Of a stretch of DNA of 64,000 nt, positions 1-64,000 are shown in pieces. The notes beneath the pieces are model-generated. The model made no database searches, was not told where the DNA came from, and saw only the letters and a program-made list of their open reading frames with translations. The stretch comes from Mizuhopecten yessoensis. Its lineage: Eukaryota. Both the position numbers and the translations under genes were made by a program. The DNA lies in the NCBI RefSeq assembly GCF_002113885.1, contig NW_018407568.1, positions 28,278-92,277 of the forward strand. Reading direction: 5' to 3'. The first letter of the stretch is position 1, and the number at the start of each line of letters is the position of its first letter.

Positions 1-348
1 TTTTTGTAACATGTTGTAGATATTTTATAATAAATAAAATATTTGTAGGGTTGATTAGCAATGTTTCTTTTCATTATTTTATTGTTGTTATAGTTTTGAA
101 CAATGCCACACGCTCAAAAAATGTAAAAGTGTTGAATTTGACAAAAAATCAATATTTCGGTATTTTTTACAAAAAAAATCCCCAGTTTATCGGAATGCTT
201 AGATTTTCATAAAATCATCTCTACATAGTGACATAACCATTATGTGAAACTTTCATCGAATTCTGCTGGCTAATTACGAAAGGGTGGAGCCTCCTTAATT
301 ATTTCACGTTACTCGTTAGCGCTTTACCAATTTACATCCGGTTGAGTG

Positions 349-480
349 GTCGTCATAGGTAACGATAAGGTGGATGTCATCCGGTCCTTCATTGGACAAG
401 CTCGCGCCATTCAACCAATGAAATAGCTCGCTACATATACCATGTTTGTCTTGTTTAGATAGCAACCAACTGATGGTAAC
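349..480 (+). promoter_or_regulatory. Putative TEKT2 promoter with RFX X-box-like motifs and CCAAT boxes
   Basis: GTCGTC-ATA-GGTAAC (349-363) and GTTTAG-AT-AGCAAC (453-466) resemble the X-box consensus, and there is a half-site GGTAAC at 475-480. CCAAT/ATTGG occurs near 327, 391 and 415. These lie just upstream of a strong donor AAG|GTAAGT at 538/539. RFX control of motile-cilia genes is established. Confidence 0.55.
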
Positions 481-538
481 CCAAGTGAACGACCACAGGT
501 AAAAAGGCAAAGCGAACATCAATAAAGCTTTGCTTAAG
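481..538 (+). other. TEKT2: Probable non-coding first exon (5' UTR) of TEKT2; start position approximate
   Basis: Donor AAG|GTAAGT at 538/539; matching acceptor ttattcag| at 1758, 8 nt before the ATG at 1767. Confidence 0.55.
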
Positions 539-1766
539 GTAAGTTTCTATTTTCCTATACGATTTTTTGTTGTAAATAAGAAACATGACTTGTCATTAAA
601 TGAAATAGCGGAGTATCTATCCATAATTTCGCGATGTGAAGCGACGATACTGTCCATTTTTTGGTAGACCTTGACTGTCTGCAACTTAGTCATGTGTTTA
701 CTTTTAAGCACCTTGTACACAGTGGTAACACTTTAACATATTACTGCCCGAAGTAACAAGATCCATTACCATAATGATGAACCGCCTTCCTATATATGTA
801 TACTTGGTCGTTAGCTAGGAAGTTATATATATCATATCATATCAAAGAATATTCGTGTATATTTTTTAATTGATTTTGTTTCAATTTTGTGAATTTCTGA
901 GTACGGTAAAGTTATATGACAATCCATAAAAGAAAATTAAACGTTTATGTACGGCCGGTGCTATATGGTTCTAAGACTTTACATTGAAACATTTTTTTCC
1001 ACACGTTTTTATGTTTCAACACCTTTTCTCAACATGTAATTGTGAAGTTTCTTATAACATTGATCTAGGATAATGTTATTCACTGGAAATTCGAATGTAT
1101 TTACGAAAGGGACCCCAAATCGGAACACTTTTAATAGAAAAACATCAATATTTCCTATCTAGTTTCTGCAACACCAGTTTTGTTTACTATAATATGAAGT
1201 ACACTGTAAGTGTAATAGGACAGGTGCCTTTAGCTTTGTTTTTATCTATTTCTTAGGCATCACAAGCACATGTTTCTATTGGTTCAACTCATCTTGTAAG
1301 GTACCCAACCCAAAATAGAACACCTCATAATTTAATTCAGTCTATGAAAAGAAAATTGACAGCATAAGCCATTTCAAATATTTTTCAAGAGAGTTCCGAC
1401 ACTTTCTGATAAATTTTAGTTATTAAATTTGAATAAAAAAATCTATGATTAGAAATGTGATAGGATATATCGATGTTGTTGCTCCATACCTTTTCCTGGA
1501 ATCTTTTTTAATTCATTTTATTTCATTTTTCAATTGAGTTTATTAGCAAAATACAAGTAGTTAGGCAGACAAAACCTGCTCCAATTGCTCAAAACTATAT
1601 GAATTTTGATTAAGACTACATAATACCATTCATTTTTATTGCTAAATAAATATGCTGCATCATCTATATTAAAAGTGTCCCATTTTGGATACCCTTCCAT
1701 TTATGGATCTGAAGTCTGTCATTCAAACATTTATATAGTTTTTCTTCTTATTATTCAGGTCGAATC

Positions 1767-2180
1767 ATGGCAACTCAACTAAGACCGATTGCCCGGCACC
1801 AGGTTCCAGACTGGTTTACAAATAGCCACACAATTTCCACAAATGCGGAAAGACAAAGAGATGCTTCTCACCAGGTTCGACAAGAAAGTCGGTTTTTACG
1901 AAATGAAACTGACAACCAAACAAAGTGGGATCAGCATGCAAACAACACCCGGTTAGGTGACCGTATCGATGATATCAGGAAATGGAAGGAGATTTTAGAA
2001 AGGACACTAGCTGAATTAGATAAAGAAATTGGAGATCTGTCAGATGCTAAAGAAATGACAGAGCATGCACTTGAAGCTAAGAACCTTCCCTCAGATGTAG
2101 CTATTGAATGTCTTACTCTCAGAGAGGGAAGACAGGGCATTGATGTTGTTCAAGACGAGGCTGAAAATCAACTCCATAAG
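1767..2180 (+). CDS. TEKT2: TEKT2 coding exon 1
   Basis: MATQLRP...NQLHK, then donor GTGAGT. Confidence 0.95.
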
Positions 2181-5173
2181 GTGAGTCACGAACATAATTT
2201 GTAATGAGATCAATATATCACAAAAAAACACAACAGAAGATAAGAGGATTTGAAATATAATGAAATTATTTTTGGAATAGGTTACCTGATAATGTATTTA
2301 ACTTCCTACCGTTCCCTCAATCAAAACAGTGTCCTATAGGGTATTAGGATTTTAGCTGCAAATTTATAAGTACCAACCATGCATATTGCCATGAATATAT
2401 AGTCTTTGAGATTTTTTGCTGCAATAAATATGACTAAAGGTATTTCATTCACAAATTCATTTGTCTTCTAAATATTTATTTCAGTGTGGTATGATATACA
2501 TATCCTTAAAAAAAATTTTTTTTTTTACTAAGATTGGTTGACAAAAAAATGTACTTGTTTTCACTGTAAAATTTTACATCCATGCATGAACTGTTGAAAA
2601 AAGGACACATTATTACAATAAATATTTTTGAATTTCAGGAAGTTGAAGTCATTGATGGTATCAAGAAGGCTCTCCAACAGAAAGTTGGTGAAGGGTTTGA
2701 ACAACTATGTCTGCTCCAGGAAGCTAGACAACAGATTCAGGCAGATCTTCAGGACAAAAACCTCGCCCTTGGAATTGATGTTGATCAATACAACCTTACG
2801 GATAGGTCACCAAACATCAGCTTCAAACCTGATTCCCTCCGTGTGCCAAAGGGGTAAGATATTTCAGACAATTAGCACAGTTACTGAGATAGATGTTTTT
2901 CTCGGCAGTGTAATAGGACTTTCCTTTTGTACATACAAGTTACATAAGTGTAAAAGTTTATTAAAAAAAAGTTTTCCTGAAATTAGATGACGAGTTCATG
3001 TGTAAAGTCATTAATACCGATAGCTAGTCTGTATAAATCAATTCCCAATCTTCTGACCTACGATTCTCTACTGAAACAATAATTTAAACATTCAGTTTCC
3101 TAGCTAGTCTGTCTAGCAGTTTCTGTATATACATAAGTCGTTTGTTATTTTAAATACATTTTGTTTTGTATTGGGCTTTGTTTTTTCAAGCAAACACCCT
3201 TTTTGCATATAGTTAAACAGATATCAAGTTATCTGCTAAAGTGTTTTAGAGATGATCAGAAATATCAGAAATGAAAAATAAAATTTGTGTTTTTCACTTT
3301 TGACCAGGAGTACCACACCACAACAGTGGGAGGACTTTAGTCGCTACAACAAAGACCGCGCCGACGCCGAGATGAAGGCATCTACAAGACTAAGGGAGGC
3401 AATCCACCACACCCTGCAGCAGTGCGACAATGACCTTGAGGCCCAGAGACTCGCCACAGAGTATGCCTACAGGAAGCGTATCCACGAGTTTCAGAGGGCC
3501 AAGGATGAGCTGGAGTGGCAGAAGAAGAATGTAAGTTGATTAGACGTGCTTGTCCAGGGTACTGTGTGATTTATTGTGAAGTCAGGACAGGCATAGTTAC
3601 TGGCTGCTAGGGACTAGATTTTTAAACTAAAGCTTATATCTCATAAAATAATATTTAAAGACCTCTTGCATAATCTGACCTTAGATGCATCATCCACATA
3701 CAACCTACCCTCTTAACCACATAAAAAACAACCAATTTTGTGCATATAAATGTAATAATTAACGATAGCAATTCGCATTTCTCCTAAATAATACATATTT
3801 ATTTTGACACCTTAAAAGATCATTTACTTTTGTTGTGACTGATATAACTGGTACTGAAGAAGATTTGTAAATGACTTTGCCAATTATCTAATCCATTTGT
3901 ATACATATGTGTATAAGAAAATTTGTTGAAATGAACAATGACCAGAAAGAAGGTGGCATCATTAGGTCAGCCTCATATGTGTATACATGGAAAATGACAC
4001 TAAATATTTGTGTGATAACAATTTACCCCTTGATTACTTTACCTTTCAAAATTTTTGAGTATCTCTTTAACTATTTGAAGTTCAATTTTGTAAAAGTTGA
4101 TTGTTTTATCTGTTATTAGACTGAAGAGGAGATTGCCGAGCTCGAGAACGACATCCGTGGTATTGAGGAGAAGATCCGTGAGAAGAGGAACCCAATGAAG
4201 CTGGCTCAGACTCGTCTGGAAAACAGGACGTACCGCCCCAATGTTGAGCTGTGTCGCGATGCTCCTCAATACGGACTTACTGATGAGGTGAAACAGCTGG
4301 AAGCAACAAAACGTGCCCTGGAGGAGAAACTCAAACAGGCCAAGTAAGTACTGTTACACTATGTAGCTGTTGATTCTATATAAACATTACCAAAGTACAT
4401 ATATTTATTTATTGTTGCTGTCCATAGTTACCAAATAATTAAAATAATTTTCAAACTGTTTTATTTTGCTTTTATATCAAATACAACCAAAGGAAATAAT
4501 GTACATACACAAATGTCAATACATTGATTTTTCAGAATATTTCATGTCTTACTATGGTAGTCAATGTGATTAGAAAAGTGCCGGTGTCGACCATTTATTA
4601 TTTCTCTGGTATGATAGGCAACAGGCAAATTTATTTCCTATTATGAAGCTCGAAATATACATCTGATAAACCAGGAGGCTGCGGTGGCCAATTGGTTAAG
4701 GCGTCTGACATTCTGCTACCACTCTGCCCTCCACCACTGGGTCATCTGTTCGAGACCTACGTGGGGCAGTCGCCAGGTACTGGCCATAGGTCGGTGGTTT
4801 TTCTCTGGGAACTCAGAACCTGGCACGTCCTTAAATGACCATAGCTGTTAATAGGACTTAAAACACAAACAAATAAACGGTCAAACCAAACTGTTAAACC
4901 AATGACATAGAACTAGCAACACTAATATACAGATCTTGTGATAAACTGATCAATATACAAATTTCTAATTATTTTTACAGACACGCTCTTGATGGTCTAG
5001 AAAACAACCTACACAGAATTAATGATGACCTTGCTCAGAAGATCAACTCTTTGAACCTTGATAACAGATGTATGGACGTGCGCAAGAAGCTTATGACCCG
5101 CCCTCCAACCGCCCTCGAGAGGAATTTGACGCTGACTGGAATCCAGCGAGAGAGATCACAGGTCCTTGCATAA
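1767..5173 (+). CDS. TEKT2: Tektin-2 (tektin-B1), 422 aa; join(1767..2180,2639..2853,3308..3530,4120..4343,4981..5173)
   Basis: All introns are GT-AG with consistent phases (0,2,0,2); total 1269 nt. The tektin signature RPNVELCRD sits in the context TRLENRTYRPNVELCRDAPQYGLTDEVKQLEAT, typical of TEKT2. Stop TAA at 5171-5173. Confidence 0.95.
2639..2853 (+). CDS. TEKT2: TEKT2 coding exon 2
   Basis: tttcag|EVEVIDG...RVPK(G)|gtaaga. Confidence 0.95.
3308..3530 (+). CDS. TEKT2: TEKT2 coding exon 3
   Basis: gaccag|(G)STTPQQWEDFS...WQKKN|gtaagt. Confidence 0.95.
4120..4343 (+). CDS. TEKT2: TEKT2 coding exon 4 (RPNVELCRD motif)
   Basis: tattag|TEEEIAELEND...LKQA(K)|gtaagt; not reported in this frame by the ORF track. 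Confidence 0.95.
4674..4878 (+). mobile_element. tRNA-derived SINE (V-domain-like), in TEKT2 intron 4
   Basis: A-box GGTGGCCAATTGGTTAAGGCG, B-box GTTCGAGACC, GGTTTTTCTCTGGGAACTC core and AAAC tail; second copy at 30312. Confidence 0.75.
4981..5173 (+). CDS. TEKT2: TEKT2 coding exon 5
   Basis: ttacag|(K)HALDGLENNLHRINDDLAQKINSLNLD...SQVLA*. Confidence 0.95.
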
Positions 5174-5738
5174 GAACTCAGTGCTCTATTTGAACTCATC
5201 AGTATTTGAACATTTCAAGAGGGGGAAATATTTTCGAAGATTTATACAAATTTGTTAACATTGTTATACATTTCTGGAAATGAAAACCAATGATGTCTTT
5301 CCTTAGGTTAAGCCTACTGTGATTTTATTTAAAGCTGAAGAATATACAAAAATCTAGCTGTTGCTACAAACACTTTGGAATTTTTATGATTTTTTTTTCT
5401 TTCTATATTTGATTTTAATTCTGCTGTATATTATTGTTTTTATCGGACGATGTATCATTTTTGGTATTCTGTGCCAGTTTTATCCTGTTTACATGGATAG
5501 AGGCAAACAACTTTGCCTTCGTGTCACACCTGTGCACCGAAATTCTGCTGTCAGATACAGTGGGTGTTGTCCTAGTTGTTCACCTGCTAGCTGTTGTGCT
5601 AAATGTTTTATTTGAAATACATATATTTAAATTACTTATACATCAATATTTCAGATTTATTTCATTTGTCGGATCATACACCAGTATAGATGTAATGCAT
5701 ATACCTTGTTCAGTGTATTCTCTGTACGGTATTATATG

Positions 5739-5744
5739 AATAAA
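5739..5744 (+). terminator. Candidate polyadenylation signal of TEKT2
   Basis: First AATAAA seen after the stop codon, followed by T-rich sequence. Confidence 0.55.
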
Positions 5745-6846
5745 ATGAAACTGAAGTTGGAGTTCTGCTTGAGATATGATTTTTTTCCACTTTGTCGCAC
5801 ATCACGAAGTGTTAATTTCACAAATTAAATGTAATGGGTCTCATGTTCTGATGAGGCAAATAAGAAAAGAATGATCTATAATAATGATGTTAACCAGTAC
5901 AAAAAAAAATATTAAAAAGAGAAATGCATTTTCAGTATAACACAAGTAATATATTGAATTAAAAATGTCAACCGATGCTCGAGTCCTTAGGTTTGGCTAA
6001 ATTGTATGAATGTGTAATTGTTTCTGTGGATGCTTGTTGTATGTGTTAACTTACGAGAGTTGGGCGAGGAACACATTTGTTTTGTCCTGTTTTTCGTGAT
6101 CATGCCAGCCCGATCTGCCAGGCTAATGTAACTGTTGCTACAATGTATCTCACGTTTGTGATCAATCTCACGGTCAATGTTACCATGCACTAGACTATTT
6201 ATCTGCACCAATCCACACCTATACCAAGCTTTTGTATTGTATCATACCTTGCACTAAAATTCATATTCATTTCAGTCTCATTCAATGTTTGAACGAATAC
6301 TTTTTCTAAAACATAAAAAAAAGGAAGAGGAAAACATTTTTTGCTTTAAGGAAAAACGTTACTTGACTTTTCAATTTTTCTTCACATGTCAGTAAAAAAA
6401 ATGCTTGTAAATCTATAGATCATTGACACGTTTAACAGCAAGCTATTGTCAGCAATACACTAAGTGCATTCTGCATAATACATTGGTATTCTAAGTTCTC
6501 CAAATTCTGCAATATTTAGGGTGTTATGGTTGAGGAGGTAGGGGTAGTATTGTTGGGATAATTCACCATTTACTGTATATTAAAGTTGTTAGTTTTTTAT
6601 ATATATCATCAATAAGACAATTCTGTTGACTTGGTTGCTTATCAATAAATATATGTGTGATTCTGTCAAATGTTGTTAGAAATTGTGATTTTTGTTGGAA
6701 AACAGGATTTTTGTTTAACAGTAAATTTACTAACATTGTTGCACAATGCATAAATATTAACAGTACCGGTACTTAATTTTCTTCGGGTGCAAAAACAGAC
6801 TGTATGCTATAGTTCTGCTTCTCATATAAATTACTTCTAGTTCATG

Positions 6847-7222
6847 TGTGGCAGATTTTAATTGTAAATAGGATAAGTCCCCTTCTAGCTTGGTACTAGA
6901 GGGAATTTCCCTTTAGCGCAGTGGTAGAGCGTCCCGATGTCTGGGGTCACAGGTTCGATCCCCGGTGTAAGCACACTACTCTCTTAACTGTTACAAATGG
7001 TGTCAATGGCCCTCCCTGTGGTGACTGGGAGTTTGAACCCAGGTTGTTGTGGTACTTGCAGGCAAACACATTTAAAAAGGGGGGAGTAGTGTGGCAGATT
7101 TTAATTATACATAGGATTAAGGTCGCACTAGAGGATATTTCACTTTAGCTCAGTGGTAGAGCGTCCCAATAGGAAGTCTGAGGTCGCAACCGTAATCATA
7201 TGTACAATTAAAATCTGCCACA
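6847..7222 (+). mobile_element. TRIM (miniature LTR retroelement) with tRNA-like LTRs; 3' LTR truncated by an inversion
   Basis: LTR 6847-6995 (TG...CA), PBS TGGTGTC at 6998, PPT AAAAAGGGGGGAG at about 7074-7086, second LTR from 7090, inverted LTR start ending at 7222. Confidence 0.8.
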
Positions 7223-8292
7223 GTATAGATATTTCATTTTACTTCCTGAAAAAAATATTTTAATAAACGAAAGATGAAATAAATCTTGAGGCATACTTAA
7301 TGTCATTACATAGATGTCTTATGATCTTTGCTCATCAAAGTAAAGTTGATTTGAGCAGTAAATCAATGTAGATATCCAACTCCAGCTAATTTGCCCCGAC
7401 ACTGATCTATCAACCATGACACTCCTGCACTGACCTGCCATAAAAGTTCAAAAAAGAAAAACCTAACCAATATATTTTGGTATTTTTATTCATATTTTGA
7501 TGATAGTTTTCATGAAAAATGATAGCATGATTTGTACACATCCATAACCTCAACTGACCTTACCAACCAAACTCACCTCATCCCTCACAATGTACGTGTA
7601 AAATGGAAACAAGTTCATTACACTCTGAATGACCTTATCAAAACAAAATTATGAATATCCCCATAACACGAGTTTTCTACATGTCCTCTTTGTTTTCCAG
7701 TAGTAAAGATGGAAATACGGTTCACTTCCAAAAGTGCCAACAAATACAGAAAACGATTCAATATCTCTTCAAACTCGTGATTTCCGACAATGAACAACAT
7801 CACTGGACAAAACACTTCTAAATTATCCACTTATTACCAATGAATTTACAACAGTAATAAAGTAATTAAAAAGAAAGCAATTTATCCTCGATAGAGAGAA
7901 TTGTAGCACTACTATTAACGCGTTTTCAATAATTTAGTGCAAAATCATTATTATACCAAACACAACAGTTCAGCATCCATTTAAAAGCACTACTGTAAGT
8001 TGACGTACTGTTACAACAAATTAATTCCGATGTCGGGGTATATTTTCGAGTTGCATCAAGCCTATTTAACGTGTATATTGTTCACTTAAACGTGCCACCA
8101 GATTACATAAACACACTTCACCTAGAAGTCCTGTCACAAGTCTTCATTCACATCGTTCATTCACAATACCCAATCATCATATCAAAAACTGTTGTTTTTT
8201 TTACATCAGAAGTTTGTGGGTTTACACATTCTCATCCTGATCCATGAAAGTCATGTCTGCTTGCATTAAGTCCCTTTGTGTAAGCCGACACT

Positions 8293-8543
8293 TCAGTACA
8301 TCGGAGGCCTATAGCTGCCTCCCCTGCCACCCCTCATGATGCGCGTGCCACGTGGTGTTGGTGCCCGAGGCCTGTTGTAACCTCTGTGTCCGCGGGGATG
8401 CTGCATAATTCCCCTCGTCTGTCCTGCCCCCCGTACACTGCCCCGCCCCCTAAGGTGCTGTACTGGCTGGGAGAGGGACACTGTGGTCTGGATCGGCATT
8501 CCCGTCTGCTCCCATATAATCGGCTGAATCTTTTTCGCTTTCC
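8293..8543 (-). CDS. TPR: TPR terminal coding exon (RG-rich tail)
   Basis: aacag|(G)KAKKIQPIIWEQ...RGGRGGSYRPPMY*. Confidence 0.85.
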
Positions 8544-11500
8544 CTGTTACAAACAAAATTTTGCAAGTCAACGCCATCATAGAACTCCACAGTTTTCTCC
8601 AAAACCACTTTTCATACTTCCAATGAAAATTCACATTTAATAATTTGATTTAGTACTACATTTCGTACTTTTTTAAGACTGAATGAGGCTGGCTAACATT
8701 AAAATGTTCACTTAGTTTGAGATCGACACATACAAGCTCAACTCCTGAAATTGTCATACATACATTTTTTTACTGAAGGAGTAACAGTATCTTTTTTAAA
8801 CAAAGTCAAAACCCATGATTTTTCAATCATAAGAAACACCTATAACCCTATTAAATGTTTCCTTATAATATCTATATTTTATTTCAATCTTCGTTGGATT
8901 TATCTAGACATGAATGTTACTTTTAAAACTTGTTAAAAAAATAACCAACCACCTTTCCCTTTAACCCAAGAAGTATTCAAATGACGTATCTATCTTTGAA
9001 CTTGACTTGGTAAACAGGGACCAAAACTTGGCCACAGCTCATTCAGAACAAGAACACACTGTTCCCCATGAATTTTGGGTTATATTTTATTTTTCAAAAT
9101 TCTGCACCCATAGGAACCTAGTTAATAGGACAGTCCTTGAAAAATGGGGCACAACTAATTTGGGAGTAAAAACAAATACTCAGTTGTAGGTTTTGGAGAA
9201 CATTGAAGGACATTAACTTAATTGGGACACCTGTTGTTGTGTGGAAAGCCTTAAACAGCACAGCATTAAATTGAGGTATATTTCAGATTGAGGTTGATGG
9301 TACTAATAAAGCCTGTGAGCTACAATTGATCTCCACAGAATTGTAACTTCAGCAACTGACTTTCATGGATGACTGCTTATGATCATGAGACCTTTAAGCG
9401 TGAATCTGCTTGAACATTCTTCATGTTCACATACCTGCATCAGATTTGTCTGCAGCTTGTCCGAAGGAGGATGACAGTGGGTCACTGCCCGCAGCTGAAG
9501 ATCCAGCTGTCCCAGACTCGCCCTCCTGTCCCCCGCTTGCCTCCGATTGCTCTGGTTTACCTAAAGAACAAGGGGAACAATCAGAGATTTTATAGAACAA
9601 GATTTTACACTGCCAGCGAATAACATTATCTGAGGTTAACAAAATGATGGTTTAGTTAGTTTCAATTCAGGATATGTTCTAGGATTTAACTTGAAGATCA
9701 CATTAGTAACTGAAAGATCATTTACATGCACCTACAACATCGTTGGTTAATNCGGACGACGGACGACGACGGACGAAAAGCGATTGGAATAGGTCACTTG
9801 AGCAAAGCTCAGGTGACCTAAAAAAATATCTTATTAACTCTACAAATTTGAATTGGAACAATGGCTATTAAAGAATACACAGAGGAGAGCAGTGAGGCCA
9901 TTTTTCGTGACCCTCATTAGTCACAATTATTTTTTCCTGTGTGCAATATACAAATGTAAAGAATTATTTTAATCCCCGCAATCCATATATTATAAGTACC
10001 TCTCTGCCATCCCCGCCCAGACCTTACTAAATAACATGTACTGTATAGTAAATCAGCTTTTGGAAATTTTATCCAGGCACTACTTCAGTTAAGTGATAAT
10101 AACTAATCCATCAGTTTGATATCCTACTACTCACAGACACAAAGCTGTAGACACAAAATAACTGTGGCAGTTTTAATTGTACATAGGATAACAGTCGCCT
10201 TCCAGCTTCAAGCTAGAGGGAATTTCCCTTAAGCTCAGTGGGAGAGTGTCTGACTAGGAGTCTGAGATCGTGGGTTCGATCCCCGGTGGAATCACACAAC
10301 TCTCTTTCCTGTAACAAACGGTGTCCGTGGCCCTCCCTGTAGTGACAGGGAGTTAGAACCTGGGCTGTGGTGTTCCAGGGCCAACACATTTAAAACAGGG
10401 AGAGTAGTGAGGCTGACTTTACTTGTACATAAACTTGTACATAAGATTATGGTCGCCTTTTGGCTTCGTGCTAGCCTAGATGGAATTTCCCTTTAGCTAA
10501 GTGGTAGAGTGTCCGCTAGGAAGTCTGGGATCTTGGGCTCGATCTGGAATTACACTACTCTCCTACCTGTTACATAACTAATGTTACCTGTTGATGTTGA
10601 AGGATCGTGGCCACTTTCTCCTACTGTGTCAGTTGTAAGGTTCTCCGGGCCACTGCAAAAATAACGAAGTAGTAATAACCACCCCAATGTTTAGGTTTGT
10701 GAGATCACTGGGTTAGAGATTATCTCACAGATCTACTGATTGAGACGGGACGGACATGGACAACACTATATGCCCCCCCCCCCCATTTTATTGCTGGGTA
10801 TAAAAACAGCTTACATTCCAATTAACACGCTTAAGTTGGAAGGTAAACAAATCATGAATTTAAGCGTGCTGCACACAATTTAATCCTTACAAAAAAATTC
10901 TGATTGAGACAATTAGCCCTGCCAAATTAAACAGCTATACAGTATATTAGTACTGTTCTTGTAGCAGGTCCTTAGCTACATATACATACCTGTCTGTTGT
11001 AAGGGAGTCGTCAACAACACTGACTGACGGAACAGGATCAAACGACTCTCCAGAAGTTGTCGCTAAAAATTAAAGAGTGACTTCTTTTTAACTTAATTTT
11101 AGTTAAATCAATGCTGATCATAAAATTCCTGAATTATTACAGTTAGTCTTATTAAAGAGACAGTTTTTAATCAAACATCATATTTTATTCATTTCTACAT
11201 TACACTGTCAACAATTTTAATGGAAGCAAAATATATAAGGCAAGATAAAAGGTTAGAAATTTTACACATATCCAGTTCATCCTACAGTTTTAGTTTGACA
11301 CCTATAAGTCAAGCAAGAGTTTTATCAAACAGAGAAAAGATCCCAACTTTTGTTTTTTTTCAAACCTGAATTGGGGAATAAAAAAAGTTATCACCCCGAC
11401 TGTACATGTGTAGAAAGAGATATGTTAAACTGAAAGTAAAATTGTTAAGGTCCAGAATAAGACTGCCAAGTTCTGAACATCAGAAATATTCTCTTAGAGA

Positions 11501-14500
11501 GTTAATAGCTCTCCTTAACCCTTTCACCACTGTAGACCAAAATGGACTCATCCAGATCAACGCATGGTAGAGTCTACTAAAGTTACATAGGGGTGAAAGG
11601 GTTAACATCACACAGTGTGACTGTGTTTTTTTTTAAATTATTTGTTTTAGTTGTTTTTTTATAATTATTATTGAAACTGATTACCCCAATTTATTCACTA
11701 CATGTAGGCTAAACAGGCTTTAATACAAAGAGGATTTCAGGCAATATTAGCAGAAATCAGCACTGATGGTGACACCATTTACATTATCAAAGTGGGAACA
11801 AATTGTGAGTGAGTTGTGTCTACCTGTAGGAGCCTGGTGAACAGGATTGGTGGGTACACTGTGTCCCTGTTCTTCCTCTAACTGGGACAAATCCATCTGA
11901 GTATCATCCATTCCTAGGGCTGAAATAAATAAACACTCACCTTGTAGTGAACAATCCTGAGATAAAATTGATAATGTTGAGACTTTCATTCCATCTCTTG
12001 AGAATATTTTTTTACTTTAAAACTGTATTAGAAAACCAGTTTTTATCGTCATGTTGGATACAGGACAATTCTACAGGATAACAAGATAATGTATTACCCA
12101 AATTTTATGATTGTAGCCATATGTTGGTCAGGGGTATTCGTTAATTCTCTGAAAAAAGTGCCTCCCCCTCTGTTACGGTTAATTCTGAAACAACCCTCAA
12201 GTATATTTGTACTACTAGTACGAGTGTGTTTGTGTACCTTCCTGGGACTCGAGTTGGCCGAGGTCGTGGTGGGCGATGGCCTCTGTGTGACTGGTGAAGG
12301 TGAACCTCTGGTGGGGGATCTGGGGAGAACTGTAACACAACAACACGACACTGAAGAGAAGTGGACAATTTAAAGGGTCAGACCGAAATTCAAACCAGGG
12401 ACCACAAACTCTAGATAGAGCATCTACCTAACTACACTTCCTGCTCTGTTGTCACTTTTCTGCCGTTGCAAAATAAATTGTATACTTTTTTGGGTAGATC
12501 ATGATAAGTATAATCAATATAATAATTTTCACGAAAAACACAGAAATATCAGAAGAAATTTTTGATTTTGCTATTAACAAACTAAATTTTACTTCTGGGT
12601 TCAACTAGAATGGCATATAATAGTTCAAAAGCTAAAAGCCACATGGTTAAAATGAAAGCAATGCAGCAGCTTGTCCAGATTTGCCATACCTGACAGCCTC
12701 TGCAAATCCTCCATCACCTCTGTTGGGGACAAACAGTGTTGGAGTACTGGGCACGATACAGTCCTCTCCATCCTCAAACCCTCCGGCTTGTCCCTGCAAA
12801 AATAGCACACAACTCTCCACATCACCTCAAATACACAGTAAATCAACCTTCATCACAGCTTAATAATTCTTTTCCGTGAATGTTATTCTGGAATTCTTCA
12901 GAAACCAAACTGCAACGATATCCTCTAATAATTATTGTAAAATCTAAGCCTCGTGTTTGTCAACTTAAGAATCTCCCCCCCCTCGGGTTGAGATCCCCCT
13001 ATCTCACCCCCAAGGGGGTGAAAGATTTTATTAATCTCACACCTCACTCACCCCCAGTACAAATGCTGTCAGATGTTCCTCAGTCAACCATAGACTGGAC
13101 TGATATAGGTTATTATACATCTCACACCTCACTCACCCCCAGTACCTCACTCAACCCCCAGTACCTCACTCAATCCCAGTACCCTCACTCACCCCCAGTA
13201 CAAATGCTGTCAGATGGTCCTCAGTCAACCATAGACTGGACTGATATAGGTTATAACACATCTCACACCTCACTCACCCCCAGTACAAATGCTGTCAGAT
13301 GGTCCTCAGTCAACCATAGACTGGACTGATATAGGTTATTAAACATCTCACACCTCACTCACCCCCAGTACCTCACTCACCCCCAGTACCCTCACTCACC
13401 CCCAGTACCTCACTCCCCCCCAGTACCTCACTCACCCCCCAGTACCTCACTCCCCCCCCAGTACCTCACTCACCCCCAGTACAAATGCTGTCAGATGTTC
13501 CTCAGTCAACCATATACTGGACTGATATAGGTTATTACACATCTCACACCTCACTCACCCCCCAGTACCTCACCCACCCCCAGTACAAATGCTGTCAGAT
13601 GTTCCTCAGTCAACCATAGACTGGACTGATATAGGTTATTATACATCTCACACCTCACTCACCCCCAGTACCTCACTCAACCCCAGTACCCTCACTCACC
13701 CCCAGTACCTCACTCACCCCCAGTACCCTCACTCACCCCCAGTACCTCACTCACCCCCAGTACCTCACTCACCCCCAGTACCTCACTCACCCCAAGTACC
13801 TCACTCACCCCCAGAACCTCACCCACCCCCAGTACCTCACTCACCCCCAGTACAAATGGTGCAAGCTGTGTACGCGTGACAGACATCTGGCGCTCCATGG
13901 CATGGAACGGTAGCTGTGAGCGCTGGCTAACTGGCGTCTGTACAGAGGGCGCTACCACTTGTGGCACAGGCTGCACCTCCGGCTCCTGTGGCTCCATCTG
14001 GTTGTCATTATCCTCGTCATCTTGAAGTTTGAAGTTAAAAACAGTTTTTTAAGCATCTAGTTAAATAATTGGCTTCACAAAGGAAATAAAATAGATAACA
14101 GAAAGAGGTGTTTGTATGAATCAATAAAATGAAAACATAATGGTTTCATTTATCAACACTGCAAGAGGCTTACATACATTGTATTAAACTGTACATGTGA
14201 TGACCTACAATGTATCAACCCCCTATATATGATAACCTACCATGGTTACTAGATCTTAAACCCAATGTGACAATGCCATTGTCTTCCTCCAGCCCAGCCT
14301 CCTGTGTTGACCTATGACCTCTGTAATGACCTATTACCTTGTGATATGACCTACTGACCTACAATGACCACTTCATCGTCTCCCTCATCTCCAGGGCTGT
14401 GCATTTCCCCAGGCTGTGTGTCTGTCTGGTACTCATCTTCCCCCTCTTCAGCGTGTCCCTCTGGTAACTAGACAAAAATAATCACAGCTAATTAATAGAT

Positions 14501-17500
14501 GCATTAAAAACATTATTAGACAAAATAAATACAGGTCATCAAAAAAAATATTAACAGATATTTGGAAAAAGGAGGCAAAGCTAATTGAACAAAAAACACC
14601 AGCTAATTAGACATAACAAACAGTAGAGTTGCCAATAATGTCTTTTATCGGTGCTACATTTGTTAAACATATTTTGAAAATACCTATACTGCAAAAACAT
14701 CCATTTCAGATACTTGTGTTAATTTACCAAGGAATAACAATAAAATATTCCAAGATTTGAGTCAAAACCATCTGTGATATGAAATTGGGAGAATTGACCT
14801 TCTAAATAGCAAATGATATTGTACAACAGATTTTTAGGTGAGTGTACTTCTTAAACACTCTGTCTACACATACACCCGACACACTGTCTACACATACACA
14901 CGACACCTTCTCTACACATTCACACAACACACTGTCTACACATACACACGACACCTTGTCTACACATACAAACGACACCTTGTCTACACATACACACAAC
15001 ACACTGCTTACACATACACACAACACACTGTCTACACATACACAGGACACCTTGTCTACACATACACACGACACCTTGTGTACACATACACACAACACAC
15101 TATCTACACAAACAAACGACACCTTGTCTACACATACACACAACACACTGCTTACACATACACACAACACACTGTCTACACATACACATGACACCTTGTC
15201 TACACATTCACACAACCCATGGTCTACACATACACACAACACCTTGTCTACACAAACAAACGACACCTTGTCTACACATACACATGACACACTGTCTACA
15301 CATACACACGACACCTTGTCTACATATACACACAACACATTGTCTACACATACACACAACCCACTGTCTACACATAAACACAACACACTGTCTACACATA
15401 CACAGGACACCTTGTCTACACAAACAAACGACACCTTGTCTACATATACACACAACACACTGTCTACACAAACAAACGACACCTTGTCTACACATACACA
15501 CAACACACTGTCTAAACATACACACAACACATTGTCTACACATACACACAACAACACATTGTACATATACGCACCTCCTCATAGTCATCATCTTGTATTG
15601 GTTCATCATCGTCTTCTTCCTCGTCCTCATCGTAATCACCCATTTCTTCATTATATCCTTCATTATCATCATCATCATCGTAATCTTCCGCATCCTCATC
15701 ATCTTCCTCATCGCTCTCCACAACGATGACTGCATCATCATCATCATCATCTGCCTCCTCCACTTCAGTCTCCTCTTCTATCATTTCCTGTGTCATTTCA
15801 AAGAAAAATGAGAGTACAACATGAGAGTACAACAGGTGATGAATTGTCTGTTGGTGAATTATTTAGGGAGAATTCTTGTAAAACTTTTTCTACTTACACA
15901 TCCCGCCAATTTGTTACGTTATGATTCATTCTTACTTTACATATGAAATCCACTTGACCTTTAATTTTGATTTTGTACTTTATAACAAATCATGTCTTTA
16001 TACGTTATTTTTCTTCTATCTTTCGAGACAAATTGTCAAATACAAAAATATATATATATATATTCCCCCCCGCCTTGTCCTTGTCTACTATCAACAGAAA
16101 TCAGATTGTTATCAGATACTCTTCCTTAATACTGGGCACATACCTGAGTATCAAAGCACACGGTGGCCTGACTTTCGTAGGCCTGGTCCAGTGACGACTC
16201 AAAAATCTATAAATGAAGGAGACAGAGGTGAAACTTGACATGACGACAATAGGTATGATTTAAATTGTAGGTTGTGAATTCTGAATTTTAAGAAGCAATA
16301 TTATTGAGTTCCTATTGTGTAGAACTGTCAAGAAATTTGTAGGGAATAGTAAGTGAATATGTCCCCGGGTGTCTTACCTGTGTGGGTAAACTGTCTGACG
16401 GAACCTCTGACCCCGTAACCTCGGTATCCTGGGTAGCCGTGCCTCCCTGTTCGGGAATGGGCGTTGTGTTGGCATGCTCATCAGTAACAGTGATAGATGG
16501 GAGTGCCTGCTGGTCCTGTAACAGGAGGAGACAACTCTTGATGATTTATATAGTAATCTAAACATGACAACTGACCTCTAGAAGCCTAAATCAGTCAGCA
16601 ATAGTAGACACATACCAATATTTAGTAGCAATTTTTTATAAGGGCTGTATCAGAAATAACCATGGGTGGGAGGCACTTTATAGGAGACCCCACCACCAAT
16701 TAAATATTAAACCCCACCGCCAATAAAATATTTAACCCCGCCACCAATTAAATATTAAACCCCATCACCATTTAAATATTAATCCCCACCGCCAATTAAA
16801 TATTAAACCCCACCGCCAATTAAATATTAAACCCTGCGACCAATTAAATATTAAACCCCACCTTCAATTAAATATTAAACCCAATCACCATTTAAATATT
16901 AAAGTAATTTAATATTTGAAATGGTTGGCAGATCTAATTAAACCCACCACCTATAATATATAAACTCAGGTGCCTCCCAGCTCCCCTAGATAAGTAATGA
17001 TGGAATATTCACAATATATATTGAGAGTACATTGACACACATTCAACCATCAAAGTTAAAACTCAACAGTAAATGTTATTAATATTGTCAACCTCTACTT
17101 AACATATTTTTCATGTTTGCTTCTCTTCACACTGTGTTCTACTGTTACCGACTCACTCCCACATCAACCGTGACAACGTCATGTTTGACACATCATTGAT
17201 ACTCGAGGGGTTACGCTCACTTTCGCTCTCCAACTCTGGGAATAAGTCATACCAAAATTGAAGGCTCACGGCTAGCTACTTGATCGGTCTTGGGTAAAAA
17301 AAGCTCTGACCAATCACTAGGCTGATCCCTGTTCTTTGAAGATTAGAGAGGAGCGACACACAACTTTAAAGCCAGTCAATTTTACATTTAAGCAACCGAC
17401 AGATTCTTTTTCATGTACATCAAAGGATCAAACTAGTCTCCTCGTCTCATCCACAGGGTGACGCCCACCAAGCCTTCATTTTTGTTATGACATATTCCCG

Positions 17501-20500
17501 GGGTGCAGAGAGCGAAAGTGAGCGTAACCCCTCGAGTATTGAGGATGTGTTGGACAGGAAGTATTACTTACAATGGCTATGCATTCAACAACATAACACT
17601 GACTAACACCATACTTCACATAATGATACTTTACTCACTTACTTACCAGAATAATGTTCTACATCAAGAGACTTAGTTTACCTTTATATAAGAGATACAA
17701 ATATCAATAACTCGTCATACTTACAGGAGATACTCTCGTTCTTTTGGCGTCCGTCTCCTCCTCATGTCTGCCAAAAAAGAAGAAATAATCAAAAATTATT
17801 AACTAAATAAAAGAATAAGATTTCCAGGACATTCTCGATACAATTATTTCACCAAATAGCATACCTATATATACATGGTAGACATTTGGTTTAAACAATA
17901 TTTTATTTCATTCATCATATATAATAACTACACAGGTAAATAGGAATAGAATCTGGCAACAAGATTGTAAATCTTATATATATAAAGCCATCTCCCTTGA
18001 AATGCAATTGCATAAAAGAAGTTCTTCAACATGTAGTTAATTAATACACATAAATTGTTTAAACCAACAGTTTGAGAAGCACGTGCGGTTTATAGCCGAC
18101 CAATGAGATTGTTTCGAAAGCGTAAGGCGTGATGGGGTTAGTTTGTTAGGCATTCTAGCTTTTGGTCAGCTCAGGAACGGACCGTTTGAATTCAGCATAA
18201 TTCATTGTAATATAAGGGAAATAATAGCTTGTAACTCTTGAATGTATGAAGATCGTGTTCATACTCCATGTTTAGAAATACCAGCAAGGTAAACCTGAAG
18301 CATTGGGCTGGTACACCTCCTGTAACCCTAAAATGGGTTTTCAGGTTGGGTGGCAGGCTTGGTTTATTTAGATAAACATGGTCTGAGAGGGGGAGATGTC
18401 GAGTGTGGGTTACACGTATGATGTATATATGTGCATAAAACAACGATTTGAAATAAACGCCGACTCATTCGTTCCTAAAGGCCGAGCAGCTAATTGCATA
18501 TAAGGAGTTGTTTTTTTTTTATACGGAGTAGTAAGTATATAGAGGACTTTAACCTTTCAGGGTTCAAATTAATATGTGAAGTTCCTATGGTGTTCATTCT
18601 AGCTTGGTCGATATTTAATCTAAGCAGTTTCTTTCAACATGCTACTAAGTCAAAATGTTATAACACTGATATTTGTTTGCTATGGCCGAGTTAGACGATT
18701 GACCATTTATTTCAGACATATAAGAGAGTCAGTAATTCAGAGTCATCTATATGTGCGGCATTTCTGTCGCATAGACATTGGAAATTGGGGGCCAAATGTA
18801 CATTTCTACAGGAATCCCAGAAGGGCACCTCCAAATATAATCACTGTACACCTGATCCTATATTGGAGATTATTTTAGGAGGCAGATAGAGTAGGTTTGA
18901 CTGTTTCCAAATCTCACCCTTCCATGTCGTCACGTGAACGTTTCAGTTGAGTGCCTGTTGCTTGGGAGTCGCAGGCTGCTGAAGAAGATGGCTGTGGATC
19001 TACGGCAGCCATCTCTGTGTGACTACTCACTACCTCTGTCTCCGTGACAACCACTGTTGGTTCTGTAAAAAAAAAGAAAATTATTCATACAGGATTGCTT
19101 AGAGTAATTGTGTTGTTTGATTTTGTCAAGACAACTAAGTAACTGTTAACCAATAAAAACGTTAAAGTGTTGACTTGACTAGACCCAGTGATGCTGATCT
19201 CAACTTAGGGACACTCGGATGTGCTTAAAGAGACCTTCCCTTACCGGAGCAGTGTCTTTTTTGTTTATCTTTTTCCAAACAGTTTTATTGCTTGGACCTG
19301 ATTTGTTCATTTAAGAAGTACAACTCACCCAGTGATTTGGTGCCATTTTATGGTGAGCCTTGATTAGATAGAGCCAGGATCATAAACTATATTTTACGAA
19401 TGCAATTTTTTTTTAAAGATCTTATTTGAATTTAGAAATTGAACATTGGCGTGAAGGGTTTAGCCCACTGAAATAGAAGAAACGGAATATATCCTATCAT
19501 GTAATACAGCTTTCTAATCAAAGCTCTCTACAACCTTAGAGAGATAGATGCTTACCTGTGCCAGATTCCACCTGGGGAGTGACCCTTTGAACATGCTGGG
19601 TGGGGCGGGCCAGGGCAGGAGACAGCTGGGACACTTGGGAGCTCTCTGTAGGAGCACAAACACACAAGAGTATTGTATGATCAGTCAGTATCAGTTAAGA
19701 GTATTGTATGATCAGTCAGTAGCAGTTAAGAGTATTGCATGATCAGTTAGTATCAGTTAAGACAATTCTGATAGTGATCAGAACATAATCATATAGAGTA
19801 GTAATAGGATTGCTGACATTTAGAGTAGCTGTTGTAATGAAATCATGCATATCTATGGATGGACAATCACTATTATAGGTATAGCCTAGGCTTGACATGG
19901 AGCATTGCGGTTGGGGCAGGTGCAACCCCATGTCAGACAAGTTAAATGTCTCCATCAAATTTCAAAAAGATTAGTCATTTGGATTCGAGGTTATCTCTGA
20001 AAACAAAAGTTTAGACGGACGGACAGACTTAACCACAAAGAAAGGTCAAAGAAAAATTCCCAACCTACCCTGGTTGTCCTGAACAGATACTGTGGTTGGC
20101 ATGACAGTAGCCGTCGGTGTGGGGCCACTACTGGGTGCCACTGTTGTTGGGGCAATGGCCATCGGTCGAATACTGGCGGTGGCTTTAGTGGCAGCAGACT
20201 GTGGCTGAATCTGAGCAGGCTGGGTCCGCGGTGTTACAGGTACCGGGGACGCCATCGGCCGGATGTTGGCCGTCTTTGGAGCCTCAGAGGTAGGCGCACT
20301 TCAGAGAAAAAAGTCAACATTCATATGAATTCAGCTGTTGTCTTATGTCATCTTTTTACTTTACCTTTTAAAATTCATTCATTGTAATCATATAACTTTT
20401 AAGATTCATCTGAGCTGTATTAATCGAAGCACAGCCAAATCAACTTGTCCATTGAATGTCATCTTGTGCATTTTTGGCACCTACCTGTAATTGATCATAC

Positions 20501-23500
20501 ACTTTACTGGTCATTTGTTTGATGAAGGTGACAGAGTACATATCAAACTATCATCAAAACATCAACCATAAACATTTCACAGGTTGTGCTGTAGGAACTT
20601 GAATTTAATATATATAAATATATATACCAACCCGAAGAAAATATTTCGAAACTTCAAAATTTGATCAATAGATTTAAACTGAAAATGTGGTAACAATTGA
20701 TCCAAAAATCTTGAAATCAAGTAGGATTGAGCAAGGTAAATGAACTGATTAAACAAAAGCTACTGACCGACATGACCACAATAACTTACCTGACACGCTC
20801 CACCGTGACAGTGGCAGAGGGTCGAGCCACCTGTGGTTGTGGCGGAACTGACTTGGTCTGCTGGGACTCGATCTGCTTCTGTAACTGTTGTATCTGTTAA
20901 ACAATATAAAATAAATTCATAAATTCTAAAGAAACTTGAGAATATTTTTTTGTTGAATTGCCATCTCTATTTAATTGAAACTGACTTTCACATTTCAGCT
21001 GGTTTGTATACAATAACATAGCAAGTCTGCAACTCCAGCAGATTCTATTTAGAAATCTCCAAAGAAATAAAGAGAAAAGGCATCAAAATTTCATAATAGC
21101 ACTCTGCAGGGTACTAAATTTCAATTCAATAGTATTTCAATGCTTCTTTTTCTGCTATTGACTATCTCGTTTTGTTTTTCAAGCCAATATACCAACTCCT
21201 TTCATAATGACAACACTTTCACGAGAAAGCACCCAGGGGTGGCATATCCCCAGGGAAAAGTCACATTTGTTCTGAAGTTATCATCTGGAAAAGTGTAACC
21301 AACCAGGATTCTATTTTTTAGCAACACTGACCTTGCAATTGACTTCTACTGGACCATGCCCAAAATCGATAAGGATCTTTGCATCCACTAGAGCAACGTT
21401 AACACAGACACTAAGTTTGAAGATTTTATGATCATTTGTTCTCAAATTATCATCCGAAAAGTGCGATGGACAGCCACCATGCCTGACCAGTCTATTTGTT
21501 CAGTGGGAGAGGGGGACTAACCTTGGTCTGTAGCTCGGTGGCGATGGACAGCCCCCCTGCCTGACCAGTCTATTTGGTCAGTGGGAGTGGGGGACTAACC
21601 TCTGTAGTTCGGTGGCGATGGACAGCCACCATGCCTGACCAGTCTATTTGTTCAGTGGGAGTGGGGGACTGACCTTGGTCTGTAGCTCGGTGGCGATGGA
21701 CACCCCCCCTGCCTGACCAGTCTATTTGGTCAGTGGGAGTGGGGGGCTAACCTTGGTCTGTAGCTCGGTGGCGATGGCCCCCCTGCCTGACCAGTCTATT
21801 TGTTCAGTGGGGGTGGGGGACTAACCTTGGTCTGTAGGTCGGTGGCGATGGACAGCCCCCCTGCCTGACCAGTCTATTTGGTCAGTGGGAGTGGGGGGCT
21901 AACCTTGTTCTGTAGCACGGTGGCGATGGACAGCCACCATGCCTGACCAGTATATTTGTTCAGAGGGAGAGGGGGACTAACCTTGGTCTGTAGTTAGGTG
22001 GCGATGGACAGCCACCATGCCTGACCAGTATATTTGTTCAGAGGGAGAGGGGGACTAACCTTGGTCTGTAGTTAGGTGGCGATGGACAGCCACCATGCCT
22101 GACCAGTCTATTTGTTCAGTGGGAGTGGGGGACTGACCTTGGTCTGTAGCTCGGTGGCGATGGACAGTCACCCTGCCTGACCAGTCTATTTGGTCAGTGG
22201 GAGTGGGGGACTAAACTTGGTCTGTAGCTCGGTGGCGATGGACAGCCCCCCTGCCTGACCAGTGTATTTGGTCAGTGGGAGTGGGGGACTAACCTCTGTA
22301 GTTGGGTGGCGATGGACAGCCACCATGCCTGACCAGTATATTTGTTCAGAGGGAGAGGGGGACTAACCTTGGTCTGTAGTTAGGTGGCGATGGACAGCCA
22401 CCATGCCTGACCAGTATATTTGTTCAGTGGGAGTGGGGGACTAACATTGGTCTGTAGTTCGGTGGCGATGGACAGCCACCATGCCTGACCAGTATATTTG
22501 TTCAGTGGGAGGGGGGGACTAACATTGGTCTGTAGTTCGGTGGCGATGGACAGCCGCCCTGCCTGACCAGTCTATTTGGTCAGTGGGGGACTAACCTTGG
22601 TCTGTAGCTCGGGGGCGATGGACAGCCACCCTGCCTGACCAGTCTGTTTGGTCAGTGGGAGTGGGGGACTAACCTCTGTAGTTCGGTGGCGGTGGACAGC
22701 CACCCTGCCTGACCAGTCTATTTGTTCAGTGGGAGTGGGGGCCTAACCTTGGTCTGTAGCTCGGTGGCGATGGACACCCTGCCTGACCAGTCTATTTGGT
22801 CAGTGGGGGACTAACCTTGGTCTGTAGCTCGGTGGCGATGGACAGCCACCCTGCCTGACCAGTGTATTTGGTCAGGGGGAGTGGGGGACTAACCTTGGTC
22901 TGTAGTTCGCTGGCGATGGACAGCCAAGCCACCTGACCAGTCTATTTGGTCAGTGGGAGTTGGGGACTAACCTTGGTCTGTAGCTCGGTGGCGATGGACA
23001 GCCACCCTGCCTGACCAGTCCATTTGGTCAGTGGGAGTGGGGGACTAACCTTGGTCTGTAGCTCGGTGTTTTCCTCCTGGGCTCTCTGTAACACAGTTTG
23101 TACCTCAGACACATTGTTAATGGCAGAATCCTTTGTAGCTCGGGTTTCTGCCAGTTCTTTCTCCATTTTGGACAGTTTCTCTTCCACCTCTGATCGTACT
23201 GCCAACACTCTCTGCTCTACATCACCTAAGTGTTTGAAATCAAGGTCTGACATCAGCAGCGGCAAATTTTGCTACAACACAGCTGAACCAGACTAGTGAG
23301 ACAAGTTTATGACCTGCCAACACCCGTGGTCTCTGTTGATAACTTTGTTTTGTATGATTTCAAAGCTTGAAAAATGGGATACTTAAAACAATCAATTACA
23401 AGAATAAGGGATCTAAATCATGTCTTTCACTGAACTTACTTAACTATTTTTTATTTAATAACTTACCATAGAAATCATAAATATATGCAAACAAGTTTTT

Positions 23501-26500
23501 TCTAATAATCAAAAAGAATGATGATAAAATTTGAAAGCTGCAGCCATAGAGAATGTTTTATGATTGTGATGATTATCTGCGATGACTTCAGACATGAAGA
23601 TATTTTACGATAATGACACTCTGAAACAGTTGCAGACAAAGACGTTGTATAAAACCTGTACTGTAACAGTAGTTGAAAAAGACAACACACCTTTCATTTT
23701 TTCTGACACGGACATCTTCTGTTTTTCAGACATGGACAGTTTCTGTTTCAGATCGTTCATTTCTGTAGTGACTTTTTCAATCTGTTCATTCTGCGAGCCA
23801 ATCTTTTTCTTTGCAGCTTGTAAGACGTTTCGTGATTGGTTGAGTTTTTTTTCATATTCAGCATTTTCTTCCCTGACCTTGGAACTTTCCTCTTTACTCT
23901 GTGTCAGCTCCTGAAATTATAATGCTTAACTGGTTAACAGTGTCAGCTTCTGAAGTTATAATGCTTAACTGGTAAACAGTGTCAGCTCCTGAAAATAATC
24001 ATTCTTAACTGGTTAACAGTGTCAGCTCCTCGTTAGCTTTACGGTTAAACCTTTCAATTTCCCCCCTCTTCTTTTCTACTCCAGTTCCCCCTCCCCCTCC
24101 AACTAGCTACTGATTCTGGCAAACATATTCTCTTTGAACACAATTTCTAAGGCAAACATTTACTCATGTAACATTTGCTTATCTGACAAAGAATTTCCTC
24201 ATCAGCATCAAACTCATATGTATTTCACATTTGTATATCTGACAAGGAATTTCAAATGACACTGCATTACATTTGATCTTTTCATCATTGATGAATTTGA
24301 AGATCTTTTTCAGGAGATGATATACAGACCTGTTGTAGTTTTAAGGACTGTTCCTTGGTAGTGTTGGACTCGGTCGTCGTCTGCTCCAATCTCTGTTTGA
24401 GTTCGTCTCTCTCCTTCTCTGCGGCGCTGAGCTTCTCCTGGATGGGAGCCACGGCCTGTTCAATGACCTCTGTGCTTGGTGGAGCAGGTTCTTTACTCTG
24501 AGCTGCCTGTTGGGCCTGGAAGTCGTCCAGCTCTTTCCGTACGGCCTCCGCCTGCTCCTTATACTTTCGTCCGATCTTCTTCAGCTGTAAAGGAAATTTT
24601 TATCAGATCATTCTTAACTCTACTTTTCATCAGTACATTTTCACATTGCAAATTAAAAGTCACTAGACCTTAACAGAACATAAACAAGTAATTGTTAACA
24701 TAAGGATCCAGTGATCATGAGTGAGCTGAGCAATGCTAAGAAGCAATATTACAGTGAGAGTAAGAACTACATGGCCCTGGACCAGTTGTGTCCATTTAAC
24801 CTGACTAGGGAAGGAGACAAACAAACATAGTAAGAACTACGAGGCCCTGGACCAGTTGTGTCCATTTAACCTGACTAGGGAAGGTGACAAAAAACCAAAG
24901 TAAGAACTACGAGGCCCTGGTCCAGTTGTGTCCATTAAACCTGACTAGGGAAGGTGACAAACTAAGAACTACGAGGCCATTAAACCTGACTAGGGAAAGA
25001 GACACACTAACATCCTGTTATGATTACAGAGAAGTTTCTTACCTGGTTTATTGTTTTTGTCTTTTCTTCACTGTCGTTGTCCTTTGTTACACATTCAGCC
25101 ACTTTGCCTGCAATTTCCTTCCTGTTTTATGTTTAAATAAAAGTCAAAAATCATGAAACAGGAATATAGTGATGATACCCATTAGAAAGACTTTTTTGAA
25201 ATCAAATAAGAGTTACTGATTTGAAGAACAAATGTGTTTCCTCAAGCAACGAAACCTCATAAAAAAAGTCATATGAACAAACCACAGGTTACCGATACAA
25301 GTTTAATTTTGGCATGGAATATGGACCGATCTATATTTCCACAGTCCCCACGTTACACAGGAGAAATACTTGTTTATATAAAATAACTGGAAACCAACCC
25401 TGTGAACTATACATGCATAGGTGATAAAATATTAAACAGCTGTTTTACTCACTGGAATTTTTCTGTTTCCTGCTTGCTTGCATTTAGTTCTCTCCTGTAA
25501 AATGAAACATAACACATGTATAGTCTGTCGACATGGTCAGAAGTTGTTGACAACATTTTTCAGAAAGAGAGTTGAACGAGTAAAATCTGATCCCAGTTGT
25601 GCATTGCATGCTCAGTCAAATTAACAAGATCATAAACTGTAGTTACGATTTCTTCAGGACATTACGGTCCTTAAGGATCCCTGTCCCACTGCGCTGTATT
25701 TTTTGTTTCTTTATACAGTAACTTCCCCTTAACTTCTGTTTAGATGTACATGGAACTAGAGAAAATGTTGGGTCAGGACACTTCCATTGACCTGGTAGCT
25801 TTTTATACCCAGCGAGACCCATACTCGTTACCAAGCAAGGACAAACTAAAATGTCGGCACTCCCTAAGAAACGATAGTCAGAATAGATCGGGAAGATCTC
25901 AAAACAAGATTTTTTTTTTTTTTAAATCTCAATTGAAAGCTTTTTAACTTGCACTGTCAGCTTTAAGATGTCCTTGTTCACCAAATCTGGTTACTCCAGG
26001 TGAAAAAGTATAGAAGATATGCCCGGACAAACATTTTCAAAAGTTAAGGTCAATTCATTGGTCACAGTGAGGTCATAGTGACCTAATTTGAATGCACTCT
26101 GCACTCCACGTTCCCAAGATGTCCTTGTACATCAAATCTGGTTACTACAGGTGAGATAGTATAGAAGATATGTCCCTACAAACTTCTCCCACAGAAGTAT
26201 ACATCCTAAGGAAACCTTATGTACAGTTTAAAATATTTCAAATTCTTGTGAAAATCTCTTTATAAAGAAACTTACTGTATTTTTTCTATTTCTTGTTTGC
26301 TGGCACCTGATTCTCTCCTGAAGTATAAAACCATGTTCTAATTTTTAACCACATAGAAGTTAAATCATTAAATAAATTATCACTATTTACCTCCTCCAAA
26401 TCCTGTATTTAACGAACTTACATTTGGATATCTTTGAAATTTAAATTTTACTTACCGTTACATTTTCTTCAATGGGATAATTATATAAGCTCTATCTCAA

Positions 26501-29500
26501 TTCAGATACTTTAATAGAAGATTCAATTTATGTCTATCACAATGACTATGTACAAAGAAAAATCCTGTACTCTACTTTAAAATTTATCAAACCTTTATAA
26601 TTTTAACTTGGGTGACTTACTGTGCCATAGTCAGACTGTTTGTTAATCGGGAGACTTCAGCTCTACAAGAGAATTCAGTGAAAACATTAAATTCCAATGA
26701 AATAGATGTCCCAGTTACTGTGAAATCAGATATTTTCATGGGGCCCAATTTTAGTGGTTTCCCAGTAAAACACCATTTGTGGATTATGAGTACCAACTCA
26801 TATGAAGGATTGCTTTATGTCAAACTTACATTAATTTGGTGGACCTATGAAATCAATGAAATTACAAACTAACGAAAATTAGTGATTTCAGTCTATATAT
26901 TTCTAATGCATAGTTCTGACAGAGTAAATGTTGAATATGAATAGTAAATATAAAATATACTGCTGGGTATAATTGTCTTATAATACCCCGTTCACACATA
27001 GACGCCTCTTTTACTACAATGGAAAAGGGGTGAAAAGTGTGGCCAATCGTGGCCAACTGTAGTCCAAAATTTCCCAAATTTCTGGATTTTTACAGCGATA
27101 ATACCCGATTAGAGAAGGTATTAAACACTAAACAATAAGAACATCAGCTGTAAATTATCCCATTTGATAAAAGAAGCCATACAAAGTTATAAATGGGGTC
27201 TGTAAGCTCAGCCACTGTGTGTAACACTGTATAGTTTAAAGAATGTGAAGGCCCCGACATCCTCTGAATGTCTAACCTTGTTCTATGATTCTCCTCCGTC
27301 AATCTGATCACGTCCTTCCTGATGTTTTCCTTCTCCAAGCTGCAAAAGTGAATACAAACAAGATGTAATAACCAAGATATTAGACTCTTTTCATAAGTAT
27401 GTTACTTACAGTCTGACAATAATACTATATGGTACATTTTATATGTATTTCACTAAAGGCGACCGTGTCAGAGGGATTGTTAAGTGGAATTCCGAGGAAT
27501 TCACACAGAGAGGGGCTGACAGAAAGACGTGGTGCAATCCTATATTGCCCTCTGGTTTCACTGTTAGAGAGTAAATCATTTAGTACTTTAGGTTTGACCT
27601 AACCTATACATCATACTGGTGATATATAAATACATACATCAATTTCCTGTGCTCCTCGGGATCTGTCCTGTTGGCCTGTTCTATGAGGTGGTTTGTGCGG
27701 GACTTCCATCTCTCGACTTCATTCCTCAGGGCATCTCTCTCGGCCCCAATGGCATCACGATGGGATTGAGAGTCTCTCACACTGGACTGTAAGGGGTCGA
27801 TGCTCTGCTCCAGGGTCGCCACCTGAACAATAGGGCAGTTTTATCACTAATGTAACAGAAAGGACAGTAAATTTATTTACAAGCTAAAACCCCATTATAA
27901 TGTAACTGAACTGTCACTGTATTAGTAGAAACCCTTTCTCAACAAATCTGGTCATACGTATCCTACAGGATTAGTATAAGATCCTTTATTACAACATGAA
28001 TGCTGAACTTTTCAACACTGTAGTATTACGGATTGAATTTTTTATTTTTGCTTGCCTAGGTCAATCACCATGGTAATGATAGCATATTCTAACACAAGAT
28101 GCTTGAGTGACGATAAAGATATGAGTGACCTTGACCTTAACACCATGAAAAACCAACTTCTTTGAGGTACTCTCATACTTCACCTTTGTATATGAAGTTC
28201 AATTCAAATCCATTAGTAAAATGAAACTACTAGAGTGATGATATGTTAGTACACAAGTATAAATGGAACACTTTATCTCCCAAACGACTTTTTTTTTTCA
28301 TCCAGCTGAACCTATAAAGAAAATGACAGGCTCGGATCTGAACCGAGGCTTAACCTCAAGAATATTCAGCACGAGTATATATATCGAGGGGTCCAGACAT
28401 GCCTGACAGAAATTACATATTCCAAAGACATATTATGCTTGAATTATTGTTATTTATTTGTCACAAACCCTGAAACTGCAATTTTTTTTAGCTCTGTCTA
28501 CATTTTGTTTCAAGTACATTTGTTTATCGCGGAACATTCTTTGCCACCGGTGCACCTGCACCATTTCAACTCGGATACGCGAATGAGACCCAGTATGTCC
28601 TTTCCAGACCAATCTCCTGACCACACCAGTGTTTGCCTCCATTACACCCTACCTTAGCCTCCAGGGTCTGGACCTGCTGCTCCGATTTCGTTTTCTCGTC
28701 CCTCAGCAGACGGTTACTGTCTGTGAGGAGGTTCAGATTCTCCACCTTCCTCATCAGCTCAGCGTGCTGGGCTGCTGTCTGTAGATTAGTCTGAAACCAA
28801 AAACCTCAGATCTCTGTAAGTGCCAAACATACAATGTTTAGTGTATATAGATATATATAAAACTTACATGATCATATCCATTCTCTTATTAATGTGTTGA
28901 TATATAAAAAAAAAAATATATAAATGCATGTTAATTCTAAAGAAAATTGTTGATATCAAAAAATACAAATATAAAAAAAAAGCATGTTAGATCTGAAGAA
29001 AATTGTTGACATAAAAAAAAGCATTTTAAATTAGAATATTTTTTTATTATTAGTTTGATTTTTCAGTCCTTTAAAAAAAAAAAGGAAAACAAACATACAT
29101 AACATACTGTAGCTAAAAAATAAGGAACAATTATAAGGTAAACATTTTTTTAGTTTTTGGATTATATCACATAGATGATACATTGATGATTAAAGACTGA
29201 AATATGTAACTTCTAGGTACTACATTTATTTCCAGAAAATGTTAGACTGAGATTTCGAAAGGAAGTATGTAGTTAGTACATGTTGCTCCTGCAGCACTCA
29301 CCTGTGAGTGTTCCCGCTCCTCACGCATTGCATCGTTGGCCTCCTCCAGGGAGCGCTGTACTCGCTCCAGCTGCTGACGCACAGTTTTTGACTCGGACTG
29401 TACAATCTCCAGCTTTGTTTCTGCAATCTCTTTCTCACGACGTAAAAATCTGTGAAAAAAGTGACAAACGTTCAAAATAGCAGTTTTATATATCATTTAT

Positions 29501-32500
29501 TTGGAAATAAGTAATTTCAATGGCCAGATTTCTTAATACTTCTTTCTGCAGTATACCATACAGTAATGTGGGAATCAGACGGTGTATTTCAGCACTGTAT
29601 CTAGTACAGGTTGTAATTTGAGTACTCACTTCACCACTTCGAGGAGTTGTTCCGATGACTTGGCCGTGTCCTCAGGACTTGTTGAAAATGATTCATTACG
29701 AGTGACAGCCTGTTGGACAGCCACAACATCCAGACTCATCTGAACAAAAGACAAACAAATATCTAAAACAAGTACCACAATGATGTCAATGTCATATTTA
29801 GAGTACTTGCCCTTAGGCAATTTTATAAACATTTCTACAAACCTAACCTATATTTACCTAATTTTTGCTAGTTTTTACACAATATCTACTGGCTAGTAGA
29901 TCTGTCAAACCCTGGATAATGATCAATAACTATCTCTTAAAGTGATTGACTTTAATGGAATTCTGGTACCCTACTCTGGAGAAAAACTATACATTGTCTT
30001 ATGGAGTGTGTAATGACACACATACCCTGCCATAATTAGATCCTTAAGATCAAATCTGATGCAAAAGTGATATACTATATGACACTATAAGCTTTTATTC
30101 TTTTGATGATTTTGTCAAAACAAAGTTTAACTTTCGCCTTTTTCGTCCTTCATAATGAGGACAAATTTACCACAACATTGAAAATAAGTACACAACATGC
30201 TATACATAGGAATAACTTGTTAAGAGAGAAATGAACACTGTGCCAAAATTGGATCTACCACTGAAGGATAAAAACTTGACTGGGCGAAGGTTTCCTGGTA
30301 TACAGAAAATTGGGCCACGGTGGCCAAGTGGTTAAGGCGTCTGACATTCTGCTACCACTAGCCCTCCACCACTGGGTCGCGGGTCCGAGGCCTACGTGGG
30401 ACAGTCCCCCAGGTAATAGCCGTAAGTTGGTGTTTTTTCTCCGGAAACTCCGACTTTCCTCCACCACTAACCTGGCCCGTCCTTAAATGAACATACCTGT
30501 TAATAGGACGAAGACCACAAACAAACCTAACCACATATCTAAAACATAAAATGCATACCTTCTCTATCTGCTGGTGTAGAAGATTGTTTTGTTGAGAGAA
30601 ATCTTGGATCCTCTTCTGCAGACGCACACACTCCGTTTTGAGTGTTTTCTCCTGCTCTTGCCAAGACCCCTGTTAATACAAATATTTTTGAACATGATAA
30701 TAAAGTGGTTTTCTATCAAACCGTCGAAATAAAAACCTGGCCTCTTCTCACTATCCTCAAGTTATTGTCCTCTGAAACATCAATGTTTCTTCTAAACATA
30801 ATTAAGTGGTTTTCTATCAAACTAGAAAAATAAAAATCTAGCCAGTTCTAGGGCTGTCATTGATGAGAAAATTGTATCATTACCTTGATGGCAAATAATA
30901 TTGATATATCGATATAATGACCAGCCATCTTTGAGTCATGATTGGAGTCCATGGTTTAATGTTCATTCAAATTAATTGTAAGTATATGCAATCATTTCCA
31001 TTTTCAATTTTAACAATCTATATTTAAGTACACGAAATTTTCATACAACTTATTTGTCTAAATAGTAATATATTTTTATATATATTCCAAAAAATATGTC
31101 ATGATAATTTTTTATACAGACCAATATCGATATGCTAAAATTGTATCAATATCATATCAAACTATTTTTTATCGATGTTATAACGATATTTAATCCATCA
31201 ATGACAGCCCTGGCCTGTTCTCATTATCCTTTAAAGACTATATCAGTATGGTCGTCTAAAACTTCAATGACAGCCCTGGCCTGGTCTCATTATCCTTTAA
31301 AGACTATATCAGTATGGTCGCCTAAAACATCAATGACAGCCCTGGCCTGTTCTCATTATACTTTAAAGACTATATCAGTATGGTCGTCTAAAACATCAAT
31401 GAAAGCCCTAGCCTGTTCTCATTATCCTTTAAAGACTATATCAGTATGGTCGCCTAAAACATCAATGACAGCCCTGGCCTGTTCTCATTATACTTTAACG
31501 ACAATAACAGTATGGTCGTCTAAAACATCAATGACAGCCCCGGCCTGTTCTCATTATCCTTTAAAGACTATATCATTATGGTCGTCTAAAACATCAATGA
31601 CAGCCCTGGACTGTTCTCATTATCCTTTAAAGACTATATCAGTATGGTCTTCTAAAACATCAATGACAGCCCTGGCCTGTTCTCATTATACTTTAACGAC
31701 AATAACAGTATGGTCGTCTAAAACATCAATGACAGCCCTGGCCTGTTCTCATTATACTTTAACGACAATAACAGTATGGTCGTCTAAAACATCAATGACA
31801 GCCCCGGCCTGTTCTCATTATCCTTTAAAGACTATATCATTATGGTCGTCTAAAACATCAATGACAGCCCTGGCCTGTTCTCATTATACTTTAACGACAA
31901 TATCAGTATAGTCGTCTAAAACATCAATGACAGCCCTGGCCTGTTTTCATTATCCTTTAAAGACTATATCAGTATGGTCGTCTAAAACTTCAATGACAGC
32001 CCTGGCCTGGTCTCATTATCCTTTAAAGACTATATCAGTATGGTCGTCTAAAACATCAATGACAGCCCTAGCCTGTTCTCATTATCCTTTAAAGACTATA
32101 TCAGTATGGTCTTCTAAAACATCAATGACAGCCCTGGCCTGTTCTCATTATACTTTAACGACAATATCAGTATAGTCGTCTAAAACATCAATGACAGCCC
32201 TGGCCTGTTTTCATTATCCTTTAAAGACTATATCAGTATGGTCGTCTAAAACATCAATGGTTTATTTTATAACATACGCAGCATTACAATCAACATATTT
32301 CATGGACCGCAACACGTTGTTACAGATATGTAAATGCATTTGGAACACCCTAGTTATATCTTAAGGATCCCAGTGCCACTGCACTGAGTTTTTTTCCTAT
32401 ATACAGTATCCTCCCCTTAACCTTCGTTTAAATAGAACTGTACTACAGTTGCTCTAGGGTACTTCCATTGACTAGGTAGCTCAATTAGTTAGAGCAATGG

Positions 32501-35500
32501 TATAACAATCTTTGGTCCAGGGTTCAAACCCCGGGGCTAGCCCTGTATAACACTCTGTGGTCCAGGGTTCAAACCCCGGGGCTAGCCCTGTATAACACTC
32601 TGTGGTCCAGGGTTCAAACCCCGGGCCAGCCCTGTAAAACACTCTGTGGTCCAGGGTTCAAACCCCGGGCCAGCCCTGTATACCACTCTGAGGTCCAGGG
32701 TTCAAACCCCGGGCCAGCCCTGCTGACATTTTACCCTCAGAACACTGTTGTTGATCATATTTTGTTTATTTCATCTTTATTATTTCTCATAAAAGTTCCG
32801 CAAGGTGTGGCTTTCTTTTAAGAAATGATTAATTTAAAGCCATGACCATGCCGAAAAAAACGGTTTCCAGTACTGAGTTACGGTTTCTGGCAGTGGTACA
32901 GGGATTCATATGTAACATTGTAATCAAACACCTCTGTAATCAGATACCCATGTAACCTGACACCCATGTAATCAGATACCTCTGTAATCAGATACCTCTG
33001 TAATCAGACACCTCTGTAATCATACACCTCTGTAATCAGACACCCATGTAACCAGACACCCATGTAACCAGACACCCATGGTACCAGACACCTCTGTAAT
33101 CAGATACCATCGTAACTTGACACCTCTGTTATCAGACATTTCTGTATCAGCTATTGTGTGCTTAGCGAGGTACATTTACCTCAAGGACATGGGTATGATA
33201 TTTATTTTTAAGGTGAACTCTTATTCACTGATGGCTTATAGCTACTCACAAAATAAATCATGCAGTAAACTTTTAAAGCAGTATAAACCAAGCAATTGAA
33301 AATACCCAGTCCCAGGCCTAGAGAGGAAGAGCTTTTAAATGTCACAAAGTCAGGATCGATCTATCACCTGATCTTGTTTAAGTCTGTCATTTGTCATACC
33401 TTGGATTCCTCGAGTATCTTTTCTGCTTTGATACGGCACTCCTGTTCTGTAGCTAACTTTTCATTATGTTCGTCCATCTGAAAAAATCATATGATCTTAA
33501 ACACAAAGACAAATACTTCAGTATCTTAGCTACTGACATAAATCAGAATAATACAATCACACACAATCCTATTACTGGGGAATACAATAACACAGCATGT
33601 CATACTTCAATTATTACATTGGTGTACGGGCTATTCCATGATTTATCGTATGGGGGAGGTGGGAGGCACCTTTATTAATATATTATATGGGGGAGGTGGG
33701 AGGCACCTTTATTAATATATTATATGGGGAGGTGAGAGGAACCTGCACTAATGTATTATGGGTTAAAACCAGATCTGCCTATACTATCATTCTTTATCCT
33801 AAATCAATTTTAAGACTTTAAGTATGATGGGGTCTCGGAAAAAGTGCCTCTCACCCCTCCCGTATGGTTAATTCTCAAACAGCCCTAATAACTTTCGTCC
33901 CTGTTTTGTAAAGTTTGATTTATATATTAGACCTCTATTGATGATCTTCACTGTGGAGATAATAGTTTGGGTAATCTGTAATATACCAACTGTCTCGATC
34001 ACCTTACCATTATAGGGACTGTTTTAATAGTTTAGTATCCCTACACATTAGAATTGGATGAATGAGGTGGTCTCCGAAACATCTGGGGCCAGTACTTGGT
34101 TTAGGTTGATCTTCTCGAAGGTATTGGAAAGAGATCTTTGTATAAGGGCTGTTAAACTATTAATCATTTGGGAAAAGTTAGTGCTATGTTTCAAATAAAA
34201 CTTAAGCATGCCCGATTTTCTTGTAAAACTTGAACTCAGTGAATCCAGGAATAGAACCACAACAGATTATGGCAGCTGCAAACACACCTGTTTCTTGATT
34301 TTATGGTTAACATGTGTACATGTCCATGAGATTTTGTATTTAATACTTGTCAATTTATATACCAAACCAATGACTGAACAAGACACAAAATATAAAACCT
34401 TCCCTACCTGTTTTTTAATGATTGTAAGGGCCTCCACGTCAGCAGCGTGTAGTATCAGTTCTCTCTGGTATTTATCCTGGACCTGGAAATCAACCAATTC
34501 TCCCGAGGTTAGGTAGACATGATGATGAACATGATGATTAATATATAATCCTGTATACTTCTCATTACAGACTTTCATTATAAACTATTTGGTTTGGTTT
34601 AGTTGGTTTAACGTCCTATCAACAGCTAAGGTCATTAAANNNNNNNNNNNNNNNNNNNNNNNNNNNNNNNNNNNNNNNNNNNNNNNNNNNNNNNNNNNNN
34701 NNNNNNNNNNNNNNNNNNNNNNNNNNNNNNNNNNNNNNNNNNNNNNNNNNNNNNNNNNNNNNNNNNNNNNNNATGTATGTTGTGTATGTGTGTATTGTGT
34801 ATGTGTATGTGTGTTGTGTATTGTGTATATGTGTGTTGTGTATATGTGTTGTGTATGTGTGTTGTGTATGTGTGTATTGTGTATGTGTATGTGTGTTGTG
34901 TATTGTGTATATGTGTTTTGTGTATGTGTTGTGTGTATGTGTGTTGTGTATGTGTCTTGTGTATGTGTGTTGTATATGTGTGTTGNNNNNNNNNNNNNNN
35001 NNNNNNNNNNNNNNNNNNNNNNNNNNNNNNNNNNNNNNNNNNNNNNNNNNNNNNNNNNNNNNNNNNNNNNNNNNNNNNNNNNNNNNNNNNNNNNNNNNNN
35101 NNNNNNNNNNNNNAGGCAGTGTATGTTGGGAATGGTGTGCTTGCCTCCTTGTAATAGCATGGATCTGATACCGGCCTCATAGTGCTATCTCTCTGAAACA
35201 CCATACCAAAGGCACCCAGCACAGCATTCCCCCCGGTCACATCATACTGACAACGGGTGAACCAGTTGTTGGCATTACCCCAAATACTGAATGTGAAGCA
35301 GGGACTAACAACTACCATTTTTGAGAACTTTGTTATGTCCTGGCCAGAGGACAGAACCCATTGCCTTCCTCACCTGGGCAGACGCTCAACATTAAAACCA
35401 GAAGTGAGGTGTTATATCAACTATCAAAGTGCCACAAACTGCTAGATGATTACCAAACTGCTGTGTGAGAAATAACAATCAAATAAACTATGTTGTAAAT

Positions 35501-38500
35501 ATGGAAACTCATTGTCCTCCTTCCTTGTCAGGGTCATAATTATATTAAAAACAAAATGTTCATTTCACATTTCTGATAGTAATCAATTTCAACGTAATTT
35601 TCATAAACAACCATGGGAAGCATTAACAACCAACCTCCGAGGCCAGGTTTGTTTGTGAGCGGTTTTCCTGGATTGCCTTCGCCTCCTTGGCGATAGCCTC
35701 CTCTCGTCGTTGAACAGCTTCCTGTAGCTCGTTTTGTAAGCACGCCAACTGCTTCCTCAAATCGGCATTCTACACAAAAATCAAGTTCACATCAACAATT
35801 ACCATTTACCCACTTATGACTTTACATGTCAGCTCAACTAGGAACATATCTGGAGAAACCAATTTTATTATCCACCCGTAGTTAAATATATGAACTGAAT
35901 ATACTTTCTGATAATTAAATTATAAAATTAATGTTGTGCACACTAATTACTCTAATTGGGAATTTATGTATAGTTTTCCTTTTTTCACCTCAACTATTAA
36001 CTGCATTGAGTTGACAGCAGAGGATTTTTGTAAGTCCTACAGTCAGAATAAAAATCTGTGTATCTCTGTATAGAATTTAATACATTGTAATAAGAAATGT
36101 TTTAAATGTTTTCCATCTGGACAAAACTACAATCAAAAGGCAAGAGTTTGATATTTTGATATAGTTTGTGAAATGAAATGATCCCACTTTCACAGCCAAT
36201 CAGAGGAGAATGTGCTCGTAACTCCAGGACAAATAGACAGTTACTTCCTCAGTGTACAGTTACTGACCATCTCCGGTCAATACCAATGACTTCCTTGGGA
36301 TTATTGTCCAGAGTGCCACTGTCCAGAAAGTCAGTACGACTAAGGATGTGTTCACTACCTGAACATCAAGAAATTAGTACCAATCCTCAAGCTAGACCAG
36401 TCTATTCATTTAAAGGTCATCAACCAAAATTTGATAAAATTTACCTCAACTTCGGAAAGAAGTGACCTGTTTTTAATGAGAAACAGTTTATTTTTAGAAA
36501 GACTCTTCAAAAGTAATTCTGTATACATGGCCATGGATAGATGAAGATTTCAGTAGACATGCTCATAACCATATTGTCTATTTTTTACTTAGATCCAAGA
36601 TTACTGATTCCTAAGGAGATGAGTAGTCCGTTTACAACAACTAACCAGTTTGTGGCTCTCCTCTGATACCCTGATGTTCTCGTTGAGTAGATCTTGATGC
36701 TCTTTCTCCAAATCTTCTGTCCTTTTCTCTGCATGTTTCTTAGCTGTAATGAGAAAGTAAAGGAAACTCAACAGAATTCCTTGAAGTTGTAGTGGAGTTT
36801 TCACACATGAACAGACGTAGCAAAAGCTAAGATAACTGAAGTCCAGCTAAATACTAAGGATAATTTTCAACAAACATTTGACTTGTCTAGTCTTCAATCT
36901 CGGCAAAGAAAATAAATTCCGTTTACAACAACACATTTGTGATAGTGACATTACAATATCAATATTGATAATCAGAAAAAATGTTTGTAAAACATACACA
37001 GACTCCTGTTTTGATAGGCAAGGAGGAAAACACAAAGTATTACCAAAGATATGGAACTAAATGCAAATTCTAACCGGTCGGTGAAGTGGAAAATACAGAT
37101 CACACTGACCTATATTTAATAAATTTCTGTAGCACTCTTCATGCTAACCCAAATGATATCCTTTATTAAAGAAGTTTTACAAACCTTCAAGCATTTCTTC
37201 AAACTTCTGCTCGAACTGGTTATTTGCCTGGAAAACAATTCAATCAAGCTCATGAATATAAACGCAAGAACAAAGCTTTGTTGGTAAGCTGATGATAAAC
37301 ATGTTACACTCGTGTCAGGCTGGGTAGAATAAACATGTTTAAAATGACATTAAGAAGTCATCAGGTTAACACCATGTGTCGATGAATGCTATAACAACGA
37401 CCTCGAGTAAGTTTATACAAAGGCTGCTTCAACATGGACCTTGGTTGTCATCGTTAATTATATTTTATTGAACCAATTTGCACAAAACATATTTCAAATA
37501 TCTAACAATCAATTTGAATCATTATATAGTCGATATGAAGAACAAAGCTAACATCTTTTATTTTATTTTATTTTTCCATTTTTCTTTCTCTTTATAAGAT
37601 ACACGTTCTTCTTTATTTGAACCTTTTCAGGTTCCTTGGTGTTGTTATCACTTTTTGGACAAATAAATAAAAGCCCTGATGACTGAAAATATTTTACCAT
37701 TGACTGTTCATCCATGGTCTTCTGGAGTCCGTCGGCGATGGCTTTGTAATTTGTCACATGATCCTGGGATTTGCTGAGTTGATCCCGAAGAGCTGAAAAA
37801 GATAAAAATACAAACTTCAAATTCATGGAAATCCCCCTAAACATCAAAGGCTGGTTTTCTGTGCAATCAGTTTGACTACATTTTGATACCAGGTTTCTAA
37901 TAAATTACAAACCTGAAAGATACACAATGAATACATGTAACATCAAATGATTTTCATTTTTTGGCAAATTTGGTGAAAAGGAACATTACGCATATGAATT
38001 GATTTCAACATCATCACGATAATTTTAATCAGTATGATACAGTAACATATTGATAAGTGTTTGAAATGTTCCTGTTGAACTAGAAGCAATCTTTAATTTT
38101 GTAGTTATGTTAAAAATGTTAAACAGGGAAAATAATACAAAATATCTGGAAAAATCAAGGTTATTTTACCAAGAGAAATCATAAAAATATTCTAGCATGC
38201 ACAATAAATGAGATACGTACTGCTGACATTATGCTGAGACTGCTCCAGTTGAGATTGGAGGTCCTTCACTTCTTCGTTCACAGCCTCAGCGTTCAAGCTA
38301 ACAGAGTCTATCAACACAAATATACACCAGTGACATCATGTTTTCATACACTTAACCAAAAGTTTAAGGATGCATCATTTTTTAGTTATCCATAGCTGTC
38401 CACCCTCCCTCATTAGGAGGGAGATTCCCTCATTTTGACACAAATTTATCAATCTCCCTCAAAACTCCCTCATTCAAGTCCAAACTCACACAAACTCAAA

Positions 38501-41500
38501 ATCTACATCCTGTGGTCAAATGATCTCTTAGTTAGTGCAGGGTATGTGTGTAATGATCATATCAGGAGTGTCTGAATCATATAAATGCTTTTCGGAGTTA
38601 TTTCGATTCATTAAAAGGGAAAGCAGTTTCAGTCACATTACACACTTTCTCCCTCATTGTAAATATGGAATGAGGGAGATCTCAGAGGTTGACACCTAAT
38701 AGTTAACCAATGATATATCCTGAACATAGACAATTCTGAAGTGGCAAATGTTATCATCAAATTCTTCAGAAAGCAGTAACCTTTATTTGGATGCAACTAC
38801 CCCGGACCAAACTCGGGGATTATAATTTCACGTATGTAATCATTAGGGGAACAAATAGCCTATGTTATTATATACATCTTCAATGAAATTCCACAGTTTG
38901 GAATTCTGTCATATCCGAGTGTCTCTTTATACACGATGTACGTATCAAACGTGACCCGATGATCGACTGGTCCCTTTGTTAAGCTCTAGTCATAGCTTGT
39001 TAAAGGTACCAGTGCTGAATGCGACGCCTTTAACATGTACATTGTTTGTGTATAAAGTAACACTTTGATAGGAAATTTGTTATTTCTTTATCCGTCTGCT
39101 TGGATTACGAAAGAAATTTCCATTAATACATTTTTTTCCCCAATTGTTCAAAGTTTATTCATAGTTTTTCTTGGATTTTATTTTTGCAATTGTGAAAAAG
39201 TTCCCATAACAAGTAATATCCAAATTGATTTATTCTTATTTTTCCCCATAATTTTCCAAGGATTGCAGAGCAAAATCTTATCAATATCAAAGCAAGCTGG
39301 TATATACTTTCTTTGTGGACTGCAAAGGACCATTGTGCACCATTAATACTATTAATTATAGTGATAGGTGATCCAAAGTATACCAATAATAATTTACGCA
39401 CTCTTAACCCTTTAACCCTGTAGACCATAATGAACTCATCCAGATTAATACATGGGAGAGTCCACTAAAGTTGCATAGGGGTGAATATACAATCTCACCC
39501 GTGACTGTTGTTGACGTGTTGGCGAGTCTCATTTCTGCCGTTGCTAACTTTGCCTCGGCTGCTTCCAACTGTAATATAGATGACACACTTCATTTAAACA
39601 GACAACAACAATCATAAATACAACATCTGGCCCTTTGACGTATCCTGTGATAAACAAAGGCACTTTGAACGAAATGTAGGCTAAATGATGCACAGTTTCG
39701 AAGTTTTGTTACAAACCAGCTGAACCTAAAAAGAAAACAACAGGCTCAGACCTGCACCGAGGCTCATCTCAGGATAATCGGCACATGTATATCAAGGGGT
39801 CCCGACATGCCTGACTGAAACTTAAATACTGACTGTTGGCAGTTTGCATGATTTATTTATAAAACAAGGTTGATTCACTGTGGATATTTTAGGATATGTT
39901 ATACAATTCAGTGGACTGGTGAAAGAATGTCATATTATTCTTGAACATTCTTATATATTTGTAACAAAACCTACATTTCATTACAAGTGCCTTCGTTTAT
40001 CACGAAAAATTCCTCCACCACCTGAACAGTTTCAACCGGGATACACGAATGCCACCCTGTTGGAATTTTCTTTCCTTTATCTAAATTTGCTACACATATT
40101 CATTTCTCCACTTGGTTTTTATTTTCTGTTACAAGAAAAATATGATATTTTTACCATAATTTGCTCTGAGATATCTATGTCATTACTTCAAACAGCGTTT
40201 AAACATTCAAAACACTTTTTTTAACAAACTAGAATATGAATGCTATCAAATTCTCCAGACATCTCTACCACCCAAATGTCCCATTCATCTACTTTTAAAT
40301 AACTCTTGTATCATTTAGAACAGGTGATGAACGTTTAGACTGACCTTGTTCTTCGAGTCCTCAATTTCTTGCTGTACACCGCGGAGATGTTTTTTGTCCA
40401 CCTCATGATTTTCCAGCTCTTGTTCCAACTGACTGCGGATTTCCTTGATTTGACTCTGACACAAACAAATAAATTCATTCATGAAAACTGTTCCAGACAA
40501 ATGTGTACCACTTCATCTTACTAAACAATTGATTTCTCTATTTGTTTTGATTACCAAGGTATACGAAAATTCAAAAGTAACAGGTTGAATTTTAGTTTTC
40601 AGTTAAATTATTTCAATCAAAAGCACTTTTTCTTCACTCACCTCAAAGATGGTTGTAATCGTCTTCTGCTCATCCTGGGCTGAGTGGAGTTTCCTGGTCA
40701 AGTTATTGTTTTCCATCTCCAGGGCGTCAATCTTGTTGGTGTATCTGTTCCTCGTCTCCGACTCAGAACGTTCTATATTATTCTGCAATGGCAAAGAGCA
40801 TTATCAAGTATGACCCGGCACTGTGCATTACTTTGATGGCTTTTACTAAGTAAGACTAATCTCTGTGCATTACTTTGATGGCTTTTACTAAGTAAGGCTA
40901 AGCTCTGTGTATTACTTTGATGGCTCTTACTAAGCAAGATTAAGCTCTAGATCTGTGCCTTACTTTGATGCCTTTTACTTAGTAAGACTAAGCTCTGTGC
41001 ATTACTTTGATGGCTTTTACTAAGTAAGACTAATCTCTGTGCATTACTTTGATGATTCTTACTAAGTAAGACTAAGCTCTGTGCATTACTTTGATGCCCT
41101 TTACTAAGTAAGACTAAGCTCTGTGTATTACTTTGATGGCTCTTACTAAGCAAGATTAAGCTCTAGATCTGTGCATTACTTTGATGCCTTTTACTTAGTA
41201 AGACTAAGCTCTGTGCATTACTTTGATGGCTTTTACTAAGTAAGGCTAAGCTCTGTGTATTACTTTGATGGCTCTTACTAAGTAAGACTAAGCACTGTGC
41301 ATTACTTTAATGGCTCTTACTAAGTAAGACTAAGCTCTGTGCATGACTTTGATGGCTCTTACCAAGTAAGACTAAGCTCTGTGCATTACTTTGATGCCTT
41401 TTACTAAGTAAGACTAAGCTTTGTGTATTACTTTGATGGCTCTTACTAAGTAAGACTAAGCTTTGTGCATTACTTTGATGGCTCTTACTAAGTAAGACTA

Positions 41501-44500
41501 AGCTTTGTGCATTACTTTGATGGCTCTTACTAAGTAAGACTAAGCTCTGTGCATTATTTTGATGGCTCTTACTAAGTAAGACTAAGCTCTGTACATTACT
41601 TTGATGGCTCTTACTAAGTAAGACTAAGCTCTGTGCATTACTTTGATGGCTCCTATTAGGTAAGACTTAGCTCTGTGCCTTACTTTGATGGCTCTTACCA
41701 AGTAAGACTAAGCTCTGAGCATTACTTTGATGGTTCTTACTAAGTAAGACTTAGCTCTGTGCATTACTTTGACGGCTCTTACTAAGTAAGACTAAGCTCT
41801 GTGCATTACTTTGATGGCTCCTATTAAGTAAGACTTAGCTCTGTGCATTACTTTGATGGCTCTTACTAAGTAAGACTAAGCTCTGTGCATTACTTTGATG
41901 GCTCTTACTAAGTAAGACTAAGCTCTGTGCATTACTTTGATGGCTCTTACTAAGTAAGACTAAGCCCGTGCATTACTTTGATGGCTCTTTAAGTCTAGAT
42001 CTTAAGGATCCCTGTGCCACTGCACTGTGGTATTTCCTATGTGCAGTAATCTCCCCTTCACTTCCATCACTATAGAACAACTGAGCCAAGACACTTCCGT
42101 TGGCCCGGTAGCTAAGTCGATTAGGGACATGGTTTAGCAGTCTGAAATTCAGGGTTCAAATCTGGGTCTAGTCCCTTCCTAGTCACCTTAATGGCCTCTA
42201 GGTTGGCCATGAGCATGGCTTGAGAGTGTCTCTCCCTCCTCATTGCCTCAACATCTTGTAGGAGGCGTTGTTCAGACTGCTTCGACAGCTCCTTCTCTAT
42301 GCGTAGATTCTGTGCCTGGGTGTCTGAGCGGGCAAAGTTCTCCTTGGACGACATCAGATCCTAAAATGAAATATTTACCAGACCTTTACTTCATTCAGAA
42401 AAGAAGAAAGGAAAAGCCGCATCGTTTCAACTATTATTAGGTCTAAAGAATCACTTTTCCATTTTAGGGATACCGAATAGCGCAGAAATTGTGATGCATA
42501 ATATCAGAGAGAACTTAAATCATTAGAAAAGATATCAAAGTTTTACTTTTTACACAAACAATGTATGTATTAAACGTGTCGCAACGTTTCAAGACCGACT
42601 GGTCCCTTTGTAAAGCTATGACTGAGTGAGTGATTTGTATTTTTTACCTGTACAACGATGTGACGAAATTGTATATTTATCATGTCACTCAACCCGTGAC
42701 ATTGGAAAAGATATTAGAATTTCAGCATAATATAAGTCACTGTAAACACATAAGCTGAATGATTTAATTAAGCTACCTGTCTGAGAATGTTGATGGTTTG
42801 TTCGTGTTTGGCGACACTAGTAGAATACTTCTGTACTTTGTCCCTCAGTGCTGCGATCTCCTTTCTGTAGCCTTCGGCATTACCCTGCAACACTTTGTAT
42901 TTCTCCGCGGAATAGTCCACCTACAAAACAGTACGGCTAGTTAATGTTTTTATTCATCGCATTACCATTGTCTAACAAACGTTACAAAAACAACAAAATT
43001 GTTCGCATTAATTCTACAGGGCCTTCATTAGTTCTGCATATTCAAATTTCTAAAAAAAAAAATTCAGTCAGGATCTGTGACAAGTTCACTGGATCTATAA
43101 GTTGTCTTTCCTGAATATAAATATTTCATAAACTATCCTTTGAGTGAAAGGTTCTGAAACTTTCCTTCTTTCCTGAATATAAATCTTTAGTAAACTATCC
43201 TTTGAGTGAAAGGTTCTTAAACTTCCCTTCTTTCCTGAAAATAAATCTTTCATAAACTACCCTTTGAGTGAAAGTTTCTTAAACTTTCCTTCTTTCCTGA
43301 ATATAAATCTTTCATAAACTATCCTTTGAGTGAAAGGTTCTTAAAACTTTCCTTCAAGAGCTGCCCCAGTAAATATCATCCCTGGGAAGATCAGTGCTGG
43401 AACCTCCTCACAACAATAGCGCCTAGTAAAACCTCATCACAAGCACCATCCAGTAAATATTTCCCATGGGTGAATATTTTTTAAACTTCCCCACATATTT
43501 ACAGTACATGAACAGAGATAACCCTGGCGCTATGTGTATGTTAATAGTTCTGCTATTGACCTGTGATGACATCTTTGCGTTCTGGACAGTCATAGATGAC
43601 AGACCATTTCTGTACTTCTCCATCTCTTCGTCCATGATCCTACAAATAAGATTTAATCTCAGTTCATGTACAAGTCAAATATCATGTATTGTATAGCTTG
43701 TAGTTCATATCCAGGTATTCAATCTGTTCTACTTTATATTTCACATTTCTGTTTCATATTATATAAGCATCAAGTTTATTTTGAGATTGCTTGAACTCTT
43801 CCATGAATTTGTGCAACTAGATTTTTGAATTCTAGAATTCATGATAGAGCCTTCATAATCAGCCTGGCTATCAACATATGTGGTATCTATTAAAGTTAAT
43901 TCATTAACTTATGATTTACACTGCATTCAAGTTGTAAGATGAAAATAGGCACAAAAAATATTCCAAATCTGTACAATACAGATCTAGCAATGTTTGAGAG
44001 TAAAGATACTTTTAATAGTAGTAATTTTAAATTATGAAGTTTCAAACACAAACACGAATGTTTTAGTCTAACAATGGAGAAGTCTAAACTTGTATGTAGG
44101 GTAGATTTATCAGTATTATCACCGAATTAGATTAGTACAAGTCTGTATACTAGTCTGTATTTTTATAACTTTAAATGAAGCTTAATTAAACCTTACCTTT
44201 AGATTAAAATGCTTTGTCTAGTAAACTGCCCCATTTTTACACACAAAACCCCAGATTTTTTGGTAATGGGCCAAAATGCCCCCATAATCAGCAAGGCAAG
44301 AATATAAAAACTGATTCAAAGGTAAGGGTTGTGGAGTTGATTGATTTTACATCCCAATACAATACCGTTATTAAAACAAAATTCTCTCACTTCTCATTTT
44401 CCTTCTTTTCCTTCTTGTAGTTGTTGAAGTCCTCCTGTAGTTGTGTTAGGGCAGTTTTCATATCCTGTAAGGCCTTATCTGATGACGGGCTCTGTTTCAT

Positions 44501-47500
44501 CCCGACCGGGGACTTCTTCACAGGAGTGGTCATACTCACATCGCCATCAGTCATAGACTGGGACAACGCCATCTGAAACATATATCAGTTTCAACTTAAC
44601 CCTTTCACCACCATAGACCGTAATGGACTCATCCCAATAATTGCATGGTAGAGTCCATTAAAGTTACCTAGGGGTGAAAGGGTTAATACTAATATTGAAG
44701 TTCTTGTAAAAGTCTGAATTTTAAACTCAAACCAAAAATGTCAGGATTATACGATAATAAACAGCAAACTGTGAGAGCAGTATTTGCAATACCATATCAT
44801 ATAAATAACATCCATCACTAGTAGATATATGATATAAATAACATCCATCACTAGTAGATATATCATATAAATAACACCCATCACTAGTAGATATATCATA
44901 TAAATAACACCCATCACTAGTAGATATATCATATAAATAACACCCATCACTAGTAGATATATCATATAAATAACACCATTCACTAGTAGATAATTCATAT
45001 AAATAACATCCATCACTAGTAGATATATCATATAAATAACACCCATCACTAGTAGATATATCATATAAATAATACCCATCACTAGTAGATATATCATATA
45101 AATAACACATCACTAGTAGATATATCATATAAATAACACTCATCACTAGTAGATATGTCATCAATTATAAAATCCCACCTGTTATTAATTAATAGGTATT
45201 AGTCTCAAGTGTGAATGAAAATCTTTTTTCCCCCAGATTTGTTAAAAGAATTGATTTTCAACTTTTATTTCCTAAATACAACTTCACAGAAGACTAAACA
45301 GAGATGATGTACGTACTTGCATGTTAAAATGTACAATCCAGGTAAACATCTATAACCTTATATTTTTCTGTAGTTATAGGTTTGTGTGATGCTCTGGTTG
45401 TAACTTACCCCTGACTGGCTCAGCACTTTAAACAGATCCCGCTGTCGCACGATACTCTCCACCTAGAAATGGTTGAACGTATTAAAAGCTATGAATACAA
45501 TATCTCATTAATGATAAAGTGTAATGATGAACCGTCCTACACAACATTTACAGACAGATACCTGTGCCTATATAGAGCTTCCTTTATGGTAGATGCAGAA
45601 AGACTATATTCACAAGAATAGGATTGCAATGACAGGAAAACTAATAGTCAAACTTGAGGATCAAATAGGGCAAAGTATTACAAGCGATCAATAGTCCATC
45701 AACTGCAAACAATCTTTGGTATCAAACCTGAACAAAGGGCTATAACTCTGTAAAAAGAGGGATATGTTAGACCAAATTTCAGTACGCAACACTTTGCCGT
45801 CCCAATATACTCGCATAGACCATATACTCCAAACAATCTTTGGTATCTAAGTTGAACAAAGGGCCACAACTCTGTAAATAGAGAGACATAAGACCAAACT
45901 TCAAGGCCACAACAGCTTGCCGTCACAATAATACTCCCATACAAAACTTGGCAGTTGTAGGAGACAACTCGTATGAGATGTGCCCCAGACATAGAGACAA
46001 ACACCCATAGACTGACAGATGGAGTACAAATCGCACGAGATGTGCCCCAGACATAGAGACAATCTCCCATAGACTGACAGATGGATGACAAATCTTATGA
46101 GATGTGCCCCAGACATAGAGACACACACCCATAGACTGACAGATGGAGTACGTCACAATAATACTCCCATACAAAACTTGGCAGTTGTAGAAGAAACTCG
46201 TACGAGATGTGCCCCAGACATAGAGACAAACCCCCATAGACTGACAGATGGAGTACAAATCGCACGAGATGTGCCCCAGACATAGAGACAAACACAGATA
46301 GACTGACAGATGGAGTACAAATTGTATGAGCTGTGCCCCAGACATAGAGACAAACACCCATAGACTGACAGATGGAGAACAAATCGTTTGAGATGTGCCC
46401 CAGACATAGAGACAAACACAGATAGACTGACAGATGGAGTACAAATTGTATGAGCTGTGCCCCAGACATAGAGACAAACACCCATAGACGGACAGATGGA
46501 GTACAAATCGTTTGAGATGTGCCCCAGACATAGAGACAAACACCCATAGACAGACAGAGGGAGTACAAATCGTACGAGATGTGCCCCAGACCTAGAGACA
46601 AACACCCATAGACTGACAGATGGAGAACAAATCGTTTGAGATGTGCCCCAGACATAGAGACAAAATCCCATAGACTGACAGATGGAGGACAAATCGTACG
46701 AGATGTGCCCCAGACCTAGAGACAAACACCCATAGACTGACAGAAGGAGTACAAATCGTATGAGATGTGCCCCAGACATAGAGACAAACACCGATAGACT
46801 GACGGATGAAGTACAAATGTTGCAATGTTATGAATTCTGTACAGTATTAAAATGAATCCAAATGTCTTCCTTTACTACAGATAATGGCTTGAAAGATTTT
46901 ATCACCCATTATTCAATGCGACCTGGTACCACTCATAAAAGACCTGATTTTGTCATACCATTCTAACTTGCTTGTCCCGACTAGATTTCAACTCCTGGAT
47001 CTCTGAGTTGGCGATCTGCAGTTGTTCTTTCAACTCCTTTGTTCTGAAATAAATCAAATAATGTTTCAATTAAATGTGACAAGAAAATCAGGACCTGAGA
47101 AAAATGCTTCATTCGGTTATTATTACGATTTTTTTTTTTTTTAAAGATTTTCTCAACACATATCTAGATCAAAGCATGACCAAATTCTAAATTTGAGTCG
47201 GTACTGCTTCAAAAAGCAAAATGACAAAACAGCATGTATAACTGCCTCCAAATTCTGATCTTCAGCACACATTGTAACTTGCACAGAAATCTAACAACAA
47301 GCGGAATCCATTGCAGATATATGACTTAATTTATCTTAAATGATTTACTTTGTGTCGGTAGCCATCTTCTCCTCCTGTTCCTGTTTATCACTGAGTTCAC
47401 GTATTACTGTCAATAAGCGTATATTCTGAACCTGAAGATCCTCAATGGTCCTGAAAACAAATATATAAAAGGTTACTACAGGTTCATGAGTGCATATACA

Positions 47501-50500
47501 TATGCTGTAATTTTATGTATCGAACACTATGACAACACAGGTATATAAGTCAATTTCATTTTAAATTTCATATGCAAGACTGACCCTTCATCTAGTCAAT
47601 AATTATTTTAACTTTAATCAGCTTTAAGTGAATGGTGATGTCAGAAGCATCCACAAATCGAAGTGAATAACTAAAACAAATATTTCTTATTTATGGATAT
47701 TGTTATAACTCACTGACCTCATGACCTTGAATAATTAACTTACCTGAAGGTGACCAGCTTATCACTGATGACCTGGGAGGAACTGCTGACCTCTGTGGAC
47801 GGCTGTTCTACTTCCCGAACAACACGCCCGCCTCGCAACTCGGCCATCTCTTTCAGGATGTACCGCAGCTATTGTCATGGAAACAGAAAACATGTTAAGA
47901 TAAATAAGTCTCGGGGATTAACAAAGAAAACAACCTTCACTAGTGCAAATTCTGGTAAACAAATTGTGAAAGAAGACATCGCAGAAAATACAAACACCCT
48001 CATGAAATGTGAACTCTTACAAGAGACGATGTTTGTAAACTTTTTTGTGAAGTTTCATGATAATTGGATCGCAGAAAATACAAACAACCTCATGAAATGT
48101 GAACTATTACAAGAGATGATGTTTGTAAACATTTTTGTGAAGTTTCATGATAATTGGATAAGAAATTAAGTCAAATTCATAGTAAAAGCAACCTATTTTT
48201 TGCCAGTAAAAGGTTGAAACCATACCTCGAATAAGAGGTGATGTTCATGAACATGTTGTGTAAAGTTTCGTGGATGATTGGAAAAGAATTGAAGTGTGTA
48301 GAGTGGTGACATCAAAAATTCTATTTAAAGTGACAGTGTCCTCGTTTTTGACTGTAGAAGGTGGAAACGCCGACTAGTACAAGGGGTGATGTTGGTGGAC
48401 ACGCGTGAAGTATCATGACAATCAGATAAGAAACAAGGTCTGTTGAGCGGTGACGCCATTTGGGACACAAAGGTACGGCACATCCCTATATACCATCGAC
48501 GACCCATCGTGAGGGTACATTGACTGAATGAAATGGTGTTACCTGCTTTGACAGATCGTTTGTCTGAAGCTGGAGCTTCTGATTCTCTCTCTGCATGTGA
48601 TTGTACTTCCTATTGATGTCATCTGCTTCAAGTCGTAGATTTTGAGATTCCTGAAAGAGAAGGCAAAATAAACAACCCTTTCACAGCTCTACCAATACCA
48701 TCAATGATCCAACAGAATCTTACAAACAAAACACTTCTTATTTCACACACCCCAAACCTATCCCTGTGTTGTATCCCAACTAACACACCCTTTACCTATC
48801 TCATCGTTTCATCTGATACCTTCGCTTATGTTTGGTTGTGTGCAGTCTTATTCAAACCAATTTTGTATTACATTTTCTTAAAAAGAGTGGAAACAAATCC
48901 TAATGTTACTGACCAACATGGAAGCATCGAGTTGTCTGGTCAGCTGGTCAATGTTAGCCAGAGAGTTCTCGTAATCCTGCCTCTGTTTCTTCAGTAGCGG
49001 GGCTTTCTCCTCAATTTCCTTTAATACAATGGCAACACAGATTAAATATTTACAATCAACAGAGTTTTTGGTCAGGTGATATCTAATGAATCGGGGAATA
49101 TGATCTTTGCTTTCTTCTTTACTTTATTCCAGGCAGTGTTTGGTGAGCCCCATCATCCGTAATATATGTCTTCCTCCTTCCCCTATAAACCCCACAGTTC
49201 ATTTGTTTTCCTTTTCATTGTAAATTTGTATACACAGTCACAGAAATTTCTTCAGTACAGATTTACAATCTTCTAGAAATCAGGGGAAAAAACATGTGTC
49301 ATGTCCCAACTGATTATATTGAGCTGGATAATGATGCCAAATCAATGAAAAACTGAAATTCTATGGCTGATTATTTTCTATTCTGCAGAAATTATGTTCT
49401 TAAGATAACCATCTTATCAGTACACACATTAATTAGGCTTGGAAGTATTTATAAACATGTTATGGTTATTTCTGCATAGTCAAGTTTCTACACATGTGAT
49501 TTACCTGCAGAATTTGTGTCAGGTACTGGTTTAGTCGCTGATTTTCTTCCTTCTCCAGCATAAGTGCATCAGAGGCCTGGACATACTCATTGTAGATCTG
49601 TCAAACACAAGTACATACTTATTGTAGATCTGTCAAACATAAGAACATACTCATTGTAGATCTGTAAAACAAAAGTAAATACTAATTGTAGATCTGTCAA
49701 ACACAAGTACAAACTCATTGTAGATCTGTCAAACACAAGTACATTCTCATTGTAGATCTGTCAAACGCAAGTCCATACTCATTGTAGATCTGTTAAACAC
49801 AGGTACATACTCATTGTAGATCTTTCAATCACAGGTACATACTCATTGTAGATCTGTAAAACAAAAGTAAATACTAATTGTAGATCTGTCAAACACACGT
49901 ACATACTTATTGTAGATCTGTCAAACGCAAGTACATACTCATTGTAGATCTTTCAATCACAGGTACATACTCATTGTAGAACTGTCAAACACAGGTACAT
50001 ACTTATTTTAGATCTGTCAAACACAAGTACAAACTCATTGTAGATCTGTCAATCACAGGTACATACTTATTTTAGATCTGTCAAACACAAGTACATGCTC
50101 ATTGTAGATCTGTCAAACGCAAGTCCATACTCATTGTAGATCTGTTAAACATAAGTACATACTCATTGTAGAGCTGTCAAACATAAGTACATAAGACATG
50201 AAGGATAGCTTACTTTCTTGTGTGAAACATTAAGGATGTTTCCCTGTGTGAGACATTAAGGATGTTTACCAGCATGAGACATTAAGGTTGTTTACCTGCA
50301 TGAGACATTAAGGATGTTTCCCTGCATGAGACATTAAGGATGTTTAAACATCCTGCATGAGACATTAAGGATGTTTCCCTGCATGAGACATTAAGGATGT
50401 TTCCCTGCATGAGACATTAAGGATGTTTAAACATCCTGCATGAGACATTAAGGATGTTTCCCTGCATGAGACATTAAGGATGTTTCCCTGCATGAGACAT

Positions 50501-53500
50501 TAAGGATGTTTAAACATCCTGCATGAGACATTAAGGATGTTTAAACATCCTGCATGAGACATTAAGGATGTTTCCCTGCATGAGACATTAAGGATGTTTC
50601 CCTGCATGAGACATTAAGGATGTTTACCTGCATGAGACATTAAGGATGTTTAAACATCCTGCATGAGACATTAAGGATGCTTCCCTGTTTGAGACATTAA
50701 GGATGCTTACCTGTGTGAGACATTAAGGATGTTTATCTGCGTGAGACATGAAGGATGTTTACCTGTGTGAGCCTACATACTTATTGTAGATCTGCCAAAC
50801 ACAAGTACATACTCATTGTAGCTCTGTCAAACACAAGTACATACTGATTGTAGATCTGTCAAACACAGGGACATACTTATTGTAGATCTGTCAAACGCAA
50901 GTACATACTCATTGTAGAACTGTCAAACACAGGTACATACTTATTTTAGATCTGTCAAACACAAGTACATTCTCATTGTAGATCTGTCAAACACAAGGAC
51001 ATACTCATTGTAGATCTGTAAAACAAAAGTAAATACTAATTGTAGATCTGTCAAACACAAGGACATACTCATTGTAGATCTGTTAAACATAAGTACATAC
51101 TCATTGTAGATCTTTCAATCACAGGTACATACTCATTGTAGATCTGTTAAACACAGGTACATACTCATTGTAGAACTGTCAAACACAGGTACATACTTAT
51201 TTTAGATCTGTCAAACACAAGTACATTCTCATTGTAGATCTGTCAAACACAAGTACAGACTTATTGTAGATCTGTCAAACACAAGTACATACTCATTGTA
51301 GCTCTGTCAAACACAAGTACATACTCATTGTAGCTCTGTCAAACACAAGTACATACTGATTGTAGATCTGTCAAACACAGGAACATACTAATTGTAGATC
51401 AGTCAAACACAGGTACATACTCATTGTTAATCTGTCAAACACAGGTACATACTTATTGTAAATCTGTCAAACACAAGTACATACTGATTGTAGATCTGTC
51501 AAACACAAGTACAAACTCATTGTAGATCTGTCAAACGCAAGTACATACTCATTGTAGATCTGTCAAACATAAGTACATACACATTGTAAATCTGTCAAAC
51601 ATAAGTACATAAGACATGAAGGATAGCTTACTTACCTGTGTGAAACATTAAGGATGTTTACCTGTGTGAGACATTAAGGATGTTTACCTGCATGAGACAT
51701 TAAGGATGTTTACCTGCATGAGACATTAAGGATGTTTACCTGTGTGAGACATTAAGGATGCTTACCTGTGTGAGACATTAAGAATGCTTACCTGTGTGAG
51801 ACATTAAGGATGTTTATCTGCGTGAGATATTAAGGATGTTTACCTGTGAGAGACATTAAGGATGCTTACATGTGTGAGACATTAAAGATGTTTACCTGTG
51901 TGAGACATTAATGATGCTTACCTGTGTGAGACATTAAGGATGCTTACCTGTGTGAGACATTAAGGATGTTTATCTGCATGAGACATTAAGGATGGTTACC
52001 TGTGTGAGACATTAAGGATGTTTACCAGTGTGAGACATTAAGGATGTTTACCTGCATGAGACATTAAGGATGTTTACCTGCGTGAAACATAAACGATACT
52101 TACCTGTGTGAGAGACATGCCAGACTTCAGTACTTTACTGGTCACAGAAGCAGTAGGAAACATACTCTCTACCTGGTCTTCACTGGCAACTGAAACAGAC
52201 ACACAACTTGTAGATGTTAAATACTTTACAATAAATGTATTACAAATCTCATAATGACTAGCCATAACATAGTGTTGAAATGAAAGCATGAAAACAAGGC
52301 TATAGTTGAAACGGTTGAACCTGTGAAGAAAACGACAGGCACAGATCTGACCCGAGGCTGACTTCAGGAATATTCTGCTTGTGAAGATTGAGGGGTCGAG
52401 ACGCACCGAAACTAAAATGCTGACTATTGCTAGTTTGCGTTATTTCTTTCTTAAACAATGTCAAGCCATATGTAGTTTTTAAGATACGTTATGTAATTTA
52501 GTGGACGCATGAAAGAAGGCTTTAATATTCTTGATACATTGTTATTTATTCTCCCAAACTGTGCATTTTTAGCTCTGCTTAAAGAATGGTACAAGTGCGG
52601 TCGTTTATCGTTGAATATTTCTGCGCCACCTGTAACGCTTCAACTGGGATATGCGAATGTAACCCAACACTGCAGAAAACTGAAACATGTTTTGATGGAA
52701 GAGCACTTACTCCTGTTTTTGGTCTGTTCCAGAAGATCATTGGCGCTGACCAGTTCTTGTCTCAGCTTCTCAATTGTCTCCTCTGTAGAGAAAAGTAGCC
52801 ACAATATACAAACAAAAAGACACAATTTACCAAAGAAAGAGGTCTGCAATAGAATCAAACTTTTTTCAATCAGTTAAATCAATTTCCGTCAATAATCTAA
52901 TCCCAATATTTTTTTTGTCATTCTATGCAGTATTCCGATCCATAAACATGATATCTTTAGTATGATGTTCCCAATTAACCTCATTTGAATTTCCATTGAA
53001 AAACATGCTTCAAATGATAAATATTCCATGGCCATCCCCAAACCCAACAAATCAGTCCATCATAAATCCAAAGTTAGAGGTGCAGATTGAAAAAAACAAG
53101 TTTCAAATATTAGTACCTACTATTGCCCAAGTGTTTTACATCTAGATGGGCAATTTTTGTAACTCCATATTATAAAATTGAACAGATTTTACTGCATACC
53201 ACTAAACCAGGTCTGATATGAAATAGGATCACTCTCAAATGTTTACACAGTTCTGTAAGTTACGACAAAACTGCAATTTCATTGTGAACATTACCTCTGC
53301 TTTCTATATCTACTTGGGAGTGTTTCGCTCCCTCCTCCTTCAAATTTTCAAGTTCAGTATGAGCTGTAATATAATTCAGACACAAGATCATTCACTTGAA
53401 CCCAACAAAATACTTGTCTATATACCACATGTAGTTGTCTATACAGTGGCCAACAACATCAGACATTTTTCAGATAATATCTCTTCCCTGTAGTCTTTAA

Positions 53501-56500
53501 CAATTGACAAATAACTTTTAACTAAATGATTGTTTTAGTCATGACGGTAAATTAATTTGAATTTCACATAAAAGGACATATAATCTGACAAATAATCAGA
53601 ACTAAAATGATAAACCAAATAATTTAAAATAGTATCTGCTGTTTTGTATCAGTAAACATCAAAATTAATTCAGCATAAGTTTCAAATTCCTAACAAACTA
53701 AATTTTTTGTCATCGAAAATGGTCATCTTCATAAAAATAAATATTTCATTAATAGTCATTATATTACTGGTAGACAGAATGAGATAGAGACCAAGCTGAT
53801 GATACTATTAAACTTGTCAAGGTATATTGGTAACAACTCTATAAATAGCTTGAATCCTGTCATACCATTGGCTGCCTCCTTCAATAGTGTCCTTAGTTCC
53901 TCTACAGCGCTAGTCAACTCCTTCACTTTGCTTTCTGCCTCGTCCTTAGATGTCTGTAACAATATTTAACTGATAAATACACAATGAACACCAACAATAA
54001 CAGTAAACAGAGAAACTCAACACACAGCAGCATCGAAAACAAATTTGAAACAAGCCATTCGGATTGATATGTCTCACCTGTGCCCCACTTTGACCATCAA
54101 TACACATGTCAAGTTTGGTTGGTGTAGCACTTATAGTTTCAGAGAAACTAATTTAAACACAACAAGAGGCCCATGGGCCTTAACGGTCACCTGAGTCTAT
54201 AGTATTTATTTTTGTTGTTGAAATATGTACCAATTTGAGTAAAAAATAGTATAATGTTAACTTAACTTTGTCAGGACCATGAGCTGATCATTCCTAGACC
54301 AATTTTAAGTGAGATCGGCCTATTAGAACTTAGTAGCAAAATAGCGGCCATGGCAGCCAAATTGTATTTCTGATTGACCCGAAAAATAACAACACTTTGT
54401 CAGGACCATGAGGCGATCATTCCTACCAACTTTCAGTTCAATCGGCCCAGCAGAACTTGACTTTAAGTTTGAAATGTAAAATGTTAACGGACTACGGACG
54501 ACGGACGACGGACGACGGACGACGACGGACGAAAACGGATAGCAATAGGTCACTTGAGCTAAAGCTCAGGTGACCTAAAAACATAATGTTGATGGAGATG
54601 CTGACAAAGTCAATGGACGATGACAGGTATAGGCCGCATCCAGCATTTGATACATGGGATGATATATACTACCTCAGATGCATCTATGGACCAAGTTTGG
54701 TTGGTCTAGCACTTATACTTTCAGTGAAACTAACTTCAATGCAAAAACTTAAGCATTGGTCTTGCTTCCGCTACTTCGTCACGGCGAGACAAAAATACAT
54801 GAGAAGAAACACAAAATTGGGCAATTGTAAAAGAACAATATCTTCCATAAGATTCATCAGTTTGGAAATAAGTGATATCAAAGTTTTACTTTATACACAC
54901 ACTACGTACATTATTTGTGTTGTACACTTTTGTATTTGTTTGTGTATAAAGGTAAAATTAAAAAGGACTATTAAAGTAATAACTAACCTTGTAAAGGTCT
55001 GGGAGATGACCCTTACCAGACTTTTACAATTACTAACCATGTATGGGTCTATTAAGCGACCACTTGCCAGACTTTTACAATTACCAACCTTGTATGGGTC
55101 TATATATAAGGCAACCCCTATAAGTAACACATTTTTAATATTAACTTACCTTGTACAGGTCTATTTGACGACTCTTAGCCAGACTTTTACAACTTACCTT
55201 GTACAGGTCTATTAGACGACTCTTAGCCAGACTCTTACCATAACTTACCTTGTACAGGTCTATTAGACGACTCTTAGCCTGCCTGTAACAAAAACTTACC
55301 TTGTACAGGTCTATTAGGCGACCCCTAGCCAGACTGTAACAATAACTTACCTTGTACAGGTCTATTAGCCGCCTCTTAGCCTGCCTGTAACAAAAACTTA
55401 CCTTGTACAGGTCTATTAGACGATTCTTAGCCTGCCTGTAACAATAACTTACCTTGTACAGGGCTATTAGACGACTCTTAGCCTGCCTGTAACAATAGCT
55501 TACCTTGTACCGGTCTATTAGACGACTCTTAGCCAGACTGTAACAATAACTTACCTGGTACAGGTCTATTAGACGACTCTTAGCCAGACTTTAACAATAA
55601 CTGACCTTGTACAGGTCTATTAAGTGACCCCTAGCCAGACTGTAACAGTAACTAACCTTGTACAGGTCTATTAGACGACTCTTAGCCAGACTGTAACAAT
55701 AACTTACCTGGAAAAGGTCTATTAGACGACTCTTAGCCAGACTTTTACCATATCTTGCCTTGTACAGGTCTATTAGACGCCTCTTAGCCAGACTTTTACC
55801 ATATCTTGCCTTGTACAGGTCTATTAGACGCCTCTTAGCCAGACTTTTACCATATCTTGCCTTGTACAGGTCTATTAGACGCCTCTTAGCCAGACTGTAA
55901 CAGTAACTAACCTTGTACAGGTCTATTAGACGACTCTTAGCCAGACTTTTACAACTTACCTTGTACAGGTCTATTAGAGGACTCTTAGCCAGACTTTAAC
56001 AATAACTTACCTTGTACAGGTCTATTAAGCGACCCCTAGCCAGACTTTTACAATAACTTACCTTGTACAGGTCTATTAGACGACTCTTAGCCAGACTTTT
56101 ACAATAACTTACCTTGTACAGGTCTATTAGACGACCCTTAGCCAGACTTTTACAATAACTTACCTTGTACAGGTCTATTAGACGACCCCTAGCCAGACTT
56201 TTACAATAACTTACCTTGTACAGGTCTATTAGACGACCCCTAGCCAGACTTTTACAATAACTTACCTTGTACAGGTCTATTAGACGACCCCTAGCCAGAC
56301 TTTTACAATAACTTACCTTGTACAGGTCTATTAGACGACCCCTAGCCAGACTTTTACAATAACTTACCTTGTACAGGTCTATTAGACGACCCCTAGCCAG
56401 ACTTTTACAATAACTTACCTTGTACAGGTCTATTAGACGACCCCTAGCCAGACTTTTACAATAACTTACCTTGTACAGGTCTATTAGACGACCCCTAGCC

Positions 56501-59500
56501 AGACTTTTACAATAACTTACCTTGTACAGGTCTATTAGACGACCCCTAGCCAGACTTTTACAATAACTTACCTTGTACAGGTCTATTAGACGACCCCTAG
56601 CCAGACTTTTACAATAACTTACCTTGTACAGGTCTATTAGACGACCCCTAGCCAGACTTTTACAATAACTTACCTTGTACAGGTCTATTAGACGACTCCT
56701 AGCCAGACTTTTACAATAACTTACCTTGTACAGGTCTATTAGACGACCCCTAGCCAGACTTTTACAATAACTTACCTTGTACAGGTCTATTAGACGACCC
56801 CTAGCCAGACTTTTACAATAACTTACCTTGTACAGGTCTATTAGACGACCCCTAGCCAGACTTTTACAATAACTTACCTTGTACAGGTCTATTAGACGAC
56901 CCCTAGCCAGACTTTTACAATAACTTACCTTGTACAGGTCTATTAGACGACCCCTAGCCAGACTTTTACAATAACTTACCTTGTACAGGTCTATTAGACG
57001 ACCCCTAGCCAGACTTTTACAATAACTTACCTTGTACAGGTCTATTAGACGACCCCTAGCCAGACTTTTACAATAACTTACCTTGTACAGGTCTATTAGA
57101 CGACCCCTAGCCAGACTTTTACAATAACTTACCTTGTACAGGTCTATTAGACGACCCCTAGCCAGACTTTTACAATAACTTACCTTGTACAGGTCTATTA
57201 GACGACCCCTAGCCAGACTTTTACAATAACTTACCTTGTACAGGTCTATTAGACGACCCCTAGCCAGACTTTTACAATAACTTACCTTGTACAGGTCTAT
57301 TAGACGACCCCTAGCCAGACTTTTACAATAACTTACCTTGTACAGGTCTATTAGACGACCCCTAGCCAGACTTTTACAATAACTTACCTTGTACAGGTCT
57401 ATTAGACGACCCCTAGCCAGACTTTTACAATAACTTACCTTGTACAGGTCTATTAGACGACCCCTAGCCAGACTTTTACAATAACTTACCTTGTACAGGT
57501 CTATTAGACGACCCCTAGCCAGACTTTTACAATAACTTACCTTGTACAGGTCTATTAGACGACCCCTAGCCAGACTTTTACAATAACTTACCTTGTACAG
57601 GTCTATTAGACGACCCCTAGCCAGACTTTTACAATAACTTACCTTGTACAGGTCTATTAGACGACCCCTAGCCAGACTTTTACAATAACTTACCTTGTAC
57701 AGGTCTATTAGACGACCCCTAGCCAGACTTTTACAATAACTTACCTTGTACAGGTCTATTAGACGACCCCTAGCCAGACTTTTACAATAACTTACCTTGT
57801 ACAGGTCTATTAGACGACCCCTAGCCAGACTTTTACAATAACTTACCTTGTACAGGTCTATTAGACGACCCCTAGCCAGACTTTTACAATAACTTACCTT
57901 GTACAGGTCTATTAGACGACCCCTAGCCAGACTTTTACAATAACTTACCTTGTACAGGTCTATTAGACGACCCCTAGCCAGACTTTTACAATAACTTACC
58001 TTGTACAGGTCTATTAGACGACCCCTAGCCAGACTTTTACAATAACTTACCTTGTACAGGTCTATTAGACGACCCCTAGCCAGACTTTTACAATAACTTA
58101 CCTTGTACAGGTCTATTAGACGACTCTTAGCCAGACTTTTACAATAACTTACCTTGTACAGGTCTATTAGACGACTCTTAGCCAGACTTTTACAATAACT
58201 AACCTTGTACAGGTCTATTAGACGACTCTTTGCCTGCAGTTCCTGGTTAAATTGGTCCTCTGACTGAGCCATTCCATTTCTGGCCTGTAAATGTAAGCGG
58301 TTTGTTAACTTAGAGTGAAGAAATATTCAATAATGTGGGAAAAAAAATACCATGTTCCATTTTTCAAATGTATTCCGGGATTAAATATTTTTGCTAGCAA
58401 GACCTTTGAGATAACCTTAATTTCTACACCTATAAATTTTGTAACCTTGAAATGTCCTCAGTATTGTTATTGATGTATATGACTATAATTATTTTACAGT
58501 TTTTCCCACAAGACCATAGTTATTTTACAACCCTTGGCAGGTATGAGATTACAGTCTTCAGCAATCAGATCTAAAGGAAAGATACCATAAAAACTAGAAA
58601 GACAGGAAAATTCCTCAATCTACCAGCATAAACATTATTTTCTTCTATTTCAGATATAAATCATTTTGAAACTGAAAACACATCTTTAAAAGAATTCCTC
58701 TGAGATTAGGAAGACTCATATTACTGCTTCAGTTTCTGAACAGGATTTTAATCATCCATGCATCCTTCATTTTTTGTTTTGTTTTGGGGTTTTTTTGTGT
58801 ACGAAATTAAAGTTATCTTACATGTACATCAGAAGTTCTTGTAATAGATTGTAACTGTATTATCTAACATCCTTCTGTACAAAACTAATATATTTTCCTC
58901 AGTTTCTGTTTTAGACAAAAATTAATTACCCTGTAATATCACTCTGTATTATTACCCTTTGATATCGTTCTGTATTATTACCCTGTAATATCGTTCTATA
59001 TTATTACCTGTATTATCGTTCTGTATTATTACCCTGTAATATCGTTCTGTATTATTACCTGTATTATCATTCTGTATTATTACCCTGTAACATCGTTCTA
59101 TATTATTACCTGTATTATCGATCTGTATTATTACCCTGTAATACTGTTCTGTATTATTACCCTGTAACATCGTTCTATATTATTACCTGTATTATCGATC
59201 TGTATTATTACCCTGTAATAATGTTCTGTATTATTTCCCTGTAATATCGTTTTGTATTATTACCCTGTAATATCGTTCTGTACTATTACCCTGTAATATC
59301 GTTCTATATTATTACATGTATTATCGTTCTGTATTATCGTTCTGTATTATTACACTGTAATATCGTTCTATATTATTACATGTATTATCGTTCTGTATTA
59401 TTACACTGTAATATCGTTCTATATTATTACATGTATTATCGTTCTGTATTATTACCTGTATTATCGTTCTGTATTATTACCCTTTAATATCGTTCTGTAT

Positions 59501-62500
59501 TATTACCCTGTAATATTGTTCTGTATTATTACCCTGTAATATCGTTCTGTATTATTACCCTGTAATATCATTCTGTATTATTACCCTGTAATATCGTTCT
59601 GTATTATTACCCTGTAATATCGTTCTGTACTATTACCCTGTAATATCGTTTTGTATTATTACCCTGTAATATCGTTTTGTATTATTACCCTGTAATATCG
59701 TTCTGTATTATTACCCTGTTCTGTCGTTCTGTATTATTACCCTGTAATATCGTTCTGTATTATTACCCTGTAATAATACAGAACGATATTACCCTGTAAT
59801 ATCGTTCTGTACTATTACCCTGAATTATCGTTTTGTATTATTACCCTGTAATATCGTTCTGTATTATTACCCTGTAATGTCGTTCTGTATTATTACCCTG
59901 TATTATCGTTCTGTATTATTACCTGTAATATCGTTCTGTATTATTACCCTGTAATATCGTTCTGTATAAGACTAATTATCTTGCATGCTTTAATTGATGT
60001 ATGAGATTTTAGTTTACATCCTACAGTGCCTGTATGAGAGTAGGATTACCTTAATTTTACAGTTCCTATACCAAACAATAATATGAATGATCTTACATCC
60101 TTCAGTTTCTGTATAAGGCCGTCTATCATGGTGGCTATACCACACACTAATATAAATTATCTTACATCCTTCAGTTTCTGTATAAGGTTGTCTATCATGG
60201 TGGCTATACCACACACTAATATAAATTATCTTACATCCTTCAGTTTCTGTATAAGGCCATCTATCTTGTTGGCCTGTTCTCCCTGGGATGATTTCAGAGC
60301 CGCAACTGTTTCCTGGAGGAACGTGTTCTCTCCTATCTTTTCCTCCAACTTGCTCTGAGTTTCCAGAAGACTGGCTGTCTGTAATGGATCAAGAGTAAGC
60401 TCAACACTTTTAACAAGAAGTTGCAAACAATTTTTTGTTTCAAAAATTCAAATAGGATAGATTTGATGAATTTGATATGTTCAGAAAACTGATCTGATTT
60501 TTTTTCATTTCTTGCATACATTTTTGAGATTTTCTTTAATTAGTGAGCATGCAAGTTCTACAGGATGAGATATTTCTTTTTTCAAATCATAGTTATACAA
60601 ATGCTTCTTTAGGACTGAGTATTCAATAAAACCATCAATATATATATAAATCTGATTAAATCCAAAATATTTATAAAATCTTGTAAAATATTTCAAGTTA
60701 AAAAATCATCTGTAATACCTTACAATGCTGTTATATTATCTGTTAACCTGCTATAATACAGTAAGGTTCAATGATATATGTCCATCTTTATGGTTGATGT
60801 CAGTCACAGACTATTTTAGTGAAGAAACCTTTTATGACTTACCTGTTCCTTTTTGACGTTTAGGAGCTCATTGGTTTTCTCAAACAGTTGTTTGTCCAGC
60901 AGATCTAGCTGTCTCTGTATCTGACTCTTCTCCTGTTCCAGTCGTTTGTTCTGGAACTGTTCAACACAACATCTAACTGATAATCATTTCAGTGTTTGAG
61001 TTAGCGTTTTATGTTAATGATTGAAGTTATTTCTCTATGCTGAACATAACAGTTGTACAGTGATCCTTGACAGAAATGTCTAAGCAAAGTTAAGTTTGTC
61101 AAAGGCTAGTGATCATGAGAGCTATGTCGGTGTCATTGCCATCCTTGATACTCCATGGGGTTACACTCATTTTTGCTCTCTGCACCCCTGGAATGTGTCA
61201 TAACAAAATTGAAGGCTCAGTGTGCACCACCGTGTGGATGAGACAAGACTAGTTTGATCCTTTGATGTACATGAAAAGAAACTGTCGGTCGGGTAACGGT
61301 AAAATTGATCATTTATTGGCTTTGAAGTCGGGTGTCGCTCCTCTGTAGTCTTCAAAGGACAGATACCAGCCTTAGCGATTGGTCAAGGTTTTCACCCCAA
61401 GACCAATCAATTAGCAAGTCGTGTGCCTTCAATTTAGCTATGACATTTCCAGGGGTGCAGAGAGCAAAAGTGAACTTAACCACTGGCGTATAGAGGATGT
61501 GTTGTTATGCGATCGGGACTTGTAGTACAAGGAAAGATTCCGTTTGAATTACTGACATTTCAGTCAGATGTAAAACATATAAAAAAAAAAGAATAACTGC
61601 CTGAATAGGGGTATAGCAACAAAAGCTCACCAACAATTTCAAACAAAGTATAAGCCATACCTCCAAGGTGACACTCTGGTTCTGTACCTCCGCCAGTTTG
61701 GCCTGCGCCTCACATTTCTCTGTGTTGGCTCTCGACACTTTGTCCGTCAACTCCTTCCACTCTTCTGTGATTAAAAAAATAAAATGGGTGTGTTATTCAA
61801 GATAATAACACACCGAAATGCCTCACAAGATAACTGCAGCCACTGTCATACAATGATTCAACCTGTAGCAGCAGACATTTTAACAAGTCGAATTTGAAAG
61901 CTTAATTGAAGAATACACTTTAACAGCTAAATTATACTGGAACATACAGTATACAAAAACTTACTTATCTCATCAAGTGAAAACAATTTTTGTAGCACAT
62001 TTTAAATATCCATAGTTGACTGGCACATTGAATATCAAGTTTACCATTTATTCTATCAATTTCTCTGTTCCTCTTCTCAAGTAAGACACTTAAATCTCTC
62101 TTGTCCAACTCCAGCTGTTCATTTGATTTACTGAGGCGGAGCTGTTGAAACAAATGGATGGTTTTACAAATTGTCAATTCAAAGACTTAATAGTATCAGA
62201 ATAAATTATTATTGACAGTTTGTAGGATGTTGTTTCAATCATAAAAACAATTCAATATCAACTTCATTTCATAAACAATAACAAAGTAATGTTTTACCTG
62301 TGATCAGAAATCATAAATTTNAGGAAAGAAGTTGTTTAAAGTAAAAAGTTGACGCCGGACGGACGGACACCGCACCATAACATAAGCTCACTTGCCCTTC
62401 GGGCAGGTGCGCTAAAAAAAACATTGTCACCGCAGTATTGCCATACTTGTGAAATATACATGGTATAAATTCAACAGGAAACTATTATATCCCCCAATAT

Positions 62501-64000
62501 GTAAAATCCTTTATGTATTGTACAAATTCATGTCAATATGCTTCACTTACATTTGTAGACAAGGAATTGTCCTGAGATTCCTGTAAACTTTTCCTTTTAG
62601 AGTCTGCTTCATTGAATTTCTTTTCTGCAAGAGACAAATTTAAGACTGGTCAAAAGTTCAACCAACAACCAACTCTTTAGAAGTGACAATATCTTGAATT
62701 AAATGTGCAAATATTGATGTTTGATGAATAGCTGTTTTTCATTAAATATACTGTTTATCGTGCTGTTCACTTATACTGGGCCGTGTGTGATTACTGTGCA
62801 ATCAAACTTTGTGTTCTTGTACACGAGAGTCTGTTGTCACATTTGTCTTTACCGTGTCCATATAAGTAACGTGTGATTGTTCTATTATATGTGTGACCTT
62901 GTTTTGGTCAGTGGTTATTTAGTTCAGTTGTCTTTATTTCATGTTTTGGCGCCGTTCTAGTATTCATTTATATACTGATAGAGCTATATGTATTTATATC
63001 CAATATGGTCACCCTATAGGAAATAAATACATAATACATACATCCACCCGGTGGTGCTAACTTTATATATTTATGTGAGTTTGATATAATAGCAGTAATT
63101 ATGCATTTGGCCTGAATTTGTACTTTTTATTTAAATGTCAAAATCATGATCCCACATACATGTGGATTCAATGAATTCAGAGATAGCTCTTTATTTCAAA
63201 AGTGATGCATGTATGATTTAACATGTTAACTGTGATTTGCATGCATCTTTCACAGAGTAGAAATCTAGAGTTTTCCTTTAGGAACAGATACAGATTTTCT
63301 GTCAGTGTAAACTCTCGACGATAGTTGGTGTATGTCAGGGGTGTAAAAATCCACTAGCCCTGACAATAGGGGCTACCAGATTTTCAGCTAGGGCTAATGA
63401 CTTGTTTATGATGTTATATATATAACTGACACAGATGTTTTTGTTCAATTCTGTCATCATGCCGCATTGATGATTCAAAACTGTTGCTTTTCACATGTGT
63501 GTGATAAAAGTGCTAGCAGTTATCATTAACAACACAAATAACATTGAAAGTCATAATCACTATCAAATTACCGTCCTTGTTGCAAATCAGTCTCTTTTAT
63601 TTGATTCTGATACATAAGCATGTGTGGTACGCAAATAGAAAGACAATTCTCACTGAAAGTCGGCAATAAAAATGTAGTCCAGTATGTCTGTCGTGTTTGT
63701 TCTGATGCCTCCTAATACTGGAACCGGTTTCTGGGCGGATTTTCAGGAGCAGTCAAATTTGGTTGTTTTTAATTCAAGATTTAATAGTTAGTCAGGTGGG
63801 CTTTATAATGTTATAAAATGAAGCTGTATTTGACCAGCTTGTCATCAGTCTGAAATTATCTCCTTTAAATTGTCAGGAAAACTCCTGGTTATCTTACCCA
63901 ATTCTTCCACTCGCCGTTTGTTTTCTTCGTTAGATGTGGACTCTGTTTCTAATTTGTTGTTGCTGGTGATCAGCTGTTGTTCAATATCAAAATATTTTTG
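8293..64000 (-). CDS. TPR: Nucleoprotein TPR (nuclear basket coiled-coil protein), 5'-partial, 61 exons
   Basis: Exons in transcription order: >64000-63898, 62624-62551, 62141-62045, 61764-61661, 60956-60843, 60378-60235, 58284-58204, 53953-53866, 53363-53295, 52782-52711, 52189-52104, 49597-49505, 49018-48914, 48650-48543, 47868-47744, 47450-47349, 47043-46959, 45462-45409, 44572-44391, 43639-43561, 42920-42777, 42360-42187, 40782-40642, 40455-40345, 39568-39499, 38307-38221, 37792-37698, 37227-37185, 36743-36646, 35769-35635, 34482-34408, 33477-33400, 30669-30559, 29739-29630, 29449-29302, 28790-28653, 27822-27638, 27339-27277, 26662-26621, 26317-26276, 25494-25453, 25121-25043, 24584-24330, 23910-23691, 23225-23050, 20893-20790, 20298-20069, 19645-19556, 19062-18918, 17767-17725, 16515-16378, 15787-15575, 14467-14359, 14020-13845, 12793-12690, 12329-12238, 11919-11824, 11062-10990, 10652-10588, 9560-9435, 8543-8293. 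All introns are GT-AG with consistent phases; total 6882 nt. TPR hallmarks: EIEEKAPLLKKQRQDYE, FRTIEDLQVQNIRLL, IVRQRDLF, QDKYQRELILHAADV, FLRREKEIAE, LKKIGRKYK, an acidic tract, IVPSTPTLFVP and an RG-rich tail. Confidence 0.95.
9753..9826 (-). mobile_element. HINE end fragment at an assembly break
   Basis: Same GACG microsatellite and hairpin as 54500-54581; preceded by an N at 9752. Confidence 0.65.
10163..10574 (+). mobile_element. Complete TRIM with tRNA-like LTRs and a 4-bp TSD
   Basis: LTRs 10163-10316 and 10408-10574, both TG...CA; degenerate PBS (CGGTGTC); PPT AAAACAGGGAGAG; TAAC duplicated on both flanks. Confidence 0.85.
11515..11605. mobile_element. piggyBac-like MITE (about 83 bp plus TTAA TSDs)
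   Basis: TTAA|CCCTTTCACC...GGTGAAAGGG|TTAA; homologues at 44596 and 39404. Confidence 0.8.
13040..13860 (-). repeat. Splice-donor minisatellite (18-bp unit plus 85-bp higher-order unit)
   Basis: The unit GTACTGGGG|GTGAGTGAG is the junction at 13845/13844. Confidence 0.9.
14855..15570. repeat. 24-bp CA-rich minisatellite, about 29 copies
   Basis: (TGTCTACACATACACACAACACAC)n; source of the CVCVDKVS / THTHNTLS ORFs. Confidence 0.95.
15575..15787 (-). CDS. TPR: TPR acidic (D/E-rich) exon
   Basis: EMIEEETEVEEADDDDDDAVIVVESDEE...; phase 0-0 with canonical splice sites. Confidence 0.9.
16688..16902. repeat. About 27-bp tandem repeat x8
   Basis: CCCCACCGCCAATTAAATATTAAA units. Confidence 0.85.
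17191..17547. mobile_element. MITE with about 40-bp TIRs
   Basis: ATACTCGAGGGGTTACGCTCACTTTCGCTCTC ... GAGAGCGAAAGTGAGCGTAACCCCTCGAGTAT; second copy at 61140. Confidence 0.85.
19668..19761. repeat. 31-bp tandem repeat x3 in an acceptor/branch-point region
   Basis: GAGTATTGTATGATCAGTCAGTATCAGTTAA. Confidence 0.8.
21464..23068 (-). repeat. Splice-donor minisatellite, 78-bp unit, about 20 copies
   Basis: The unit contains CACCGAGCTACAGACCAAG|GTTAGTCCCCC, the junction at 23050/23049. Confidence 0.95.
23901..24030 (-). repeat. Splice-acceptor tandem repeat, 39-bp unit x3.3
   Basis: The unit contains tttcag|GAGCTGACAC, the junction at 23911/23910. Confidence 0.85.
24761..24997. repeat. 70-bp tandem repeat x3.5
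   Basis: TAAGAACTACGAGGCCCTGGACCAGTTGTGTCCATTTAACCTGACTAGGGAAGG... Confidence 0.9.
25669..25802 (+). mobile_element. Same CTTAAGGATCCC family, truncated after the start of the A-box
   Basis: CTTAAGGATCCCTGTCCCACTGC...GACACTTCCATTGACCTGGTAGCT. Confidence 0.55.
28304..28445. repeat. Unclassified interspersed repeat of about 140 bp (also at about 39718-39860 and 52313-52450)
   Basis: Shared GAACCT..AAAA.GACAGGC.C.GATCTG..CCGAGGCT...GAGGGGTC..GAC. Confidence 0.6.
30312..30532 (+). mobile_element. tRNA-derived SINE (V-domain-like), same family as 4674
   Basis: GGTGGCCAAGTGGTTAAGGCG head, TTTTTCTCCGGAAACTCCGACTTTCCTCCA core, shared 3' end CGTCCTTAAATGA...TGTTAATAGGAC and AAAC tail. Confidence 0.8.
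30849..31212. mobile_element. hAT-like MITE
   Basis: TIRs TAGGGCTGTCATTGATG / CATCAATGACAGCCCTG; 8-bp TSD GCCAGTTC / GCCTGTTC (one mismatch). Confidence 0.75.
31196..32259. repeat. 66-bp minisatellite x16 containing the MITE right TIR and TSD
   Basis: CATCAATGACAGCCCTG-GCCTGTTC-TCATTATCC... Confidence 0.95.
32360..32725 (+). mobile_element. Interspersed repeat with an internal tRNA-like module; B-box segment tandemly amplified (about 44 bp x5)
   Basis: Begins CTTAAGGATCCC.GTGCCACTGC; TAGCTCAATTAGTTAGAGC ... GGGTTCAAACCCC; homologues at 25669 and 42001. Confidence 0.6.
32928..33145. repeat. 16-bp minisatellite
   Basis: (CACCTCTGTAATCAGA)n. Confidence 0.85.
33627..33886. mobile_element. MITE-like element with an internal tandem repeat of about 37 bp; related ends at about 16640 and 12150-12197
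   Basis: GGGCTATTCC...CGTATGGGGGAGGTGGGAGGCAC versus GTGCCTCTCACCCCTCCCGTATGGTTAATTCTCAAACAGCCC (imperfect inverted ends). Confidence 0.5.
34588..35400 (-). mobile_element. Meta-domain-like SINE interrupted by a (CA/TG)-rich microsatellite and two assembly gaps
   Basis: The 3' end at 34588-34639 matches the tails of the other two SINEs in reverse orientation. AGTATGATGTGACCGGGG (Meta-like) and a GGGTTCTGTCC B-box-like head are on the minus strand. N runs at 34640-34772 and 34986-35113. Confidence 0.55.
39404..39485. mobile_element. piggyBac-like MITE, right end truncated
   Basis: TTAACCCTTT...GAGTCCACTAAAGTTGCATAGGGGTGAA. Confidence 0.65.
40820..41990. repeat. 42-bp minisatellite, about 27 copies
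   Basis: CTCTGTGCATTACTTTGATGGCTCTTACTAAGTAAGACTAAG. Confidence 0.95.
42001..42180 (+). mobile_element. Same CTTAAGGATCCC family, with tRNA-like 3' part
   Basis: Colinear similarity to 32360-32545. Confidence 0.6.
43105..43355. repeat. About 62-bp tandem repeat x4
   Basis: CTTTCCTGAATATAAATCTTTCATAAACTATCCTTTGAGTGAAAGGTTC... Confidence 0.9.
44596..44686. mobile_element. piggyBac-like MITE, second full copy
   Basis: TTAA TSD, 10-bp TIR, same internal sequence as 11515. Confidence 0.8.
44793..45160. repeat. 33-bp minisatellite x11
   Basis: ATATCATATAAATAACACCCATCACTAGTAGAT. Confidence 0.95.
45970..46820. repeat. 62-bp minisatellite, about 13 copies, at the end of a HINE-like fragment
   Basis: GAGATGTGCCCCAGACATAGAGACAAACACCCATAGACTGACAGATGGAGTACAAATCGTAC; AAAGGGC.A.AACTCT cores upstream at 45733 and 45858. 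Confidence 0.9.
49581..52119 (-). repeat. Compound array: 26-bp donor repeats and 32-bp acceptor repeats in D-A-D-A order filling one intron
   Basis: Acceptor unit tgtttgacag|ATCTACAATGAGTATGT at 49581-50192 and 50775-51610; donor unit ATGTCTCACACAG|GTAA.C at about 50195-50772 and 51613-52119. Confidence 0.95.
54161..54581 (-). mobile_element. Helentron-associated non-autonomous element (HINE / DINE-1-like)
   Basis: Subterminal repeat GGTCACCTGAG at both ends, hairpin AGGTCACTTGAGC-TAAA-GCTCAGGTGACCT, (GACG/GAC)n microsatellite and GAGGCCCATGGGCCT palindrome. Confidence 0.75.
54985..58230 (-). repeat. Splice-donor minisatellite, 51-bp unit, about 60 copies
   Basis: The unit contains GTCGTCTAATAGACCTGTACAAG|GTAAGTTATTG; the exon-proximal junction is 58204/58203. 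Confidence 0.97.
58925..59968. repeat. 25/26-bp minisatellite, about 40 copies
   Basis: (CCCTGTAATATCGTTCTGTATTATTA)n. Confidence 0.95.
60012..60266 (-). repeat. Splice-donor tandem repeat, 69-bp unit (3 copies plus 1 degenerate)
   Basis: GATAGA.GGCCTTATACAGAAACTGAAGGAT|GTAAGAT with exon-side boundaries at 60235, 60166 and 60097. Confidence 0.9.
61140..61499. mobile_element. MITE, same family as 17191, opposite orientation
   Basis: Same TIRs. The internal GACTAGTTTGATCCTTTGATGTACATGAAAA is the reverse complement of about 17408-17438. Confidence 0.8.
62322..62421 (-). mobile_element. HINE end fragment, different subfamily
   Basis: GGAC repeats, hairpin AGCTCACTTGCCC-TTC-GGGCAGGTGCGCT followed by an A run; N at 62321. 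Confidence 0.6.

What the first reader, a model, noticed from the sequence alone, without database searches (positions are those of the whole stretch)
13040..60266. Systematic tandem amplification of TPR's own splice junctions (splice-site satellites)
Seen: seven arrays with unrelated sequences each have a unit straddling a real exon/intron boundary of this gene. Donors are at 13845 (18 bp), 23050 (78 bp), 52104 (26 bp), 58204 (51 bp) and 60235 (69 bp); acceptors are at 23910 (39 bp) and 49597 (32 bp). Each unit carries about 9-32 nt of exon plus the splice signal, and together they give well over 150 extra splice sites. They are a large share of all tandem arrays in the window, although a boundary occurs only about every 450 bp. 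Established: tandem duplication across a splice site is a proposed route to intron/exon gain and alternative splicing, normally described as rare single events. Inference: a lineage-specific process may nucleate repeat expansion at splice sites (co-transcriptional pausing, R-loops or RNA-templated repair), and the spliceosome must select one site among dozens of near-identical ones. I do not know of a description of this as a genome-wide system, but I cannot search.
Basis: partly seen in the sequence, partly recalled or inferred. Interest (0 to 1): 0.9.

Follow-up and report, generated by a model that had tools for sequence, protein, structure and literature searches.

The report
Splice-site "mirage" repeats in scallop TPR
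Seven runs of tandem repeats in the scallop TPR gene are copies of the gene's own exon-intron borders; this kind of repeat is already known from lancelet and a few human genes, and what is added here is that in scallop and oyster TPR such repeats pile up at intron starts (donors) two to seven times more often than chance, but not at intron ends.

Summary
Observation confirmed. The window is Yesso scallop (Mizuhopecten yessoensis) TPR, minus strand, 61 introns. All seven named junctions are real and each is copied into a minisatellite; a strict count gives 111 spare GT and 45 spare AG sites. This is a described class: amphioxus 'mirages' (PMC3087553) and donor-spanning minisatellites in human F7, CBS, LMNB2, IFI6, PDGF (PMC1557585), where the outermost site is normally used. 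Enrichment in this gene alone is modest: 7 of 25 arrays against 3.2-4.2 expected (p 0.03-0.09). It is donor-only and not scallop-specific. In TPR orthologues, donor arrays were Ylistrum 7 (2.7-3.8 expected), oyster Saccostrea 11 (1.6-1.9, p about 1e-7), Pinctada 2, Mytilus 0, Patella 0; acceptors were at chance. All sit at old, conserved intron positions, so none made an intron. Best reading (inferred): ordinary minisatellite growth, filtered by splicing (first donor wins) and anchored by the conserved exon end. A splicing-coupled mutational bias is not excluded. The scan noted such arrays before in other pieces of this genome.

The parts
8296..64000 (-). TPR (nucleoprotein TPR, nuclear basket) coding region of Mizuhopecten yessoensis, 62 exons and 61 introns in the window; the first coding exon lies beyond 64000
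   Evidence: 100% match to P0001/P0153 named TPR-like [M. yessoensis]; exact exon map
60066..60273 (-). 69-bp donor array, 3 copies; real donor 60235, copies at 60166 and 60097, relic echoes at 60018 and 58869; unit keeps frame but holds a stop
54978..58236 (-). 51-bp donor array, about 63 copies; real donor 58204 (AAG|GTTAGT); 51 copies read AAG|GTAAGT; the first 43 GT copies are in frame and stop-free (17 aa each)
51632..52113 (-). 26-bp donor array (real donor 52104), first block; frameshifting unit
50774..51611 (-). 32-bp acceptor-derived array, inner block (the 26+32 block is duplicated within the intron)
50223..50765 (-). 26-bp donor-derived array, second block
49581..50193 (-). 32-bp acceptor array ending in the real acceptor 49597; 44 copies over both blocks, 43 with AG
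23901..24030 (-). 39-bp acceptor array, 3.3 copies; real acceptor 23910, copies at 23949 and 23988; unit holds stops
21463..23068 (-). 78-bp donor array, about 21 copies; real donor 23050; only the second copy is in frame and stop-free
13040..13853 (-). composite donor array (18-bp units nested in 85/104-bp units); real donor 13845; 6 in-frame stop-free copies
58925..59967 (-). 26-bp array inside the 60235 intron; it begins in an exon-end-like relic and is flanked by degenerate donor echoes; probably a secondary array seeded in an old junction copy (inference; not counted among the seven)
34640..35113 (.). two assembly gaps (34640-34772, 34986-35113) inside the intron between donor 35635 and acceptor 34482; left as they are

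Best explanation
These are 'mirage' minisatellites: by-products of ordinary tandem duplication in a minisatellite-rich genome, kept and concentrated at donors by two filters. Step 1 (shown): a 18-78 bp segment holding an exon end plus donor, or an acceptor plus exon start, was duplicated in place and amplified by the usual repeat turnover; the outermost copy remains the working junction, so the protein is unchanged. Step 2 (from F7 work; inferred for scallop): among tandem donors the most upstream is chosen, and that is the right one, so donor arrays cost little. Among tandem acceptors the copies met first are the wrong ones, so acceptor arrays are purged more often. Step 3 (inferred): the first unit is held by selection on coding sequence and the GT, so a junction array cannot be deleted whole, lasts longer and grows larger than an array in free intron. 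Anchoring raises both kinds; the splicing filter cancels the gain at acceptors; the net result is a donor-only excess.
For: All 7 junctions are real and protein collinearity with orthologues is kept. Arrays make up 33% of intron bases here and 55% in Ylistrum, and most do not touch a junction. The donor excess repeats in orthologues fetched blind (20 vs 7.6-8.1 expected, p about 5e-5), acceptors 4 vs the same expectation; this holds over six TRF and threshold settings. Array starts peak in the last 30 nt of exons (22, against 8, 4, 2, 3 in the next bins) while array ends are flat around acceptors (4, 6, 5, 4, 3). The excess is in long arrays: 18 of 23 donor arrays have 5 or more copies against 33 of 67 others (p 0.027). 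Persistence: the Ylistrum array at the 60235-orthologous donor matches the Mizuhopecten exon end (2 of 19 mismatches) better than its own present exon end (7 of 19), and outgroups back the older state at the last codon. Donors 60235, 58204 and 52104 carry arrays in both scallops (p 0.01-0.03 on that count). Array donors are slightly stronger than other donors (9.1 vs 7.9 bits, p 0.013), and in 17 of 21 long ladders at most one copy beats the real donor. Literature: PMC1557585, PMC3087553.
Against: No RNA reads could be laid, so use of the outermost site rests on the annotated protein and on conservation. Anchoring predicts some acceptor excess and none is seen, so the balance of two filters is assumed, not measured. 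The 51-bp array breaks the 'no stronger than the real donor' pattern (53 of 59 copies stronger). Mytilus and Patella have 20 and 10 arrays and no junction array, so repeat richness alone is not enough. The blind pooled signal rests largely on Saccostrea (without it p 0.02-0.27). With an exon-only probe the scallop-scallop sharing is not significant (p 0.28). One gene family only.
Confidence: 0.6

Rival explanations
1. A donor-specific mutational process (polymerase pausing or U1 binding at the exon end, R-loops, or repair templated by nascent RNA) seeds or expands tandem duplications at 5' splice sites in some bivalve lineages.
For: Sharp peak of array starts in the last 30 exon nt with no matching peak at acceptors; a further 8 arrays start 0-30 nt inside the intron without holding the donor; 11 of 28 arrays in Saccostrea, p about 1e-7; patchy distribution among species.
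Against: Low-copy arrays show little excess (7 donors vs about 4.5 expected over six species, by subtraction); selective filtering alone predicts donors above acceptors; no shared motif (AG|GT no commoner at array donors); no direct evidence of any such process.
Confidence: 0.2
2. Pure chance in a very repeat-rich genome: arrays fall anywhere and some hit junctions; the window was picked because it has many.
For: Window alone p 0.03-0.09 for both sides together, and 0.05-0.19 for donors under the loosest TRF setting; without Saccostrea the blind orthologues give p 0.02-0.27.
Against: Saccostrea 11 vs 1.6-1.9; donor:acceptor 25:6 over six species (binomial p 0.0009), a ratio that does not depend on the intron-length null.
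Confidence: 0.1
3. The arrays are functional: inner donors give alternative TPR isoforms (17-aa or 6-aa insertions, or a poison isoform) or tune splicing.
For: 5 of 7 units are multiples of 3; the 51-bp array offers 43 in-frame stop-free donors that are mostly stronger than the real one; RefSeq isoform X2 (P0001) starts with the reading of copy 3 of the 69-bp array, which suggests reads were aligned to that donor; neighbouring pseudo-sites are used in human CBS and IFI6 (PMC1557585).
Against: Two of the five frame-keeping units hold stops; unit length and position differ between species; in Ylistrum and Pinctada junction units are no more often multiples of 3 than other arrays; X2 may be a mis-mapping since copy 3 differs from the real exon end by one base in 31; insertions in TPR's coiled coil are not in any orthologue.
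Confidence: 0.07
4. Assembly artefact.
For: Scaffold with gaps; the core of the 51-bp array has 27 identical units in a row, so its copy number is unsure; no DNA reads could be laid.
Against: Copies carry ordered variants (72-94% matches); an independent assembly of another scallop genus has arrays at three of the same donors and one of the same acceptors; oyster has the same class.
Confidence: 0.03

Closest known systems
Amphioxus 'mirage' minisatellites (Adh3, Canestro et al. 2002 as cited in PMC3087553; globins BflGb6 and BflGb9, PMC3087553)
   Same: Minisatellite-like tandem duplication of an exon-intron boundary; both 5' and 3' boundaries; unit lengths in the same range (Adh3 10-72 bp); many but not all copies keep GT/AG; terminal copies differ from a homogenised core; several per gene.
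   Different: Here in bivalves; up to 63 copies; a measured donor-only excess over a null, which the paper I could read does not give. Length polymorphism and normal splicing were shown in amphioxus and not tested here.
Human donor-spanning VNTRs: F7 IVS7 (37 bp), CBS IVS13, LMNB2, IFI6 (6-16), PDGF intron 4 (PMC1557585)
   Same: First unit spans the exon-intron boundary so the donor is repeated down the intron; the most upstream site is the real one.
   Different: One per gene in human against 5-11 per gene in scallop and oyster TPR; the 51-bp array has inner donors of full consensus, the one condition that partly shifted splicing in the F7 constructs.
Intron gain by tandem duplication of a proto-splice site (Rogers model; Zhuo 2007 and Gao and Lynch 2009 as cited in PMC3087553; not read by me)
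   Same: Intragenic tandem duplication across AG|GT-like sites.
   Different: Those create a new intron from exonic repeats; here old introns are only lengthened and no new intron position appears.

Membership tests
Mirage minisatellites | Tandem repeat whose unit spans a real exon-intron boundary of the host gene | tested here: met
   7 of 7
Mirage minisatellites | Unit copied from the local junction, unrelated between arrays | tested here: met
   Exon-only probes echo in their own intron 7 vs 0.3 expected (donors) and 2 vs 0.2 (acceptors); distinct consensus units
Mirage minisatellites | Many but not all copies keep GT or AG | tested here: met
   59 of 62, 14 of 17, 16 of 17, 18 of 21, 43 of 44
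Mirage minisatellites | Normal splicing at the outermost (authentic) site | tested here: inconclusive
Mirage minisatellites | Copy-number instability between alleles or cells | not testable with these tools
Intron gain by tandem duplication | A new intron position absent from outgroups, made of the repeat | tested here: not met
   All seven junctions are at positions shared with Ylistrum and with at least two of Mytilus, Saccostrea, Pinctada, Patella
   Stronger in oyster than in this scallop; acceptors at chance in all species
   Only one gene in seven species could be examined; other windows of this genome carry like notes, unchecked by me

The most novel reading that the evidence does not exclude
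In scallops and oysters a transcription- or splicing-coupled process preferentially starts or expands tandem duplications at 5' splice sites across the genome, so that roughly one donor in ten is followed by a ladder of its own copies, some stronger than the real site and in frame.
Probability: 0.2. Interest if true: 0.75.

Novelty: new member of a known kind. Interest (0 to 1): 0.4.

Why it matters
The class is known, but only from case reports in amphioxus and human as far as my six paper searches reached. A measured, donor-only excess in scallop and oyster TPR (5, 7 and 11 of 61 donors), with none in mussel or limpet TPR, makes two questions testable with public data. First, does splicing bias where duplications arise or only which survive? 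Second, does 'first donor wins' hold in an invertebrate when dozens of perfect-consensus, in-frame donors follow a weaker real one (the 51-bp array)? It also warns that gene models in these genomes can take an inner copy for the junction (RefSeq X2 may be such a case).

Tried and rejected
I did not lay the long arrays because the tool turns long repeats away. I did not fetch the TPR locus of this species, to avoid looking up the gap letters. No Pecten or Argopecten TPR turned up. Locus look-ups failed for P0039, P0049, P0042, P0056 (not on record) and for Solemya and Potamilus (gene too long). Lingula TPR has almost no minisatellites and is uninformative. The original mirage paper (PMC117041) and Zhuo 2007 (PMC1783408) are not held. 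Rejected: intron gain (positions are ancient); AG|GT proto-splice motif as seed (14 of 23 vs 98 of 160, p 1.0); phase bias; chance likeness between exon ends and introns; TRF edge creep (result holds when 7 exon bases are required). PMC10078293 (human splicing-associated repeats) says nothing on junction-spanning units in the passages read.
Full report
Identity. One exon searched by reference (window 42187-42360, minus strand) matched P0001 at 100%, named nucleoprotein TPR-like isoform X2 of Mizuhopecten yessoensis. Its cluster holds a full-length 2367-aa form (P0153). Exact mapping of P0153 on the minus strand solves 62 exons and 61 GT-AG introns from 64000 down to 8296.

Gaps first. The N runs at 34640-34772 and 34986-35113 lie in the intron between donor 35635 and acceptor 34482. 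The flanking exons join in frame, the protein aligns without a gap to five other molluscs, and all six have an intron at this position. The gene is continuous across the gaps; none of the seven arrays is near them. The gaps were not filled or looked up.

Observation. All seven named junctions are in the exon map at the stated coordinates and TRF gives the stated periods. A junction-echo scan that does not use TRF finds echoes only in these six introns: 111 with GT and 45 with AG. Probes made of exon bases only echo in their own intron far above chance (7 vs 0.3 for donors), so the units are local copies. The exon share is 9-34 nt. In each case the real site is the outermost copy: first for donors, last for acceptors.

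Is it more than chance? Arrays cover a third of the intron bases. I collapsed each array to one unit and asked how often a unit of that length, placed at random, would hold a junction, either anywhere in the gene or within the same intron. For the window: 25 arrays (the duplicated 26/32 block counted once), 7 on junctions, 3.2-4.2 expected, p 0.03-0.09; donors 5 vs 1.6-2.1 (p 0.02-0.05), acceptors 2 vs 1.6-2.1. The window was chosen for this feature, so these p values flatter it. I therefore fetched TPR from other species blind. Donor-spanning arrays: Ylistrum balloti 7 (2.7-3.8 expected), Saccostrea echinata 11 (1.6-1.9; p about 1e-7), Pinctada 2 (1.2), Mytilus edulis 0 (0.8-1.2), Patella 0 (0.5-0.9); Lingula has hardly any minisatellites. 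Pooled over the five blind molluscs: donors 20 vs 7.6-8.1 (p 3e-5 to 6e-5), acceptors 4; this held over six settings, but without Saccostrea it is only p 0.02-0.27. Donor to acceptor is 25:6 over all six (p 0.0009). Array starts peak in the last 30 nt of the exon; array ends show no peak at acceptors. So the excess is real, donor-only, patchy among bivalves and not special to this scallop.

History. Every array junction is an old intron position shared across molluscs; no intron or exon was gained. Three of the five donor sites (60235, 58204, 52104) also carry arrays in Ylistrum, with other unit lengths (37, 30, 37 bp), the 49597 acceptor has an echo there and the 23050 donor a relic copy. The sharing is p 0.01-0.03 on the junction probe but p 0.28 on the exon-only probe, so it is suggestive only. 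The clearest sign of age: the Ylistrum array at the 60235-orthologous donor differs from the Mizuhopecten exon end at 2 of 19 bases and from its own exon end at 7 of 19, and three outgroups share the Mizuhopecten last codon. That array therefore predates several changes in its own exon. In the window the same intron holds degenerate donor echoes out to 58869 and a 26-bp array that starts in one of them. Donor arrays are more often long than other arrays (18 of 23 vs 33 of 67, p 0.027).

Splicing. I worked beside those places afterwards and have no read evidence. Indirect evidence: the annotated full-length protein uses the outermost site at all seven, and only that choice keeps collinearity with orthologues that lack arrays. 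Using the nearest decoy would shift the frame (26, 32 bp), hit a stop (69, 39 bp) or insert 17, 26 or 6 residues (51, 78, 18 bp). Array donors are a little stronger than others (p 0.013), and copies are mostly equal or weaker than the real site; the 51-bp array is the exception, with 53 of 59 copies stronger and 43 in frame before the first stop. RefSeq X2 begins with the reading of copy 3 of the 69-bp array, which is either minor real use or mis-mapping over a one-base difference.

Mechanism. Shown: local duplication across junctions, amplification, donor bias, persistence of at least one array. Inferred: the cause of the bias. In human F7 the most upstream of several identical donors is used and even stronger downstream copies do not compete short of a full consensus (PMC1557585). 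That makes donor ladders cheap, whereas for acceptors the copies met first are the wrong ones (my inference from general splicing knowledge). A junction array also has one end pinned by coding sequence and cannot be deleted whole. These two filters explain the data without a new process (0.6). A donor-coupled mutational bias remains possible (0.2), then chance (0.1), function (0.07) and artefact (0.03).

Prior art. [quoted passage not shown] Human F7, CBS, LMNB2, IFI6 and PDGF have the donor form (PMC1557585). The lead to 'mirages' and F7 came from earlier notes of this scan and from my own paper search in the same turn; I checked both papers. My searches found no paper on the pattern in bivalves or on a genome-wide count, but the library lacks most subscription journals. 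The scan has noted such arrays in at least eight other pieces of this genome; those are unchecked AI notes and I count them as leads only.

Verdict. Real, a new and dense example of a known kind; the new part is a donor-only excess shared by scallops and an oyster, from one gene family. Interest 0.4.

Noticed in passing
window 60097-60129 (-): RefSeq isoform X2 (P0001) starts with MIDGLIQKLKD, the reading of copy 3 of the 69-bp array, and is otherwise identical to residues 256-2367 of the full form: an annotation that uses an inner donor copy, real or mis-mapped.
   Followed up: partly
window 54978-58204 (-): Both end copies of the 51-bp array read GTTAGT while 51 inner copies read GTAAGT, the form Ylistrum has at its real donor; 43 copies are in frame and stop-free (758-aa ORF 55996-58272).
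   Followed up: partly
window 49581-52113 (-): The 2506-nt intron is almost wholly a donor array plus an acceptor array, duplicated as a block, so an acceptor array is followed by a donor array in mid-intron (possible pseudo-exon near 50770).
   Followed up: partly
window 14302-14360 (-): Degenerate 19-bp array that starts 2 nt inside the exon at donor 14359; a possible eighth, decayed donor array, not counted.
   Followed up: partly
window 25453-25494, 26276-26317, 26621-26662 (-): Three successive 42-nt phase-2 exons with similar peptides, an old exon-repeat region whose exon number varies among molluscs (Saccostrea has extra 63-nt exons; Ylistrum lacks the intron at c4130).
   Followed up: no
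window 23698-23748 (-); L001 47478-47528: A 24-bp two-copy repeat wholly inside the exon just before donor 23691, present in both scallops.
   Followed up: no
window 1767-4269 (+): Tektin-like gene tail to tail with TPR; the TPR-tektin neighbourhood is kept in Ylistrum, Saccostrea and Lingula, and an MR_MLE enolase-family gene lies head to head with TPR in four bivalves.
   Followed up: no
L001 16826-17536: In Ylistrum the donor-derived 30-bp array sits 1.2 kb downstream of the real donor, cut off from it by unique sequence.
   Followed up: partly
L003 (Saccostrea echinata TPR): 11 of 61 donors carry arrays (up to 72 copies) and no acceptor does: the strongest case seen.
   Followed up: yes
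L001 23093, 28969, 52543, 62564, 13807, 70954: Several long Ylistrum arrays start 6-34 nt inside the intron without holding the donor.
   Followed up: partly

What the first reader, a model, noticed from the sequence alone, without database searches (positions are those of the whole stretch)
49581..52119. An intron made almost entirely of copies of its own two splice sites, duplicated as a block
Seen: the 2506-nt intron (52103-49598) reads, in transcription order, about 19 donor copies, about 26 acceptor copies, about 21 donor copies and about 19 acceptor copies, with almost no unique DNA. The donor-to-acceptor linker (plus strand AAACATAAGTACATAAGACATGAAGGATAGCTTACTT) occurs twice, at about 50179 and 51597, showing that the donor-array/acceptor-array unit was itself duplicated. 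Many donor copies in the second block have lost the GT context (GGAAAC, GATGTT), while most acceptor copies retain AG. Inference: a short ancestral intron was inflated from both ends, and correct splicing requires the very first donor and the very last acceptor.
Basis: partly seen in the sequence, partly recalled or inferred. Interest (0 to 1): 0.82.

Follow-up and report, generated by a model that had tools for sequence, protein, structure and literature searches.

The report
Intron built from its splice junctions
One intron of the Yesso scallop's TPR nuclear-pore gene has grown from a short ordinary intron to 2.5 kb made almost wholly of tandem copies of its own two exon-intron junctions. 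It is still spliced at the first donor and the last acceptor, and it is a large two-sided example of a repeat type already known as a "mirage" minisatellite.

Summary
The minus-strand intron 52103-49598 (2506 nt) reads as follows:
- 18 donor-junction units of 26 nt
- a 44-nt linker
- 25 acceptor-junction units of 32 nt
- a 29-nt acceptor-to-donor joint
- 20 donor units
- the same linker again
- 18 acceptor units

Each unit carries 14-18 nt of true exon sequence. Both units occur nowhere else in the 988-Mb assembly.

The gene is nucleoprotein TPR of Mizuhopecten yessoensis. RNA reads and RNA contigs show only the joint from the first donor to the last acceptor. Of 906 decoy pairings, only that one keeps the reading frame.

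The same intron position holds 146 nt in a snail and 261 non-repetitive nt in a pearl oyster. It is absent in a rock oyster. In another scallop genus it is 1145 nt, with 29 donor copies and about 3 acceptor copies but no second block.

This is a "mirage" (exon-junction) minisatellite, known from amphioxus and from human F7, CBS and IFI6. This scan has already reported the kind many times on other DNA of this same genome. The new points here are the large acceptor-side array, both sides in one intron, and the block duplication. The block order and the copy numbers rest on one assembly that I believe to be short-read based.

The parts
52104..52189 (-). Upstream TPR exon (...KSGMSLTQ). Its last roughly 14-16 nt are copied in every donor unit.
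   Evidence: Encoded exactly by database protein P0002, M. yessoensis TPR-like isoform X2. RNA contig ends and the RNA joint fall at 52189 and 52104.
51636..52103 (-). Donor-junction array 1: 18 units of 26 nt. The first is the native donor CAG|GTAAGT (diverged edge unit). GT is kept in 16/18 units.
51592..51635 (-). Linker 1 (44 nt): begins with a perfect CAG|GTAAGT and ends with ...TTTGACAG. Probably the remnant of the short ancestral intron.
   Evidence: An independent DNA contig covers 51551-51674 with 0 mismatches.
50792..51591 (-). Acceptor-junction array 1: 25 units of 32 nt, each made of the last 14 nt of the intron plus the first 18 nt of the exon.
50763..50791 (-). Acceptor-to-donor joint (29 nt): the start of the downstream exon fused to the end of the upstream exon. 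This is the breakpoint of the block duplication and a potential pseudo-exon.
   Evidence: DNA contigs of run X1 at single-copy depth cover the bins 50652-50859 (bin-level only).
50218..50762 (-). Donor-junction array 2: 20 units of 26 or 31 nt. 15 have lost GT (GGAAAC, or the palindromic GATGTTTAAAC insertion variant).
   Evidence: No independent read support.
50174..50217 (-). Linker 2, the paralogue of linker 1 (GAAAGTAAGC... instead of GTAAGTAAGC...).
49598..50173 (-). Acceptor-junction array 2: 18 units of 32 nt. The last AG (49598/49597) is the one used.
49505..49597 (-). Downstream TPR exon (IYNEYVQASDALMLEKEENQRLNQYLTQILQ). Its first 18 nt are copied in every acceptor unit. It holds a purine-rich stretch (GGAGAAGGAAGAAAA).

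Best explanation
This is a two-sided 'mirage' (exon-intron-junction) minisatellite in intron 6 of the partial RefSeq model of the Yesso scallop TPR nucleoporin gene.

Origin (inferred). A short, ordinary, ancient intron suffered local tandem duplications whose units straddled a junction. The 26-nt unit covers the 5' splice site and the 32-nt unit covers the 3' splice site. For the 32-nt unit, the period equals the spacing of a TATGT(A/C)C microhomology, one copy in the intron and one in the exon. Unequal exchange or slippage then expanded both arrays into the intron, the only direction that leaves the mRNA intact. Later a segment running from the last bases of the upstream exon to about 18-26 nt into the downstream exon was duplicated in tandem, giving donor array - acceptor array - donor array - acceptor array.

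Function. The repeats have no demonstrated function and are most likely tolerated passengers.

Splicing (shown). Only the first donor and the last acceptor are seen joined in RNA.

Why the mRNA stays correct (inferred).
- The native donor is both the first and the best-scoring site.
- The used acceptor is the one adjoining the real exon body and its downstream donor (exon definition).
- Every other donor/acceptor pairing gives a frameshift or a stop, and so would probably be cleared by nonsense-mediated decay.
- Most donor copies lying downstream of acceptor copies have lost GT, which removes pseudo-exons.
For: - Structure and junction content of the units.
- Junction probes (10+10 nt) recur 10 times (donor) and 44 times (acceptor) inside this intron and never in the other 55 introns.
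- The units are private to this locus in the 988-Mb assembly: 35 and 37 hits, all in C4241:77875-80354.
- Gene identity: Pfam TPR_MLP1_2, E 7e-10. P0002, 'nucleoprotein TPR-like isoform X2 [Mizuhopecten yessoensis]', is encoded exactly by the window, with 56 GT..AG introns.
- Splicing: the joint 49597/52104 is seen in raw RNA reads (2 reads) and in two RNA contigs (depth 100 and 38). It is absent from the DNA run, and no other joint was listed.
- Only 1 of 906 decoy pairings keeps the frame.
- A position weight matrix (PWM) built from the gene's other introns gives 13.1 bits for the native donor, against 7.6-11.0 for all but one decoy.
- Block duplication: the linker occurs twice, and its 161-nt surroundings are 94% identical.
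- Ancestral state: 146 nt in Lymnaea and 261 nt without repeats in Pinctada at the same position and phase. Ylistrum has 1145 nt with 37 nt x 29.5 donor copies and about 3 acceptor copies.
- Same kind in the literature: PMC3087553, PMC3902484 and PMC1557585.
Against: - The four-block order and the copy numbers come from one assembly of 82,659 contigs, which I recall as short-read. Linker 2 and the inside of donor array 2 had no cover in any run laid.
- RNA support is shallow (2 raw junction reads). Contigs drop rare isoforms, so low-level or NMD-cleared use of decoys is not excluded.
- The used acceptor scores 8.6 bits while three decoys score 14.5. Site strength therefore does not explain its choice, and the exon-definition account is an inference.
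- The GT loss in array 2 could be chance spread of two variants, because the units are not independent.
- The microhomology origin fits the 32-nt unit exactly but fits the 26-nt unit only after three small indels.
Confidence: 0.8

Rival explanations
1. Assembly inflation. The junction arrays are real, but the second donor-acceptor block, and perhaps much of the copy number, is an artefact of assembling a heterozygous tandem repeat. For example, two alleles may have been laid one after the other.
For: The assembly has 82,659 contigs. No run gave cover of 50132-50547, which holds linker 2 and most of donor array 2. Ylistrum has a single donor array followed by a few acceptor copies. An amphioxus mirage was reported as mis-assembled in a draft genome.
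Against: The two blocks differ in composition: array 2 has variants absent from array 1. The joint has no N gap and is a specific 29-nt fusion. DNA contigs of another run, at single-copy depth (about 10), cover the bins holding that joint. Holes in cover are expected where 26-nt units repeat exactly.
Confidence: 0.15
2. Functional decoy array. The spare splice sites are used to divert part of the TPR pre-mRNA into frameshifted, NMD-degraded products (regulated unproductive splicing). Alternatively, pairing between donor and acceptor arrays loops the intron out to help splicing.
For: Every alternative pairing gives a premature stop. Many decoys score as well as real sites of this gene. The donor-unit x acceptor-unit duplex is somewhat more stable than shuffles (z -2.2), and the intron fold has z about -5.
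Against: No decoy joint was seen in RNA. The repeat content differs completely between scallop genera and is absent in Pinctada and Lymnaea, so nothing is conserved except the junctions themselves. Fold z-scores are inflated by repetition. Similar arrays sit at many other junctions, which argues for a mutational by-product.
Confidence: 0.06
3. A junction-targeted mutational process. Tandem duplication is actively seeded at splice junctions, for example coupled to transcription or splicing, rather than placed at random and filtered.
For: 7 of 23 arrays in this gene span a junction, against 3.8 expected (p about 0.05). There is a strong donor bias across three species' TPR genes: 19 donor to 3 acceptor, p 9e-4. 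The same junctions carry arrays in two scallop genera.
Against: The excess over random placement is only about two-fold and borderline. The donor bias can equally come from stronger selection against upstream decoy acceptors. Shared junctions may simply be shared ancestry. Pinctada TPR has none.
Confidence: 0.12

Closest known systems
'Mirage' minisatellites of amphioxus (Adh3, globins BflGb6/BflGb9, troponin C, PGBD5)
   Same: Tandem repeats whose unit spans an exon-intron boundary. Both 5' and 3' boundaries can be hit. The copies carry AG/GT signals, yet normal splicing is kept. Edge units escape homogenisation (PMC3087553; PMC3902484). Here too the native first donor unit is the most diverged unit.
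   Different: Here the host is a mollusc. Both boundaries of one intron are amplified to 18-25 copies each, the whole block is then duplicated, and the intron has almost no other DNA. The reported amphioxus globin cases have 1-6 copies of 150-160 bp.
Human minisatellites whose first unit spans a donor junction (F7 IVS7 37 bp x 5-9; IFI6/6-16; CBS IVS13; LMNB2; PDGFA intron 4)
   Same: The authentic donor is followed by repeated pseudo-donors. In F7 only the most upstream site is used, and the pseudo-sites are functional but silent (PMC1557585). Here too the first donor is the one seen in RNA.
   Different: The F7 pseudo-sites are identical to the real site. Here the native donor (GTAAGT) is stronger than all but one of the copies (GTAAAC, GTAAGC). 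The human cases are donor-side only, whereas this intron also has 44 acceptor copies, with the last one used.
Intron gain by tandem duplication of an AGGT-containing exon segment (Rogers model)
   Same: A tandem duplication across splice signals creates extra usable GT/AG pairs (discussed in PMC3087553).
   Different: No new intron was created. The intron is old: it has the same position and phase in Pinctada and Lymnaea.

Membership tests
Mirage / exon-intron-junction minisatellite | Head-to-tail tandem array | tested here: met
   TRF finds four arrays with periods of 26 and 32 nt, 18.5-26.2 copies, at 87-89% matches.
Mirage / exon-intron-junction minisatellite | The unit contains exon sequence joined to intron sequence across the real splice junction, and the array abuts that junction | tested here: met
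   The donor unit is the last roughly 14-16 nt of the exon plus the first roughly 10-12 nt of the intron. The acceptor unit is the last 14 nt of the intron plus the first 18 nt of the exon. Junction probes recur 10 and 44 times in this intron and 0 times in the other 55 introns.
Mirage / exon-intron-junction minisatellite | The authentic sites are still used and the copies do not disturb the mRNA | tested here: met
   The only joint listed is 49597/52104, seen in raw RNA reads and two RNA contigs. Depth is low, so rare decoy use is not excluded.
Mirage / exon-intron-junction minisatellite | Length instability or polymorphism between alleles or individuals | tested here: inconclusive
   Short contigs cannot size the arrays. 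Scattered single-base differences and holes in cover were seen.
F7-type pseudo-donor VNTR | Pseudo-sites identical in sequence to the authentic donor | tested here: not met
   The native donor is CAG|GTAAGT at 13.1 bits. Copies are mostly GTAAAC (7.6 bits) or GTAAGC (11.0 bits), and only the one at 51635 is identical.
F7-type pseudo-donor VNTR | The most upstream donor is selected | tested here: met
Dispersed satellite or transposon-borne repeat that merely resembles splice sites | The same unit is present at other loci | tested here: not met
   All hits at up to 3 mismatches lie within this intron. None were found elsewhere in the assembly.
Intron newly gained by tandem duplication | The intron is absent at this position in relatives outside the lineage | tested here: not met
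   It is present at the same position and phase in Pinctada (261 nt) and Lymnaea (146 nt). It is absent only in Saccostrea, where the two exons are fused into 179 nt.
Intron-hosted small RNA (miRNA or snoRNA) | A match to a curated RNA family at its gathering score | tested here: not met
   The only hit is mir-30-like, 28 bits against a cut-off of 50.2, on both strands. It is caused by a palindromic repeat variant.

The most novel reading that the evidence does not exclude
Junction-spanning minisatellites in bivalves are not random duplications filtered by selection. They are seeded by a process tied to the 5' splice site. That would explain the 19:3 donor excess across three TPR genes and the recurrence at the same junctions in two scallop genera. 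This intron would then be the rare case where the process also took hold at the acceptor. A milder version: the 44-copy acceptor array shows that 3' splice-site choice here is anchored on the exon body, not on site strength or on first-come order.
Probability: 0.12. Interest if true: 0.7.

Novelty: new member of a known kind. Interest (0 to 1): 0.36.

Why it matters
The kind is known, so the value is as a specimen. Almost all of a 2.5-kb intron traces to about 50-60 nt of junction sequence. There is a dated series for the same intron: 146 nt in a snail, 261 nt in a pearl oyster, 1145 nt in one scallop, 2506 nt in this one, and lost in a rock oyster.

It shows concretely how introns can lengthen without transposons. 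It also warns gene predictors: the RefSeq isoform X2 of this very gene starts inside a copy of another junction repeat.

The acceptor side is the useful part for splicing biology. More than 40 upstream 3' splice sites that score as well as or better than the real one are not seen in mRNA. This mirrors the human F7 donor model and could be tested directly in minigenes. Across the three TPR genes examined, acceptor-side arrays are rare (3 of 22).

Tried and rejected
- Dispersed repeat family: rejected, because both units are private to this intron.
- Unit-order colinearity between the two acceptor arrays: none beyond 2-3 units, so the arrays turned over after duplication. Only the linker surroundings keep register.
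- Donor/acceptor array pairing as a looping device: duplex z is only -2.2, and the whole-intron z of -5 is inflated by repetition. Not pursued.
- Enrichment of arrays at junctions in this gene: 7 observed against 3.8 expected, p about 0.05. This is too weak to claim a seeding mechanism.
- Homology of the Mizuhopecten and Ylistrum donor units: only the exon-derived 9 nt and one 8-mer align. Shared origin and independent birth cannot be told apart.
- Rfam: only a sub-threshold mir-30-like hit.
- Plus strand: no ORF of 60 aa or more in the region.
- Papers: the original 'mirage' paper (PMC117041) is not held. A search for the CBS VNTR gave nothing direct, but the F7 paper's introduction lists the human cases.
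- Orthologue loci could not be fetched for Ostrea, Mya, Mytilus, Nematostella and Physella (no record), nor for Solemya and Sinanodonta (gene too long).
- The first place look-up of earlier findings gave nothing.
Exons were searched singly by reference. Full-length comparisons used the database proteins P0002 and P0088 and their relatives. Exon ends were joined only inside scripts, to place splice sites and check frames.
Full report
**What is there.** Read on the minus strand, window 52189-49505 holds two coding exons separated by 2506 nt. Tandem Repeats Finder reports four arrays that tile the whole interval: 26 nt x 18.5, 32 nt x 26.2, 26 nt x 19.9 and 32 nt x 19.2, at 87-89% matches. Parsing unit by unit gives the following order:
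- the native donor unit plus 17 further 26-nt units (52103-51636)
- a 44-nt linker (51635-51592)
- 25 units of 32 nt (51591-50792)
- a 29-nt joint (50791-50763)
- 20 units of 26 or 31 nt (50762-50218)
- the linker again (50217-50174)
- 18 units of 32 nt, ending at the used acceptor (50173-49598)

The counts, coordinates and the 'almost no unique DNA' statement are therefore right.

**The units are copies of the junctions, not look-alikes.** The 26-nt unit ends with the last bases of the upstream exon (...ATGTCTCACACAG) and starts with GTAA. The 32-nt unit ends with the intron's ...TGTGTTTGACAG and starts with the first 18 nt of the downstream exon (ATCTACAATGAGTATGT.). A 20-nt probe across each junction (10+10 nt, up to 3 mismatches) recurs 10 times (donor) and 44 times (acceptor) inside this intron, and never in the other 55 introns of the gene. 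Pattern searches of the whole 988-Mb assembly find both units only in C4241:77875-80354, which is this intron. They are not a dispersed satellite.

**The gene.** One exon-bearing ORF hits Pfam TPR_MLP1_2 (E 7e-10). A search with one exon ORF returned P0002, which a source names 'nucleoprotein TPR-like isoform X2 [Mizuhopecten yessoensis]'. The window encodes P0002 exactly, in 57 blocks joined by 56 unambiguous GT..AG introns. The finding is intron 6 of that model, phase 0, between ...SGMSLTQ and IYNEYVQ...

**Splicing.** Laying four runs on 49300-52400 gave one joint in the intron: 49597/52104, skipping 2506 nt, with GT..AG on the minus strand. It was seen in raw RNA reads (2 reads) and in contigs of run X17, recorded as RNA (1668 nt long, depth 100), and of run X15, which the run index only guesses to be RNA (depth 38). 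It was not seen in the DNA run. No joint to any internal copy was listed. Depth is modest and contigs drop rare forms, so this shows the dominant mRNA, not the absence of errors.

**Why the outer sites can win.** I scored sites with a position weight matrix (PWM) built from the gene's other 55 introns.
- The native donor scores 13.1 bits (gene mean 8.3). It is the first site and the best, tied only by the copy at linker 1. Most copies are GTAAAC (7.6 bits) or GTAAGC (11.0 bits).
- The acceptor is different. The used site scores 8.6 bits, about 40 copies score 6-10, and three score 14.5. Strength therefore cannot explain the choice.
- What is unique to the last copy is what follows it: the real exon body, with a purine-rich stretch, and its donor 93 nt downstream. 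Anchoring on the exon is therefore my inference.
- Of 906 pairings of 24 GTAA-type donors with 44 acceptors, only first-donor/last-acceptor keeps an open frame. Mis-spliced products would be candidates for nonsense-mediated decay (inferred).
- GT survives in 16/18 units of donor array 1 but in 5/20 of array 2, which lies downstream of acceptor copies and could define pseudo-exons (Fisher 9e-5). This fits selection, but the units spread by copying and are not independent, so it is only suggestive.

**How it arose.** The linker begins with a perfect CAG|GTAAGT and ends with the acceptor tail. It is plausibly what is left of a short ancestral intron. In that sequence a TATGT(A/C)C motif lies 20 nt before the acceptor and again 12 nt into the exon, exactly 32 nt apart. 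That is the period of the acceptor array, as slippage or unequal exchange between microhomologies would give. The 26-nt unit fits a similar CATGTCT pair only after three small indels, so that fit is weaker.

The 161-nt segments around the two linkers (three donor units, the linker and two acceptor units) are 152/161 identical in register. This includes unit-specific variants and exceeds the 87-89% matches TRF reports within the arrays. The 29-nt joint reads as the start of the downstream exon fused to the end of the upstream exon. Both points indicate a tandem duplication of the whole donor-array/linker/acceptor-array block. Away from the linkers the two acceptor arrays share distinctive variants but no long colinear run, so turnover continued afterwards.

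| Species | State of the intron at ..LTQ\|IYNEYV.. |
|---|---|
| Lymnaea stagnalis (L020) | 146 nt |
| Pinctada imbricata (L018) | 261 nt, no repeats |
| Saccostrea echinata (L019) | absent; the two exons are one 179-nt exon |
| Ylistrum balloti (L017:10665-11809) | 1145 nt: 37 nt x 29.5 donor-junction units, then about 105 nt with about 3 degenerate acceptor copies; no second block |

The intron is therefore old and was short. Inflation is a scallop affair, and the block duplication is so far specific to Mizuhopecten (or to its assembly). Only the exon-derived part of the donor units aligns between the two scallops. Shared origin with turnover cannot be separated from independent birth.

**Context in the gene and beyond.** In this window, 7 of 112 junctions carry such arrays: the donors of introns 1, 2, 6, 40 and 50, and the acceptors of introns 6 and 38. 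A simple random-placement model with short ancestral introns expects 3.8 of 23 arrays to span a junction, against 7 seen (p about 0.05). That is a weak excess. The same test on TPR of Ylistrum, Saccostrea and Pinctada gives 7, 8 and 0 junctions. Summed over species, that is 19 donor-side against 3 acceptor-side (p 9e-4; 17:3 and p 0.003 after removing the shared junctions). Acceptor arrays are the rare kind, which makes the 44-copy one here the unusual element.

**What is known.** Tandem repeats spanning exon-intron boundaries were named 'mirages' in amphioxus. They occur on both donor and acceptor sides, leave splicing normal, and have edge units that escape homogenisation (PMC3087553; PMC3902484). 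Human F7 intron 7, IFI6, CBS, LMNB2 and PDGFA have donor-side versions. In F7 the most upstream site is chosen by a scanning-type process (PMC1557585).

After I had reached that reading, the scan's own notes showed many earlier reports of the same kind on other pieces of this genome, with the same comparison. This finding is therefore a further, large and two-sided member of a known kind.

**Limits.**
- The four-block order and all copy numbers rest on one assembly of 82,659 contigs.
- An independent DNA run confirms linker 1 exactly, and it covers the bins that hold the acceptor-to-donor joint at single-copy depth. Nothing covered linker 2 or the inside of donor array 2.
- No long reads could be laid.

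Noticed in passing
window 54978-58226 (minus strand; intron 58203-53954): A 51-nt unit repeated about 64 times that copies the donor junction ...ATAGACCTGTACAAG|GTTAGT. The unit is 17 codons long and in frame with no stop, so the exon's frame stays open for 776 codons through the array. Most copies carry GTAAGT, a closer match to the donor consensus than the native GTTAGT. Ylistrum has a 30-nt donor-copy array for the same junction (L017:7826-8536), which there lies more than 1.2 kb downstream of the donor.
   Followed up: partly
window 60066-60273 and 58925-59967 (minus strand): A 69-nt unit repeated 3 times that copies the donor ...ACAGAAACTGAAGGAT|GTAAGA. It is followed by a 26-nt array of about 40 units and by scattered decayed copies that look derived from the same junction. 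The RefSeq isoform X2 model (P0002) starts at an ATG inside the third copy (60129) and uses that copy's donor (60096), so the annotation was probably misled by the repeat. Ylistrum has 37 nt x 11 at the same junction (L017:5866-6265).
   Followed up: partly
window 21463-23068, 13126-13853, 23901-24030 (minus strand): Three further junction arrays in the same gene: 78 nt x 21 on the donor ...CAGACCAAG|GTTAGT, 18 nt x 28 on the donor ...GTACTGGGG|GTGAGT, and 39 nt x 3.3 on the acceptor ...TTTCAG|GAGCTGACAC. The 24-nt array at 14854-15553 starts about 20 nt after a donor, and a diverged unit appears to start exactly at the donor GT.
   Followed up: partly
L019 (Saccostrea echinata TPR), L017 (Ylistrum balloti TPR), L018 (Pinctada imbricata TPR): Junction-copy arrays are also frequent in the rock oyster TPR gene (8 donor junctions; the largest has 69 copies in an 8.4-kb intron) and in Ylistrum (7 junctions). 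There are none in Pinctada. The donor side dominates 19:3 overall.
   Followed up: partly
L019:10987-11166: Saccostrea echinata lacks the intron at ..LTQ|IYNEYV..: the two exons are fused into one 179-nt exon. The position is occupied in Lymnaea, Pinctada and both scallops, so this is probably an intron loss in that oyster lineage.
   Followed up: no
window 50322-50658 (minus strand): Six units of donor array 2 carry a 5-nt insertion that creates a perfect 16-nt palindrome, GGATGTTTAAACATCC. This is the signature of a template-switch mutation, and it destroys the GT. It produces a sub-threshold mir-30-like Rfam hit on both strands (28 bits against a cut-off of 50.2). The donor unit also happens to contain GTAAACATCC.
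   Followed up: partly
window 52300-52400: Very high and polymorphic read and contig depth (thousands-fold) just upstream of the exon at 52189. This indicates a high-copy dispersed element in the preceding intron.
   Followed up: no
window 34640-34772 and 34986-35113: Two runs of N flank a TG-rich microsatellite inside a TPR intron. They were left as they are.
   Followed up: no
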